From positions 64,738 to 128,737 of the IMG/VR virus record IMGVR_UViG_3300047388_000185: DNA of 64,000 bases; one strand, given 5' to 3'. The notes under the pieces were generated by a model. It ran no database searches, had not been told where the DNA came from, and worked only from the letters and a program-made list of their open reading frames with translations. Origin of the DNA: a virus (lineage: Duplodnaviria; Heunggongvirae; Uroviricota; Caudoviricetes). This document shows, one piece after another, positions 1 through 64,000 of this stretch (position 1 is its first letter; each line of letters starts with the position of its first letter). The translations under genes and the position numbers were made by a program.

Positions 1-1211
1 TGACCAGCATAGCCAACTAGGCCCATCGGGGCTTGTGGCTCATATGCAGAGAGATCGAATGCACGTTCCAAAGCCATACCTGGATACAGGGAGGCTTGCT
101 TGGTGAACTTGCTCAGAGCACTTGTGATTTGAACGCGGGGATGGACCGAGGCTGACTTAGACATTTCCGAGACATCAGTATTGACTTCAACAGACTCAGG
201 TTCGGCTTTCATCAGGCCTTTAACGAGATGTTCAATTCCAGGAGTATGTTCGCCAGCCATCTTTTGAGAGATAAGCTTGGCGAAGAATGAAACGGACGGG
301 GAAATACCTAGCTCGGCGAGAGCATGAATAACGTGATGCAGGTCATAGTGAACCAGAAAGTCTAGAACTTCATCATCTGGATCTTTGATTTTATCTAGGA
401 GGGCGTTGAGGGAATCAGCTGAGCCAGTGATTTCACCTTCGACTTCTTTGATAAGCTCGGAGAGCTTCTTGATAGAGCTGGACTTCTCTTGAAGTTCTTC
501 AATTTCGGCTTCTTCAGCAGATCCAACAACAGGCGACCCTTGGTCAAAAGCAAGTTTTTGAAGAACCGAAGAAGTTACGTCAGCTGGTCTGACCACGATG
601 GAAATATCGAAGAAGCTCAGCGGAGCAACGTTTAAGGCTCCGACTTTGCGACCATCGGGTAAGATCTTTCCCAGGTCCATGGCGAGATGTTTACAGTACT
701 CAGCTCGGCTATGAGCCTGATGTCCGCAAATACTGCACTGATCATAGGGAGTTCGGCAGGCCATAGAGCTAGCAGGGAAATCACCTCGTTCGATACGGGC
801 TACGATATCTTTACCCCGTTCTTTATCTATCCAAGCCACCAATTCTACACGGCGCATGCGTTCGTTGTAAATCGATAGAACAACTTCCCCCATTGCAATT
901 TCTTTTTGTTTATTCAAATGATGACGAAATACATGGGCCGGATTTGTCTCAAATGTCTTGTGAGATGCGATGAGATTAGCTTCAGGAAATGCATCTGCGT
1001 TTCTGTTAAAACCCCAGTATTCCATAGCCCCCATTGCGACGAAGTGCACGTATATGCGGTTGGGATGAGGTTGGATATTCTTGGCATAAGCAGCGATCCG
1101 ATCATCCGTCTCCGCCTGCTTGATAAGACCAGGCATCTTGAAGTCGTCTAGGAGTCGAATTACCGGCTCATCTTGAAAGAGAGCCTGGTCGACGCTAATT
1201 AATTTGAGCAT
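1..1211 (-). CDS. Prohead (capsid maturation) protease, 3'-truncated by window edge
   Basis: Not in the ORF track because no stop lies in the window. My manual translation from ATG 1211 reads MLKLISVDQALFQDEPVIRLL...GFNRNADAFPE...HVFRHHLNK...SSMACRTPYDQCSICGH...YCKH...FFDISIVVRPAD and stays open to base 1. The NxNxDxFP, H-H, SMxC..CSICG and FxDxSxVxxPAD motifs resemble large-phage prohead serine proteases. Confidence 0.72.
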   Translation of the reverse strand, partial: MLKLISVDQALFQDEPVIRLLDDFKMPGLIKQAETDDRIAAYAKNIQPHPNRIYVHFVAMGAMEYWGFNRNADAFPEANLIASHKTFETNPAHVFRHHLNKQKEIAMGEVVLSIYNERMRRVELVAWIDKERGKDIVARIERGDFPASSMACRTPYDQCSICGHQAHSRAEYCKHLAMDLGKILPDGRKVGALNVAPLSFFDISIVVRPADVTSSVLQKLAFDQGSPVVGSAEEAEIEELQEKSSSIKKLSELIKEVEGEITGSADSLNALLDKIKDPDDEVLDFLVHYDLHHVIHALAELGISPSVSFFAKLISQKMAGEHTPGIEHLVKGLMKAEPESVEVNTDVSEMSKSASVHPRVQITSALSKFTKQASLYPGMALERAFDLSAYEPQAPMGLVGYAG

Positions 1212-1220
1212 GTGCTGATT

Positions 1221-2048
1221 TTAGGCTGAGACAGGGATCCAGCCTTTTGTGTGATATTCGGCAGTCCAATCAATCGCATCCAGTAGATTGTCTAGGTCGA
1301 AATGATTGAACTTCTCCATATTTTCCTCCTTAGGAATTACCTGGAGATTACCTTGGACATGTAAGCCACTGATCTGTTTTCCGTTCAGGGGTACGATATG
1401 GTCGACTTGATATGCTTTACCACTTGATCGAGTAAGTTCTCGACATGTCTTATAGATGACCGTTATCTGTTTCTTATCGGCCCAGGGCGTTGTCCGGCGC
1501 CGCTTTCTTATTTTTCTATCTCTACTATTGGCAAGGGCTTTTTCAGGAAATCTACGGTACCAATCCTTGGCAAGTTGATTCGTCTTATCAGTTTTCTCGG
1601 GCGTGGAATAACGCTCTTCTCGGATTCTAGATAATTCAGCAGCCCAAGTACCTTCGATCATCATCTTTTCAACCCGCTGTTGTCCATGCCACTGATTACA
1701 GTCTTGGCAATTACCATTAGCGACCCATCTCACTGTGGGATTGTGGCCTCGAGAGCACGATTTTGCCCCGTAATATCGTCGGACGCCTAAACTTAGAGCT
1801 TCTTTCTTATTGGACGCTATTAGCTCTTTCCGGCTCTCTATATAGCCAAGAGCAGTAGGTCTTTCAGTAGCAGTATGACAGTCTTGACATGTACCATTGG
1901 CGAGTATTCTTATAGCCGGAAAATGTCCATAGCAGCAGGCAGCTTCTCCGTAATATCGACGAACCCCTAGCCTTTGGGCTTCCGCCGGATTTGATGCGAT
2001 AAATTCTCCTCGACGGGAGAGGTACTCTTCGTCTCTTCCTTTCGCCAC
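1221..2048 (-). CDS. Free-standing HNH homing endonuclease
   Basis: C-terminal PWAD...VDHIVPLNG..ISGLHVQGNLQVIPKEENMEKFN HNH motif; duplicated N-terminal YYG..C..GH...ANGxCQDC Cys/His module; GTG start. Confidence 0.85.
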   Translation of the reverse strand: MAKGRDEEYLSRRGEFIASNPAEAQRLGVRRYYGEAACCYGHFPAIRILANGTCQDCHTATERPTALGYIESRKELIASNKKEALSLGVRRYYGAKSCSRGHNPTVRWVANGNCQDCNQWHGQQRVEKMMIEGTWAAELSRIREERYSTPEKTDKTNQLAKDWYRRFPEKALANSRDRKIRKRRRTTPWADKKQITVIYKTCRELTRSSGKAYQVDHIVPLNGKQISGLHVQGNLQVIPKEENMEKFNHFDLDNLLDAIDWTAEYHTKGWIPVSA

Positions 2049-2051
2049 GGC

Positions 2052-2285
2052 TTAAACACCCTCATCCGGCACCGTATGAAAATCCATCGCGGTATACCAG
2101 CGATAGTTCTCTTCCCCTAATTGACTAACCGAAGCTACAGCCGAACACCAACTTCCCACTGCCATAGTCTGATCAAAGATCACGTTGTTCGGCCCAGGAG
2201 AACGACCATCATTTGTTTTGATAATACGAACAGCGCCATCAGATGTGGCGCGTTGAAAGAATAAACCATTTTCAGAATGAAACAT
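2052..2285 (-). CDS. Small hypothetical phage protein
   Basis: 77-aa ORF tightly packed in the minus-strand operon (MFHSENGLFFQR...WCSAVASVS). Confidence 0.6.
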   Translation of the reverse strand: MFHSENGLFFQRATSDGAVRIIKTNDGRSPGPNNVIFDQTMAVGSWCSAVASVSQLGEENYRWYTAMDFHTVPDEGV

Positions 2286-2297
2286 AATATGCTTATT

Positions 2298-2657
2298 CTA
2301 ATTGGTTTCCTGCTGCTTTGCAAGAGCTTCATGTATTTTTCGGAGCGTAGTCAAGCTCTGAGCTTCAAGATTCTCGCGGTGCCGGTCACCCTTCATCTTC
2401 TTATGCCCCTCAACATACCCAACGGTGCCCAATCCAAGTCCAGTAGCACTCATGCCAATCTTGACCTTGTCAGTACCATTCAGCGTCTTGGCCCAAGCCT
2501 TGACACCTTCCATGACACCAGCTTCTTTACTCAAAGTCGGCAACGGCTTAACAGGATCCTTCAAGGTAGCCCTAGGAGCCTTCTCGACATTATCCAAACC
2601 AGTCCCGCTGGCGGCAATGTCCGACTTGGCGATCTTGGTTAGGTATTTGTTAGTCAT
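2298..2657 (-). CDS. Small putative virion/head-associated protein with N-terminal NKYLxKIA motif
   Basis: Starts MTNKYLTKIAK; Gly-rich hydrophobic segment; overlaps upstream gene. Confidence 0.6.
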   Translation of the reverse strand: MTNKYLTKIAKSDIAASGTGLDNVEKAPRATLKDPVKPLPTLSKEAGVMEGVKAWAKTLNGTDKVKIGMSATGLGLGTVGYVEGHKKMKGDRHRENLEAQSLTTLRKIHEALAKQQETN

Positions 2658-2931
2658 TGCTCTTCTTTTTCTTCAATGCCATGGCCATGGTAGCCAAGCC
2701 TGCCCCAGCCCCAACGGCGAGGCCAATCTTGCCGGCAGCCTTGCCAACGACCTTCTTGGTCTTCAGAGACTCGGCTTTACCTAGACGTTCCGAGCGGCGA
2801 TTCTGAGCCGCCTGGATTTCAGGAGTATAAATCTTCGAGTGCTTGTCTTCCATCGAGCCATGTACGTCAACTGCGTGACCATATTGGCCACGGAAGTCTT
2901 TGGCTACTTTTTCCAAGTATTTGTTGGACAT
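2650..2931 (-). CDS. Small putative virion/head-associated protein with N-terminal NKYLxKVA motif
   Basis: Starts MSNKYLEKVAK; C-terminal Gly/Ala hydrophobic helix followed by KKKK. Confidence 0.6.
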   Translation of the reverse strand: MSNKYLEKVAKDFRGQYGHAVDVHGSMEDKHSKIYTPEIQAAQNRRSERLGKAESLKTKKVVGKAAGKIGLAVGAGAGLATMAMALKKKKSND

Positions 2932-2932
2932 T

Positions 2933-3439
2933 TTAAACGTAGGCCTTTGGCGAGAAGAGTGAGTTTTTGCGATTATCCGTGTAACGGTTCTCTAGTTCGC
3001 TAATAGTCTTGATCGTGGTGATATCAACAGACTCTCCCTGAATAGCATTCACAAGAAGGTGGGACAAGACGTTCGGGTCACATACAACGTGTGGAGCAAA
3101 CTTGTACAGCGTCTCGGCAAAGCTGGCAACACGACCAGGATACTCAGACATAGCGTGACGAAGCATCTCATTGCCAGATACAGCTGACTGAAGAGCCTGT
3201 TTAAACTTGGCATGCATGTTAGTATCAGCCATACCGCTGATAGCCGAAGAGATACCGTGAATGCCTAGGCCAAGGCCGAGTCCCGCAACACCAGCACCTA
3301 CCGCCTTAGCTGCCCCAACGCCAACATCACCCCAAAAGGCTTGCTTGACAAATGCTTCTGTAAAGGCATCGGCTTGGCCCTTGTCCCCGGCACACTTCTC
3401 AAGGGCCAGTTCATAAATTTGTTCGTATAGAGTCGTCAT
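2933..3439 (-). CDS. Putative head-associated protein
   Basis: 168-aa ORF with LEKCA and FVKQA motifs and a Gly-rich hydrophobic segment, in the protease operon. Confidence 0.6.
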   Translation of the reverse strand: MTTLYEQIYELALEKCAGDKGQADAFTEAFVKQAFWGDVGVGAAKAVGAGVAGLGLGLGIHGISSAISGMADTNMHAKFKQALQSAVSGNEMLRHAMSEYPGRVASFAETLYKFAPHVVCDPNVLSHLLVNAIQGESVDITTIKTISELENRYTDNRKNSLFSPKAYV

Positions 3440-3456
3440 ATTCTTCTTTTGGTTGA

Positions 3457-4533
3457 TTAGTTCAGAGCGTCCCAGACGTCTCCGTTTGTTCCCTTGGTGG
3501 CATCGTGATGCGGGCGGAACGAGATTGCATCGAGGCCAGCACCAGCAGCGAGAGTAGTTCCAGCGATCATGCGCTTGGAATTCTTCATTGTTTGTACGGT
3601 CGAAGGTTTCAGGGTCCCAGGTTGAATACCCATTTTCTTCCCAAGGCTAGTCGAAGCAAAGCCTGACTGAGCCTTCGTAGCTGCTGTGTCAATACCGGCC
3701 GAGACTCCGGCGCTTACCTTGTTCGCCGCGAAGCGAAATGGGGCACTAACGATACTCCGAGCTGCCCTTCCTACACCAGCAGCCATTGTGGTGATCAATC
3801 CGGCTTGTTTGTCAAGGCCAGAACGGTGTTCGATTTCAGCAAGCGTATCTTGAGCTTGTTCTAATAGCTTCGCAAGCGAAGCGGCCTTTTCAAAAGCAGG
3901 CTTCCACTCTCTGTTCATCTTCACATCTTCAACCCAGTCAATCCGCGTTGGAGCGTCTGCGCCAAAGGTTAGGCGAGCCACCTTGGTGAACTGAGTTCCG
4001 TTCGATGCAAGGGACATACCTTCAACGGCAAACGGGGTCTTCTTTAGTTCGGACGCAGCCTTCTCAAGGTCGAGAACCAGATGGAATGCACGGGCTTGAG
4101 CATCTTCCAGGGCGCGCTTATTCTTACTAGCTTCCTTGATCAGGTGCGTCATGGCCGCTTGCTTAGTCAGCTCGGGCATCTCGAACTCTAAGGCGGCTGA
4201 AGCTTGCTTAACCAAGTCATCATCCGTTTCATCAGCGCTTTGAATCGAAACCTTTGGCTCAGTCGATTGCATATCGTCAGGCATCGAGGCGCACTTCATG
4301 ATCTCGTCATAATCAGCCAGGGGAAATTCACCTGTGCGATCTGAGCCTTCGACAGACTTCAAATAGGCCAATGTATTCGTAGCTTCCACTGCGCGCTTTA
4401 CTTGGTCGCTATTGAGGTCCCGAGCAGCAGCTTGCTTGGCCAGACCTACGCTAAGCGGGGTGCCGTGGTTGTAGAAATCGCTTGTGGTTGAGACAGCGAT
4501 GTCTTGAAGGTCTTGAACTGTTAGGAGGGCCAT
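3457..4533 (-). CDS. Putative internal head/scaffold-like protein with seven Phi-x-K-x-A motifs
   Basis: LAKQAA, LVKQAS, LTKQAA, LIKEAS, LEKAAS, FEKAAS, LDKQAG within 358 aa; upstream of the protease. Function inferred. Confidence 0.55.
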   Translation of the reverse strand: MALLTVQDLQDIAVSTTSDFYNHGTPLSVGLAKQAAARDLNSDQVKRAVEATNTLAYLKSVEGSDRTGEFPLADYDEIMKCASMPDDMQSTEPKVSIQSADETDDDLVKQASAALEFEMPELTKQAAMTHLIKEASKNKRALEDAQARAFHLVLDLEKAASELKKTPFAVEGMSLASNGTQFTKVARLTFGADAPTRIDWVEDVKMNREWKPAFEKAASLAKLLEQAQDTLAEIEHRSGLDKQAGLITTMAAGVGRAARSIVSAPFRFAANKVSAGVSAGIDTAATKAQSGFASTSLGKKMGIQPGTLKPSTVQTMKNSKRMIAGTTLAAGAGLDAISFRPHHDATKGTNGDVWDALN

Positions 4534-4542
4534 GGGGTTATT

Positions 4543-5238
4543 TTAAGAGAGGGGATCGAGGTCGTCGAGGCTATCAAGATTGGCAAATGAACCGAAGTTC
4601 GGGGCTATCGATGAAAGAGCCAATTCGATATCTTTTTTAGCTGCGCCACTGTCAAGTAGGTACATCTTCAGGAGTCTAGCTAGGGAAGTAGCACTCGAAG
4701 ACCATTTGTGTGCCTCTGCGCTAGTAGCAGAACCAGACGACGAGAATGCGGCTTCTTTTGCTTTGTAAATACTAAGACTAAAGAGCTCTTTTAATCCCTC
4801 AATAGGGTTAATACTTACGGTTTCCCCGAGTCTCCACTTTAGAAAAACGGTTCCACTAGCAAGAGCCCAAACTAGAAGATCTTTCCCCTCAGCGTCGTAG
4901 TCTTCGATAAGGGCTAATTTACTAAGTCGATTGAAACCCTTGACATCAAAGAAAAAATCTCGATAAACAGAGACAACTTCAGCGGGGATATCAAGGGTCT
5001 TTGATACATCATCGACATCATCAGTAGCAATCAAAGCAGCATCGAGGTAATTTCGCTTGACGTTGGAAAGCCAAAGCATCTTCGCGCCCTCATACTTGCT
5101 CGCTGCCATACTTTCGGATCCATCTTCAGTTACGGTCAGCACTGCATCGACCAAGGGGTCGGCCCCAAAGGTCTTGGATTTAACTAGAAGATGTCTACGC
5201 TGAGGAAGGGTCATAAGTTTAAATCCCGAGGGATTCAT
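4543..5238 (-). CDS. Hypothetical protein (core operon)
   Basis: 231-aa ORF packed between core genes. Confidence 0.7.
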   Translation of the reverse strand: MNPSGFKLMTLPQRRHLLVKSKTFGADPLVDAVLTVTEDGSESMAASKYEGAKMLWLSNVKRNYLDAALIATDDVDDVSKTLDIPAEVVSVYRDFFFDVKGFNRLSKLALIEDYDAEGKDLLVWALASGTVFLKWRLGETVSINPIEGLKELFSLSIYKAKEAAFSSSGSATSAEAHKWSSSATSLARLLKMYLLDSGAAKKDIELALSSIAPNFGSFANLDSLDDLDPLS

Positions 5239-5247
5239 GGGCCTATT

Positions 5248-6153
5248 TTAAGGGTTAAACCAAGTCCAGCCATTTACGTAGTAATCGGCGCCGTACCAGA
5301 TGCCTTGCTTTTCGGCGTCTTCTTCTGTAAAAGTATTGGATTTAGCCCGATTATCACAAGCAAACATAGGTTGGAGATTATATTCTACATGAAACCCACA
5401 GACGTCTTCTCCTTGCAATGGAACTGCGTGATCAACTTCTACTTCAGTTCCATACCTTTTTGATAGTTGAAAAGCCTCTTTATATACTTGTCGAATGGCT
5501 TCTAAGTCCGCCCACTTTGGTGTCCGATCTAATTTCATTGATCTATATTCGGCGTCCTTTGCTCTATATTTTACAGGGTTCTCTTGACGTCGCGTTTGTC
5601 GAAGGACTCTATTGTGTTCTTTTACTTCAGGTAGTCTATTGCGTTCAATGCAGTACTGGATATGATTTGCAACTGCTTCTTGATCTTCCCGAAAAAGACG
5701 GTAACGTTCTTTTGAGGCTTCCTGAGCTTTGGGAGTTTGACGATAGTCTCGTTTTTGTTGAAGACTGGCTTCGTATTTTTCCGGATTTTGTTTTAATCGT
5801 TCTAGTTTCAAGCGGGCCGACTCTTTCTCTTGCTCATAAAGAAGAGGATCTGCTTTTATAAGACTGTATCGACCTTTATGATAGTTTTGAAAATATTCTT
5901 TTGTTTCTGGTTTTTCTCGAGCTTTCTCACGACGAACAGCAGCTTGCTTTTTACTTTCAGGATTTTGATGTTTTAAATGCGTGCATTGAACACAACTGCC
6001 ATCGCATGTGTATCGAAGATTAGGGTAGTGATCAAGCTTACAGGGCCTTCCGGCCCCGTACATTGTCAATCCTGTTTCTTTTGCTTTCGCCCTAGTTAGA
6101 ACTGAAAAGTCAGTTTCGGATTCATCCTTAATTAATAAGGATTTGTACTTCAT
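5248..6153 (-). CDS. Free-standing HNH homing endonuclease
   Basis: TPKWAD...VDHAVPLQG..VCGFHVEYNLQ...DNRAKSN; N-terminal YGAGRPCKLDH...CDGSCVQC module; AT-richer than its neighbours. Confidence 0.85.
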   Translation of the reverse strand: MKYKSLLIKDESETDFSVLTRAKAKETGLTMYGAGRPCKLDHYPNLRYTCDGSCVQCTHLKHQNPESKKQAAVRREKAREKPETKEYFQNYHKGRYSLIKADPLLYEQEKESARLKLERLKQNPEKYEASLQQKRDYRQTPKAQEASKERYRLFREDQEAVANHIQYCIERNRLPEVKEHNRVLRQTRRQENPVKYRAKDAEYRSMKLDRTPKWADLEAIRQVYKEAFQLSKRYGTEVEVDHAVPLQGEDVCGFHVEYNLQPMFACDNRAKSNTFTEEDAEKQGIWYGADYYVNGWTWFNP

Positions 6154-6157
6154 GTTA

Positions 6158-8065
6158 TTAAATACCTACGCCCTTAGGGGTCGATTTATTACGATCAAAG
6201 CCGGATCCGGCATTTGCCGTTTCCTCAAGGCGACAGACTGTATCTCCCAATGTTTTATATGTAGTTTTCACTTTTGCGATTAAGGCAAAAACATTGTCAG
6301 AATCCATACCCTCAGCTAGCTGATCGATACGAACTCTTGATAATAGCAAAGTTCTGCCAAGTTTGTCAACAGCGGCGGACAATTCAGGTAGATATTCTTT
6401 GATCATTTCGAACAGATCTGGACTGGCTAGGAGTTGTGAAATCATAGTAGCTTCAACGACTTCTGCATCACCAAGACTCACTGCATCGTTCATGGCGCCA
6501 GTAAAGACACCGCTTTGATTAACTTGGTCAGCTTGATCGTTCAAGACCCGGTCGCCATAATTGGCAATCTCAGTTTGACCGCTGTCGCCAGCCGAGGCTT
6601 TCTTCGACAGAAAGATCTTGACGTACTTGATTTCTTCGGCTTGCTTCAGGAAGTTCTGAGCTGCTTCCGGGTCAATCTGTTCGTTCTCAACGAGATCCTT
6701 GAATGCGTCGATCTTGCTGCCAAGGTAGGATGCGTTCTTCGTAAACGAGATGCCGTCATAGCGCAAGTCAAGATTAGCACCGAGGAACTGAGCCGTACGA
6801 AGATTAAGCTTATCCGAAGCCGAGTTTCCGCTTTGTTCCAGATCGAATGTGACATTCTCACCGAGGGGCAAAACAATAACATTGTGCTGGACATACATCG
6901 TATCACCGATGATTTCCATATCCGTACGCAGATTCTTCGAGCCAATGATTTGCTTAATATTTCCACTATAGGTCTTGATCGTAACGCCGATGGCACTCAG
7001 CACAACTGAGTCAACCGTGAACGGGCCCATGACGGAGCCGTCCGGCAGGAACAACATAACCTTCTCATTGTTTTCGCAGTCCTTCAGGAGCTTCGGGGGG
7101 ACGTTGTTAAACAGAGCCTTCATTACACCAAGCTTGGGAACGTCGTCACCGACCTTCATGACAGGGGCTGCGGCATACGAGCCGTCTTCAAACAGAACAG
7201 TGCTGTTCGTCGGGCTGTCACGGTGATAGCTAGGCAGATAACAAGCGTGCGTAGAGCCGTCACGGAAAAGAACGTTGACTTCCATGTTGGGGTCAACGCT
7301 TGGCTGGGTTTGGCTAACTACGCCAACGGAGTTGTAGGGTTGGTATTGAACTGCGACACGGGAGAAACCTGAGCCAGGCTTCAGAACGTAGCCGTCGCGC
7401 ATGAACTGTTGGGCCATTGCTTCGTCAGCCATCGCCTTGACGTCACGGATTGAGGTCACAACAGACCAAGCTGGGGTGACGGCCATCGGAGAGACGTCGA
7501 TGGAATTGGAAGCAGCGGCGCCACCGGCAGTAGCAGAACCCTTGAGAGCTGCGAAGATAGCCTTGAGGCCAAACATGGCGTCGAGGGCAGAATAGGCTGA
7601 TTGCTCACCTGCCAATTTCGTCATAACAAAAGCCTGTACCTTCAGGGGGCATGCAGCCAAGAACTCGGTCAGGCGACTGGCGGACGAATAGACGTACTTG
7701 CCAGTACGCGGCGGATTCATTAAAACGGATAGGTCCGGATTTCTGGCGACGCCCTTGGGGATATCTTTTGCTCGGCCAGTGTTGGTCGGGGTAGCCATCA
7801 TCAGACGTTCGATCGTTGTCTTTGTGAGGGGGATAAACCGGGCCTCATCTTCTAGAAAGATAGAATCTAACGGGAAAATAGTTTCGTCTTTAGCTACGAC
7901 TGGGATATAGGCTACGCCCATTCCAGTACGCAACAGGAAGAGGCCTACCTGAACTCCCGTGTCATCGATTTGATCGGTAACGTCCGAGAAGTTGAGCACG
8001 CTCGCACCAAGTTGGGGCGCTGCAGTCAGAAGCTTGGCAAGTGCGAGATCGGCGAATTGGTCCAT
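6158..8065 (-). CDS. Large hypothetical protein, probably virion-associated
   Basis: 635-aa ORF heading the head operon, with an AGGA SD and a TTGACT-N17-TAAAAT promoter; carries FLKQAE and LSKKAS motifs. Confidence 0.6.
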   Translation of the reverse strand: MDQFADLALAKLLTAAPQLGASVLNFSDVTDQIDDTGVQVGLFLLRTGMGVAYIPVVAKDETIFPLDSIFLEDEARFIPLTKTTIERLMMATPTNTGRAKDIPKGVARNPDLSVLMNPPRTGKYVYSSASRLTEFLAACPLKVQAFVMTKLAGEQSAYSALDAMFGLKAIFAALKGSATAGGAAASNSIDVSPMAVTPAWSVVTSIRDVKAMADEAMAQQFMRDGYVLKPGSGFSRVAVQYQPYNSVGVVSQTQPSVDPNMEVNVLFRDGSTHACYLPSYHRDSPTNSTVLFEDGSYAAAPVMKVGDDVPKLGVMKALFNNVPPKLLKDCENNEKVMLFLPDGSVMGPFTVDSVVLSAIGVTIKTYSGNIKQIIGSKNLRTDMEIIGDTMYVQHNVIVLPLGENVTFDLEQSGNSASDKLNLRTAQFLGANLDLRYDGISFTKNASYLGSKIDAFKDLVENEQIDPEAAQNFLKQAEEIKYVKIFLSKKASAGDSGQTEIANYGDRVLNDQADQVNQSGVFTGAMNDAVSLGDAEVVEATMISQLLASPDLFEMIKEYLPELSAAVDKLGRTLLLSRVRIDQLAEGMDSDNVFALIAKVKTTYKTLGDTVCRLEETANAGSGFDRNKSTPKGVGI

Positions 8066-8094
8066 GATATCCTGTTGATGGAAGTAATGCGTCT

Positions 8095-8123
8095 ATTTTA
8101 AGGCACCCCACGGATGAAGTCAA
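8095..8123 (-). promoter_or_regulatory. sigma70-like promoter TTGACT-N17-TAAAAT for the head operon
   Basis: Minus strand reads TTGACT TCATCCGTGGGGTGCCT TAAAAT, upstream of ATG 8065. Confidence 0.65.
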
Positions 8124-8148
8124 TAACCTGCTTTAGTTATGGTATAAG
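8119..8148 (+). promoter_or_regulatory. Class I (accessory-island) promoter
   Basis: GTCAATAA-N13-TGGTATAAG; same motif and spacing as nine other copies in the window. Confidence 0.7.
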
Positions 8149-8200
8149 AGAGTAACGCTAGATACGTTCTGGCGCATATCAACCTTACCAGGAGCCCCAA

Positions 8201-8428
8201 ATGAACCAAGCCAGTCGTGGTCAAAATCGTTACGAAGTCGTCGGTGAAACCGTCACCGGAGTCCAAACGTCTGCCAAGACCGAAGACAAGGAAAGCATGC
8301 GTATCATGCTGCCTGGAATGCAAGCTTCGAACGACGTGAAGTCCTTCCGAGTCTTCCAGACCGGTACGGGAACCGTTTCGCCGGAGCACTTTCAAATGTC
8401 AGGTGCGTTTTTCACAAAATGGAAGTGA
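8201..8428 (+). CDS. Small hypothetical protein, first gene of accessory island
   Basis: AGGAG SD within the AACCTTACCAGGAG leader; directly downstream of the class I promoter. Confidence 0.6.
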   Translation: MNQASRGQNRYEVVGETVTGVQTSAKTEDKESMRIMLPGMQASNDVKSFRVFQTGTGTVSPEHFQMSGAFFTKWK

Positions 8429-8429
8429 C

Positions 8430-8825
8430 ATGACTGTCGTTGTTTCTACTTTCGAAGCGGCCCTCTACCAAGCTATGCGCCGTCGGCGCCTTCAGTTGGA
8501 GATGGGTCAACAAGAGTTCTCTAAGAAGGTGGGGTTAAGCCCTCGCTTTTGGTACAAGATCGAAGCGGGCCAAGTTGGCCTCCTGGTTCCCCGCATCGTC
8601 AGGGCAGCAGAAATCCTTGGAGTTGCCGTGTCCACCTTGTTCTACGAAGCCGAACAATTCCTGGCTTCCGGAGAATTCCCCGAACTTCCGTTGTCTGCGA
8701 CTGAGCGTAAAAACCTCATTCTCAAGGAGAAAGAAAATGCCGCAATGCTTGACCAACTACGACGCCGAGATAATTCGTGGTGTGCTCCGCTTACCTCCAA
8801 ACTGTGCGAGGCTCACGAAGAGTGA
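8430..8825 (+). CDS. XRE/Cro-type helix-turn-helix transcriptional regulator
   Basis: MRRRRLQLEMGQQEFSKKVGLSPRFWYKIEAG...RAAEILGVAVSTLF is an XRE HTH pattern; start moved to ATG 8430. Confidence 0.75.
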   Translation: MTVVVSTFEAALYQAMRRRRLQLEMGQQEFSKKVGLSPRFWYKIEAGQVGLLVPRIVRAAEILGVAVSTLFYEAEQFLASGEFPELPLSATERKNLILKEKENAAMLDQLRRRDNSWCAPLTSKLCEAHEE

Positions 8826-8984
8826 GAAGCGCCAAGTCAAGGAGGCGGCGGTGTCCAACGCAACACTCGCTTCATGTCTGCACACGGGTCTGAAGCTGTA
8901 CCACACCAAGATCGATCTGATCATGCGCAAGGGTAAGCGCCCGAACGTGACGGTCTGGGTCTCGGTTCCGATTGGAGAACTCCA

Positions 8985-11488
8985 ATGACTCAAGCCAAGC
9001 TTTCCGACATCACCCTCGTTGGCTTCGTCGCATTCATCAAGGCTCAACCTGAGACCCGCAAGATCCTGAGAATGGACAGCGGCTTCAAGGACGACGTCTT
9101 TGGAGACTACACCCAGTCTCTGCTTGGCAGCAGGACTCTCTGCGACGAGGTCTGGGAGCGGCTTCATAACGAATCCGTGAAGCTGCTGGTCGGAGACGAA
9201 AAGATCTTCCTCCTGGATCGTTTGGGTGACCATGCCGTGCACGGAACGTTCCCCACCTACGGCGTGCTGCAGATGTGTTTCCCGACCCTCTTCAAGGAGT
9301 AGTCATGCCATTGACCCGGACTCAGGCTCAGCTGAGAAATCAGCTGGAACTTGTCATTCTCAAAGCCTTACGGCCGAGGCTAGAGGATTTCATTACCCAC
9401 ACCCTGACGGAGAAGTTGGTCACAGAAGGCTCCGATCACATGGCGAAGTACCGGTATGAGGATGGGAACGTCTTCGCCGTTCTCCACAACACCTTGCTGG
9501 AATCCGGTGCAACGCTGGACATCTCAGTCAGAGAGAGGGAGTCGCTGCTCATGAGCGTTTCGTACCGGCTTCGTGAGGCGTCGGAAGCGTTGCATTTCAA
9601 GAAGGAATAACGTGAGGACCGATCCCAATCAAGCCTGCCGAAACGATGAACAACGTTTCTGGTGGGCCTTTCTCCACGACTTCGTGGCGCATCCGTTGAT
9701 GGCGGTTGCGTTCTGGTTTAGTTGGTCTTTGAAATTCCATGACTGGACTTCGAGACAAGCTTGGCCAAGAGCGAATGTCTTCCCACCGGAATTTTCCCAC
9801 ACCTGGATTCCAATCTGGGAGCGAGCTGTGTATCGCCGGTTGTACGGGAACTTCTACGAAGTTCTACATCCAGCCGTAAACCACTCTTTTCGTTGCCAAG
9901 CCGAAAGCGCTGCGGAAGCGTTGGGTAAGGCTCTCGTTCACTTCACAGACCTGGCTCACCGACATGGTGGTCAGTTCGCGTTTCCACCGTTAAAGCCCTG
10001 ACGGGCAAGGGAGTTTCAAATGGAAAATATCCAACATCTGAGCGAAGTCAAACATGGCCAAGTCTTTGCCTTTGGAGGAGAGACGTGGATTGGCTTCGAA
10101 GACAAAGAGATGCCGCTGGAAATGAAAGGGATCCCCCGTTGGAGATTCCTTCGAGCGGATGGGAAGTCTTACGGCAAAACCATACATACTCTTGAAGTCT
10201 GGGAGCGATCCCGAGAGTCCGTAGCCCGCGTCGTCGGGTACTGGTACGACGGGGCCGAAAACCATCCGAGCCGCTGGGTCAAGGCTGCCGAGGCCGAAAC
10301 CTTTGAGCTCCTGGGGGTCACCTGGACCCGCTGCAAGAACGACAAGATGCCAGCAGCATTGGCTGGGCTCAAACGTGGTGAATGGGAGTACTTGACTCAG
10401 GAAGGGATCAATCTCGGCAGGCGTGGCTATCCATACGATCCGGCAGATCATCACGCATATTGGGACGGCCACAACCACGGCATTGTGGCATACCGCATCT
10501 CACCCAGGGAAGTCTCCGAGACCAAATCGGAAACCAATCCCTGCAACGAGATGCCGGAGAAAAAGCCGAAGCACAAGAGCCCCAGCACGCTTCGGACCCA
10601 GGCTGCCTACGCCGAGAAAATGGCCAATGCCGCCATGATCAAGGCCGATGGTGAGGCTGAAACGCCTGAAGCCAAGAAAGAGCGGCTGATCAACGAGATG
10701 GTCGGCAATGGTAACATCTTCGCTCCGCCGAAGCGTGAAACGCATCCCCTGTTCCGGATCACGCCAATGACGACGACGGGCCGGGTGATGTGGGGCGCGG
10801 AACATCACGGGGAGTAGTTCGTGCGCCTACGTTGTGCCAACTGCCAACGCACCCTACTAACAGTAGACAATCCCCCGACGTCTCAGCTTTACGGGACGTA
10901 CGGGGTGATAAGTCTCTGTGGGGAGTGCGCCGAGTATGAGAAAAAGAGGATTGACAAGGCTCAGACCAATTCGATCCCAGAACTTCTCAAGATCTACATT
11001 CACGGAACCGGCCTAATCAAGGCCAAGAAGGAGTTGACATGAGTTTCGAAAAAGCAACAATTGCTGGCCTCGTGGCATTCATCAATCGGCAGCCGGCGAC
11101 GCGGGAGATGGATCACAGCACCTGGTGCGGCTGTGCCGTCGGACATTTCGCCGTCGAGGAGTTGAACGTGGCAACAGATCCAGAAGGGTACTGGGCTTGG
11201 GATGTAGCTCAGCAGTTATATTGCGAAGCTGGTACCAATCAGTTCGAGATAAGTGACTGCTTCAGGAGTCACGGTATTACTGTCCGCTGGAACATGCGGC
11301 AGTCAATCATGGACGTTCTCGACGACAAAAAGTTGCACAATGGTGCCACTTATGGCCAGCTGCGTACGATCATGGCCGAGCGATTCCCGAATCTCGGTTT
11401 CGGGCAGAAGCCCCCTACCGTTCTGGGCAAGCCGACTTGGTTCACAGAATGGTCGGAGAAAAAGTTCGCTGAGCTGGTGGCGGGCTAA
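8985..11488 (+). CDS. Run of small hypothetical proteins (8985-9302, 9304-9610, ~9612-10001, 10020-10817, 10821-11042, 11039-11488)
   Basis: Head-to-tail ORFs with overlapping stop/start codons. 8985-9302 and 11039-11488 share an N-terminal motif (ITLVGFVAFIKAQP / ATIAGLVAFINRQP). Confidence 0.6.
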
Positions 11489-11494
11489 AATCGG

Positions 11495-11516
11495 GAAGGC
11501 TGAAAAGCCTTCTTTT
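11495..11516 (+). terminator. Intrinsic terminator
   Basis: GAAGGC-TGAAAA-GCCTTC-TTTT. Confidence 0.65.
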
Positions 11517-11525
11517 AGCTTATCA

Positions 11526-12140
11526 ATGGCCATCAATCCCCTACAACACGGAGATAAAGTTCTCCTCGTCCGACAACGGCATGAAGCCAAGCGGATGGGT
11601 TTGCATTGGGACTACCGATTTGTGCTTGGGGATAAGGCTTTTTCCTTTGCTACTAAAAAGCATATGCCCGAACCTGGCAAATCAATCGTGTTTTTTGAGC
11701 AACCAGTACACGATGCAGCTTACGCGTTGAGTCAACGAATCGAGATCCCGGATGGGAACTACGGTGCAGGGGTCACGACCATGGATTGGGCTAAGAAGGC
11801 AACGATCGAATCACATGAAGATGGAACGATGGTTATCCACACCGGGGACCAAAGGTTTCTGTTGAAGAAATTGGACGGCTCTAAATACGGCGCCAAGTCC
11901 TGGTTATTTAAGAACTTATCGGATAGTAATATGTCAAACAAATACCTAGAAAAAATCGCTAAGATTTCAATCGACCCCAAGAACAAAGGCAAACTTCATA
12001 AAGCCATGGGCAAACCTGAAGGCGAGGAATTGTCTACGTCAGACGAGGAAGCCGTCAAAGCTAAGGCCAAGAAGAGCGGTAATACAAAGCTTGAGCGTGA
12101 AGCTCAGTTTGCCATCAACGCGAAAAAGTGGAAGAAGTGA
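11526..12140 (+). CDS. LigD-type 3'-phosphoesterase (PE) domain fused to a C-terminal NKYLEKIAK basic module
   Basis: QRHEAKRMGLHWDYRF...SFA...FEQPVHDAAYA...IPDGNYGAG matches the LigD N-terminal PE pattern (QxH...HxDxR...H..Y...IP.G.YGAG); in-frame ATG at 11931 begins MSNKYLEKIAK. Confidence 0.75.
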   Translation: MAINPLQHGDKVLLVRQRHEAKRMGLHWDYRFVLGDKAFSFATKKHMPEPGKSIVFFEQPVHDAAYALSQRIEIPDGNYGAGVTTMDWAKKATIESHEDGTMVIHTGDQRFLLKKLDGSKYGAKSWLFKNLSDSNMSNKYLEKIAKISIDPKNKGKLHKAMGKPEGEELSTSDEEAVKAKAKKSGNTKLEREAQFAINAKKWKK

Positions 12141-12415
12141 ATAAATACCTCGAAAAGATCGCCAGACTTCGCCACCTCAAAAAGGTCCATAAGAGCGAAG
12201 TCCGGGAAATGATCGAGGGAGAACTTAGTGGCCGAGCAGTAGACGCTGCGACCCTTAAAAAGAAGCATAAGCACCACGAGAAGAAAGCAGTTGCTCTGGC
12301 ACTTTACCAATGTCCTGTCACGCAGATGAGGCGTTGGTATGTCAATGGTGAAGAAGTCCCAGCTGGATGGGTTGAAGTTAAGAAGACCTACAAGAAATTC
12401 CCGAAGAAAGCCTAA
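12128..12415 (+). CDS. Small basic protein with NKYLEKIAR motif
   Basis: MEEVNKYLEKIARL...; overlaps both neighbours. Confidence 0.55.
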   Translation: MEEVNKYLEKIARLRHLKKVHKSEVREMIEGELSGRAVDAATLKKKHKHHEKKAVALALYQCPVTQMRRWYVNGEEVPAGWVEVKKTYKKFPKKA

Positions 12416-13319
12416 CGTGTATCCGCGTCATGCCTATAAGCAAATTTCAGAGTCAGATCTAGTTCATCACTTAGGTCCGGATACAGTTGCTTCGCTGAAG
12501 CATGATGGAGCTTCGTTCTTTTTACAAGTAAATGCTGACGGTTCTTCTAATTGGATTTCACGGCGTCAGGGTGTTGCTGGTAATTATCCAGATAAGACCG
12601 ATCGTCTTCCTCACTTGGCTTCGATTAGATTTCCGAAGAAGTATGCTGGGAACGTTATCAACGTTGAACTCATTCACACGGGCAGCCAAGACGCTGACAA
12701 GGATTCACACCGGACTGTTTCTGGAATTCTTAATTCCCTAGGTCCCCGTGCAGCTGAAACTCAGAGACTTCTCGGTCCCGTACGAGCCAAGATGTTCGAC
12801 GTTATCTCTCCGTCATTTGGAACATACAAAGAGAAACTTGAGCACATGCGTGGGTTGGAAAAGGTTATCGGAAAGCCTGAGATCCTATCGACTGTGAAGA
12901 TCTATGAACCGCACGAGATCGACACTTTGCTTCAGAAGACGAAGGACCAGAAGTTAGAAGGCGCAGTTTTCACTTCATTGACCAAACCTGAGGAACAAAA
13001 TCCTCGTCTTAAATTAGTCCACCGAGTCATGCATAACCTGAAGGTGTCCCGTCTCATACAAGAAATAGACACCAACGGTAACCTAAAGCCTTCTATGGGG
13101 GCTGCAGGGGTCGTAGACGCCACTGGAAGAGAAGTTGCAGCCGTAGGTAGCGGGTGGACTAAAAAAGAGCGGGAAGAGTACTGGAAAGACCCTTCTTTGA
13201 TTCTCGGAGAATTGATCCAAGTTGAGTCGAGAGGGATTTCAGCTAATCGACTAAGGGCGCCGGTCTATAACGGGATAGCGGACGGTAGCATCGATACGAT
13301 CAGCACCCCGCTGGTGTGA
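12339..13319 (+). CDS. ATP-dependent DNA ligase (adenylation + OB-fold domains)
   Basis: Motif I SLKHDG, motif IV LEGAVF, motif V PRLKL, OB-fold AVGSGW...QVES...LRAPVY. Confidence 0.85.
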   Translation: MSMVKKSQLDGLKLRRPTRNSRRKPNVYPRHAYKQISESDLVHHLGPDTVASLKHDGASFFLQVNADGSSNWISRRQGVAGNYPDKTDRLPHLASIRFPKKYAGNVINVELIHTGSQDADKDSHRTVSGILNSLGPRAAETQRLLGPVRAKMFDVISPSFGTYKEKLEHMRGLEKVIGKPEILSTVKIYEPHEIDTLLQKTKDQKLEGAVFTSLTKPEEQNPRLKLVHRVMHNLKVSRLIQEIDTNGNLKPSMGAAGVVDATGREVAAVGSGWTKKEREEYWKDPSLILGELIQVESRGISANRLRAPVYNGIADGSIDTISTPLV

Positions 13320-14106
13320 TCCGTGTTGAGCCTGATCCGTTCGTTCCTGGCTGCGTTGCGGCGGCTAGTTGCAAGTTTCGTTGAGCTACTTGAAGACTTG
13401 TGCCGTTAGCAATAGCATAGGTCTGACCTCCGACGATACTGGAGCTATATGCCACTGGCGTGGTTCCTAACTGATCCGACCGACCTAAGCCGAGATATGC
13501 TCCGATAGCAGCGGAAATGCGAGAGGGGAATGAGTTGTTATTCACGTCTCCTTTAAACATCCATCCGTTGGCGCTTGAAGCGGCTGCCTTAAATTTACTT
13601 TCGAGTACGACCATTTGAAGTAGCAACGCTTTTTCTAGGTTTGCATCTCCGAGGAAAGTAGCAACCAAATCGTCTCCTGGATTCACGCAAAGTGTTGCAG
13701 CTAAGTCAGGTCGAGCTGTCTCAATCAAACATCTTCCTGTCTTAGCGGAAGCGCCTCGAACCGAGTTGAGTCCAAGGCTTTGCCCCAACCCTAACGCCTG
13801 AATTCCAACATTAGCATTTGCCTTTTGAGTAGGATTTCCAGTAGCCAAAAGTTTCACTATCGCTGGGCTACTCAGATAATCTTTGGCCACGCTAGATGAA
13901 CCTGAAAGTACTGGCCCCAGAGCGTTAACATTTAAACGACTTTCGTAATACGCCTGTGAAATAAGGATTGAGGTAATATCAGTAACCTGTCCTAACGTCC
14001 CGGCAAAATTGCTTTTGACCTGCGAGTCGTATATCTGCCGCATCTTATTGCGCAGAGTAGTCGTATACCCAGCCTGTGCAACTACTGGCGTTGCGTCGGT
14101 AGCCAT
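13300..14106 (-). CDS. Lytic transglycosylase-like (SLT-fold) protein, possibly virion-associated
   Basis: SQAYYESRLNVNA matches the SLT catalytic-Glu motif, with a later GLGQ; TAATG stop/start overlap with the beta' C-terminal gene. Confidence 0.5.
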   Translation of the reverse strand: MATDATPVVAQAGYTTTLRNKMRQIYDSQVKSNFAGTLGQVTDITSILISQAYYESRLNVNALGPVLSGSSSVAKDYLSSPAIVKLLATGNPTQKANANVGIQALGLGQSLGLNSVRGASAKTGRCLIETARPDLAATLCVNPGDDLVATFLGDANLEKALLLQMVVLESKFKAAASSANGWMFKGDVNNNSFPSRISAAIGAYLGLGRSDQLGTTPVAYSSSIVGGQTYAIANGTSLQVAQRNLQLAAATQPGTNGSGSTRITPAGC

Positions 14107-15932
14107 TAGTACTTACCTTCTTTGCCTTCACCAAACTCATGACCCAGGACATACGATGTAATAGGACTGACCGAGTGAACATCGGACTCCGCCCCGACAG
14201 CAGCACTCTCTTTTAGCGTGTCACGTAGACGAGAGAAGGATAGCTTAGAGACCCAATCTCTGTCAAGCATCTTGGCGCTTTGCAAGCCCGGAACAATAGG
14301 GCGAACCTTGAGACCACTATTCGAGACAGAGACAGTCTTGACGCCGTCATCCTTAAGCTGCTGAATATGATTGGCATCCAGCAACGTTCCCGGAGTCAGG
14401 GAAAAGACACCCTTGGCTAGAACTTTTCCTTCGGCACGGTCAACAGGGAGCTCACTAGATTTAGTCTCAAGATACTTACGGACTTGATTGACGTCTACTT
14501 TTTCCCCAGGCAGGAAAGCAGTTTGACCTGGATCAACGATTTCTACATACTTGATTAGGTTCTTGGCAATCAACTCGAAGTGACGAGGATCCAAGCCACC
14601 CCCATAGATGTCACGCAGCTCTTTAGCCATATACTCTCGGCCAGCACCGATGCCACGCAGACCAACAAGGGTGCGAGGATTCAAGGTACCAGTTGAAAGT
14701 GGTTGACCAATTTGAACGTGATCCCCAACCTTCACTTTCAGATTCTGGTCAATGGGAACGAAGTGCATCTTCTCGTTGACATAAACGTGATTGTCGCCAA
14801 GGGCCGTTGGTCGGATAGCTGTGACTTCTCCGTTCAAGGTTGAAAGAGTGGCTTCATTTGTGAAGTTCTCAGAGGGGTTCGACAGCAAGTTATTTGCCTG
14901 CTCGTACGCATTACCCTTACGCTCGCCCACGGTTGCCTTATGCTTGGTTGAAAGCATAGCCTGGGTTAGAACTTCGGAAACGGACTGGGCTGCAATAACT
15001 CCAACGTTTGTTCCAATTTCTGGAAGAACTCGGTTGGCCATCAATCCAAAGCAACGTTGGCAAACTCCATCTTTCGCCTCGCAGGTCATCACACTTCTAA
15101 CGCCTACTTTCTTTACTCCATTTAGCTCTAGAGATTTCAGCTCATCATCATCAATCATGGTAGAGGTTCCGCGTAAGAATCTACCGAGCAAGCTCTTTTT
15201 ATCTGTGATGGGAACTGAAATACCATTCTTCGTGCCGCAATCCACGATTGTCACGACCTCGTGAAACACAGTGGGACTAAGTTTCTTGAACAAGGCTCCG
15301 GGAAGGGCCGTTGAAAGCTGGGATAGCACAGTAGAGCTTCGACCCATGTAGGAAAGGGCGATCATTTCTGCCGGGGTCATACCCTGGGCAAAAGAGTGTT
15401 TGATTACAACCGGAATCAGTTCACCCTTAACGTTCAAGGACATTAACGGCGTAGAAGTTCCTGAAGCCAATTGCTCCGGTTTACCACGAGCCCCAGAGCT
15501 GGCCATCATAGCCGCTGTTGAGCCCTTACCCAGAAGGAATGAAAGATTCTGGTCTGAGATCTTGGTGTTGTAGGAGCCAGTTAGATCAGTGAGTTTCTGG
15601 TTCTTAACTTGTTTTGTATCAGGCCCATTCAAGAGCAGATGGACTTTTGTATCGTATTCTTTAATCAAGGCATCTCGCTCATCAGAATCGTTGATGTAGT
15701 CGCTGAGAGGAGTGCTTGCACCAATTTCCGTCGCGCGTCCAAAGAAGGTCTTGGCCAGAGAATTGACATGCTCCATAGCCCCAGGTCCGCCGTGCTTTAC
15801 AAGGGTGCGAACAAGTTCAGCCATGGCTGGCTTATCCAGTGGGCGATAAAGCTCAAACGCGTCCTTGCTAGCCTGCGTCGGCATTTCGCTCTTCAGTTTG
15901 ATTGCACCGGGGGTCGTGAACTCATTTGCCAT
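14106..15932 (-). CDS. rpoC: Multisubunit RNA polymerase beta' C-terminal part
   Basis: SGARGK, IVDCG, CEAKDGVCQRCFG (Zn site), trigger-loop AAQSVSEVLTQAMLSTKH. Start placed at ATG 15932 (MANEFTT), which aligns with the beta' region following the middle fragment. Confidence 0.9.
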   Translation of the reverse strand: MANEFTTPGAIKLKSEMPTQASKDAFELYRPLDKPAMAELVRTLVKHGGPGAMEHVNSLAKTFFGRATEIGASTPLSDYINDSDERDALIKEYDTKVHLLLNGPDTKQVKNQKLTDLTGSYNTKISDQNLSFLLGKGSTAAMMASSGARGKPEQLASGTSTPLMSLNVKGELIPVVIKHSFAQGMTPAEMIALSYMGRSSTVLSQLSTALPGALFKKLSPTVFHEVVTIVDCGTKNGISVPITDKKSLLGRFLRGTSTMIDDDELKSLELNGVKKVGVRSVMTCEAKDGVCQRCFGLMANRVLPEIGTNVGVIAAQSVSEVLTQAMLSTKHKATVGERKGNAYEQANNLLSNPSENFTNEATLSTLNGEVTAIRPTALGDNHVYVNEKMHFVPIDQNLKVKVGDHVQIGQPLSTGTLNPRTLVGLRGIGAGREYMAKELRDIYGGGLDPRHFELIAKNLIKYVEIVDPGQTAFLPGEKVDVNQVRKYLETKSSELPVDRAEGKVLAKGVFSLTPGTLLDANHIQQLKDDGVKTVSVSNSGLKVRPIVPGLQSAKMLDRDWVSKLSFSRLRDTLKESAAVGAESDVHSVSPITSYVLGHEFGEGKEGKY

Positions 15933-15960
15933 AAGCCATAGTTTAGCGGAATAGAGCTGT

Positions 15961-15989
15961 TTACACAATTGTAATAATTCTGGTATAAG
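15961..15989 (+). promoter_or_regulatory. Class I promoter variant
   Basis: TTACACAA-N12-TGGTATAAG upstream of ORF 16018. Confidence 0.5.
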
Positions 15990-16017
15990 CAATTATCGAA
16001 GACTTTAAGAGGCCATC

Positions 16018-17583
16018 ATGGTTGACTCCAGTAATAGAAACAATCCGCATGGACGCTTTCAGGCACCTATTCCCCGGCCGATGTCGAATAGTAGGGTAGG
16101 ATCTTCCTTAGTAGCCTCCTTAGTCGACAGAAGCAAGATTCTAATTCCACCAAAGCCTTCTAAATTCAAAATGCCTAAAGCTGCTAAAGTTCCCAGCCCA
16201 AAAGCGGACACAATGACTGAAGAGACTAAAGAGGCTATCCACCCGTTCATCCTCGAACATCGTGTCGGGACGACCGAACGCGTCACCTCTATGGACCCGA
16301 TGAGCGAAGGGTTCATCCGATCGTTGCGTATTCCCTATAAAGGGAAGTATTCGAATAAGGCCGTCCCGTCGACGGAACAGATCCCAGCCGGCATTCTCAC
16401 TGCTTTGATCCAGACCAAGATTTCTACGTTAATGCAGGAGGCGGTTCCTGGGACTGCATATATCACGGCCCTGCCACTGACTGATCTCGGGCGCCCTTGG
16501 AAGGCTGATGGCTGGATCGATCCCTCTTTTCGAATATCAACTGCTTGCGTTTTGAATCGACCGGGTAGAACCGTAGCGTTTTCAGCCTCAAAGGTCTTGA
16601 TGGAATGCTGGAGGTATCGTGAGCCTGACTTTGTTTGTTCGATAGATGTCAGTGGACGGCCCGTCCGAGCGACCCTTGTCAATAAGTTCGAAGCAGTCAC
16701 AGAGAAATTGATCTGCTATTCGTTCATCATGAAATATGATGCCGAGAAAGACGACGTGGTAGGGGGGATGCAAGACCTAGTCCATGTCTGGGTTAACGCT
16801 ACCTACTCTGCCAACTCCGGTCGAAGTCTACCGATGTATTTCGAAGAGGCAGGGGCTTACTCGTTCATCCTGAACGCAGTCACAGCCTGCCTGGGTTTGG
16901 AAATTGATGCGACGGGTGACGTTGCGTTACTTGCTGAGGGAAAAGTCGGCGTTCGAAGGACGGCTCTGAATAAGAATCAATGTTCGACACTACAAGCTCT
17001 CAATGTCCTGGTAGACTTTGGAAAGGTAGTGAACTCAGGAATTCCTCCTGCTTGGGGTGCCATGTCCAATGTAGACTGGCAAGGTATTGGGTTCGAACTT
17101 CAGCCTGGAGGCGTAGTCTGGAATGCGAGTGTGCAAACTTCTCATCTCCCCTGGCAAGTTCAAGCACATAGGGTGAAGTCCAACGGAGTATTTCCAGCTT
17201 CGATTAGACGCACTTTCGGAGTAGTAGGGGGAAGTCTCGGCGGAGCCAGGGCTTTATTTGAGCTGTCTCCATCAGCTCGAAAGCCTGTGATCTCCAAGTC
17301 AGTCGGGCAGTTGTTTTGGAATAATCTTAAAACCAATGACGATATTGATTCGTTTGATTCGGCAATCCGGGAATTGCGTACGGAGTACTTGACAGACGAG
17401 CTGATAGACGAGATGAAGAAGCTGGACGAAACCGTATCTGCAACAGAGCTCTTCGATGCGACTTATAACAGCTCGGATAAGCTGGGACGATTCGTATTCG
17501 AGAGAAGTCTTCCGGGGTACGTGAAACCGGTTGCTGTCGAGGCGAGAGTCGAGACTGTGGAAGCTCGAGAAACTTCTGATTGA
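16018..17583 (+). CDS. Large hypothetical protein (521 aa)
   Basis: Long ORF with a basic, Pro-rich N-terminus; no family recognised. Confidence 0.75.
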   Translation: MVDSSNRNNPHGRFQAPIPRPMSNSRVGSSLVASLVDRSKILIPPKPSKFKMPKAAKVPSPKADTMTEETKEAIHPFILEHRVGTTERVTSMDPMSEGFIRSLRIPYKGKYSNKAVPSTEQIPAGILTALIQTKISTLMQEAVPGTAYITALPLTDLGRPWKADGWIDPSFRISTACVLNRPGRTVAFSASKVLMECWRYREPDFVCSIDVSGRPVRATLVNKFEAVTEKLICYSFIMKYDAEKDDVVGGMQDLVHVWVNATYSANSGRSLPMYFEEAGAYSFILNAVTACLGLEIDATGDVALLAEGKVGVRRTALNKNQCSTLQALNVLVDFGKVVNSGIPPAWGAMSNVDWQGIGFELQPGGVVWNASVQTSHLPWQVQAHRVKSNGVFPASIRRTFGVVGGSLGGARALFELSPSARKPVISKSVGQLFWNNLKTNDDIDSFDSAIRELRTEYLTDELIDEMKKLDETVSATELFDATYNSSDKLGRFVFERSLPGYVKPVAVEARVETVEARETSD

Positions 17584-17608
17584 CTGAGAGTGCGGGGAAG
17601 ACTAAAAT
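17580..17608 (+). promoter_or_regulatory. sigma70-like promoter TTGACT-N17-TAAAAT, 6 nt before the ATG
   Basis: TTGACT GAGAGTGCGGGGAAGAC TAAAAT CCGGCC ATG. Confidence 0.65.
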
Positions 17609-17614
17609 CCGGCC

Positions 17615-19189
17615 ATGGCCTGTGATTCTAAGTCTTTTCCCGCACCTTCTTTTTTAGGCAACGTGTACCTAACCAAGGCAGCGGCAATTCTGGCTGAGAA
17701 GGGTAAGGCTACGGTGAGCCGGATGGCGGCCGAGGTTGCGCCGGAAGCGGTCAAGCAGAGGAACACGAAAGGTGAGGGTTTGCAGCCTCATCAGGAAGAG
17801 GCTCTGAAGAGACTCGAAAGTTCTGGCGGATTGATTTTGCACCATTCGACGGGGTCCGGTAAGACTAAGACGTTCCTCACGGCCATCCAACGTTCAATGG
17901 AAGCGGACAAGAAGAAGCGTGCTCTCGTTGTAGCCCCTGCTAGTCTTGTCATGAACATTGACAAAGAGCTTGAAAAGCATAAAATCAAATTGGATCGTAA
18001 TCGCTTGGACGTGTACTCGTACGAGAAAGCCACGCGCATGGCGGATGAGCTCGGTAAGAATAAGTATTCAATCGCCGTAGCTGATGAAGCCCAGCGGCTC
18101 CGCAATCCCGGGACTCAACGAGTTAAGGCTTTATCCGACCTGATGCGTAGCGCTGACAGGCGTCTGTTAGCCACTGCTACGGCACAGTACAATCAGCCTG
18201 GTGACCTTGCCCCGCTGATTAACATCGCAGCCGATGACGACCTCATGCCGGAAGATAAGAAGGCATTCGAGAACCGCTATCTGAAAAAGGTCCTCAAGAG
18301 CCGCACCATGTTGCAGGTTCTAATGCGCAAGGCTCCGGAAGAGTCCATCGAGTTGAAGAACAAAGACGAGATGCGAGACATCTTCGATGAATACGTTCAT
18401 CACTATGATGCCAAGGATGATCCTGCTGCCAAGGATAAATTCCCAACTGTCACAGATGAAGTAATTGAAGCTCCTATGGACGCTGAGCAACGTAAAGCTT
18501 ATGCGTTCATGGAAGGCCGCATGCCCTGGTGGATTAAGCAAAAAATACGCTTTAATATGCCGATGGATAAGAAAGAGAAATCTCAACTCAATAGCTTCTC
18601 TTCCGGCGTTAGACAAGTATCTACAGGATATCGACATTATAATCAAGATCCGAATTCTGTTGCATATACCCCGAAGATTGAAATGGCCGTAGCTAATCTA
18701 GAGAAGAAGATGCATGAAACCAAGGATTTTCGAGGTCTAGTATACTCTGGCTTCTTAGATGCCGGTGTCAACGAATATTCACGGAGGCTAAAAGAAAGAG
18801 GGATAAATCATGCTACATTTACTGGTGCCTTATCCGCCGAACAGAAGGATGCCCTAGTCAAAGACTATAATGCAGGTAAAAATCCCGTTCTAGTTGTTTC
18901 TAAAAGCGGGGCGGAGGGTCTTGATCTAAAGGGAACGAGACTCACCCAGGTGCTTGATCCATTCTTCAATGGATCGCTTACGGAACAGGTTGTAGGTCGA
19001 GGAGCTCGCTATGAGTCTCACAGCCATCTTCCGAAAGAAGATCGAAATATGCATATTGAATATTATCGTACCGTACACCCCAAACATCTTCTAGGCCGAA
19101 CCCCGACCTCTATCGATCAGTACCTTGCGGATAATTCCGATGACAAAGCGCAAATTTTCGATAAGGTCAAAAAACTAATGGACAATTAG
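17615..19189 (+). CDS. SNF2-family (SF2) helicase/ATPase
   Basis: Walker A HSTGSGKT, Walker B VADEAQ, LATAT, GAEGLDL, motif VI QVVGRGAR. Confidence 0.9.
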   Translation: MACDSKSFPAPSFLGNVYLTKAAAILAEKGKATVSRMAAEVAPEAVKQRNTKGEGLQPHQEEALKRLESSGGLILHHSTGSGKTKTFLTAIQRSMEADKKKRALVVAPASLVMNIDKELEKHKIKLDRNRLDVYSYEKATRMADELGKNKYSIAVADEAQRLRNPGTQRVKALSDLMRSADRRLLATATAQYNQPGDLAPLINIAADDDLMPEDKKAFENRYLKKVLKSRTMLQVLMRKAPEESIELKNKDEMRDIFDEYVHHYDAKDDPAAKDKFPTVTDEVIEAPMDAEQRKAYAFMEGRMPWWIKQKIRFNMPMDKKEKSQLNSFSSGVRQVSTGYRHYNQDPNSVAYTPKIEMAVANLEKKMHETKDFRGLVYSGFLDAGVNEYSRRLKERGINHATFTGALSAEQKDALVKDYNAGKNPVLVVSKSGAEGLDLKGTRLTQVLDPFFNGSLTEQVVGRGARYESHSHLPKEDRNMHIEYYRTVHPKHLLGRTPTSIDQYLADNSDDKAQIFDKVKKLMDN

Positions 19190-19212
19190 TTAAATTTAGA
19201 ATAGAATTAATT

Positions 19213-19878
19213 ATGGAAGATTTAGTAGCTAAGGCAGAAAAAGCTAAAAGAACAAGGCGAGCTAATCAAGCATTTAATGAATCTAGAAGAAGTGAATTGG
19301 AGTCACCGGAATTCCAGTCCCGAATAAAAAGATGCACCGGATGTAAAATCTTAAAGACTTATGCTAATTTTAGATTTGAATTTATAAAAATCGATGGGCA
19401 TGAATCTCGCTGTAAACAGTGTTGTTCCACAAAAGAAGCTGAGTTTAGAAAAGTAAATCTAGGGGCTCAAAAGAAGAATAATGAACGCTGCAAAAAACAC
19501 CGTGAACAAAACCCAGAATATTATAAAGAAAATTCTAGAAATTATAGATTAGCTAATCCTGAGAAAACAAAATCTTATAAGAAAAATTGGGTAGATATTA
19601 ATCGAGGAAAAGTATATGCAGATAACGCTGCAAGACTAGACTATATTGATGCGGTAACCCCCTCATGGGCTGATCAAGTAGCGATAGAAGCTGTCTACAT
19701 ATATGCTCAACTATGGAGCATTTTGACTAAAGTCAAACAAAGTGTTGATCATGAAATCCCCCTTAGAGGAAAAGAAGTTTGTGGTCTTCATGTCCAAAAT
19801 AACTTAAGAATTATGCCGTTAATTCCCAACATCTCCAAAAACAACAAGTTCGATCCCGACACCTTCATCGGCCCTTGA
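19213..19878 (+). CDS. Free-standing HNH homing endonuclease
   Basis: CTGC...CKQC N-terminal Zn module; TPSWAD...VDHEIPLRG..VCGLHVQNNL...NISKNN; markedly AT-rich. Confidence 0.85.
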   Translation: MEDLVAKAEKAKRTRRANQAFNESRRSELESPEFQSRIKRCTGCKILKTYANFRFEFIKIDGHESRCKQCCSTKEAEFRKVNLGAQKKNNERCKKHREQNPEYYKENSRNYRLANPEKTKSYKKNWVDINRGKVYADNAARLDYIDAVTPSWADQVAIEAVYIYAQLWSILTKVKQSVDHEIPLRGKEVCGLHVQNNLRIMPLIPNISKNNKFDPDTFIGP

Positions 19879-19884
19879 TCTAAA

Positions 19885-19913
19885 TTACATAATAATGCAT
19901 TTCCTGGTATAAG
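19885..19913 (+). promoter_or_regulatory. Class I promoter variant
   Basis: TTACATAA-N12-TGGTATAAG. Confidence 0.55.
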
Positions 19914-19948
19914 ACATTACAACCAAGTACATCATAGAGTAACCGGGG

Positions 19949-20804
19949 ATGATCATGATTACTACTCAAACACTGAGAGACTTCGAGCGTCTTTGGGCTC
20001 GGCGTGGAACGTTCCATGTAGACCTGTCGTATGGACAAGCTTTGGCCCAGTACACCCTGTGTACCAAAGACGATCCCGATTACTTGTTTTTAGTAACTGC
20101 TAAGTACCAGCCTGTCTCGGTCTGGATTCAGGAAAAGATCGATGCCAATACGAAAAACCAAGCGCAAGCCTCTGATCATTCCGGCAACCAGGCCGCACAC
20201 AAGAACACCCATTAAGCCCGTCAGTCGTCATAAAGACGACAAGAACGATTACGTCCGGGCTCCTAAGCATCGGAAGAAACCTGAACCAGACTGCTCTCGC
20301 AGTCTTTTGTTTTAGTAGGAGAGAGAAGTGTATATTGCCGTAGAGGGTCAAGACCCGTTAGACCAGAACATTCAAACTGTTGTGCTCATAACGTTGGACG
20401 AAGCTGCTGACTTGTATGAAGAGTTGGGTAAGATCTTCGGACCCAGAGAAACTGTCATTGCTCCGAAAGACGTGGCCACTCCGATGCCCCCGTTCCCAAA
20501 GATCGACGTGCCGCCGTTGAAGAATGAACCAGTGCCGGGAACGGAAAAACAGAAGACATTGGCGGACTTCATCAAGGAGATGGAGGAGCGAAAGAAAAGC
20601 GAACCTTACAAACCGTTCGAAAATCCCCGTTGGCCGACGTGGGATCCGAAGTCACCGCTGAATCCGACGTGCTTCACGAGGTGGCCCACTCTCCCGGGCG
20701 GATCTTATGACCCCAAGTTCACCGCAGCTGCCGTAGTTGACTGGACCAAAGTCAATCAGAACAACTTCCCCGCCTCCTCCGATCACTACCTCACCCCTCT
20801 GTAA
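19949..20804 (+). CDS. Small hypothetical proteins (19949-20215, 20142-20315, 20328-20804)
   Basis: Consecutive ORFs after the promoter. 20142-20315 (MPIRKTKRKPLIIP..., 57 aa) is below the track cutoff and has an AGGA SD. Confidence 0.5.
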
Positions 20805-20816
20805 GAAAGGCCATCA

Positions 20817-22181
20817 ATGAGCTCGCACCATCACCCTGGCGTCGTCCACCAATCCAAAGACCTCTTCATCCCCGGCTCGCCGAACACGTCGGTTGAACAC
20901 AAGAAGCTGCCAGTCGGCACGTACCTCGTTGGTATCAGCCCACAAGGCTACTACTGCGAGCGCGTCGACAACATGACGTTGCCGAAGAAGCTGTATGGCT
21001 CGATCATCCCGGCTGCAGCTCGAATCGTCAATACATTCAAGACTCGCAAGGGCAACACCGGTACCCTCCTGTCGGGCTTGAAGGGCTCTGGCAAGACGTT
21101 GCTGGTTAAGGCAGTTTCCCTCCTTCTGCTGGATGAAGGCATCCCGACGATTATCATCAATCAGCCCTTCAGCGGCGATGCTTTCTCCCAATTCCTTGCG
21201 GCGCTGAACACTCCGTTCGTGGCTCTGCTGGACGAGTTCGAGAAGGTCTACGACGCCGATGATCAAGAAAAGCTCCTGACCCTTCTGGATGGCGTTCATC
21301 AAGGTAAGGGCCTGTTCATGCTGACTTGTAACAAGCAACACAAGGTCGACGAGAACTTCATCAATCGGCCGTCGCGGATCTTCTACAACCGCCATTACAA
21401 GGGTATGGAGATCGATGCGATTCGTGAACTGGCGCTCGACACGCTCAACGACAAGAAGCGCGTGGATGAAATCGCCAAGCTCTCCTCCCTATTCAATGAC
21501 GAGATGAACTTCGACATGGTTCAGTCGGCCATCGAAGAAGTCAATCGTTATCCCGAGCAGAAGATGTCCGAGCTGATGGAGATGATGAATCTTCGTCCGG
21601 CTGGAATCGATCAGCGCTATCGATATACGGCTATCTTGCAAGTAGCGGGCAAGACGTACTCGGACGAAGGCGTGTTCCCTCGGGAGGCGGCGATCTCTAT
21701 CTTCTCCTTCGCCAATTTCCGTTTCCTCGTCCGTGACGGTTTCTCCGACGAAGAGCGTGAAGCGGGTGCTGGTACGGATATCAAGGCAAAGGCTTCGATC
21801 CAAGCTGTTCCCGCCCAGGAAGTCGCAATCGGCGGTATGCAGATGGATACAGAGCAGATTTCCAAGGCTATTAAGAGGGCCAAGAAAGCCCTTAAGAAAG
21901 CCTCGGAACTGGATCCTGATGATGACGAAGTCAAGTACGATCAGAATCGGGCCAAGCTCGGTGACGATTACGATGACGTCTGGGAAACCTGGGGGCACGA
22001 CTTCCGCCACTACGGCAAGAAGCGCAACGTCAAGGAATTCACTTTTTCACATCGTCAGATGAAGGGAAGCGATCCCAAGAAGGGTACGTACACGTTCGTC
22101 TCCGACGGCGGCGCAGTACTGATTCTGACCCGAGTCGTAGAAGCTGGGATGAGAACCTCGGACTACTACGATCTCCTGTGA
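20817..22181 (+). CDS. AAA+ ATPase
   Basis: Walker A LLSGLKGSGKT, Walker B LLDEFEK, sensor TCN, arginine finger NRPSR. Confidence 0.88.
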   Translation: MSSHHHPGVVHQSKDLFIPGSPNTSVEHKKLPVGTYLVGISPQGYYCERVDNMTLPKKLYGSIIPAAARIVNTFKTRKGNTGTLLSGLKGSGKTLLVKAVSLLLLDEGIPTIIINQPFSGDAFSQFLAALNTPFVALLDEFEKVYDADDQEKLLTLLDGVHQGKGLFMLTCNKQHKVDENFINRPSRIFYNRHYKGMEIDAIRELALDTLNDKKRVDEIAKLSSLFNDEMNFDMVQSAIEEVNRYPEQKMSELMEMMNLRPAGIDQRYRYTAILQVAGKTYSDEGVFPREAAISIFSFANFRFLVRDGFSDEEREAGAGTDIKAKASIQAVPAQEVAIGGMQMDTEQISKAIKRAKKALKKASELDPDDDEVKYDQNRAKLGDDYDDVWETWGHDFRHYGKKRNVKEFTFSHRQMKGSDPKKGTYTFVSDGGAVLILTRVVEAGMRTSDYYDLL

Positions 22182-22202
22182 TGTAAGCTGGCCAGTGTCA
22201 GG

Positions 22203-22241
22203 ACGGGCTACTCGAAAGGGTGGCCCGTTTCACATTTCTTT
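22203..22241 (+). terminator. Intrinsic terminator
   Basis: ACGGGCTACTC-GAAA-GGGTGGCCCGT followed by a T-rich tract. Confidence 0.6.
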
Positions 22242-22545
22242 GCTACTAGAAAACTACAACTCTCGGCACAGCCGAGCTCAATGCCATGGCTATTTCCTCT
22301 CACCCCTATTTCTGGACCCAAGAGCAGATTGACTTGCTCGAACAGTGCTACACTTCAGGCGGTGGCCTATACGAAGCACAGCAAGTGATTCCAGAAAAAC
22401 AACGTACTACTATTGCGGCTCAAGCTAGCCGACGTGGTCTAACGAAGCCTCGGCCTCGACTGAATCACGGACAAGACGATCATAACGAAGCGGACTATTA
22501 AGGTCTGTGTGAAGGAAAGGGAAACCCTTTCTTTTAGCTCTACTG

Positions 22546-22575
22546 TTCAATAACGAAAGGTATTTATGGTACAAG
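22546..22575 (+). promoter_or_regulatory. Class I promoter
   Basis: TTCAATAA-N13-TGGTACAAG. Confidence 0.65.
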
Positions 22576-22631
22576 AAGATAAGGACAACTGTGTTGCTCC
22601 GACGCCCGTAAACCCTTACCAGGAAAATACC

Positions 22632-23489
22632 ATGAACGCAAAAGCTGTTGCTGTCCCCGCCAAGTCGAAGAAGGCTCACACTCGTTCGACCCTGCGTCTC
22701 AGCGACGAAGAATACAACCAAATCGCAATCGGCCTTCGCAAGTCGAAGTTGAGTGTGAGTCCGATCAACGTGGTCGTAATTGGTGCTCCCATCCTCAACC
22801 GCAAGTTCCCGATCTCGGAAGTCACCGATAAGCGCATCTCCAAGCTCAACGAGATCATCCGTGACATGGATGCTGCCCATGAATCCCATGCCAAGGCTCA
22901 ACTCACCGGCACCATCCCGGGTGTCAAGAAGGGTGAGACCGCCGATCTGCTGATCAAGTCCATCGTGACGGCTGCCGTCGAAGCGGCAACGGTCAAGAAC
23001 TTGGAAGGCACGCGCAAGCTGCTGCTGGCTCAAGAGGCACGATTCCAGAAGCAGATGAGCCAAGTCACGGATATCTTGGTCAAGATGTGCAGTGACTGGG
23101 GGATCGCTGTCCCCGAACTCGAAGCCCCGATGGCCATGCCGATGATCGAGGCCACAGGCCAAGTCGTCCGAGTGCCGCGTATCCTCGTCTACGGCATGCA
23201 GGCTAACCAGAAGCAACCGCTGTACGACCATGTCCGTGAGTGGGGGCTGCAAGGTTTCGCTGACATCGACATCGCCTACAGCACGGATGCCGTCTCTACG
23301 GTCAAGCGGGGCTACGACGCGGTGATCGTCAACCGCCACTGGGTCAACGTGGACACCGCCCGAGAACTTCGCAGTCACGGCCTCAAGTACAGCGAAGTTG
23401 CCGGCTCGGCCTCGGCAGTGGAACGTCAACTGAAACTCGAACTCTTGGACTTGGCGATCTCTGCCAAACAAAGGGAAGGTCGGGCATGA
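22632..23489 (+). CDS. Hypothetical protein, C-terminal domain reminiscent of DUF2325
   Basis: Start moved to ATG 22632 (AGGA SD); C-terminal DAVIVNRHWV...GSASAVERQL pattern (weak family call). Confidence 0.55.
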   Translation: MNAKAVAVPAKSKKAHTRSTLRLSDEEYNQIAIGLRKSKLSVSPINVVVIGAPILNRKFPISEVTDKRISKLNEIIRDMDAAHESHAKAQLTGTIPGVKKGETADLLIKSIVTAAVEAATVKNLEGTRKLLLAQEARFQKQMSQVTDILVKMCSDWGIAVPELEAPMAMPMIEATGQVVRVPRILVYGMQANQKQPLYDHVREWGLQGFADIDIAYSTDAVSTVKRGYDAVIVNRHWVNVDTARELRSHGLKYSEVAGSASAVERQLKLELLDLAISAKQREGRA

Positions 23490-23977
23490 GCACGGCCGAG
23501 GTGATACCAATCGCCTCGGCCAATGCGAATCCTTCTCTTTGCACGCCGTGCGGGGGGAAGTGTTGTTCGCATATGCCCGGAACGATGTTTCCTCTCGAAC
23601 TGTCGAAAACTCTTGACCGCGAAGAGATCTTCATCAAGGTTCATGACCTTCTTTTGACGGGGAGATGGGCCATTGATTGGTGGGAGGGTGACCCGGAAAT
23701 AGAGAGTCATTGGGATGGTGTCCCTGCCTATTATCTCCGTCCGGCAACGAAGCGGATGCAGGGCTACTGGGCTGATGCAAGCTACGGCGGAGACTGTACC
23801 TTCCATGCTGCAACTGGCTGTGAATTGTCCGAAGTAGAACGGCCGACGGACTGCAAGACACTGATTCCACATGAGACAAATTGCCATCAACCGGAGAGCT
23901 GGAGCAAATTCTCTGGTATAATGGCATGGTACCCATTTCGCTCGGTCCTCCGAGCCATGCTTCAATACGAACCTTAG
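23486..23977 (+). CDS. YkgJ-like Cys-cluster (Zn/Fe-S) protein
   Basis: CxxCGGKCC near the N-terminus and C...GC..x.RPxxC later. Confidence 0.7.
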   Translation: MSTAEVIPIASANANPSLCTPCGGKCCSHMPGTMFPLELSKTLDREEIFIKVHDLLLTGRWAIDWWEGDPEIESHWDGVPAYYLRPATKRMQGYWADASYGGDCTFHAATGCELSEVERPTDCKTLIPHETNCHQPESWSKFSGIMAWYPFRSVLRAMLQYEP

Positions 23978-23986
23978 GGATATAAC

Positions 23987-24829
23987 ATGAAAAAGCTCTT
24001 CGTTCTTCTGTTGCTCGCCTTCGCTTCGGCATTGGCAAGTGCAGCCGAACCCATCTGTAACTGGGATCGTCCCGGTTTCAACAAGTACCAAGGTAAGCCG
24101 GTCGACGCTTTGCGGGACTATACTTTGAACTACCAAGTTCGAGCAGTCCTTCAGGTCAAGATACGAAATCAGATGTATGATGACGTTGTCGAGATCCGTC
24201 GTGATGGAATCAAAGGCTCAACTGGCACTTTCAGCAATTTAAGAGGAATGCATTATGGTCAAGGATCGTATTGTCCCGGCAGTGTCGACACGGGAAACTG
24301 GACTGAGACACAAGTGGAGCGTGCCTTGGTCTACTGTGTCGCTGAGGTTTGTGTTGCTGTGCCCACGATATGCAACAACGTCTCTCTCATTGACCGAGAC
24401 ACGCCGATCGGTATCTCACCTTCGGCAGGGAGTTCCCCAACGGGTGGAGCTCCGCAGTCTAGCATCAATCCGAGCCCGGAACAACCTGGATCTGAACTTG
24501 GAGCGGCCGTATCTCAAGAAGTTTCGAGATCGGATTCGCTCGTGGAACAGCCCGCTGAAGAAGGACCGGGATCCGAACTATCTCCAGACGTGGTTCCCGG
24601 CGGATTCGGAGGCTCGGGAGGTGGCTACGCAGGCGGAGGTGACTTCGGAGGTGGCGGCGTCGTGCTACCAGGACGTTCAACGTCTCCCCCCATCTGTCCC
24701 GGACTTAATTGCGGATTGAATCCTCCAGTGATCACGCCAATCCCAGCTGTCCCAGAAATTCCCGAATGGATTTTGATCGTTGCGGGACTGATTTGCTTTG
24801 CATGGCGGATGAGTACGAGGCAAAAGTGA
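23987..24829 (+). CDS. MHFG-family PEP-CTERM-type exported protein
   Basis: Signal peptide; CNWDRPG...YDDVVEIRRDGI...MHYG...ERALVYC....VPTICNNVS core; Gly/Pro/Ser linker; C-terminal PAVPE + hydrophobic helix + RMSTRQK. Confidence 0.8.
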   Translation: MKKLFVLLLLAFASALASAAEPICNWDRPGFNKYQGKPVDALRDYTLNYQVRAVLQVKIRNQMYDDVVEIRRDGIKGSTGTFSNLRGMHYGQGSYCPGSVDTGNWTETQVERALVYCVAEVCVAVPTICNNVSLIDRDTPIGISPSAGSSPTGGAPQSSINPSPEQPGSELGAAVSQEVSRSDSLVEQPAEEGPGSELSPDVVPGGFGGSGGGYAGGGDFGGGGVVLPGRSTSPPICPGLNCGLNPPVITPIPAVPEIPEWILIVAGLICFAWRMSTRQK

Positions 24830-24831
24830 GC

Positions 24832-24860
24832 AAACGGGGCCCTAAACCCCGTTTCTTTTT
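24832..24860 (+). terminator. Intrinsic terminator
   Basis: AAACGGGG-loop-CCCCGTTT-CTTTTT. Confidence 0.7.
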
Positions 24861-24878
24861 GAATACAAAGGAGTCAAC

Positions 24879-25781
24879 ATGCGAAGTGATGTGAATAAGG
24901 TTTTGACGGAGTGCTACAAGGAAGGCACTGGCCGACATTACCAATTCCCCCGTCAAACAATGGACAAGCTCTTCGATGAGACAGGCGGTAAGATTGGTAT
25001 GCGTCAGGTGCATGTCAAAACCCCAAAGCATGGGACTAAATCCTTTGGAGAGAACCTTGCTTATCTTCCTAGGTTTTTGGCTGCCAACGTCGGCCGTAAG
25101 TGGGATGATATCTACTCCGAGATCGCTGCGACTTTCGATAAGCGCAGCACGGTCAACGCTCACATCTTCCAGCATCTGTTCGACTACTTCGTGCCGGCCC
25201 ACGAGGTGATCTTCATTAGAAACCGGCCACACGCAATACACATCTATTCGCGTCAGGCCTATCCAATCTATTCCGGGGGATATCGAGGTCTTTACGTAGA
25301 TCCTCGCAGCGGCATCCTGAAAGAGGGGATGAAGGAGTCGAATAAATCTAAACAAACCAAGGCCCAAGTAGCGGCCAAGAGTCTTCTGGAATTCAAGCGC
25401 ATCTTATCTCCTCTTGTTGAGCTACACAAATTGGATGATGGGATGTGGTACGTTTTCGAACTGAAGAAGATCCCGTCCGAACGCATCGTCGAGTATGTCT
25501 ACGCCCCGCCTTTCCCTAAAGATTTCGACAGTCAACAGGAATGGTATAAGGGAAAGAAGGAGTTCGATCTGTCGTCGAAAGAGGTCAAGACTGCTCTAGG
25601 TCGGCGTGTGGAAAAGGCGGTGGAGTTCAAGACGTTCAACAACAAGATCGAATCGAATCGTCAGTCTCAGCTTGTCAATCGCCCATACAATCGAGACACC
25701 CGTAGTTATGGTGTCGCCACCCATTACTACGCCTCCATGCGCAGCGCTTCCAAGAAGGAATTGCGGACAGTGGGGCTTTAA
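24879..25781 (+). CDS. Hypothetical basic protein
   Basis: 300-aa ORF with AAGGAG SD; ENLAYLPRFL...GRKWDDIYSEI...HIFQHL motif. Confidence 0.7.
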   Translation: MRSDVNKVLTECYKEGTGRHYQFPRQTMDKLFDETGGKIGMRQVHVKTPKHGTKSFGENLAYLPRFLAANVGRKWDDIYSEIAATFDKRSTVNAHIFQHLFDYFVPAHEVIFIRNRPHAIHIYSRQAYPIYSGGYRGLYVDPRSGILKEGMKESNKSKQTKAQVAAKSLLEFKRILSPLVELHKLDDGMWYVFELKKIPSERIVEYVYAPPFPKDFDSQQEWYKGKKEFDLSSKEVKTALGRRVEKAVEFKTFNNKIESNRQSQLVNRPYNRDTRSYGVATHYYASMRSASKKELRTVGL

Positions 25782-25789
25782 GGATTTCA

Positions 25790-26356
25790 ATGAAAAAGAT
25801 CATGTCACTGTTTCAGCGCAACTACGAAGGCAACCGCAAAGTTCGTGACCAAGTCACTCCTGGCGCCGAATGGGTTACCGCCGGAGAGGGAGTCGCCACC
25901 CGAAAGTGGGATGGCTTGGCCATCCTCATCAAGGATGGGGCCATTTTCAAGCGATACGATGCCAAGACGGGTCGTACCCCTCCGGCTGGATTCGTGCCTG
26001 CTCAGAACCTGCCGGACCCGGTCAGCGGGCATTGGCCTGGCTGGGTTCCTACGGATGGGCCGGACTCGAAGTTGATCCGAGAAACTGTTGCTGCGCATCC
26101 CGGAGAAGTCACGGATGGAACCTACGAAGTTTGCGGGCCGAAGATTGGCACTCGTCACGGCCCCAATCCAGAAGGCTTGTCGCAGCATATCATCGTGCCA
26201 CACGGTAAAGACCTTCTCGAAGACTGTCCTCGGACCTACCCGGAGCTGATGGCCTATCTGAAGGACCTGGGCATCGAAGGAATCGTCTGGCACCATGAAG
26301 ACGGTCGTCGGGTGAAGATCAAGAAGGTAGACTTTCCATACCAGGAGAAAGCATGA
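25790..26356 (+). CDS. Putative RNA ligase, DUF5565/RLIG1(C12orf29)-like nucleotidyltransferase
   Basis: Motif I TRKWDG, FKRYDAK, PDPVSGHWPGWVP, motif III YEVCGPK, motif IV EGIVWH, motif V VKIK. Confidence 0.7.
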   Translation: MKKIMSLFQRNYEGNRKVRDQVTPGAEWVTAGEGVATRKWDGLAILIKDGAIFKRYDAKTGRTPPAGFVPAQNLPDPVSGHWPGWVPTDGPDSKLIRETVAAHPGEVTDGTYEVCGPKIGTRHGPNPEGLSQHIIVPHGKDLLEDCPRTYPELMAYLKDLGIEGIVWHHEDGRRVKIKKVDFPYQEKA

Positions 26357-26676
26357 CACACATTCGAACAATCGGCGAGAAGCTGGCCAAGAAGGGTTTC
26401 AAGTTGATCCTCCTCCAGCAAGGTCCAAATACTCAGCTTGATCTTGGCTATGACAAAACGCTAGCCACCGGAGAACTACTTCAACTAGAGCTTAAGCAGG
26501 CTTCAACGTTCTATCATTCGACGGTCACTTGTACGGCCGAGATGTCAAAGTGGTTTGGCCGCGAAAAGAGGAGTGTCAGGATCGAACTCATTGGAGCTGA
26601 CGTAGAGGAGAGAACCGTGCTGATGTTAGAAGACCGTCTTCGTCCCCTATGGGTTGTTATTGCTGCCGAAGCTTGA
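26353..26676 (+). CDS. Hypothetical protein
   Basis: ATGA overlap with the upstream gene; converges on the beta' middle gene. Confidence 0.6.
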   Translation: MTHIRTIGEKLAKKGFKLILLQQGPNTQLDLGYDKTLATGELLQLELKQASTFYHSTVTCTAEMSKWFGREKRSVRIELIGADVEERTVLMLEDRLRPLWVVIAAEA

Positions 26677-27802
26677 TTGGCGTATTGACCGTCACAGTTC
26701 CAGCTTCCAGAGCTTTCAGCACGTCAGCTTCAGAGTCAAACTCTTGCACTTCCTGTTTCATATCAGGGTCCGTTAGGTTCATGGAGCCAATAATGGCTTC
26801 ATGTCCTGGCGCAACCAAAGAAGCTCCTAAGCCCTTACGGTAGTCGAACGCATGTTGTTCGGGAAGGAGTTTCTTTTTAGCTTCTTCAATCGCTTCTGGG
26901 GTAATAGGGGTATGAATGGTCATAGCATCACCGTCGAAGTCACCTGCATAGAGTGGCAAGTGTAGGGGGTTAACGCCAAGCGTCTTACCTTGAATCGGTA
27001 CTGGAAAATGCGCGGTGATATTTGATTGCATCAGCGTTGGGGCACGATTGGCAATGATCGGAATAGTCTTGATCAACTTGTTAAAACTAGTCTGGGCAGC
27101 GGGAGTCCGAGCTTCTACTGCTTTCTTTGCATCTGGATAGGAATAGCCATTACGAGCTAAATCACGAATGATGTGGAACTTGTACATGGTCCAAATCATG
27201 TCGATGGGTACGGCCATTTCATTGAAGCCGAGATTAGGCTCAGCGTAGATCGTGGCACGAGCCGAGAAGTCTTGTTTCTTCTTCAAAATCTTGGCTTGAA
27301 AGAACCCACCTTTAGGACCCTTCTCTCCGGCAATCTGCTGTAGAAAACCCTTCAACTGAGCTCCCCGAGCTGTACCCTTCAAAGCTGTACCAAGACCGAA
27401 GATGGCCTTGACGCCGTTATATGCACCAGCACGCTCATCTTTGACGTCATCATTTTCAGCTCCTTCTTCGAGAAGACCCTGAAGCCCCTGATTAACCAGG
27501 ATGTGATTCTGATATAGGACGTTGACGTCAGGGTATTCAATGCGATTGCCAGCCTGAGTGATAGGCGGCCGAGCCATCGGAGGAATCACTGGAATATTGT
27601 GTAGTATGAAGGAGTCAGCAGGAGTCTCCCCGTTCTTCTTCAGTCCAGCCAAGTACTTAATCTGCTTGACCATCGTATCCCGCTTGGAGATAGACTTCGT
27701 AGCCAAGATATCTTTCTTCAAGTGCATTAGTTGCTGATCAATGTCAACAGCATCTAAAAGTTCTTGGAAGGCATGGCCTGAGGTCTTCAGTTCTGTGGTC
27801 AC
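26657..27802 (-). CDS. rpoC: Multisubunit RNA polymerase beta' middle (catalytic) part
   Basis: IPVIPPMARP, KKQDFSARATI, NRAPTL, catalytic YAGDFDGDAM (NADFDGD equivalent). Confidence 0.93.
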   Translation of the reverse strand: MTTELKTSGHAFQELLDAVDIDQQLMHLKKDILATKSISKRDTMVKQIKYLAGLKKNGETPADSFILHNIPVIPPMARPPITQAGNRIEYPDVNVLYQNHILVNQGLQGLLEEGAENDDVKDERAGAYNGVKAIFGLGTALKGTARGAQLKGFLQQIAGEKGPKGGFFQAKILKKKQDFSARATIYAEPNLGFNEMAVPIDMIWTMYKFHIIRDLARNGYSYPDAKKAVEARTPAAQTSFNKLIKTIPIIANRAPTLMQSNITAHFPVPIQGKTLGVNPLHLPLYAGDFDGDAMTIHTPITPEAIEEAKKKLLPEQHAFDYRKGLGASLVAPGHEAIIGSMNLTDPDMKQEVQEFDSEADVLKALEAGTVTVNTPIKLRQQ

Positions 27803-30800
27803 TTAATTATCCTTGTCAAACACGTCGTCTTCGATTTCTTCATCTTCTGGTTCATCCGCAATATCGGGACGATTCTTGAATTCATTTACTTTGAAACTAC
27901 GAATCTTGGTCCCGGTCGTGATGTCATGAAGATGGAATGTGTCACCTTCTTTTTTAACTCCGACAGAGCCAGTTGCAATACCCTCGTACTCTTTAGTTGA
28001 AAGACCAAGTACAGACTTTATTGGCTTCTCGAAAACTGGATTAGCGACGGGCTCAGCTAAGTGGTAATGGGTCCAGTTAGTTCCACGTAGACCACCAGTT
28101 GTAATGGTATCAAATAAGCCACCTTTATCCGGCTCCAAGTTACGGGCATTGATCATCTCGCCGTTGCGAATTCTACCATGAGATTGACTAAGAATATCTG
28201 AATCAGTCATAGGAGAAGCTGTGAGTTTCCCATCACGCAAAGTCGTCTTGATGCCAGACGCGGTCAAGTAATCGATGAACTTATTCGTAGCAAAGGTTGT
28301 CTTGGGCTTGGGTAAAGGTTCACCGCGTTGGAACTTCGCCCAGAAGTCTTCATTGGACTCCGACTTAGTCGTGGCAATTTCTTTTAAGTTCTTACGGGCA
28401 TTAGAGCCAAGCAAACCTAAGAATTCCATGTAACCGATACTCTTTGAGCCTTCTTCACCACCCTTAGTCGGCTGATTGACATTGTCATATCCACCAGTAT
28501 TACGGGCAGACCAGTTCTGGTCGGAGGTCTTGTAGAGCTTGATGAAGTATTGCGGTCCCGCCAGGACTTGACCCAGTGTCTTCTTGGTCGTCGGATCTAC
28601 GAGCTCATCTGTATCTGAAATCCCATGCTTAGCCAATTCTGCCTTCAATTCAACAACGTTCGAGCCCTTGTCGAAGTTATGAACTAAGTACGGCGAACCT
28701 TTAACCTGAGCAATCTTGGCCGCAGCAGTTTCCATCAGTTGCCCGAGATTCACTCGAGATGTGACAGAGGCGGGATTAAGCAGAATATCTACAGGTTTGC
28801 CAGTCTCTTTCTTATAGGGCATGGATGTATCCGGAAGAATCAAAGACACGATCCCCTTGTTGCCATGCAGACCAGTCAGCTTATCTCCGACTTCAAGTGG
28901 CTTGACTGAGCGTAGAATGAAACGAACTTGGCGAGTAGCAGTGTGCGCGTCAACGACCTTGCCATCTTCATCGTGTTGCCACAGACCAACGACCTTCTTC
29001 CAGGGACGAATCAGAGTTTTGTGCATACGACCAAGAGCCTTATCTTCTGCAGTTGGCTCTTTCTTCTCGAGCACAGCGTAGCAGGGATCTCCGTGATGCA
29101 GGACTGAGCCTACCTTGGCATAGCCATTGTCGTCCAATTTATCTAGTTGTTCTTTGGTGAATTCACCTGGGAACCAACGGGCAAATAGTGCTTTCTTGGC
29201 CGTCGTGATATCCGTCACGTCGTAGTCAATCTTATATGCGTGATGTGAGGATAGGGATTCTGCACAAGATTGGGATAGGACTAATCCGTCCTCGTGGTTA
29301 TATCCCTTCCACGGGATGTAAGCCACTTCCAGGTTTTTGCCCAAAGCCAAGACTCCGTCCTTTGTGTAATTGGACTCGAACAACTGGTGTCCCGGGGTAA
29401 CATGGTCGCCGACCTTAACCAATGGGGTCTCATCGTCATGGAATCCTTTCATGTTAAAGGGTAGATTTTTCACAGCTTTGACTAGCACAGCTTTGCCTCC
29501 GCCCGTGGGTTGAATGGTCACGCCATTACGGTCAGCCTTAATAACTTCCCCGTCTATCGGGGCAACTGTTCCTGTAACGCCGGCAAGTTGCTTGACGAAG
29601 GGGATACCTTGAGCATTCGTAGTCTGAACGAGAGGGACTTCTCGGTTCACCAAAGACAGGGCCTGGGGGATGGCCTTGCCAGCCATAGTCAAACGGCCTG
29701 GATGGTTCGAGTTTAAGAAGGGCACGAGATTAGTCGTGACCGTATACATGTCAGTCGAATCATAGAGCCAGTAGTCAACCTTGTCCCGAGCGATCTGACC
29801 GAGTTCCCCTTTGATCTGAGCCTGAACGGGATCTTCCCCGTCTTGGTTCGGAAAACCGACGATCTTGGTCATCATCTCGTGGACGGAGATGTTTCTGACT
29901 TTGCCAGCCTTATCCTTTACTCTGGCGTAGAGATTTCCCTCAGCGTCTCGACTAGCTGATACAGTAAAGCGCTGGTCGATACCAGCATGCCCAGATTCAG
30001 GTGTCCGACTAGGATCGATAATGCCAAGATGGCTAGGATCGATGTCTCGAGCTCCCATGGGTACGCCGCGATCTGACGCGATACCGCCTTCGCCTTGTCC
30101 AAGCACAGTAACTTTAGCAACATTTTCGATAGACTCCAGAGGATTGGTTTCAGACGGGGTTGTGACCAAGTTCGAGGCCACGATGTAATTAGAATAGAAC
30201 TTAGAGAAAGGCTTGGTCGACAGATTACCCTTGAGCTTGGGATCTGTCTGCGGAATCCGGTCAAGCTCCCGACCCAAACGGTTCTTAATCAGCTTGACAA
30301 CTTGGTGCTCCTTGGCAAAACGGGTCGTCAAGAAGTCAGGTAGATTCTGGACTCGCTTGAACTGCAGGCTATCTCGGTTATCTTCCTGACGTTCATGCCG
30401 ACGGGTCTGAATCAGATTGCGCATGGCAAGCAGGATCGCGTCCTTCGTCACGGTAGCGATAGGCTGACCGAGAGTAGACGCAGTTGTGCGAGTATTCAGC
30501 TTCGAGCTCTCAAGGCGTTCCTTTAGCTGATGCGCCATAACTTCCGGTGAAGCTCCGACGACCCGCTCACGGGAATCAACAAGCTTCAAGTACATATCCT
30601 TGAGGTACTTGTCTTCTTTCCCAGTAACAGCTTTTTGATTGGCTTCCCAAACATCTGCTGGGATATAAGAAGAGATCTCTTTACCACTTACTCCGAAAAC
30701 CTTTGTCAGCAAAGCACCAATAGGAATTTGAGACGTGCTGTTACCCGGAATCAAGTAGAACATGTACGTTTCGGGATCGAGCGTCAAGTGTAAAGATGCA

Positions 30801-31306
30801 CCGGAGCCAGTATTGAAGTGGGTCTCGAGTTCGCCTGTCTCCTTGGTACGGGTATATACGCCGGGGAGCAATTGGAGTTGATTGGCTGCAGCGTAGTTGT
30901 TTCCCTTATACAGCAGGGTATGCTTTCCGGTAATGTGAAAAGAATCCATCAAAGAGAAGCCTGGTTGTTCATCTACAACTTGGCCCGTAGTCTTATCGAT
31001 CAGCTTCAAGTCAGCCTTGATCGGATAAGTCAAACTACGACTTTCCAGGATGGCCTTCTTTTCATCTTCGTGGGTGTAGTCCTTGCGCTCAGCACGGAAG
31101 TTCTCAGCGGTCAGAATGTAGTTGCGGCCTTCGACTGGAAACTGGGTGGCTAGACCAGAGATCAACGCGGCATCAACCTTGTTATTCATGTCTGCAGGGG
31201 ACGAGAAGATACGGGTCAACTTAGGACGGGTTACTGCATCGCCTACTGCAGGAATAGCAGCCTGAGAAACGGCTACGGTTTCATCAGCTCGCTTAGTAAA
31301 CTTCAT
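27803..31306 (-). CDS. rpoB: RNA polymerase beta subunit fused to the beta' N-terminal segment
   Basis: TPESGHAGI, YIPWKGYNHED, GDKLTGLHGNKGIVS, LLNPASVTSRVNLGQ, then LTASP..I...SHG.I...INARNLEPDKGGLFD...HYHLAEPVANP (beta' N-terminal pattern). Start moved to ATG 31306, which overlaps the upstream TGA. Confidence 0.92.
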   Translation of the reverse strand: MKFTKRADETVAVSQAAIPAVGDAVTRPKLTRIFSSPADMNNKVDAALISGLATQFPVEGRNYILTAENFRAERKDYTHEDEKKAILESRSLTYPIKADLKLIDKTTGQVVDEQPGFSLMDSFHITGKHTLLYKGNNYAAANQLQLLPGVYTRTKETGELETHFNTGSGASLHLTLDPETYMFYLIPGNSTSQIPIGALLTKVFGVSGKEISSYIPADVWEANQKAVTGKEDKYLKDMYLKLVDSRERVVGASPEVMAHQLKERLESSKLNTRTTASTLGQPIATVTKDAILLAMRNLIQTRRHERQEDNRDSLQFKRVQNLPDFLTTRFAKEHQVVKLIKNRLGRELDRIPQTDPKLKGNLSTKPFSKFYSNYIVASNLVTTPSETNPLESIENVAKVTVLGQGEGGIASDRGVPMGARDIDPSHLGIIDPSRTPESGHAGIDQRFTVSASRDAEGNLYARVKDKAGKVRNISVHEMMTKIVGFPNQDGEDPVQAQIKGELGQIARDKVDYWLYDSTDMYTVTTNLVPFLNSNHPGRLTMAGKAIPQALSLVNREVPLVQTTNAQGIPFVKQLAGVTGTVAPIDGEVIKADRNGVTIQPTGGGKAVLVKAVKNLPFNMKGFHDDETPLVKVGDHVTPGHQLFESNYTKDGVLALGKNLEVAYIPWKGYNHEDGLVLSQSCAESLSSHHAYKIDYDVTDITTAKKALFARWFPGEFTKEQLDKLDDNGYAKVGSVLHHGDPCYAVLEKKEPTAEDKALGRMHKTLIRPWKKVVGLWQHDEDGKVVDAHTATRQVRFILRSVKPLEVGDKLTGLHGNKGIVSLILPDTSMPYKKETGKPVDILLNPASVTSRVNLGQLMETAAAKIAQVKGSPYLVHNFDKGSNVVELKAELAKHGISDTDELVDPTTKKTLGQVLAGPQYFIKLYKTSDQNWSARNTGGYDNVNQPTKGGEEGSKSIGYMEFLGLLGSNARKNLKEIATTKSESNEDFWAKFQRGEPLPKPKTTFATNKFIDYLTASGIKTTLRDGKLTASPMTDSDILSQSHGRIRNGEMINARNLEPDKGGLFDTITTGGLRGTNWTHYHLAEPVANPVFEKPIKSVLGLSTKEYEGIATGSVGVKKEGDTFHLHDITTGTKIRSFKVNEFKNRPDIADEPEDEEIEDDVFDKDN

Positions 31307-31605
31307 TCTGCATCCTCGATGAACTTGATAAGATAATACATAGTTTCCAAGAAGACATAGTTCTTTTCCTCGATCAGGTATACGCCTTCTCCACGCCAAG
31401 CCTTGGTTTGAATACGTTCCAGCTCGGACATGTCCACTGGATCGTTCATGTTGAACTTTTGGAAGCGTACCCGCTGCTTAGCCGGATCGATGATCGTAGC
31501 CTTCGGGCGGGTCATGCCTGGAAGTGGATTATCTTTGGTGATAGTAGACGTAGATGCAGCTCGAAGAGACGAGCCGTCTAAATTTCCAATTGGAGTAGTT
31601 GCCAT
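31303..31605 (-). CDS. Hypothetical protein coupled to the RNAP beta gene
   Basis: 100-aa ORF with ATGA overlap to rpoB; preceded by TAAACT-N6-ATG. Confidence 0.65.
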   Translation of the reverse strand: MATTPIGNLDGSSLRAASTSTITKDNPLPGMTRPKATIIDPAKQRVRFQKFNMNDPVDMSELERIQTKAWRGEGVYLIEEKNYVFLETMYYLIKFIEDAE

Positions 31606-31622
31606 TTGTTTAGTTTATCTTT

Positions 31623-33506
31623 TTACTTCTTAGGTTCAGACTTAGATCCGGCATCAGACTTGGCTGGTTTAGCTGGTTGTTTACTGGAACTTCCACCGGA
31701 AGCAACCATTGGACCCTTTTCTTTCTTCTCAGGCTTCTTATCGGACGAAGCAGGAGCAGCGTTGGGATCCTCTTCCTCCTGGGGGATCGGATTTCCTTCT
31801 TGGTCAGTTTGGCCGGTGGCAACCATTTGCTCTTCCATAAGATGGGAGATCAATGCGTATTGACCGTAGTCTACGCGTTTGATCTGGGCCATGTGAGCCT
31901 GCTGTTCATCGGGGGCCATCGTTAGCAATTCTTGAACAGCAACGTTAGCTTTTTGTAAAGCTTGGAGATAATCGTCCGTCTTCTCTGATTCTTTAGCGAT
32001 TGCTACGCCTTCAAGATACGTGGCCCGTTCAATTTCAAACTTGGTACGTACAGCATTACGGGCATTGGACTTGGCCTCTTCCAACATACGGGATTGCTCT
32101 TCGTCATAGGAACGACCAAGAGATTCAAACAACGTGGTCATAGAGACTTTGCCTTCAGGAGCCAGAGTCAGGAGGAGTTGCTTAAGGTTGTCATCATCCG
32201 TCAACTGGAAGGGAACAAGTCCAATATGGCATTCCGGGACTTGAAGATATACGCCAATCTTACGGGAAGCCCAAACCAAGAGTTCCAAGATCTGACCGAC
32301 ATACGAATCGAGCGTATTCTTCAACATGCGAAGACCAACCGTAGAACTAGTCCAGTTAGTCGTACCAGTCAACAACTCCCGGGAAACACCCATACTAAGC
32401 AGAAGCGAATCTTCAGCTTGTTCGATTTCTGCTGCAACAAGGAGGGTCTTGCCTTCACCGGAAATAGCTTGATATCCAATGGGGACGGGAGCAATCAGAA
32501 CTGAGTTGTTATCCCGCTTATGCTCCACCATTGCCTGTTCCATCTTCGAGGCGAAGTTGCGTAGAGACATGGTTACTACCGGATCTCCGTTACCAGTCTG
32601 AGCCGTAGGATACAGGACACGAAGCGGGGTCATAAAGTCTGTCGCAATGCTTTCATTGGCACGACGGAGAGTTGCCTGATAAAACACAAGATTAAAGTGA
32701 GAGACTAACGGGGGGACCGAGAATCCATTGGCAGAACCACTGGTGTCCAGATTTTTCAGATGGTAAATCGTTCCCGGAGCAAACTCAAAGTCTTTATTTT
32801 GTTTAACAGCTTCAATCAATCCCCATTCAAGAGTGCTGATGAAGAGCATGTTTCCATCTCGGATCTGCTTCTTAATATCCCCAGGTACGGTGTAGTAATA
32901 CTTAGATTTGCCAGAGATGGGATTATGGTTGATGCCGATATGAAGAGGATCCCAGACGATCATTTCCATATCTTCTGTATTCATCGACTTGGTGTCGACG
33001 TGACGAAACTTGGTTTTATTGCTGCACTTGAGGCAGACACCTTCGAACTCGAAAGCTTTGAAACGAATGAATTCGGCATTGGCAGAGTTAAACCCCTCGT
33101 TACACTGATTGCAATACAGCATCCGAACGAAGGGGAGGTAAAGCGATACGAAGACATTCCCGAGGGTGTGATAGTCAAAGCCGATCTTGTGAAGTTTGTA
33201 CTTCAATCCAATGTTCTTAGAGATCTCTTGGTACTTATCTTGGACCGATTCATCATCGGAACTGTACGTAAACGATGTAATCGGAAAGGTTGCCAACTTT
33301 CTCAAAACCTCGGACGTAACCGGGCTTTGAGCAGTAATGTACTTCGACCAACGAATAACATCCTTGAGATTTCGAGGGAGATACTGATTGGCGATTGTGT
33401 ACTGAGGATTACGACCTTGAGCATAATTTCCAGTACCCTGCCCTCCGATGGCAGCATTGGAGTAGCCTGGGATTAGCGGGGGTTGATACGGATCTTGGTA
33501 TGCCAT
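31623..33506 (-). CDS. Portal protein (putative)
   Basis: 627 aa. N-terminal P..L..VIRW, central IYHLK..P.V.H...Y.A.L..AN, PIGYQ...MGVSRELL.G, acidic/Lys-rich C-terminal tail: the usual layout of large-phage portals. Confidence 0.65.
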   Translation of the reverse strand: MAYQDPYQPPLIPGYSNAAIGGQGTGNYAQGRNPQYTIANQYLPRNLKDVIRWSKYITAQSPVTSEVLRKLATFPITSFTYSSDDESVQDKYQEISKNIGLKYKLHKIGFDYHTLGNVFVSLYLPFVRMLYCNQCNEGFNSANAEFIRFKAFEFEGVCLKCSNKTKFRHVDTKSMNTEDMEMIVWDPLHIGINHNPISGKSKYYYTVPGDIKKQIRDGNMLFISTLEWGLIEAVKQNKDFEFAPGTIYHLKNLDTSGSANGFSVPPLVSHFNLVFYQATLRRANESIATDFMTPLRVLYPTAQTGNGDPVVTMSLRNFASKMEQAMVEHKRDNNSVLIAPVPIGYQAISGEGKTLLVAAEIEQAEDSLLLSMGVSRELLTGTTNWTSSTVGLRMLKNTLDSYVGQILELLVWASRKIGVYLQVPECHIGLVPFQLTDDDNLKQLLLTLAPEGKVSMTTLFESLGRSYDEEQSRMLEEAKSNARNAVRTKFEIERATYLEGVAIAKESEKTDDYLQALQKANVAVQELLTMAPDEQQAHMAQIKRVDYGQYALISHLMEEQMVATGQTDQEGNPIPQEEEDPNAAPASSDKKPEKKEKGPMVASGGSSSKQPAKPAKSDAGSKSEPKK

Positions 33507-33821
33507 GTGGTTAAAAGTTGAAGAAGCGAAAGCTCAATTCACTTGACTCGAGTGTACCCCGATTTTAAGGCTGGGTCAAGGTTTTTCTAAGGCTAAATAC
33601 CAGAGATCGATTTATAGGTGATTTAAGACGTTTTTAAATCTTGTGGCTAGGTGGGTATCAACTTGGCTCACAAATCGATTCTAGCCCTATTTAAATCGAT
33701 CGGAGGGGTATCAAAGAGGCGCCATGACTCTGTCGATTCCAGATCAATTCGGATACCGAGTTAGACTAGGGGTTAACCCTAATCTCGTGCCTCATTTTTA
33801 GGCAGTTCCGATGTTTTTGAC

Positions 33822-34275
33822 TGAGTTCCGAAAAAAGGTTGGAACTTTCTGAAATTATTTTTTAGAAAGTAGAACCGAAATATTGTTATAAATCAACGAC
33901 TTAGGTGCTAAGTTCCGAAAATCTGACGTTTTTCCGGAAATATATAAGAGACTATTTTTTCGCCACAGAACAGGAGGCTTGGGTAGGCCCCCTAATAATA
34001 ATAATGTCTTCTCTAAACAGTATATATATATATAGGGTTTCAGTCCCAAAACATCGGAACTGTGGTAGCTAAGCAACAAAATCTGTCCCGCTGACTTTTG
34101 TCCCAACCCTTTTCCGTTTTTTATTTTTCTTTGGCGAAAAAATAGTCTCTTATATATTTCCGGAAAAACGTCAGATTTTCGGAACTTAGCACCTAAGTCG
34201 TTGATTTATAACAATATTTCGGTTCTACTTTCTAAAAAATAATTTCAGAAAGTTCCAACCTTTTTTCGGAACTCA
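33822..34275. repeat. Perfect 144-bp inverted repeat (33822-33965 / 34132-34275) with a 166-nt spacer; candidate origin or terminus region
   Basis: Arms compared base by base; the spacer contains (TA)7; seven AGTTCCGA octamers in and around the element. Confidence 0.95.
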
Positions 34276-34366
34276 CCTAAAAAGATCGGAACTTGGGTCC
34301 AAAAAGTAGAAAACCACCCGAAGGTGGTCTTAGATTGGTATTATGTATCAGGGTTAACCCTATGTC

Positions 34367-35086
34367 TTATCGATAGGCCTTTAGGATGGCCTTGACGATC
34401 GGGCTTCGCAAGCAATCGTCCTCATCGAACTCGATCACGGCAACACCCTCGACATACTCAATTCGATCAATTGCATCCTCGAGACCGCATTCCCCTCTTA
34501 GATCGCACTGCTCGACGTCCCCATTGATAATCATCGTACAGTTCTCTCCGATTCGAGTCAGAAGCATCTTCATCTCAGCTGGCGTGATATTTTGAGCCTC
34601 ATCTACGATCACAACGCAATTCTTAAAAGTTGAGCCTCTCATATAGCCGAGGGGTTGAGGAGAGATGCGTTCATTCTTCAAAGCCATCTCATAAGCACCC
34701 TTACCCATGCGATCAATCAGATATTCCCGTACTGGCATAAGGTAAGGAGCATACTTCTCCTCGAGAGTGCCGGGTAGCAGTCCAAGAGTTGCCCCGGATT
34801 CAATGGCAGGCCGAACAAGGATAATATCTCGACCACGTTCTAATAATTCTCCCGCAGCGAAATCAGCAGCAAGTAGGGTTTTACCAGTACCAGCGGGACC
34901 CGCGCCGATAGTAATATTCGAAGTACGCATTGCATTTGCGTATTCAATTTGATGTTTATTCTTAGGAGTAACTGGGGGCTTTACAGCTTTCTTTGGTTCG
35001 TAAAATGTTTGAGCATTGACAGCCTCGTCAAGAATTTCGTATTCACGATTACGACGACTAGGCTTGTGGGTACGCTTGGCAGACAA
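34367..35086 (-). CDS. phoH: PhoH-family ATPase
   Basis: GAGPAGTGKT, LVRPAIE, LPGTLEEK..PY, YMRGSTF, VDEAQN, RIGEN, GDVEQCD, RSPIV. Confidence 0.95.
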   Translation of the reverse strand: MSAKRTHKPSRRNREYEILDEAVNAQTFYEPKKAVKPPVTPKNKHQIEYANAMRTSNITIGAGPAGTGKTLLAADFAAGELLERGRDIILVRPAIESGATLGLLPGTLEEKYAPYLMPVREYLIDRMGKGAYEMALKNERISPQPLGYMRGSTFKNCVVIVDEAQNITPAEMKMLLTRIGENCTMIINGDVEQCDLRGECGLEDAIDRIEYVEGVAVIEFDEDDCLRSPIVKAILKAYR

Positions 35087-35210
35087 GAGAGTTTCCTTTA
35101 GGTTGTTAGGAATTACAAAGAGAAAAGCCCACCTGCTAAGCGAAGCATGGTGGGCTCATGGGATGAATCGGGGACTCGTTCATTTCTCAACCTCATCTTA
35201 ACCCCTAGCT

Positions 35211-35240
35211 TTCAACAACGCAACTGTAAAATGGTATAAG
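35211..35240 (+). promoter_or_regulatory. Class I promoter
   Basis: TTCAACAA-N13-TGGTATAAG. Confidence 0.75.
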
Positions 35241-35303
35241 GTATTGAGAGAGGAAGATAACGATTTCCCCATAATCCACACAACTTATCTGAGGGTAAAC
35301 TAA

Positions 35304-35702
35304 ATGTCGACTCATGAAGAAAGATGGGGTATTTTCGTAGACTTTGCTGCAATAGTTCATGACCTCCTGACGGAAGCTCAAGCTGAAATGGCAGAGGCAA
35401 CTCTACTCGACCCCGTTACCCCTGCACATCTAGAGCAGCTTGAAACCCTTTGGCACAAGCTCACCATTGCTCTGAGTGCGTTTACTAGATCGAGCATTCT
35501 GATACTTCATTCAGTTCAGCTAAAGCCAGAAGAAGAATTGATGGCTAACCGGCTAGTAGAGAAGATAAACGAAGCCGCCGGCGCAGCAGACGAACATCTT
35601 CGCTTGTTTTTCCAAAAAACCGGGTTAGCTGCGTCCATGCCAAGTCGAGAAGAATCTGGAGAGGGGTTACACCCCCACACGTCTCCTGGGAAGTTTCAAT
35701 AA
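35304..35702 (+). CDS. Hypothetical protein
   Basis: 132-aa helical ORF downstream of the promoter, with GAGG SD. Confidence 0.6.
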   Translation: MSTHEERWGIFVDFAAIVHDLLTEAQAEMAEATLLDPVTPAHLEQLETLWHKLTIALSAFTRSSILILHSVQLKPEEELMANRLVEKINEAAGAADEHLRLFFQKTGLAASMPSREESGEGLHPHTSPGKFQ

Positions 35703-35724
35703 TCGTAATTAGAATTGGTATAAG
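35695..35724 (+). promoter_or_regulatory. Class I promoter
   Basis: TTCAATAA-N13-TGGTATAAG. Confidence 0.75.
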
Positions 35725-35784
35725 AATATACAGCGGAAAACTACCGTACTCTGCTGCCTCACCCAACCTTACCAGGAGATTTAC

Positions 35785-37875
35785 ATGAACCAAGAAAACA
35801 TCATCGACGGTCAGCCCGTCTCGAAGCTGAAGAAGCTGTGGGCCAACCCGAACGTCAAGTTGGCGGCCTCGGTCGGCATCACGCTGTTGGAAGTCGTCGG
35901 CGCCGCCATCATCGGCTACAAGCTCGGACAGAGCAAGGGCAAGAAGCAAGGTGAAGTCGTCGGCTATGCCAGCGCCCTGGGCGATATCGGCGTGACTCCG
36001 GCCGAAGTTCCGACGTTGGCCTCGGCCTGGCAAGAAAGCCGCGCTGCGGCCAACGAAGCCCTGGCGGAAGCGCAAGTCGCTGCCTGACCGTCCGACCGCA
36101 AGGTCAAACCAACTTGAGCCTAACCGCTTGAGTTGGTCCTCGTTCTTTCGAAGTATCCGAAGACTTTACCCTAACCCTCCATAGGAGAATTACCGTGAAT
36201 CTGCAACAAGCGCAAGCCCGTACTCTCGAACTGCGTGCCAAGCTCCACAACGGCGAAACCCTGAACGCCGACGAGCAGACTGAACTGGCGACTGCCAACG
36301 GCATCATCGCTGGCGCGGCCGAACAGATGAGCCAAACCCGGCCCACCATGGAACAGGCCAAGAAGTACCTCGAAGGCAAGGGCGTCCTCTCGAGCTCGTC
36401 GATCTTCTCCAACCCGACCGTCGTCCTCGCCGGCAAGGTCATCGGCGTGCTGGCCATCGCGGGCCTTTCGGCCTTCGGCGGCATGAAGTACGAGCAGCGT
36501 CGTCAAAGTCGCGGCCGCAGCTCGAGCCGTTCGACCGACATGCTGAGCATCGAGCACAGCAACAGCCCGCAGTCGCATCCCGCGACGAGTTCGGACGATG
36601 GCCGTCTGGCTGCCAACCGCGCGGACAATGTCGTCGCCCATCCGACGGCCTCCCGCCGTGCCGCAGCTTCGGCCTGAGTAGGAGCCGGCGATGTGGCCAC
36701 CCTACTATGATGAGTGGTGGGTGACCCATTACTCGTTCTACCGAGAAGTCGCGCACTGCTGGGAAGCACTGCGCTCTTCATTGTCCAACCGCGTCCTGAG
36801 GAGAATATTCCATGAGCAAGTTCGCAGATTGGTACAACGGGCTCAGTCCCACGCAGCACCTCATGCTGCAGGTGGTTGCAACCTTGACCATCGCCACCCT
36901 TTCCGCTTTCGCGCATCAGCGAATCGGATACAGGCGCGGCTACAAGCAAGGTGCGATTGACGCACAAAATCCTGTGAGTCAAGCACAGTTGGAAGCCGAG
37001 AACGCCCGGGGACACCGTAAGGGATACCTGGCCGGAGTCTGGGCAAACGAAGACGCCATCATGGCCAAGCAGATGTACACCCAGGGAATCCTGGATGGCT
37101 CTCAAGCCTGGATGGACGCAGGGTTGCGTACGCAAGACATCATCCGTCAAGCGTCACAGACCAGCGCAAGCCTGAGCGGGGCTTAAACCCGTTCCACCCC
37201 CCAGTACCCGACGGGGTACCAGGGCCGCCAATTTAAGTTGGCTTTTTCCCGGCCGAGGAGAAGTGTGTAATGACAATAAGGTCGCCCAAAGACTGGAAAG
37301 AACAGTTGGGGCAAGCTAAGAAAACACAAAGAGAGAGAGCGAGGGAAGAGGCGGATGCGGCTTTCGGAGAGCCAATTCCAATTCAAGGACTGTTTGTCCA
37401 CGGCCCGCAAGCAAATGATGATGAGTCCGGTGATACAAACCCAGCTTATCAGGAAGAAGAGTCTGTCATGACACCATCGGTACCCGTCGTAGTTCAGCCG
37501 GCACCGCCGATAGTGGCACAGGCGTCAGGACAAAACGTGATGGTATCTTCAACGATACCTATCGCGGATCCGGTCAATCAGCAATTCCGCCCTCGGGCGC
37601 CGATGGATGACCGAAGAAGCCAAGCTCCGAAAGTGGACAATAGTGGGTGCATCCCTGTACCCCCAGTTCCACTCAACCATGAGCAGCAGGAAATGGTCGC
37701 AATGATCTACATCGCAGAGCAGTACTACGCTGCGATGGAACGTCGGAGAGAGCGTCGATTGATGTTCTTCAATCAATGGGCGACTTTGATAATCAGCGTG
37801 TTGGGTATCGTCGGTGGTGGCCTTGCCATTCGAAACGGCCTGAATGCTGCAACAGAACGAGATGTACGTCGTTGA
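35785..37875 (+). CDS. Four single-pass membrane proteins (35785-36087, 36195-36677, 36812-37186, 37270-37875)
   Basis: Each has a strong SD and one hydrophobic helix followed by Gly/basic residues; the first three have GC-rich third codon positions. Confidence 0.65.
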
Positions 37876-37978
37876 ATGATTGACCGGAGAAATAAGTTGC
37901 ATAGTGTCTGTGGTAGGACTATACTGTGCATACTTGTTTCTCCGTTCATCTGTATTCTACTTTATCCTTTAAAGCCAT

Positions 37979-39217
37979 ATGTCTGCTCTTGATTTAACTT
38001 TAGCCAATCCTAAAATCAAAGCCTTTTTCGAAGGCACGAGCAAGCATAAGCCGATTGCAGAGTTCATGTACGTGCACACACACCCTAAAACAACGAACTT
38101 CATGTCTCAAATCGAAGTTCTAATAAATACCACAGCGCAGTATATTCAGGAAAATCCCAAGAAGGTCGGAGCTGCTCATAAACTCTTGGCTCTTGCAGAA
38201 CAATACTCTGAACAGATCTCAGATGTCAATGAACAGTCTGCAGCAAAGATGCTAGATGTTCTCAAAGACATTTATGATGTTTGTATGCGCTATAAAACCA
38301 CCCATACCCTTGAAACGAAATGAAATTCAAGTATAAAAACGATACTATTGAAGTTAATATCCGGCTCTGGATCCTAGCGGCACTTTTCCGTATCATCGAT
38401 ACTCCAATATATCATAGTGTGAACTATGAATACGATTTCTTTAGCTTTTCATCTTATTGGCAAGAAGTTGGTAAACGTAACGCCTTAGTCCAATTCATCA
38501 CCAGTAGAGTACCTGGTAAGTATGGCCCCAAGTATTACACCTTAGATGAAGTGGTTCAGCGCATCGCCAAGTTGGACCTCGGTGAGAATCCTGGAGTTGT
38601 TATTTCAAACATTGACCAATCTAAGATCAACAGATTGATGCACATGTTTGCCGGGGTTCTACCTCACGTATTTCTACGCGGAGAAATCATCGTATTCCCG
38701 GCGACCAATAAGGAAGCGGCGTATAAGTTAACTCAAGCTATCCCACACTCTATTGCAGATGTCGTCGCTTTTGCAGATGGACACGTGTACTGTAACAATC
38801 AAAACAATGAGGCTTAATCATATGCACGGTTTTTTGATTCACACCACTGATAATACATTGTTAGTTCGAAACTACGAATATCTAAAGTACGATAACCCAG
38901 GTTGGTGGCAAGATAACATCAATGTCGTTTCTTCGTTTTGGGAATTCGATAGTGATAAGCCAAATTTAATGCGAGCTATTTTCGAATCCCTTGCCCGCAT
39001 TAGTAAGTCCGGGATGCTATCAGTTAAAGAGGTCAAACTATTTTGCGAATCGATTGGGTACGATCTTGACAAGTTCATGAAAGATAATGCCACGGAAGAG
39101 GCTCGTTTTTCTAAGGTATCCAAGCAGAACTGGGACACAGGCTCGAAAGCTGCTACAGGTGGCTTTGCATCAGAGACTAGCTTCAACCCTCATAACTCTA
39201 AGTCCAGCGGAGACTGA
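37979..39217 (+). CDS. Three hypothetical proteins (37979-38323, 38320-38817, ~38821-39217)
   Basis: Tightly packed AT-richer ORFs preceding the SNF2 gene. Confidence 0.65.
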
Positions 39218-40984
39218 GTGAGGATTTGCTTTTCACAGGACAAGAAGTACCTTGTGTTTGCGCACGAGGATATCTTCGAATACCAAGCTCTAGGCCGATT
39301 TCCGGCCTTTATAAAACAAAGCGGGTACCATGTATGCCCAGCTGTCCTTTCTATTGCATATTCGGTTGCATCTCGCATTCAAGAGAAATTCAAGAAGAAG
39401 ATCCGTGTGGACCAAGATGTGGCCGTATGGCTAGAATCGGATTTCAAACTTAAAGAACTTCCTGCAGACTATCACTGGCATACGACTCCGAAGGATTTCC
39501 AAGTTATCGCGTTACGCTATCTCTATACGCTAGGTTCTGGTGGCTTGGCGCTTGATCCTGGGATGGGAAAAAGCAAGGTAGCCTTGGAGTATATCTACCT
39601 TATGAAGTTCAAGCGTTCAGTTGTGGTTTGCCCTGTACCCCTTCTTTTTGTCTGGGAAGATGAGATCAAAATCCATCGTCCAGAGTTGTCATTCCACGTT
39701 GTATCTTCAACAGACTGGGGTGTGGAAGTAGCCGCAGGTATGTTAACCAAGGATGTCATTATTGTCAACTACACCAAGGTTGCTTTGATGAAATACCGAT
39801 TTAAAGAAACGCCAATAGATTTCTTATATTTGGATGAATGCTTGATCAAGGATATCACGACCGATCGTACCAAGACCATGCTTGAGATTGGCGCAGCCAT
39901 TCCGTATAAGTCTTGGGGTTCCGGCACAATCATTAACAACACTCCGTTGGATTTGTACTGTCCGACTCGTTTCGTTCAACCTAGTCTAGTTGGAACAAAC
40001 TATACCCACTTCAAAGATACTTATACGGTTCAAGTCCCGATGAAGGATGAACGAGGCCAGCCGACTAAACGCATGTCGATCGTGGCGTTTAAGGGTCAAA
40101 AAGAGATGAAGTCGATTCTTGAGTCTGCATCTATCGTAATGACTAAGGACGTCTGGCTTAAGCTTCCGTCCAAGACATTCCATGACATCCAGGTTCAGAT
40201 GAGCCCGGTTCAGAAGACAGCCTATTATGAACTCCAGCGAAATCTCTACACAAACATAGACGGCTTCGAAGTTCAAGTCGATAATCCTCTCGTCCGCGCT
40301 GCCAAACTATACCAGATTTCTAATGGGTTTGTATACACCTACCCTGAAGATGAAGAAGAAGTCACTGCGTCGCTACTTTCTTTGGATTACAAGCCTAAGA
40401 AGAAGAACCTAAAAGATAGAACGACGTACTACTTCAAGGATCAACCGAAGCTAGATGCCCTCGAACGAATCCTTACGGAACGTATTTCTGGTCGTAAGGC
40501 AATGATCTGGTTCAATATGGGTGCAGAACGTCAGTTGATTACGGATCGCTTAGATAAGCTTGGTCAGACTTATTTGACAATTGAGGGTGGCGATAAGAAG
40601 ATTGGGGAGAAGGTCCGCCAATTTAATCGAGATCCAAACATTCGTTTCTTAGTCTGTCAGAGCAAGTCCGTGAATTATGGCATTACTATCCTTGGCAGCA
40701 AGAAGAAAGACCTAGAAGAAGCAGGTATAGAAATAATGCCTGGGATAGACCCGTCGGTTCACATTCAGATCTTCTACGCTCTTAGTTATAGCCTCGAAGT
40801 GTACCTACAAATGCAAGATAGAATCCACCGATTGGGTCAGGAACATCCGTGTGAATACTTTCGTTTGTATTCCAACTCTCCGATCGAGAAGCGCATTCTT
40901 CAAGTCCTAGATGATAAACAGTATATAAAAACTTCTATGATGGTTGATGTAGCTGAAACTTTACTCGGCGAGATAGTTGACTAA
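39218..40984 (+). CDS. Second SNF2-family (SF2) helicase/ATPase
   Basis: ALDPGMGKS, VVVCP, YLDEC, SGT, motif VI QMQDRIHRLGQ. Confidence 0.88.
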   Translation: MRICFSQDKKYLVFAHEDIFEYQALGRFPAFIKQSGYHVCPAVLSIAYSVASRIQEKFKKKIRVDQDVAVWLESDFKLKELPADYHWHTTPKDFQVIALRYLYTLGSGGLALDPGMGKSKVALEYIYLMKFKRSVVVCPVPLLFVWEDEIKIHRPELSFHVVSSTDWGVEVAAGMLTKDVIIVNYTKVALMKYRFKETPIDFLYLDECLIKDITTDRTKTMLEIGAAIPYKSWGSGTIINNTPLDLYCPTRFVQPSLVGTNYTHFKDTYTVQVPMKDERGQPTKRMSIVAFKGQKEMKSILESASIVMTKDVWLKLPSKTFHDIQVQMSPVQKTAYYELQRNLYTNIDGFEVQVDNPLVRAAKLYQISNGFVYTYPEDEEEVTASLLSLDYKPKKKNLKDRTTYYFKDQPKLDALERILTERISGRKAMIWFNMGAERQLITDRLDKLGQTYLTIEGGDKKIGEKVRQFNRDPNIRFLVCQSKSVNYGITILGSKKKDLEEAGIEIMPGIDPSVHIQIFYALSYSLEVYLQMQDRIHRLGQEHPCEYFRLYSNSPIEKRILQVLDDKQYIKTSMMVDVAETLLGEIVD

Positions 40985-40988
40985 ACAA

Positions 40989-41018
40989 TTCAATAATTGC
41001 AATACTAAATGGTATAAG
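40989..41018 (+). promoter_or_regulatory. Class I promoter
   Basis: TTCAATAA-N13-TGGTATAAG. Confidence 0.75.
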
Positions 41019-41365
41019 AATGTGCGAAGGAATAGAACAATTCCCTAGCTGGGACAATGAAATGCTTAACAGAACCTGAGAGATTCTGGCTGGCAAATCA
41101 ATCCCGAACCGCTCCCCTCTGGATTCCCAACCTAGAGGGCTGCCACTTTCGAAAGGGGATCTCATGCTCGAGATCAACGCCCCCGTAGACTGTACATTAG
41201 AACAACTCGCTCTTTGTTTGAGATTGAAACCAATGCTATAGGCACCACAAAAAGCATTGGCCCGGCTTCGAGCCGGCCTGCTTTAGCCCTACTCTCGCAA
41301 ATCCAGTTTCTCGCGTAAGTCGACAGCGCTATTTGTCGACATTTTCTCTTACGGAAAGTGCATCC

Positions 41366-42043
41366 ATGAACACCGAAACGAACGATCCCATCAACACCGC
41401 GATCACCCCCACGGCCCTGGCCAAGACGCCTCTGCAACTGGCCATCGCCAAGCTCATCGGCTTCGACATCATCATGGTCGTCGACGCCTCGGGCTCGATG
41501 GGCGGCGCCAACAAGGAAGGCTCCTCCGTCACGCGCTGGGACTACATGCAGGAAACGGCCATCGCCTTCGCCCGTGACGCCGCCGCCATCGACGAGGACG
41601 GCTTCGGCTTGGTGGTCTTCTCGGGCAACGGCATTACCTCGCACGACAACTGCAAGGTCGACGACGTCACCAAGATCTTCAAGGAACGCACCCCGCGCGG
41701 CACCACGCCGCTGGCCGAAGCCCTGACCGCTGCCCTCAAGCTCGGCGAGGCCTCGACCAAGAAGAAGATGATCGTGGTCTACACCGACGGCGTGCCTGAC
41801 GACGACAAGGCGGCGGCCAAGGTCATCATCGACCAGGCCAACAAGCAGGCCACGGACGAAGAACTGACGTTCCTGTTCGTCCAGGTCGGCACCGACACGG
41901 GCGCCACGGCCTACCTGAAGTCGCTCGACGACGACCTGACCAAGGCCGGCGCCAAGTTCGACATCGTCGACACCAAGACGATCGAAGAAGCCGACAAGTT
42001 CAACAGCACCGTCGAACTCCTGGCCAACGCCATCGACGACTGA
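41366..42043 (+). CDS. vWA (MIDAS) domain protein, Ter-cluster type
   Basis: VVDASGSMG (DxSxS), GTTPLAEAL, VYTDGVPDD, LFVQVG, FDIVDT; start moved to ATG 41366. Confidence 0.85.
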   Translation: MNTETNDPINTAITPTALAKTPLQLAIAKLIGFDIIMVVDASGSMGGANKEGSSVTRWDYMQETAIAFARDAAAIDEDGFGLVVFSGNGITSHDNCKVDDVTKIFKERTPRGTTPLAEALTAALKLGEASTKKKMIVVYTDGVPDDDKAAAKVIIDQANKQATDEELTFLFVQVGTDTGATAYLKSLDDDLTKAGAKFDIVDTKTIEEADKFNSTVELLANAIDD

Positions 42044-42104
42044 TCTCTCGACGCCGGCCGCGCTACCTGCTGACCTTCGGGTTGGCGGTAGTGAGCCATG
42101 AACT

Positions 42105-42130
42105 GGGGGCCTAAAAAGCCCCCTTTTCTT
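42105..42130 (+). terminator. Intrinsic terminator
   Basis: GGGGGC-CTAAAAA-GCCCCC-TTTTCTT. Confidence 0.65.
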
Positions 42131-42159
42131 ATCTAACTACAACTCCAATGGACTAACCC

Positions 42160-42834
42160 ATGCTAGCCCTCTTTCTCCATATTCTGCAAGTCATCGGCAT
42201 CGACATCTTGCTGAGCGGTGACAATGCTGTCGTCATCGCCCTCGCCTGTCGAGGCCTCCCCGAAGCCCAGCGCAAACGCGGCGTCCTCTACGGGGCGAGC
42301 GGAGCGGTGGCACTCCGAATTCTTTTGGTCACGATCTCTGTATGGGTCTTGGCCATCCCCGGCCTCAAACTTTTTGCCGGCTTTCTCCTGATGTACATCG
42401 CCTATAAGCTCATTTCAGAGACGGATGATGGCACTCAAGAAGACAACGTCAAGGCTTCGGACAAGCTTTGGACCGCAGTCAAGACTGTCATCGTCGCCGA
42501 CTTAGCCATGAGCATCGATAATGTTGCAGCTGTCGCTGGTGTTGCCGAGTCCTCGGGCCCATGGCACTTCCCTGTCATGGCCATTGGCTTGCTAGTCTCC
42601 ATTCCCTGCGTCATCTGGGGCAGTCAACTCGTGATGAAGCTGATGGACAAGTTTCCTTGGATCATCTCACTTGGCGGCATCATGCTTGGCTGGGTAGCGG
42701 GAGGAATGATCGCGGATGATCGATTTGTATCCCCCGAGTCGACACCCCCTTCACATTACCTGGCAATCCTCGGGGCCGTGGTCATCACAAGCAATGTTCT
42801 ATTTCGTAAGCTTCAGCGAGACGCTGGGGTTTAA
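42160..42834 (+). CDS. terC: TerC/YjbE-family integral membrane protein
   Basis: IDILLSGDNAVVIALACRGLP, GAVALRI, VIVADLAMSIDNVAAVAG, GLLVSIP; multiple TM helices. Confidence 0.9.
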   Translation: MLALFLHILQVIGIDILLSGDNAVVIALACRGLPEAQRKRGVLYGASGAVALRILLVTISVWVLAIPGLKLFAGFLLMYIAYKLISETDDGTQEDNVKASDKLWTAVKTVIVADLAMSIDNVAAVAGVAESSGPWHFPVMAIGLLVSIPCVIWGSQLVMKLMDKFPWIISLGGIMLGWVAGGMIADDRFVSPESTPPSHYLAILGAVVITSNVLFRKLQRDAGV

Positions 42835-42859
42835 ACCAACTTCTGAAAGAAGGTTTCTA

Positions 42860-44986
42860 ATGGAATTCAAACACCTCCGCGACGCTGTCAATGTTCAGCT
42901 CTCTCGCCTGCTCAAGAACTCCGTCTTCAAGGTCGCCTTCCCCACGGGCCCGGATGGCGCGCATCTTGACCAGCTCTACAACTTGTACCTGGACAGCTTC
43001 CCGCCCGGCACCAACGAGGTCTATCGCAAGGCACGGGAATACGAGTGCTCCTGCTGCCGCAGCTTCATCCGTGCAGTGGGTGGCATGGTTGCTGTCATCG
43101 ACGGCAAGCTGGAAACCGTCTGGGACGTCCGGATCCCGAAGGAGAAGAACTTCGAACCGGTGGCGGACGCCATGTCAGCCTACATCCGTTCGCTTCCGAT
43201 CGACAACGTCTTCACGCACTTTCAGGCGGCCGTTGGCCAAGAGAAGAGCTTCGAGACGGTCATCGACGGTGACAAGAAGGACGTCCGTCAATGGAACCAC
43301 TTCTCGGCCATGCTGCCGACCTCGCTGGTCATGAAGGAGGCTGGCCCGTACTTGTCTGACAAGCGTGCGACCCACGACGTGTTCCTGCGTGGGATGAACG
43401 AGATCACCTTGGAGGCCATTGACGAAGTAGGGGATCTGATCGCCACCAAGGGCATCTACAAGCACGCTGAGACCAAGGGGCCACTGGAGCTGTATCGCAA
43501 GGAGAAGGTGGCGTTTAGCGCATTGACAACCCCGCTTCAGCAAGATCTCTTCGCCTGGACTCGTTCCCAGACCCTGAGCCCGGCAATTTCGCGCCTCGGC
43601 AACACCTCGTTCGGCGAACTGCTCTACGCCCTGTCCGAAGGCAAGGACCTGGACGTGGCCGTCAAGGCTTACGAGAAGATGGTGGCACCGGAGAACTACA
43701 AGCGTACCACCGCCCTCGTGACTCCGAAGCAGATCACTGCCGCCAAGGAGAAGGTTGCTGAGCTGAACTTGACCTCAGCTCTCAGCCGGCGCTTCGCCAC
43801 GCTCCAAGACATCACCATCAACAACATCTTGTTCGTGGATCGTTCGGCCAAACCGAAACTGGCCGAGGCCAATCCCTTCGACGATCTGGCTGCGACCGTT
43901 TCTTCGAAGGTCAAGGTCTCCGACAAGATCGACGAGGTGACCATCGAGCACTTCATCGCCGAAGTCTTGCCGCGAGTCGAGTCATTGGAGGTCTTGGTCG
44001 AGAATCGCCATGCCAATAACTTCGTGAGCCTCATCGCTCCTGACGACGCCACGGCAGGAGATCTCTTCAAGTGGCCGAACAAGTTCAGCTGGTCCTATGC
44101 AGGGGACTTGGCTGACTCGTCCATGCGTGCGACAGTACAGGCTCGTGGAGGCCGTGTTGACGGAGTCTTCCGTTTCACCCATCAGTGGAACTACGACAAG
44201 CGCAACGCTTCCCTCATGGACTTGCATGTGTTCATGCCGGGCAACACGTCCATCTCGTCCGAGAACTTCGGCCCCAACCGGCACTACGGCAATAATGAGC
44301 GAGTCGGCTGGAACAACCGGAACCACAAGGCTTCGGGCGGCGTCCAGGATGTGGACTACACGAATGAAGCACCCGAAGGCTACGTGCCGGTCGAAAACAT
44401 CACGTTTCCATCCCTAGCCCGCATGCCTGAAGGCCACTACATCTGCAAGATCCACAACTGGAACTTCCGGGCGCCAACGGAAGGCGGCTTCAAGGCTGAA
44501 ATCGAATTCGAGAACACCGTTTTCGAGTACGAGTATGCCAAGCCCGTGAAGCAGGACGAATGGGTTACCGTCGCCGAAGTCACCCTGAAGAAGGGTAAGT
44601 TCGACATCAAGCATCACCTCCCGACCGGTGCAGCTGTCGCAACGAACTGGGGCCTGCCGAGCCAGACCTTCCACAAGGTCAACGTGCTCATACTGTCCCC
44701 GAACCACTGGGACGACAAGGCCATCGGAAACAAGCACTTCTTCTTCATGCTGCAAGGCGCCGTCAACGATGGCAAGGCTCGTGGGTTCTACAACGAGTTC
44801 TTGCGCGAAGACCTGAACGAGCATCGCAAGGTGTTCGAGATGGTCGGCTCGAAGATGCGTTTCGACGGTGCCGAAGCCCATGAGCAGTTGAGCGGCCTCG
44901 GCTTCTCCTCAACCCAGAAGAACTCCGTCACGCTCCGTGTCAAGGGGCAATTCACCCGGACCCTCAAGGTCAACTTCAACGCCTGA
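42860..44986 (+). CDS. Large protein with a TerD-like beta-sandwich region
   Basis: Start moved to ATG 42860. MDLHVFMP...VQDVDY...VPVENITF...GHYICKIHNW resembles TerD-like domains; CSCCRSF motif in the N-terminal part. Confidence 0.55.
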   Translation: MEFKHLRDAVNVQLSRLLKNSVFKVAFPTGPDGAHLDQLYNLYLDSFPPGTNEVYRKAREYECSCCRSFIRAVGGMVAVIDGKLETVWDVRIPKEKNFEPVADAMSAYIRSLPIDNVFTHFQAAVGQEKSFETVIDGDKKDVRQWNHFSAMLPTSLVMKEAGPYLSDKRATHDVFLRGMNEITLEAIDEVGDLIATKGIYKHAETKGPLELYRKEKVAFSALTTPLQQDLFAWTRSQTLSPAISRLGNTSFGELLYALSEGKDLDVAVKAYEKMVAPENYKRTTALVTPKQITAAKEKVAELNLTSALSRRFATLQDITINNILFVDRSAKPKLAEANPFDDLAATVSSKVKVSDKIDEVTIEHFIAEVLPRVESLEVLVENRHANNFVSLIAPDDATAGDLFKWPNKFSWSYAGDLADSSMRATVQARGGRVDGVFRFTHQWNYDKRNASLMDLHVFMPGNTSISSENFGPNRHYGNNERVGWNNRNHKASGGVQDVDYTNEAPEGYVPVENITFPSLARMPEGHYICKIHNWNFRAPTEGGFKAEIEFENTVFEYEYAKPVKQDEWVTVAEVTLKKGKFDIKHHLPTGAAVATNWGLPSQTFHKVNVLILSPNHWDDKAIGNKHFFFMLQGAVNDGKARGFYNEFLREDLNEHRKVFEMVGSKMRFDGAEAHEQLSGLGFSSTQKNSVTLRVKGQFTRTLKVNFNA

Positions 44987-45010
44987 ACTCAGGCAAATCA
45001 AGGAAAGAAA

Positions 45011-45430
45011 ATGGAAATCAATCTGTTCGAAATCGCCACCCGTCGCCACCTGAAGTTCCCGTCGCCGGCAGGCCTCCTGTCGACCGAGGACCTGTGGACG
45101 CTTCCGCTCGTCGCGTCGAAGGTGAACGTTCCCAATCTGAACGTCATCGCCCAATCGATCAACGCCGAGCTGAAGAAGACCGACGGCGAAGTCGACTTCG
45201 TCAATCCCGGCTCCAGCAAAGGCTCGACCCGTGCGGCCGAACTGGGCTTGATGCTGGATGTGGTCAAGCACATCATCAGCGTGATGGTGGCCGAGCAACA
45301 ACTGGCCAAGACGGCGCTGGACCGCAAGGAGCAGAAGGCTAAGATCATGGCGCTGATCGACAAGAAGCGAGAAGAGAGCCTGTCGAGCAAGTCCGAAGAA
45401 GAGCTGACCAAGCTCCTCCAAGATCTGTAA
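45011..45430 (+). CDS. Hypothetical helical protein
   Basis: MEINLFEIATRRHLKFPS..GLLSTEDLWTLPL; AAGGA SD; follows the TerD-like gene. Confidence 0.75.
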   Translation: MEINLFEIATRRHLKFPSPAGLLSTEDLWTLPLVASKVNVPNLNVIAQSINAELKKTDGEVDFVNPGSSKGSTRAAELGLMLDVVKHIISVMVAEQQLAKTALDRKEQKAKIMALIDKKREESLSSKSEEELTKLLQDL

Positions 45431-45469
45431 AGTGGCGAAACGCTACGCTGTGGCTAAGCGTAGCGTTGG

Positions 45470-45499
45470 AAAGACTGGATTAATCCCCAGTCTTTTTTT
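45470..45499 (+). terminator. Intrinsic terminator
   Basis: AAAGACTGG-loop-CCAGTCTTT-TTTT. Confidence 0.75.
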
Positions 45500-45510
45500 G
45501 CTTTTAGCCA

Positions 45511-45540
45511 TTCAACAATCGTAATAAACCTTGGTATAAG
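45511..45540 (+). promoter_or_regulatory. Class I promoter
   Basis: TTCAACAA-N13-TGGTATAAG. Confidence 0.75.
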
Positions 45541-45561
45541 AAAGTAACAAAGAGATAACTT

Positions 45562-55503: not shown

Positions 55504-57876
55504 ATGTTCGTCTTTCATTGGCTCTGCTTCCTCGCAGCCCTCATCAGCTTTGGCGCCTTTTCCGGCAATACCTGGGCTGCGTATGGTTGTCGGCACACCG
55601 ATGAACGAGCAGAGAATGCCGTTGTGAAATTCGGGGTGATGACTCTGATCTTCGTTCTCGCATTTCTTTTCACTTAGGACCCTCATGCTCGCCCTAGTCC
55701 CGACCTCGACCCTCGAAGCCGCAGCCAGTTTAGAAGCTACCTGTGTCTCGACCGCTCCCACCCTCGTCGAACTCCAGGCCAAAGCCGCCCGCTACGACTG
55801 GCTCGTCAGCGGCCAGCGCATTCGCCAGGGTAAGGTCGTATCCAACTTCGGCTCTCGTTCGATCGACAAAAACGCAGACCAGTCCTTGATGACATTCACG
55901 TACTGGTGCTCCGAAGAACAACTCGCTACGGCTATCGACGCCGAAATCGCAAAGGAATAGTCATGGCTCGCCTCAATCCCGCCGCACAAGCTGAAGCCGA
56001 TCGTCCCCGCAGCGAAGCGGAGATCTTGGCAGTCTTCACCTCGAAGCCCGAGCTCAACTTCAACAAGGAAGTCTCCGAAAGCACTCGTCAAGCGTTCGAG
56101 GACGACTTGATCAAAGCCTATCTTCCAATCGGCTTACCCGAAGAAGAACTTCGAGAACAGTATCTTCTTCGAAACCCACACTTTCCCGACGATTATCTCG
56201 ATCCGCATGTCGCTCTGGAGTGGACCGGCTGGAAGAATGGCGTCATGTATGGATATCAGATCTAGGGGAAGAAGCTATGATGCCCTATGACGAAGAACAC
56301 TCCCGGCTGAAGTTCGAGGAATTCATCGCTCTGAAGTTTTGGAACGGTCTTTTCCCGGAATATAGGCGCGGGACATTCGAGCAGAACCTTGAGTACATCA
56401 AGGAAAATTTCCCCCGGGACGAGGGCAAGTACAAGGTCACGAGCATTTCGTTCCGGGACATCAATCACCAATGGGAGCTGTGGCAAGCCGCAGTTGAAGT
56501 TGGGTATCAACTGGGGTAAGCGATGGGCACGAATACTGAACTAGAAGAAGCCCTTGAGACATCCAGAGAAGACTTCGAAATCCACATCGCCAGGGCACGT
56601 TGGAATAAACTCCAAGCACTTTGTATCTGGACCAATCGAAGTTTTGAAGACGATCTGCCGGAATTGCGAGCGGCCATGGTTTGGGATGTAGTGCAGAAGT
56701 TCTACTGTCCCAGCTTGCATTCTGAATGGTTGAAAAACCTTCAGAAGGACTGGGAGACCTGGAAAACAGGATTCGAAGCCGGCTGGGAGGCTAGGTAAAA
56801 TCATGGGCATGACCTATAGCGGCGGCAGCGGAGACTACGAAGACGGCCCGTCAGTCTTCCACCAAGAGACGTTGAAAGCAAAGCTTTCACATAGATGTAC
56901 CGAGTGTCGGGGGATCATCGAAGCCGGGCAACACTACGAGCGTAGCTCCGGTATCTGGGATGGACGCTGGTCTACGTACCGTAAGTGCAAGTTCTGCATG
57001 GACTTCGAGTCGGCCTTCGACGCGCAGTTCAAGGGCTTCATGCACTCCAGCGCATTCGGGGAAATGCTCAGCGATTCTCAGCACGAGATGTATCGCCTCT
57101 ACTCCGTCGATCATCCCGGTCGGTGGTTTGGCGTGGCTCGGAAGTATGTGGCGATCAAGAGGAACTATTACTCTCAGCTCAAGCGCGGGATAGTAGACAA
57201 GGCCGGGCGTGGCAACGTCCCTACTCGAGGCCCTTTCGGGTACAGTATCAAGAAAGAGCGTGAAATTTTCAAACAGATGAAGGAACAGAATGAAGCCAGA
57301 ACTGAAGAAGCGTTGGGTTGATGCCCTACGCAGCGGTAAGTACCAGCAAACCGATTCCGCCCTAGAAGATGCCAATGGCCATTGCTGCCTCGGAGTGGCT
57401 TGTAGTCTCTTCGCTGACGAAATGGGCCTGAGCATCTCCGAGTATGGCCCGAATCAGGAATACTCCAAATTCGACGGACGTCATGACTATTTGCCAGATC
57501 GAGCCCAAAAGTTCTTGGAACTTACCGAGACTGGGATTTTACCAAAGACGGTCGCAGATCCGAAAACGGGCTATATCTACGCAAGCCTCGCCTCGCTCAA
57601 TGATGATGCCAACTACACCTTTCGTCAAATCGCCGACGTTATTGACGAGCAATTCTAATGACTGCACCGACAAGCGTTTGGACCATCCTTGCCAAAGATC
57701 GAGCAGAAAAGCCACGTGGCTTCGAAAAGGGTGACGGATACTACTACATGTGCGAAGACGACGCCAAGGCATCGCTTTCGGACGAAGACGAAAACTACCA
57801 GCAGGTTCACGTCGTCGTAGAGTGCGTCATCATGTCCAAAGAAAACTACGACGAACTCGTAGAGAAAAGGGCTTAA
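55504..57876 (+). CDS. Run of small hypothetical proteins (55504-55677, 55685-55960, 55963-56265, 56277-56519, 56523-56798, 56803-57321 Cys-rich, 57290-57658, 57658-57876)
   Basis: Head-to-tail ORFs with SD sites; three adjacent ones share a C-terminal W..W...G motif. Confidence 0.65.
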
Positions 57877-57890
57877 TCCTTTTCTTTAGT

Positions 57891-57920
57891 TTCAACAATG
57901 GAAGTAAAATACGGTATAAG
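57891..57920 (+). promoter_or_regulatory. Class I promoter
   Basis: TTCAACAA-N13-CGGTATAAG. Confidence 0.7.
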
Positions 57921-58005
57921 AATGTGTAGCGCATTTAACCCCTTACACTTCGAGGGCTGTCGTGCTACTGATACTGAACTTTAACTTATCAAAAGGAAAT
58001 ATCAA

Positions 58006-58416
58006 ATGTTGAAGATCCTCCTCCTGGCATCCCTCGTGGCTCTGTCATCTCTGTTCGCCACGACGACCGCTCAAGCCGGGACAATCACGCTCGACGCCGA
58101 CGCCTGTTCGGACAATCGCTTCTGCTACAGCGTCCCCAATGACGGTGGCTACACCGATCTGCTCCTGTACGCCAATGCATCCGGCTCGGGCGTGGTCGAA
58201 GTCCAGTTCGCTGACGGTACGATCTGGCTGGGCACCGGTCCCGTCGGCACGACGATCAGCAGCTACCCCGTCTATCGTCAGCCCAACAAGGACGCCGTGA
58301 TGTACGTGACGGCCAACTGGATGACCTGGACGACCAAGGGCAGCTGTTCCGGTCGCGGCGGCTGCGCCAGTCACACGCATTGGTCGCTGCTGTCGGGCTC
58401 GCTCCTGACCCAGTAA
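58006..58416 (+). CDS. Secreted beta-rich protein with Cys pairs
   Basis: Sec signal peptide (MLKILLLASLVALSSLFATTTAQA); CSDNRFC and CSGRGGC; own promoter and terminator. Confidence 0.7.
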   Translation: MLKILLLASLVALSSLFATTTAQAGTITLDADACSDNRFCYSVPNDGGYTDLLLYANASGSGVVEVQFADGTIWLGTGPVGTTISSYPVYRQPNKDAVMYVTANWMTWTTKGSCSGRGGCASHTHWSLLSGSLLTQ

Positions 58417-58434
58417 CTGAACACCTGAGACACT

Positions 58435-58470
58435 GAGAGGGGTTGGGATCCGTCCTAGCCCCTCTTTCTT
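58435..58470 (+). terminator. Intrinsic terminator
   Basis: AGAGGGGTTGGGA / TCCTAGCCCCTCT stem followed by TTCTT. Confidence 0.65.
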
Positions 58471-58486
58471 TATTAGAATAATAACA

Positions 58487-60655
58487 ATGACTGAACTACC
58501 TCCCCTCTCCGAAAACGCAGTCCTTCACAACCTCGACCAAGCTCGGACCGATTGCTACCGCGCCGGGGAGAAAAGCGACAAGGCTTTGTGGATAGCCTTC
58601 GCCGAACGTCTTCGAATCCAATGGAACTGCATGCTTCCAACCGAGAATAACAATGAAAATCACCTGGAACAAAAATCCGCTTCTGACGACGATCGAGCTT
58701 GATGACGCCGAGAAAGAACTCCTTCGCTGGAAGATCAAGGCCGAAGAGCTTACGGACCTGATCGAAGAAGCCAAGTATGATTTGAAGCAAGTAGATCGGC
58801 CTCCGAAGAATAGAACGGCTGAAGAATGTATCTCTGCGGCAACTAACGCCTTGAAGAGCTACGACTTGTATGCCGGGATAACTGGGGAAGGTAGCCTAGA
58901 TAAGCGGGTCGACGAAGTTCTCGGCTACTATATTGAGGCACTCGGAGAGTCCCACTGTGGAGACTGCGTTTGCGTAGCATGTTCCTGCACTAAATGTCAC
59001 GCTGAGGTTCTCCTGCGCGTAGACACTATGCCGGGCCTGGGAAAGCACGCTGCTAGTAAGATTGGCACTGCTTTTGGCAAGGACAACGAGCTCTCAATTG
59101 AAGAGGCTATCGCCTCTCTTGAGAACTACAAATTAACTCCCCCGACCAAGCAATCGGAGCTGGATGGTTGGGCTAAATGCGGCGGCTGGGATCAACATGT
59201 CCCTCGCTGGACGAAAGAAGCTGCTGATGCGGCTACTTGGTTGAAACAATATCGGGACAAGCATTTTCCAATCCCACCGAAGGAGTAGCGCATGGCCTGC
59301 GTAATGACCAAGAAGCCTCACGATCTCAAAGAGATTGATCGCCATTCCTCGGGGTTTCCTGGCATCTTCCGAGTCGTACGCTGGTGCTGCAACTGCGGGT
59401 CGGTTGTGATCGATAATGACATCGACGGTAAGGTTGCACCAGGAGACTGGAAGGCCATGCAGTTTCCGAGAATTGCGTTGGATAAGGCTGAACAGATGAA
59501 ACCGAAGGAAGAGAAATGACCAAGAACTCCTTTGTTCCGCCCGACGCCGAAATCAAAGTCCTGGATTGGCCTAAGCTTGGAAAACCTAAGCCGGCTCAAA
59601 ACCACGCTCAGCGCAAAGCTTCACGCATTGCGGAGGGGCAAGCCCAAGAGCAAGCCGAAGCTGAAATAGCCCGGAAGAACGAAGCCGACCGTCACGAAGA
59701 CGATACTGATAACTAGTGGTAAAGGAATAATCATGGAAAATCTAGGACTTTATCTGCAAGGCCTCGGCGCAGCCATTCTATTTTGCTGCTATGTTGGATG
59801 TAGTAAAGTGGAAGCCGGCCAAGAATTTACCCATACCCCCATCATATTTGAAGACCCCTTGACGGGCTGTCAGTATCTAACTAACTCATCTGGTAATGCT
59901 GCCCTCACGCCTAGGCTCGACCGGGACATGAAACAGATTTGTAAGGGGAAATGACATGAGTCCTCGAGATCAAATCCTATTCGATTACGGCTTTCTTCGC
60001 GGCATCGAAGCCCACGTCCCGGAAGATCGCCGCGATGTCCTCAGAGCTATCGCCGAGCGCATTCGCGGTCGAATCCCGATCAGACCAAGTATGAATTTGT
60101 CGGAACTCTCGAAACACTTCGAAGATGGGCCAGACGAAGTTGACTGTTGTGGAAAGAACACTAAAACATGAGATATAATCCGACTCTACCACTCGTGATT
60201 CTGATTGCAGTCCCCTCGTTCTTTCAAGCAGTCGGCCGTATTATGGCGCCAAGTCGGTCACCTTCAACTCCGACTCTTTCCACTTCGATTCGTTATGAAA
60301 TCAAACCCTGTCCAAAAGGTGGGGAATGGATTCGGAATCAGACGAGCGAAGACGGATGGAGACTACAATGCAACCAGTAGTCCTTAGCGAAATCGACCAA
60401 CTCAAGGCTGAAATTGTTGCCCTGAAAAAGGACAAGAAAGACCTGGCAAATGAGCTCCGTCAAGCCAATGTCCGGCATGAAGGAGCTCACGACTGGGCAA
60501 TGAACAACGCTAAGACGTTGCATAGTCACTTGTGCGTTTGTCGACACGATGACGTGAAAGAGTTGGAGAAACAACTAGCCGAAGCGACAGCTCCGAAGCC
60601 GAGGACGTCGCTGTCGGTCCTTGGAATGCTAGTTGGAAAGAAGCTCTTGCGTTAG
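58487..60655 (+). CDS. Run of small hypothetical proteins (58487-58702, 58653-59288 Cys-rich, 59292-59519, 59516-59716, 59733-59954, 59956-60171, 60168-60380, ~60365-60655)
   Basis: Overlapping stop/start codons. Confidence 0.6.
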
Positions 60656-60656
60656 G

Positions 60657-60686
60657 TTCAATAAGACGTTACAATTGTGGTATAAG
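60657..60686 (+). promoter_or_regulatory. Class I promoter (second tRNA cluster)
   Basis: TTCAATAA-N13-TGGTATAAG. Confidence 0.75.
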
Positions 60687-60726
60687 AAGTTACAGAGGGA
60701 GATATAATCTTCTTCAATTCACATAT

Positions 60727-60801
60727 GCGGGGTTCGTCCAATGGTTAGGGCCTCAGTTTTCCAAACTGAAGATAAGAGTTCAATCCTCTTACCCCGCTCC
60801 A
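60727..60801 (+). tRNA. tRNA-Gly (TCC)
   Basis: GCGGGGT/ACCCCGC acceptor; TCAGT-TTTCCAA-ACTGA; U73; CCA. Confidence 0.93.
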
Positions 60802-60802
60802 C

Positions 60803-60879
60803 GGCCAGTTGTACCGAATTGGTTAGGTAACGGATTGCAAATCCGTGTTATGCTGGTTCAAGTCCAGTACTGGTCTCCA
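60803..60879 (+). tRNA. tRNA-Cys (GCA)
   Basis: GGCCAGT/ACTGGTC acceptor; ACGGA-TTGCAAA-TCCGT; U73; CCA. Confidence 0.93.
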
Positions 60880-61119
60880 GTTTCCTTTAAAAGAGTTCTG
60901 TATCCTCGCCTGATCACAACGTTTTTTCCGAGCAATATCCCAAGAAGAGTTCTCCTAACAATCTTGGTACCTCGGCTCCCGCCCTGGTCTGATGTTGCTG
61001 GCTGTCTCGAGCATGGGTTCTTCCTGGTAAGGTGGCCCGGCAGTCTCTCCACGGAAAGAATGGCAAAAGTGATAAGTCTACGTGCCCCTGAGAAGGGACG
61101 TTGATGGTGTAGGATACAG

Positions 61120-61196
61120 CGGGGATGGTCGTCTAAACCTAGGACGCCTGGCCTTCAGCCAGTGAAATGCTGGGAGAATCCCCCAGCCCATCCCCG
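61120..61196 (+). ncRNA. tRNA-shaped RNA / degenerate tRNA-Glu(TTC)-like
   Basis: Acceptor GGGATGG/CCATCCC, Glu-like D arm GTCT..AGGAC, CTGGC/GCCAG arm around TTC, GCTGG/CCAGC arm. No GG in the D loop, no TTC in the T loop, no CCA. Confidence 0.55.
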
Positions 61197-61205
61197 TTAG
61201 ATTAT

Positions 61206-61281
61206 GGGTCTGTCGACTAACAAGAACTAAGTCACCCTCGACAAGAGGATACGGATGCAGTTGGAAGCACTGCCGGACCCA
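61206..61281 (+). ncRNA. Second tRNA-shaped RNA with non-canonical loops
   Basis: GGGTCTG/CGGACCC acceptor, GACT/AGTC D stem, CCTC-GACAA-GAGG, GCAGT-TGGAAGC-ACTGC; no CCA. Confidence 0.5.
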
Positions 61282-61361
61282 GCCTGATCAAAACCCCTAG
61301 TTCAACCATTGCGTTCCCGGTTGAGCTAGGTTAGAATTCGATTGGCCTTTTAGTAATACAT

Positions 61362-61447
61362 GCCCCGGTGGTGGAACGGCAGACACCGGAGACTTAAAAT
61401 CTCCTGCTTTCATTAGCGTACCGGTTCGAATCCGGTTCGGGGTACCA
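61362..61447 (+). tRNA. tRNA-Leu (TAA)
   Basis: GCCCCGG/TCGGGGT acceptor; GGAGA-CTTAAAA-TCTCC; long variable arm; CCA. Confidence 0.93.
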
Positions 61448-61460
61448 TAGAAAGACAACC

Positions 61461-62473
61461 ATGAATGACAAAAAGCCCGTCCACTTAGTCCCCTTGGTTG
61501 AGCTGATTTCCGCCCAGAAGTCCGGGCCACTCCAGGTCTACCGAGGCTACTGGTGGGCTGTGACTCCAAATGGAGAAGCCGTCTTTTTCACTAACGATCA
61601 GCGTTATCCCATTGCCAACAGGCATAAGTCCCTCCTAGAACGATTCTTAAGTTCTGCCCCGGAAGGGTCTCAAGCGGAATTTGTCCCCTGGGCCTATGTC
61701 AAATTCGAGATTTCAGATTACGCGTGAACGACTGCTGCAATCAAATTCAAAACTGGACCCGTGCCGAGTGCACACGTTGCGGAAACCAGTCAATGCCAAA
61801 GAGCCTTTGGGTACCCTCTTGGACCCTTGCCGAAAACGTAGCCGATGCACGGAGGACCGTAGCGTCTTGGAGCTCGGAAAAGAGATCTTCAGTTCGCCTC
61901 GAAGGCGAGCGTTTAAACAAAAGGTACTATCGTGGTTAATCCTCTCAAACCAATCAAAACTCCGTCCGAGCGCGGATTGACTGCGAGCACTGAGCTTCGC
62001 TTTGTTACTCGCACGGTCGTAACAAGTCCCGGCGGTCAATCCACTGGATTATGGGTCAATGGAGCGCCTGTCCTGACGGCCGCTACTGGTACGGTCAAGA
62101 CCGTCCTACAACAACGCTGGTTTGGCCCCCGAGAAGACGAGTGGCATGATGTGCCTACAGTGGAAGAAACAAAATGACATTCAAAGACCCTCTCAGTGCC
62201 CCTGAGATTCAAATCCCCGTGGACTATGCTAATCACATCATCTACGGCTTCATTCTGGCCCTTGTCATAGCCCTGTTCACTCAGTACTTTGACACTACTC
62301 CGGAGGTCGGCTGGTCTTGGGGCTACTACGTGACGTCAGTGGTTGCTGCGGCCAAGAAAAGCGTAGACTACTTCTGGGAACACGAATCTGTCCAGATGTG
62401 TGTCGCAAAGATCTTTGCTACGATTGCAATTCCCCTCCTGATCTTGGAACTGATTCATTTCGGATTAGTATGA
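61461..62473 (+). CDS. Small hypothetical proteins (61461-61727, 61724-61939, 61932-62177, 62174-62473 membrane)
   Basis: Overlapping stop/start codons. Confidence 0.6.
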
Positions 62474-63030
62474 CAAGCCGTCACATTGCTATCATCGGAA
62501 CCGCCGGCCGGGATAAAGACAAGCCCCGAACAAAAGAGCTGTGGGAAGCAATGTTGGCTGATGCTCGAACTCGTATCGGTCCAGATGATTTTATCCATTC
62601 CGGTGGAGCTGCCTGGAGTGACCACATTGCTGTCAAGCTATTCCTCGAAGGGCACATCAAGCACTTGTCGCTCTGGCTTCCAGCTCCGATGGCAGGAGAT
62701 GGTCGCCTCATCAGTCCGCAGTCCGGTGCTAAGGGGTCAGCCTCGGCCTCAAACTACTATCACCAGTTGTTCAGCAACGTTATTGGAGAAGATTCAATGG
62801 CTCAGATCGCTGAGGCTTGGATCGAAGGGGCCTGGTTGAACTTCGAACCTTCGGCGGCTGGCTACGGCGGATTCTTCGCTCGAAACAACAAAGTTGCTGA
62901 GCGGGCCGTGGACGGTTGCCTTGCGTACACCTGGGGTGAGGGTGCGGAGCCTGCTGACGGTGGGACGAAGTACACCTGGGATAAATGCTCCGGCGAGCGA
63001 ATTCATATCCCACTAAAGACGCTATTATGA
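62470..63030 (+). CDS. SLOG-fold (YspA/DprA-like) nucleotide-binding protein
   Basis: IAIIGTAGR...HSGGA.WSD..A...FFARN..V....D..LA...GGTKYT; start moved to ATG 62470. Confidence 0.65.
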   Translation: MTSRHIAIIGTAGRDKDKPRTKELWEAMLADARTRIGPDDFIHSGGAAWSDHIAVKLFLEGHIKHLSLWLPAPMAGDGRLISPQSGAKGSASASNYYHQLFSNVIGEDSMAQIAEAWIEGAWLNFEPSAAGYGGFFARNNKVAERAVDGCLAYTWGEGAEPADGGTKYTWDKCSGERIHIPLKTLL

Positions 63031-63269
63031 AAGTACTCCGAGAACCTCCAAAACCGAAATCGGTTTTCCACACATACCAGGGCTATTGTCCGAGATGCAA
63101 AGCATTTCTAGATTACAACACGAAGGATCTTCGACCGAATATGTTCAACGGTTGGTTGATACGCCTATACTACTTGACTTGCGGATATTGTTTCCATGAG
63201 GTCATGAAGTCAGGATTCGAACTTTGGTGGGATCGATATCGTCCTTCTCCCTGGAATCACCGACCATGA
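63027..63269 (+). CDS. Small Zn-ribbon protein
   Basis: CPRC...CGYC; ATGA overlap. Confidence 0.55.
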   Translation: MKVLREPPKPKSVFHTYQGYCPRCKAFLDYNTKDLRPNMFNGWLIRLYYLTCGYCFHEVMKSGFELWWDRYRPSPWNHRP

Positions 63270-63634
63270 AAGTCTATCTAGACGACACCCGACCAACCCC
63301 GGAAGGATGGGTTGGATGCCTGTGGCCAGACGAGGTCATTGCCTTGCTCAAGACTGGCAAGGTGACCCATCTGAGTCTCGACCATGACCTGGGCGATGAC
63401 AAGCGTGGCACGGGCTATGACGTATTGCTCTGGATCGAAGAAGCTGTAGTCCAAGGCAAGTTCCATCCCCCGCACATGTTGGTCCACTCCGCTAACCCCG
63501 CTGGAGTAAAGCGCATGGAGCACGCCATCCGAATCATCAAAGTCCGGTACAAGGCTATTCATGAGCCCCAGCCGGATAAGTATCAGAAAGGAGACCGACA
63601 TGCCTATAAACAGTACCATTCAAACAATGGTTGA
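63266..63634 (+). CDS. Stand-alone receiver-like domain (cyclic-phosphate-processing receiver type)
   Basis: MKVYLDDTRPTPEGW...LSLDHDLG..GTGYDVL.WIEE...HSANP.G..RM. Confidence 0.75.
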   Translation: MKVYLDDTRPTPEGWVGCLWPDEVIALLKTGKVTHLSLDHDLGDDKRGTGYDVLLWIEEAVVQGKFHPPHMLVHSANPAGVKRMEHAIRIIKVRYKAIHEPQPDKYQKGDRHAYKQYHSNNG

Positions 63635-63842
63635 CTGCGGCACGGCATATCGAGTCGGCGATAGAGTTAATTGGTGGCGGCAGAGCGGGACCAGTCAAGC
63701 CCACTGGGATGAGGGTGGTTTCAGAATCATCGGTTTTCGAGGTGGCGCGGGAAACTATATGACGGTGACAGCCGAGGGTGAACCCCTACTAGGCAGTTTC
63801 GAAATTGGTTCACCTCATTACCGACTTTATAAGGGAAATTAA
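63601..63842 (+). CDS. Small hypothetical protein
   Basis: MPINSTIQTMVDCG... ORF overlapping the upstream gene; start approximate. Confidence 0.45.
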
Positions 63843-63843
63843 C

Positions 63844-64000
63844 ATGCAACGCAGAGGTTTCCTCGCCGGCATCCTGGCTGCTGGTTTCGCTCCGGCTGCA
63901 ATTGGCTCAGGCGTTTTGATGCCGGTCCGAAAGATCGCAACGATCCGCGCTCAAGACTTGGTACACAGCGGCATCACAAGTACTTCCATTCATGCTAACT
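63844..64000 (+). CDS. Partial ORF with twin-arginine (Tat)-like signal
   Basis: AAGGGA SD; MQRRGFLAGILAAGFAPAAIG...; runs off the window. Confidence 0.6.
   Translation, partial: MQRRGFLAGILAAGFAPAAIGSGVLMPVRKIATIRAQDLVHSGITSTSIHAN

Follow-up and report, generated by a model that had tools for sequence, protein, structure and literature searches.

An RNA polymerase of bacterial type divided among three genes, the first a beta–beta-prime fusion, in an uncultured tailed phage

The bacterial-type RNA polymerase (RNAP) of the phage studied here is re-cut into three genes, which encode beta fused to the N-terminal part of beta-prime, a catalytic middle piece of beta-prime, and a distant C-terminal piece. 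This layout had been proposed in a sequence-only reading of the window, i.e., the whole 64,000-nt stretch analyzed (positions 64,738 to 128,737 of IMG/VR record IMGVR_UViG_3300047388_000185), and is confirmed: the coordinates, the Pfam domains, a profile of the beta-prime-like tail, and a structure alignment all agree. The catalytic Asp triad, the second Zn site, and the trigger-loop His are intact. The three genes probably encode one functional, phage-owned RNAP core of three chains with the ancestry, virion delivery, and sigma use set out below. The first chain of this core would be beta covalently joined to beta-prime ~17-130, the second would supply beta-prime ~175-553, including the DFDGD loop that binds Mg, and the third would extend from beta-prime ~570 to the end and carry the bridge helix and trigger loop. 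The polymerase features of the window are as follows.

27803-31399, minus strand: beta::beta-prime(N) ORF (piece 1), a TTG-opened reading frame
28237..31306, minus strand: complete beta portion of gene 1 (residues 32 to ~1054 of P0001)
27806..28236, minus strand: beta-prime N-terminal "tail" on beta, equivalent to E. coli beta-prime ~17-130 minus the Cys4 zinc ribbon
27800..27816, minus strand: gene boundary of pieces 1 and 2, read from the sequence, with AAGGA (27814-27810), TAA (27805-27803), and GTG (27802-27800)
26657-27802, minus strand: beta-prime middle piece (piece 2), GTG start, 381 aa, with clamp helices and catalytic double-psi barrel, equivalent to E. coli beta-prime ~175-553
14106-15992, minus strand: ORF of the beta-prime C-terminal piece (piece 3); an in-frame ATG at 15932 gives 608 aa (14106..15932)

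The likely start of piece 1 is the ATG at 31306, which yields a protein of 1167 aa. Beta forms one uninterrupted reading frame with Pfam matches to Rpb2_6 (PF00562, 184 bits) and Rpb2_3, and residues 560-1049 of P0001 align with solved bacterial beta chains until close to their C-terminus. A link of four residues joins it to the tail. That the C-terminal ~140-145 aa of the beta ORF derive from beta-prime, as suspected from the sequence, is backed by three results. A profile built from 38 tails finds residues 15-56 of beta-prime in dozens of bacterial RNAP structures (E about 2e-4). In an AlphaFold model of the tail and the middle piece with the TAA read through (mean pLDDT 83.7), residues 5-530 superpose on E. 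coli beta-prime 16-553 (Z about 24, 470-480 residues aligned); in Foldseek, the model matches the gamma subunit of Synechococcus best (E 4e-36). Finally, tail and middle piece form a single continuous ORF in most relatives. The beta-prime-like part of the tail is followed in the alignment by a clade-specific beta-hairpin insertion and an acidic end. The Cys4 zinc ribbon, already reported as missing, is indeed absent; GGLFD and HYHLAEP are only ~15 residues apart, with no Cys in between, and the ribbon is lacking in all 32 aligned relatives.

Piece 2 contains Rpb1_2 and Rpb1_1, and phmmer against the PDB (E 1e-40) aligned its residues 6-345 with E. coli beta-prime 179-515. The AGDFDGD motif varies in the family at its first two positions, whereas D437, D439, and D441 do not vary among 32 members. 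Piece 3 comprises the bridge helix, the second Zn site with four Cys (VDCG, MTCE, GVCQRC), the trigger loop with a visible TKH, and the jaw/cleft region, and it lacks the SI3 insertion. It matches Rpb1_5; in phmmer against the PDB (E 4.5e-42), its residue 26 corresponds to beta-prime ~570 and its residue 50 to residue 6-13 of cyanobacterial RpoC2. The sequence-only reading had placed AGDFDGD in the gene following beta and the second Zn site and trigger-loop His in the distant piece, and had described the clamp helices (piece 2) and bridge helix (piece 3) as diverged; all of this is borne out. The stated distance of ~10.7 kb between both pieces was also correct, as they are separated by 10,724 nt of plus-strand ORFs, which were annotated by Pfam and PHROG scans.

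16018-26676, plus strand: opposite-strand island of 13 ORFs, early-promoter genes
17615-19189, plus strand: SNF2-type helicase
19213-19878, plus strand: endonuclease VII-like protein
20817-22181, plus strand: AAA ATPase

Pieces 1 and 2 lie in the same frame with only the TAA (27803-27805) between them. This arrangement had been missed in the sequence-only reading. It might suggest that both are a single gene, interrupted by a sequencing or assembly error or a recent inactivating mutation, or that the TAA is read through or recoded; the continuous 1,525-aa ORF of Salmonella phage Arash and the Vibrio phages and the recoding of TGA in some relatives of the wider family are in line with this explanation. 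However, all of the best 120 protein clusters (62-93% identity) end at the same place as piece 1, and beta plus tail is a separate ORF in 31 of the 80 IMG/VR loci examined. The middle gene, visible in 21 of these 31 split loci, lies in another frame or at distances from overlapping to 8 kb downstream. The first break often holds kilobases of inserted genes, and in the relative L009 a 75-aa gene separates beta plus tail from the middle gene. In the window phage, the AAGGA Shine–Dalgarno sequence is located 7 nt ahead of the GTG of piece 2. All three polymerase genes end with TAA, which is thus the normal stop in this phage, and translation in E. coli stops efficiently at TAAG. On these sequence comparisons, a single gene appears largely refuted and is highly improbable.

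The three-gene layout is, judged from the loci compared, standard for a large, almost unstudied clade of uncultured phages and not peculiar to the window phage. It is thus not the known layout of a characterized phage family, which would have spoken against its distinctness. Among the nearest 150 clusters, formed at 50% identity, 79 were beta+tail+middle fusions and 43 full fusions. The single beta+tail+middle gene occurs in more distant relatives, including the cultured phages Arash and Vibrio D69, D148, and D181, and other distant relatives possess a single beta::beta-prime fusion of 2,000-3,000 aa. The tree places the window clade next to the Arash-type fused form as its sister (100/98), followed by another fused form (100/99); the hairpin insertion is common to the window clade and these fused forms. 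Because fused forms are found in the more distant relatives, the beta::beta-prime fusion is probably ancestral and the breaks are secondary. The ancestor of the lineage thus probably carried beta and beta-prime in one fused gene. In the branch with Arash and the Vibrio phages, the hairpin and a linker were inserted at a surface loop; the same loop of bacterial beta-prime tolerates lineage-specific insertions. In the window clade, the gene broke inside the linker, and in many of these phages the halves have since moved away from each other. The C-terminal half had been detached earlier, by a break past the catalytic barrel.

The enzymes of Arash and the three Vibrio phages are orthologous to that of the window phage (54% and 49% identity over beta, respectively). 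They share the joining of beta to a beta-prime start without zinc ribbon, the hairpin insertion, the separate C-terminal gene (gp216 in Arash), the order of portal gene, small ORF, and beta, and orthologous sigma genes. In contrast to the three pieces of the window clade, the ~1,525-aa gene for beta, tail, and middle leaves them with two. The polymerase genes are annotated in these records merely as "beta subunit" or "hypothetical." In the description of Arash, gp206 is assigned to beta and gp216 to beta-prime, and the fusion is not mentioned (PMC10585845).

Natural fusions of the beta C-terminus to the beta-prime N-terminus (rpoBC), two ends which are adjacent in the enzyme, occur in Helicobacter and Wolinella and have been engineered in E. 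coli. These are cellular enzymes with full-length beta-prime, zinc ribbon, alpha2, and omega; the phage lineage differs in the additional loss of the zinc ribbon and in secondary breaks at new sites. The division of beta-prime past the catalytic barrel is shared with cyanobacterial and plastid RNAPs (gamma/RpoC1 plus RpoC2), although the break in the phage (beta-prime ~553/570) is located ~50-60 residues N-terminal of the cyanobacterial gamma/RpoC2 junction; the last residues of the middle piece match gamma ~553-561 (of 617-626). Cyanobacteria, moreover, retain the zinc ribbon, alpha, and omega, and their beta is not fused to gamma.

The phage enzymes of the phiKZ and AR9 type likewise comprise beta and beta-prime homologs, lack alpha and omega genes, and have beta-prime broken past the catalytic barrel. 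The earlier claim that they are split at other points stands fully for the first break and for beta, but not fully for the second break, which is located in the inter-domain region that also holds the cyanobacterial split; according to a review, beta-prime of phiKZ/AR9 is split at the same point as in cyanobacteria (PMC7598289). Their beta is divided into two or three pieces, and a beta::beta-prime fusion is undescribed for them, whereas beta of the window phage is intact and fused. The phiKZ-like and AR9/PBS-like phages possess two sets (virion and non-virion), the window phage only one. They also have no sigma homolog and differ from bacterial enzymes far more strongly, while the window phage encodes two sigma-70-family proteins. 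With its intact beta, its single set, and beta-prime matches to bacteria down to E 1e-40, the enzyme is much more bacteria-like than that of phiKZ/AR9, in line with what had been assumed.

The mReC phages (Weinheimer and Aylward 2020) are also large, uncultured tailed phages with bacterial-like beta and beta-prime recognizable by standard profiles. They were selected by a beta-prime that is at least 800 aa long and contains NADxDGD, and beta and beta-prime are tabulated separately (PMC7481178). The window phage differs in its catalytic piece of 381 aa with AGDFDGD and its fused beta. The mReC contig L152 carries unfused genes for beta-prime (900 aa) and then beta (1,069 aa), the latter with no detectable tail, and is ~25% identical to a query from the beta-prime (middle plus C-terminal) proteins of the fused clade. 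The mReC paper is silent on fusion, splitting, or sigma in those phages (PMC7481178). An assignment of the window phage to mReC was rejected, as the mReC genes are unfused and represent a different group.

Pieces 1 and 2 are located in a co-directional block headed by the portal gene.

31623..33506, minus strand: portal protein gene (PHROG phrog_2739, E 1.6e-10, and phrog_16240), at the position of the Arash portal gene gp204
31303..31605, minus strand: conserved ORF of 100 aa separating the portal gene from the beta gene, whose stop overlaps the beta start (ATGA)

The order within the block is portal gene, small ORF, beta::tail, and middle. The 100-aa ORF has no match in Pfam or PHROG and is syntenic in Arash (gp205), Vibrio phage D69, L009, and L010, with weak sequence conservation. 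In purified Arash virions, gp206 ranked first by spectral counts, above the major capsid protein, gp216 ranked fifth, and the sigma factor gp10 was also detected (PMC10585845). By analogy with this one mass spectrometry study of a 54%-identical relative, the enzyme may be made late alongside the head proteins and packaged into the virion, and the packaged enzyme would start early transcription after injection. One RNAP form of the phiKZ/AR9 type is packaged in virions as well (PMC7598289, PMC7824862). Alternatively, a non-virion enzyme could be produced during infection for middle and late genes, with early transcription by the host RNAP, possibly redirected by the phage sigma factors. The early and replication promoters do look like ordinary sigma-70 extended −10 promoters readable by the host enzyme, a canonical TTGACC-N17-TACACT lies upstream of the portal–RNAP block, and the Arash authors concede that abundant late proteins could contaminate the virion preparation (PMC10585845). 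We regard this alternative as unlikely in view of the spectral counts of the Arash polymerase pieces, the location of the RNAP genes within the portal/head block in every relative examined, and the single RNAP set. With only one set, the later stages, too, would fall to a packaged enzyme.

A phage specificity factor had been considered probably necessary, which fits the two sigma-70-family genes detected outside the window; in the genome, Sigma70_r2 and r4 match above the Pfam cut-off. P0274 is the ortholog of Arash gp10 (43% identity) and P0275 that of gp196 (41%). Conservation of the gp10 ortholog extends to over 200 protein clusters of the phage group, Sigma70_r2 is present in five of five complete relatives, and sigma genes are contained in the annotated Arash and D69 records. 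Exact promoter cores TGGTATAAG, which resemble an extended −10 element, occur on the plus strand at 15981, 19905, and 25542; altogether 11 exact copies were counted, all on the plus strand, versus 7.5 expected even with one mismatch allowed. Promoters would be sigma-70-like (TTCAAy...TGGTATAAG) and recognized via the phage sigma-70-family factors, with P0274 in the virion and P0275 serving another gene class.

Large phages without an RNAP of their own often have sigma genes too, and those found here could serve the host core enzyme instead. Clamp helices are the main sigma docking site, and the bacterial zinc ribbon lies close to sigma and spacer DNA; the diverged clamp helices and the missing zinc ribbon speak against sigma use. 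The enzyme might thus be sigma-independent like those of phiKZ/AR9, relying on an unrecognized phage factor or its own promoter recognition, with the phage sigma-like proteins acting only on the host RNAP. The multisubunit RNAPs known from phages work with factors other than sigma (PMC7598289, PMC13282480), and of 80 loci, 79 have no sigma gene linked to the RNAP genes, the remaining one being a weak match. Sigma independence nevertheless seems quite unlikely: a sigma-like protein accompanies the polymerase in Arash virions, its ortholog and the sigma genes are as widespread as described, the promoters are of the sigma-70 type, and in one relative a sigma gene directly follows the beta-prime gene, forming an operon in that lineage.

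Neither alpha nor omega was recognizable in the window, and for Pfam this extends to the complete 192.7-kb genome: PF01000 and PF01193 gave no match at E up to 10, and the sole PF01192 match (15.9 bits, weak) is an HNH-like ORF. A very divergent alpha-like protein or the use of host alpha lies beyond the reach of Pfam searches. In the search for a second RNAP set, Rpb2_6 and Rpb1_2 each matched the complete genome once, i.e., there is a single set. We propose that the alpha dimer and omega are not needed because the covalent beta::beta-prime link would do the job of the assembly platform.

A more far-reaching interpretation, against which the odds are somewhat tilted, is that these enzymes form a third independent class of phage multisubunit RNAP in phages of ~170-195 kb: virion-delivered and sigma-dependent, with the fusion replacing the alpha dimer and omega as assembly device, and with at least two independent later breaks of the gene at new permissive sites. 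If true, this class would comprise hundreds of uncultured phages as well as the cultured Arash and Vibrio D69-type phages, and it would represent a minimal, self-sufficient bacterial-like transcription machine of at most three core chains plus sigma.

The three polymerase genes lie on the minus strand of a complete genome (192,737 bp, IMG/VR) with direct terminal repeats, of which the window covers bases 64738-128737, in the following arrangement:

31623-33506, minus strand: portal gene, heading the co-directional block
31303-31605, minus strand: conserved 100-aa ORF that separates portal from beta and whose stop overlaps the start codon of beta (ATGA)
ATG 31306 to TAA 27803-27805, minus strand: gene 1 (1,167 aa), co-directional with the portal gene; beta with a beta-prime N-terminal tail
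GTG 27802 to 26657, minus strand: gene 2 (381 aa), directly after gene 1 and in the same frame; beta-prime middle piece
ATG 15932 to 14106, minus strand: gene 3, beyond plus-strand ORFs; beta-prime C-terminal piece

All three genes end with TAA, and an AAGGA is located 7 nt 5' of the GTG of gene 2. Between pieces 2 and 3 lie 10,724 nt with ORFs on the plus strand (16018-26676), matching the distance of about 10.7 kb and the opposite-strand island described in the sequence-only reading. The 100-aa ORF occupies the same place in Salmonella phage Arash (gp205), Vibrio phage D69, and two metagenomic relatives; its sequence is weakly conserved (PGM motif), and the product may be a portal-associated or a polymerase-associated small protein. 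The island adjoining the beta-prime C gene contains an SNF2-type helicase gene (17615-19189, plus strand), and a similar helicase is encoded in the same island of a 93% identical relative (L010). Polymerase-linked SNF2 helicases with a suggested RapA-like role were described for phiKZ-like phages (Iyer et al., 2021). In L010, a gene encoding an IS605 OrfB/TnpB (Cas12f-like) protein (7277-8605) is located immediately 3' of the beta-prime middle gene. The gene boundaries of these polymerase genes are settling sites for mobile elements.

Pfam assigned Rpb2 domains 6 and 3 to gene 1, Rpb1 domains 2 and 1 to gene 2, and Rpb1 domain 5 to gene 3. Compared with solved structures, gene 1 residues 560-1049 match bacterial beta nearly to its C-terminus. 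Gene 2 residues 6-345 correspond to E. coli beta-prime 179-515 (reaching about 553 in other species), so that beta-prime resumes in this gene as proposed, and gene 3, which lacks the SI3 insertion, covers beta-prime from about 570 to its C-terminus. On PHROG family 25354, a beta-prime-like profile of 1,216 positions, the tail of gene 1, gene 2, and gene 3 align with positions 15-56, 172-539, and 857-1102, respectively. Gene 2 carries the catalytic motif AGDFDGD, for which the family consensus is NADFDGD; the three Asp residues are invariant in the family and the first two positions vary. The second zinc site with four Cys and the trigger-loop His, both assigned to the distant C-terminal piece in the sequence-only reading, are kept in gene 3, and its bridge helix is diverged, as had been proposed.

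The beta part of gene 1 (ending in KFIDYLTASGIKTTL) is followed after a gap of only four residues by LTASPMTD…GGLFD…HYHLAEPVANP. A single-sequence search with this tail gave a weak match to beta-prime residues 14-52 (E 0.05), and a profile of 38 homologous tails matched beta-prime 15-56 in dozens of chains from several phyla (E ~2e-4). For structure prediction, the tail, the TAA, and gene 2 were translated as one chain, a natural state in relatives, using 31 natural fusions as the alignment. The model (mean pLDDT 83.7) is disordered only in the acidic linker at the stop and in one loop. Its residues 5-530 align with E. coli beta-prime 16-553 (Z ~24, 470-480 residues, 27-28% identity), and it also aligns with residues 8-561 of cyanobacterial gamma. 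The gene 1 tail represents the beginning of beta-prime; profile and model alike bear out the proposed fusion and the beta-prime origin of the C-terminal end of the beta ORF. The four-Cys zinc ribbon of beta-prime, reported missing in the sequence-only reading, was found in none of the aligned family members. Every one of them has about 15 Cys-free residues at this site, compared with about 47 residues in E. coli. In bacterial beta-prime, the ribbon lies at the RNA exit channel, close to the promoter spacer. Its loss suggests changed contacts in initiation and termination.

Genes 1 and 2 are divided by a conserved gene boundary; the break is not an error. A search with gene 1 gave 323 protein clusters, and the best 120 (62-93% identity) were compared. 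All 120 are 1,106-1,178 aa long and share a homologous end point after a motif like GVKKEGDTFHLHD..TG.KIRS..VN and an acidic run. The two pieces abut in the 93% identical relative, as in the window, and a 75-aa gene lies between beta plus tail and middle in a 62% identical one (L009). Searched with the tail profile, IMG/VR yielded 338 viral contigs. In 31 of the best 80 loci, which were sorted by layout, beta plus tail forms its own ORF; the middle gene was visible in 21 of these 31, anywhere from an overlap in a different reading frame to a distance of 8 kb downstream. The other 49 loci comprised 40 beta+tail+middle fusions and nine full fusions. Almost all beta+tail proteins of the clade among the 120 homologues carry the acidic C-terminal run, 10-25 Asp/Glu-rich residues (27806-27950, minus strand, in the window), which is disordered in the model; it may be just what remains of a linker, or an acidic tail with a function of its own.

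The wider family was surveyed with a HMMER scan of 1.84 billion cluster representatives using gene 2, which gave 1,058 matches at E ≤ 1e-30, and five segments were mapped on the best 150 of these clusters:

79 clusters: beta+tail+middle fusion ending after the middle (Arash type)
43 clusters: complete beta::beta-prime fusion (2,000-2,900 aa)
16 clusters: middle alone (fragments among them)
7 clusters: middle+C
5 clusters: tail+middle

A further scan added about 25 full fusions, and the gene contexts of family members are phage-like. In a maximum-likelihood tree of the middle region, the window clade is sister to the fused sequence of the Arash/Vibrio type (100/98), and both together are sister to another fused form (100/99). 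These three lineages have in common an insertion of 45-70 residues, made up of a three-strand hairpin and a linker, that separates the tail from the 'GAEAI' equivalent, and the stop codon of the window clade is located in the acidic end of this insertion. The tail+middle model aligns with Thermus beta-prime 5-869, as against 16-553 in E. coli; the insertion falls at the equivalent of the surface loop that bears the large non-conserved domain of Thermus beta-prime. The family history was probably fusion first and fission later. A second, independent split is represented by P0180 (on contig L193), a free-standing middle gene of a separate lineage that is sister to a fused form (100/100) and is preceded by an unrelated gene. 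It is the only one counted: the gene of P0174 runs off its contig, and the case of P0133 is ambiguous. A two-gene intermediate (beta+tail, then middle+C) was considered for P0134, P0143, and P0263, three free-standing middle+C proteins, but the layout is unproven. Of these, P0143 is a fragment truncated at its 5' end, beta is absent from the contigs of P0134 and P0263, and a scan with P0134 alone gave no matches.

Two related IMG/VR contigs (L125, 4923-10694; L129, 4872-10778) have a beta::beta-prime fusion frame broken by in-frame TGA codons alone (three and two, respectively), without TAA or TAG, and look like TGA-recoded phages with the same polymerase. In Vibrio phages D181 and D148, the beta match is in two pieces, and a homing endonuclease and extra small ORFs are annotated there, pointing to an insertion of the intron or intein type in the polymerase gene.

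In Arash and Vibrio phages D69, D148, and D181, which are the closest relatives in culture, a 1,525-aa beta+tail+middle gene is accompanied by a C-terminal gene of about 606 aa. The two genes were named beta and beta-prime in the Arash paper, which does not mention the fusion (PMC10585845), and current records list these polymerase genes just as 'beta subunit' or 'hypothetical'. The RNAP-encoding Caudovirales termed mReC were selected by a beta-prime that carries NADxDGD and is 800 aa or longer, and beta and beta-prime were tabulated as separate genes (Weinheimer and Aylward, 2020; PMC7481178); these criteria would have filtered out the fused family. The mReC contig L152 (149,482 bp) encodes a beta-prime (900 aa) and then a beta (1,069 aa). 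Because L152 is unfused, has a beta without a tail, and is about 25% identical to a query of fused-clade beta-prime (middle plus C) proteins, mReC belongs to a different clade, and its identity with the fused family was ruled out. Reviews of jumbo-phage RNAPs describe the phiKZ/AR9 type alone and state that RNAP-encoding jumbo phages lack sigma. The phiKZ/AR9 enzymes, the phage multisubunit RNAPs that have been studied in detail, are highly diverged, sigma-free, and present in two sets, whereas the enzyme of the window lineage is far more bacteria-like and apparently kept sigma-type promoter recognition, but has neither its own alpha and omega nor the zinc ribbon of beta-prime.

The second break was compared with the natural split of cyanobacterial beta-prime. 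The middle piece ends at gamma residue ~553-561 of 617-626, and residue 50 of the C piece corresponds to RpoC2 residue 6-13. According to these alignments, the phage break precedes the cyanobacterial one by 50-60 residues and falls in the same region between domains; the phiKZ/AR9 split was put at the cyanobacterial point in a review (PMC7598289). A literature search found no description of a beta::beta-prime fusion in phages, which is not proof of absence. The enzyme is a new variant of the phage multisubunit RNAP and not a new kind of system. Its three-piece layout is normal and conserved in a large phage lineage that is nearly unstudied, and not the standard of a characterised family. The earlier observation was confirmed in all points, and its reading as a distinct, more bacteria-like enzyme is supported.

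The whole-genome search, proposed in the sequence-only reading for a second set and for sigma or alpha homologues, revealed a single RNAP set, no alpha, and no real omega. The sole PF01192 (omega) match (15.9 bits, internal TAA) sits in an HNH-endonuclease-like ORF and was rejected. The genome has two sigma-70-family genes, both outside the window. P0274 shares 43% identity with gp10, a virion protein of Arash, and belongs to a family of >200 clusters; P0275 is 41% identical to Arash gp196, with Sigma70_r2 and r4 above the cut-off. All five complete relatives checked, of fused and split types alike, have a sigma gene. Searching all ORFs of 80 related loci with both sigmas (phmmer) gave one weak match, so gene neighbourhood does not support a sigma-RNAP link. 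The exception is L028 (8637-12607), where just 3 nt separate a 977-aa beta-prime gene (middle plus C, no tail) from a 344-aa sigma-70 gene downstream; polymerase and sigma were tightly linked in no other case seen. The predicted complex of P0274 residues 70-297 (alignment A4) and the middle piece (alignment A3) scored 0.27, below the mark of 0.32, and counts neither for nor against an interaction.

The sequence TGGTATAAG, which resembles an extended −10 element, occurs in 11 exact copies in the window, all on the plus strand and none before the polymerase genes. Three copies (15981-15989, 19905-19913, and 25542-25550, plus strand) are putative promoters, of the type TTCAAy...TGGTATAAG, of the island between pieces 2 and 3; the others are at eight further sites. 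A sigma-70-like TTGACC-N17-TACACT (~33545-33575, minus strand), which precedes the start codon of the portal gene by some 25-55 nt, is a candidate promoter of the portal-polymerase block.

In Arash virions, gp206 and gp216, its RNAP pieces, ranked first and fifth by total spectral count, and the sigma-like gp10 was also present (PMC10585845). The polymerase genes probably belong to the late, head-gene class, and the enzyme would be packaged into the virion, injected, and guided by the phage sigma factors to sigma-70-type promoters, with the covalent beta::beta-prime link standing in for the assembly function of alpha and omega. Virion delivery, sigma dependence, and alpha independence are proposed mainly from the proteomic study of this one relative and from gene content.

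The family includes phages in culture, Arash on Salmonella and D69-type phages on Vibrio, and offers a natural setting for testing long-standing questions directly: for what alpha and omega are really required, which part the zinc ribbon plays in initiation and termination, and how sigma docks on a remodelled clamp. It forms a clear natural series of one, two, and three chains, from gene fusion to repeated splitting at surface loops, which is useful for tracing the evolution of RNAP subunit boundaries and for annotation.
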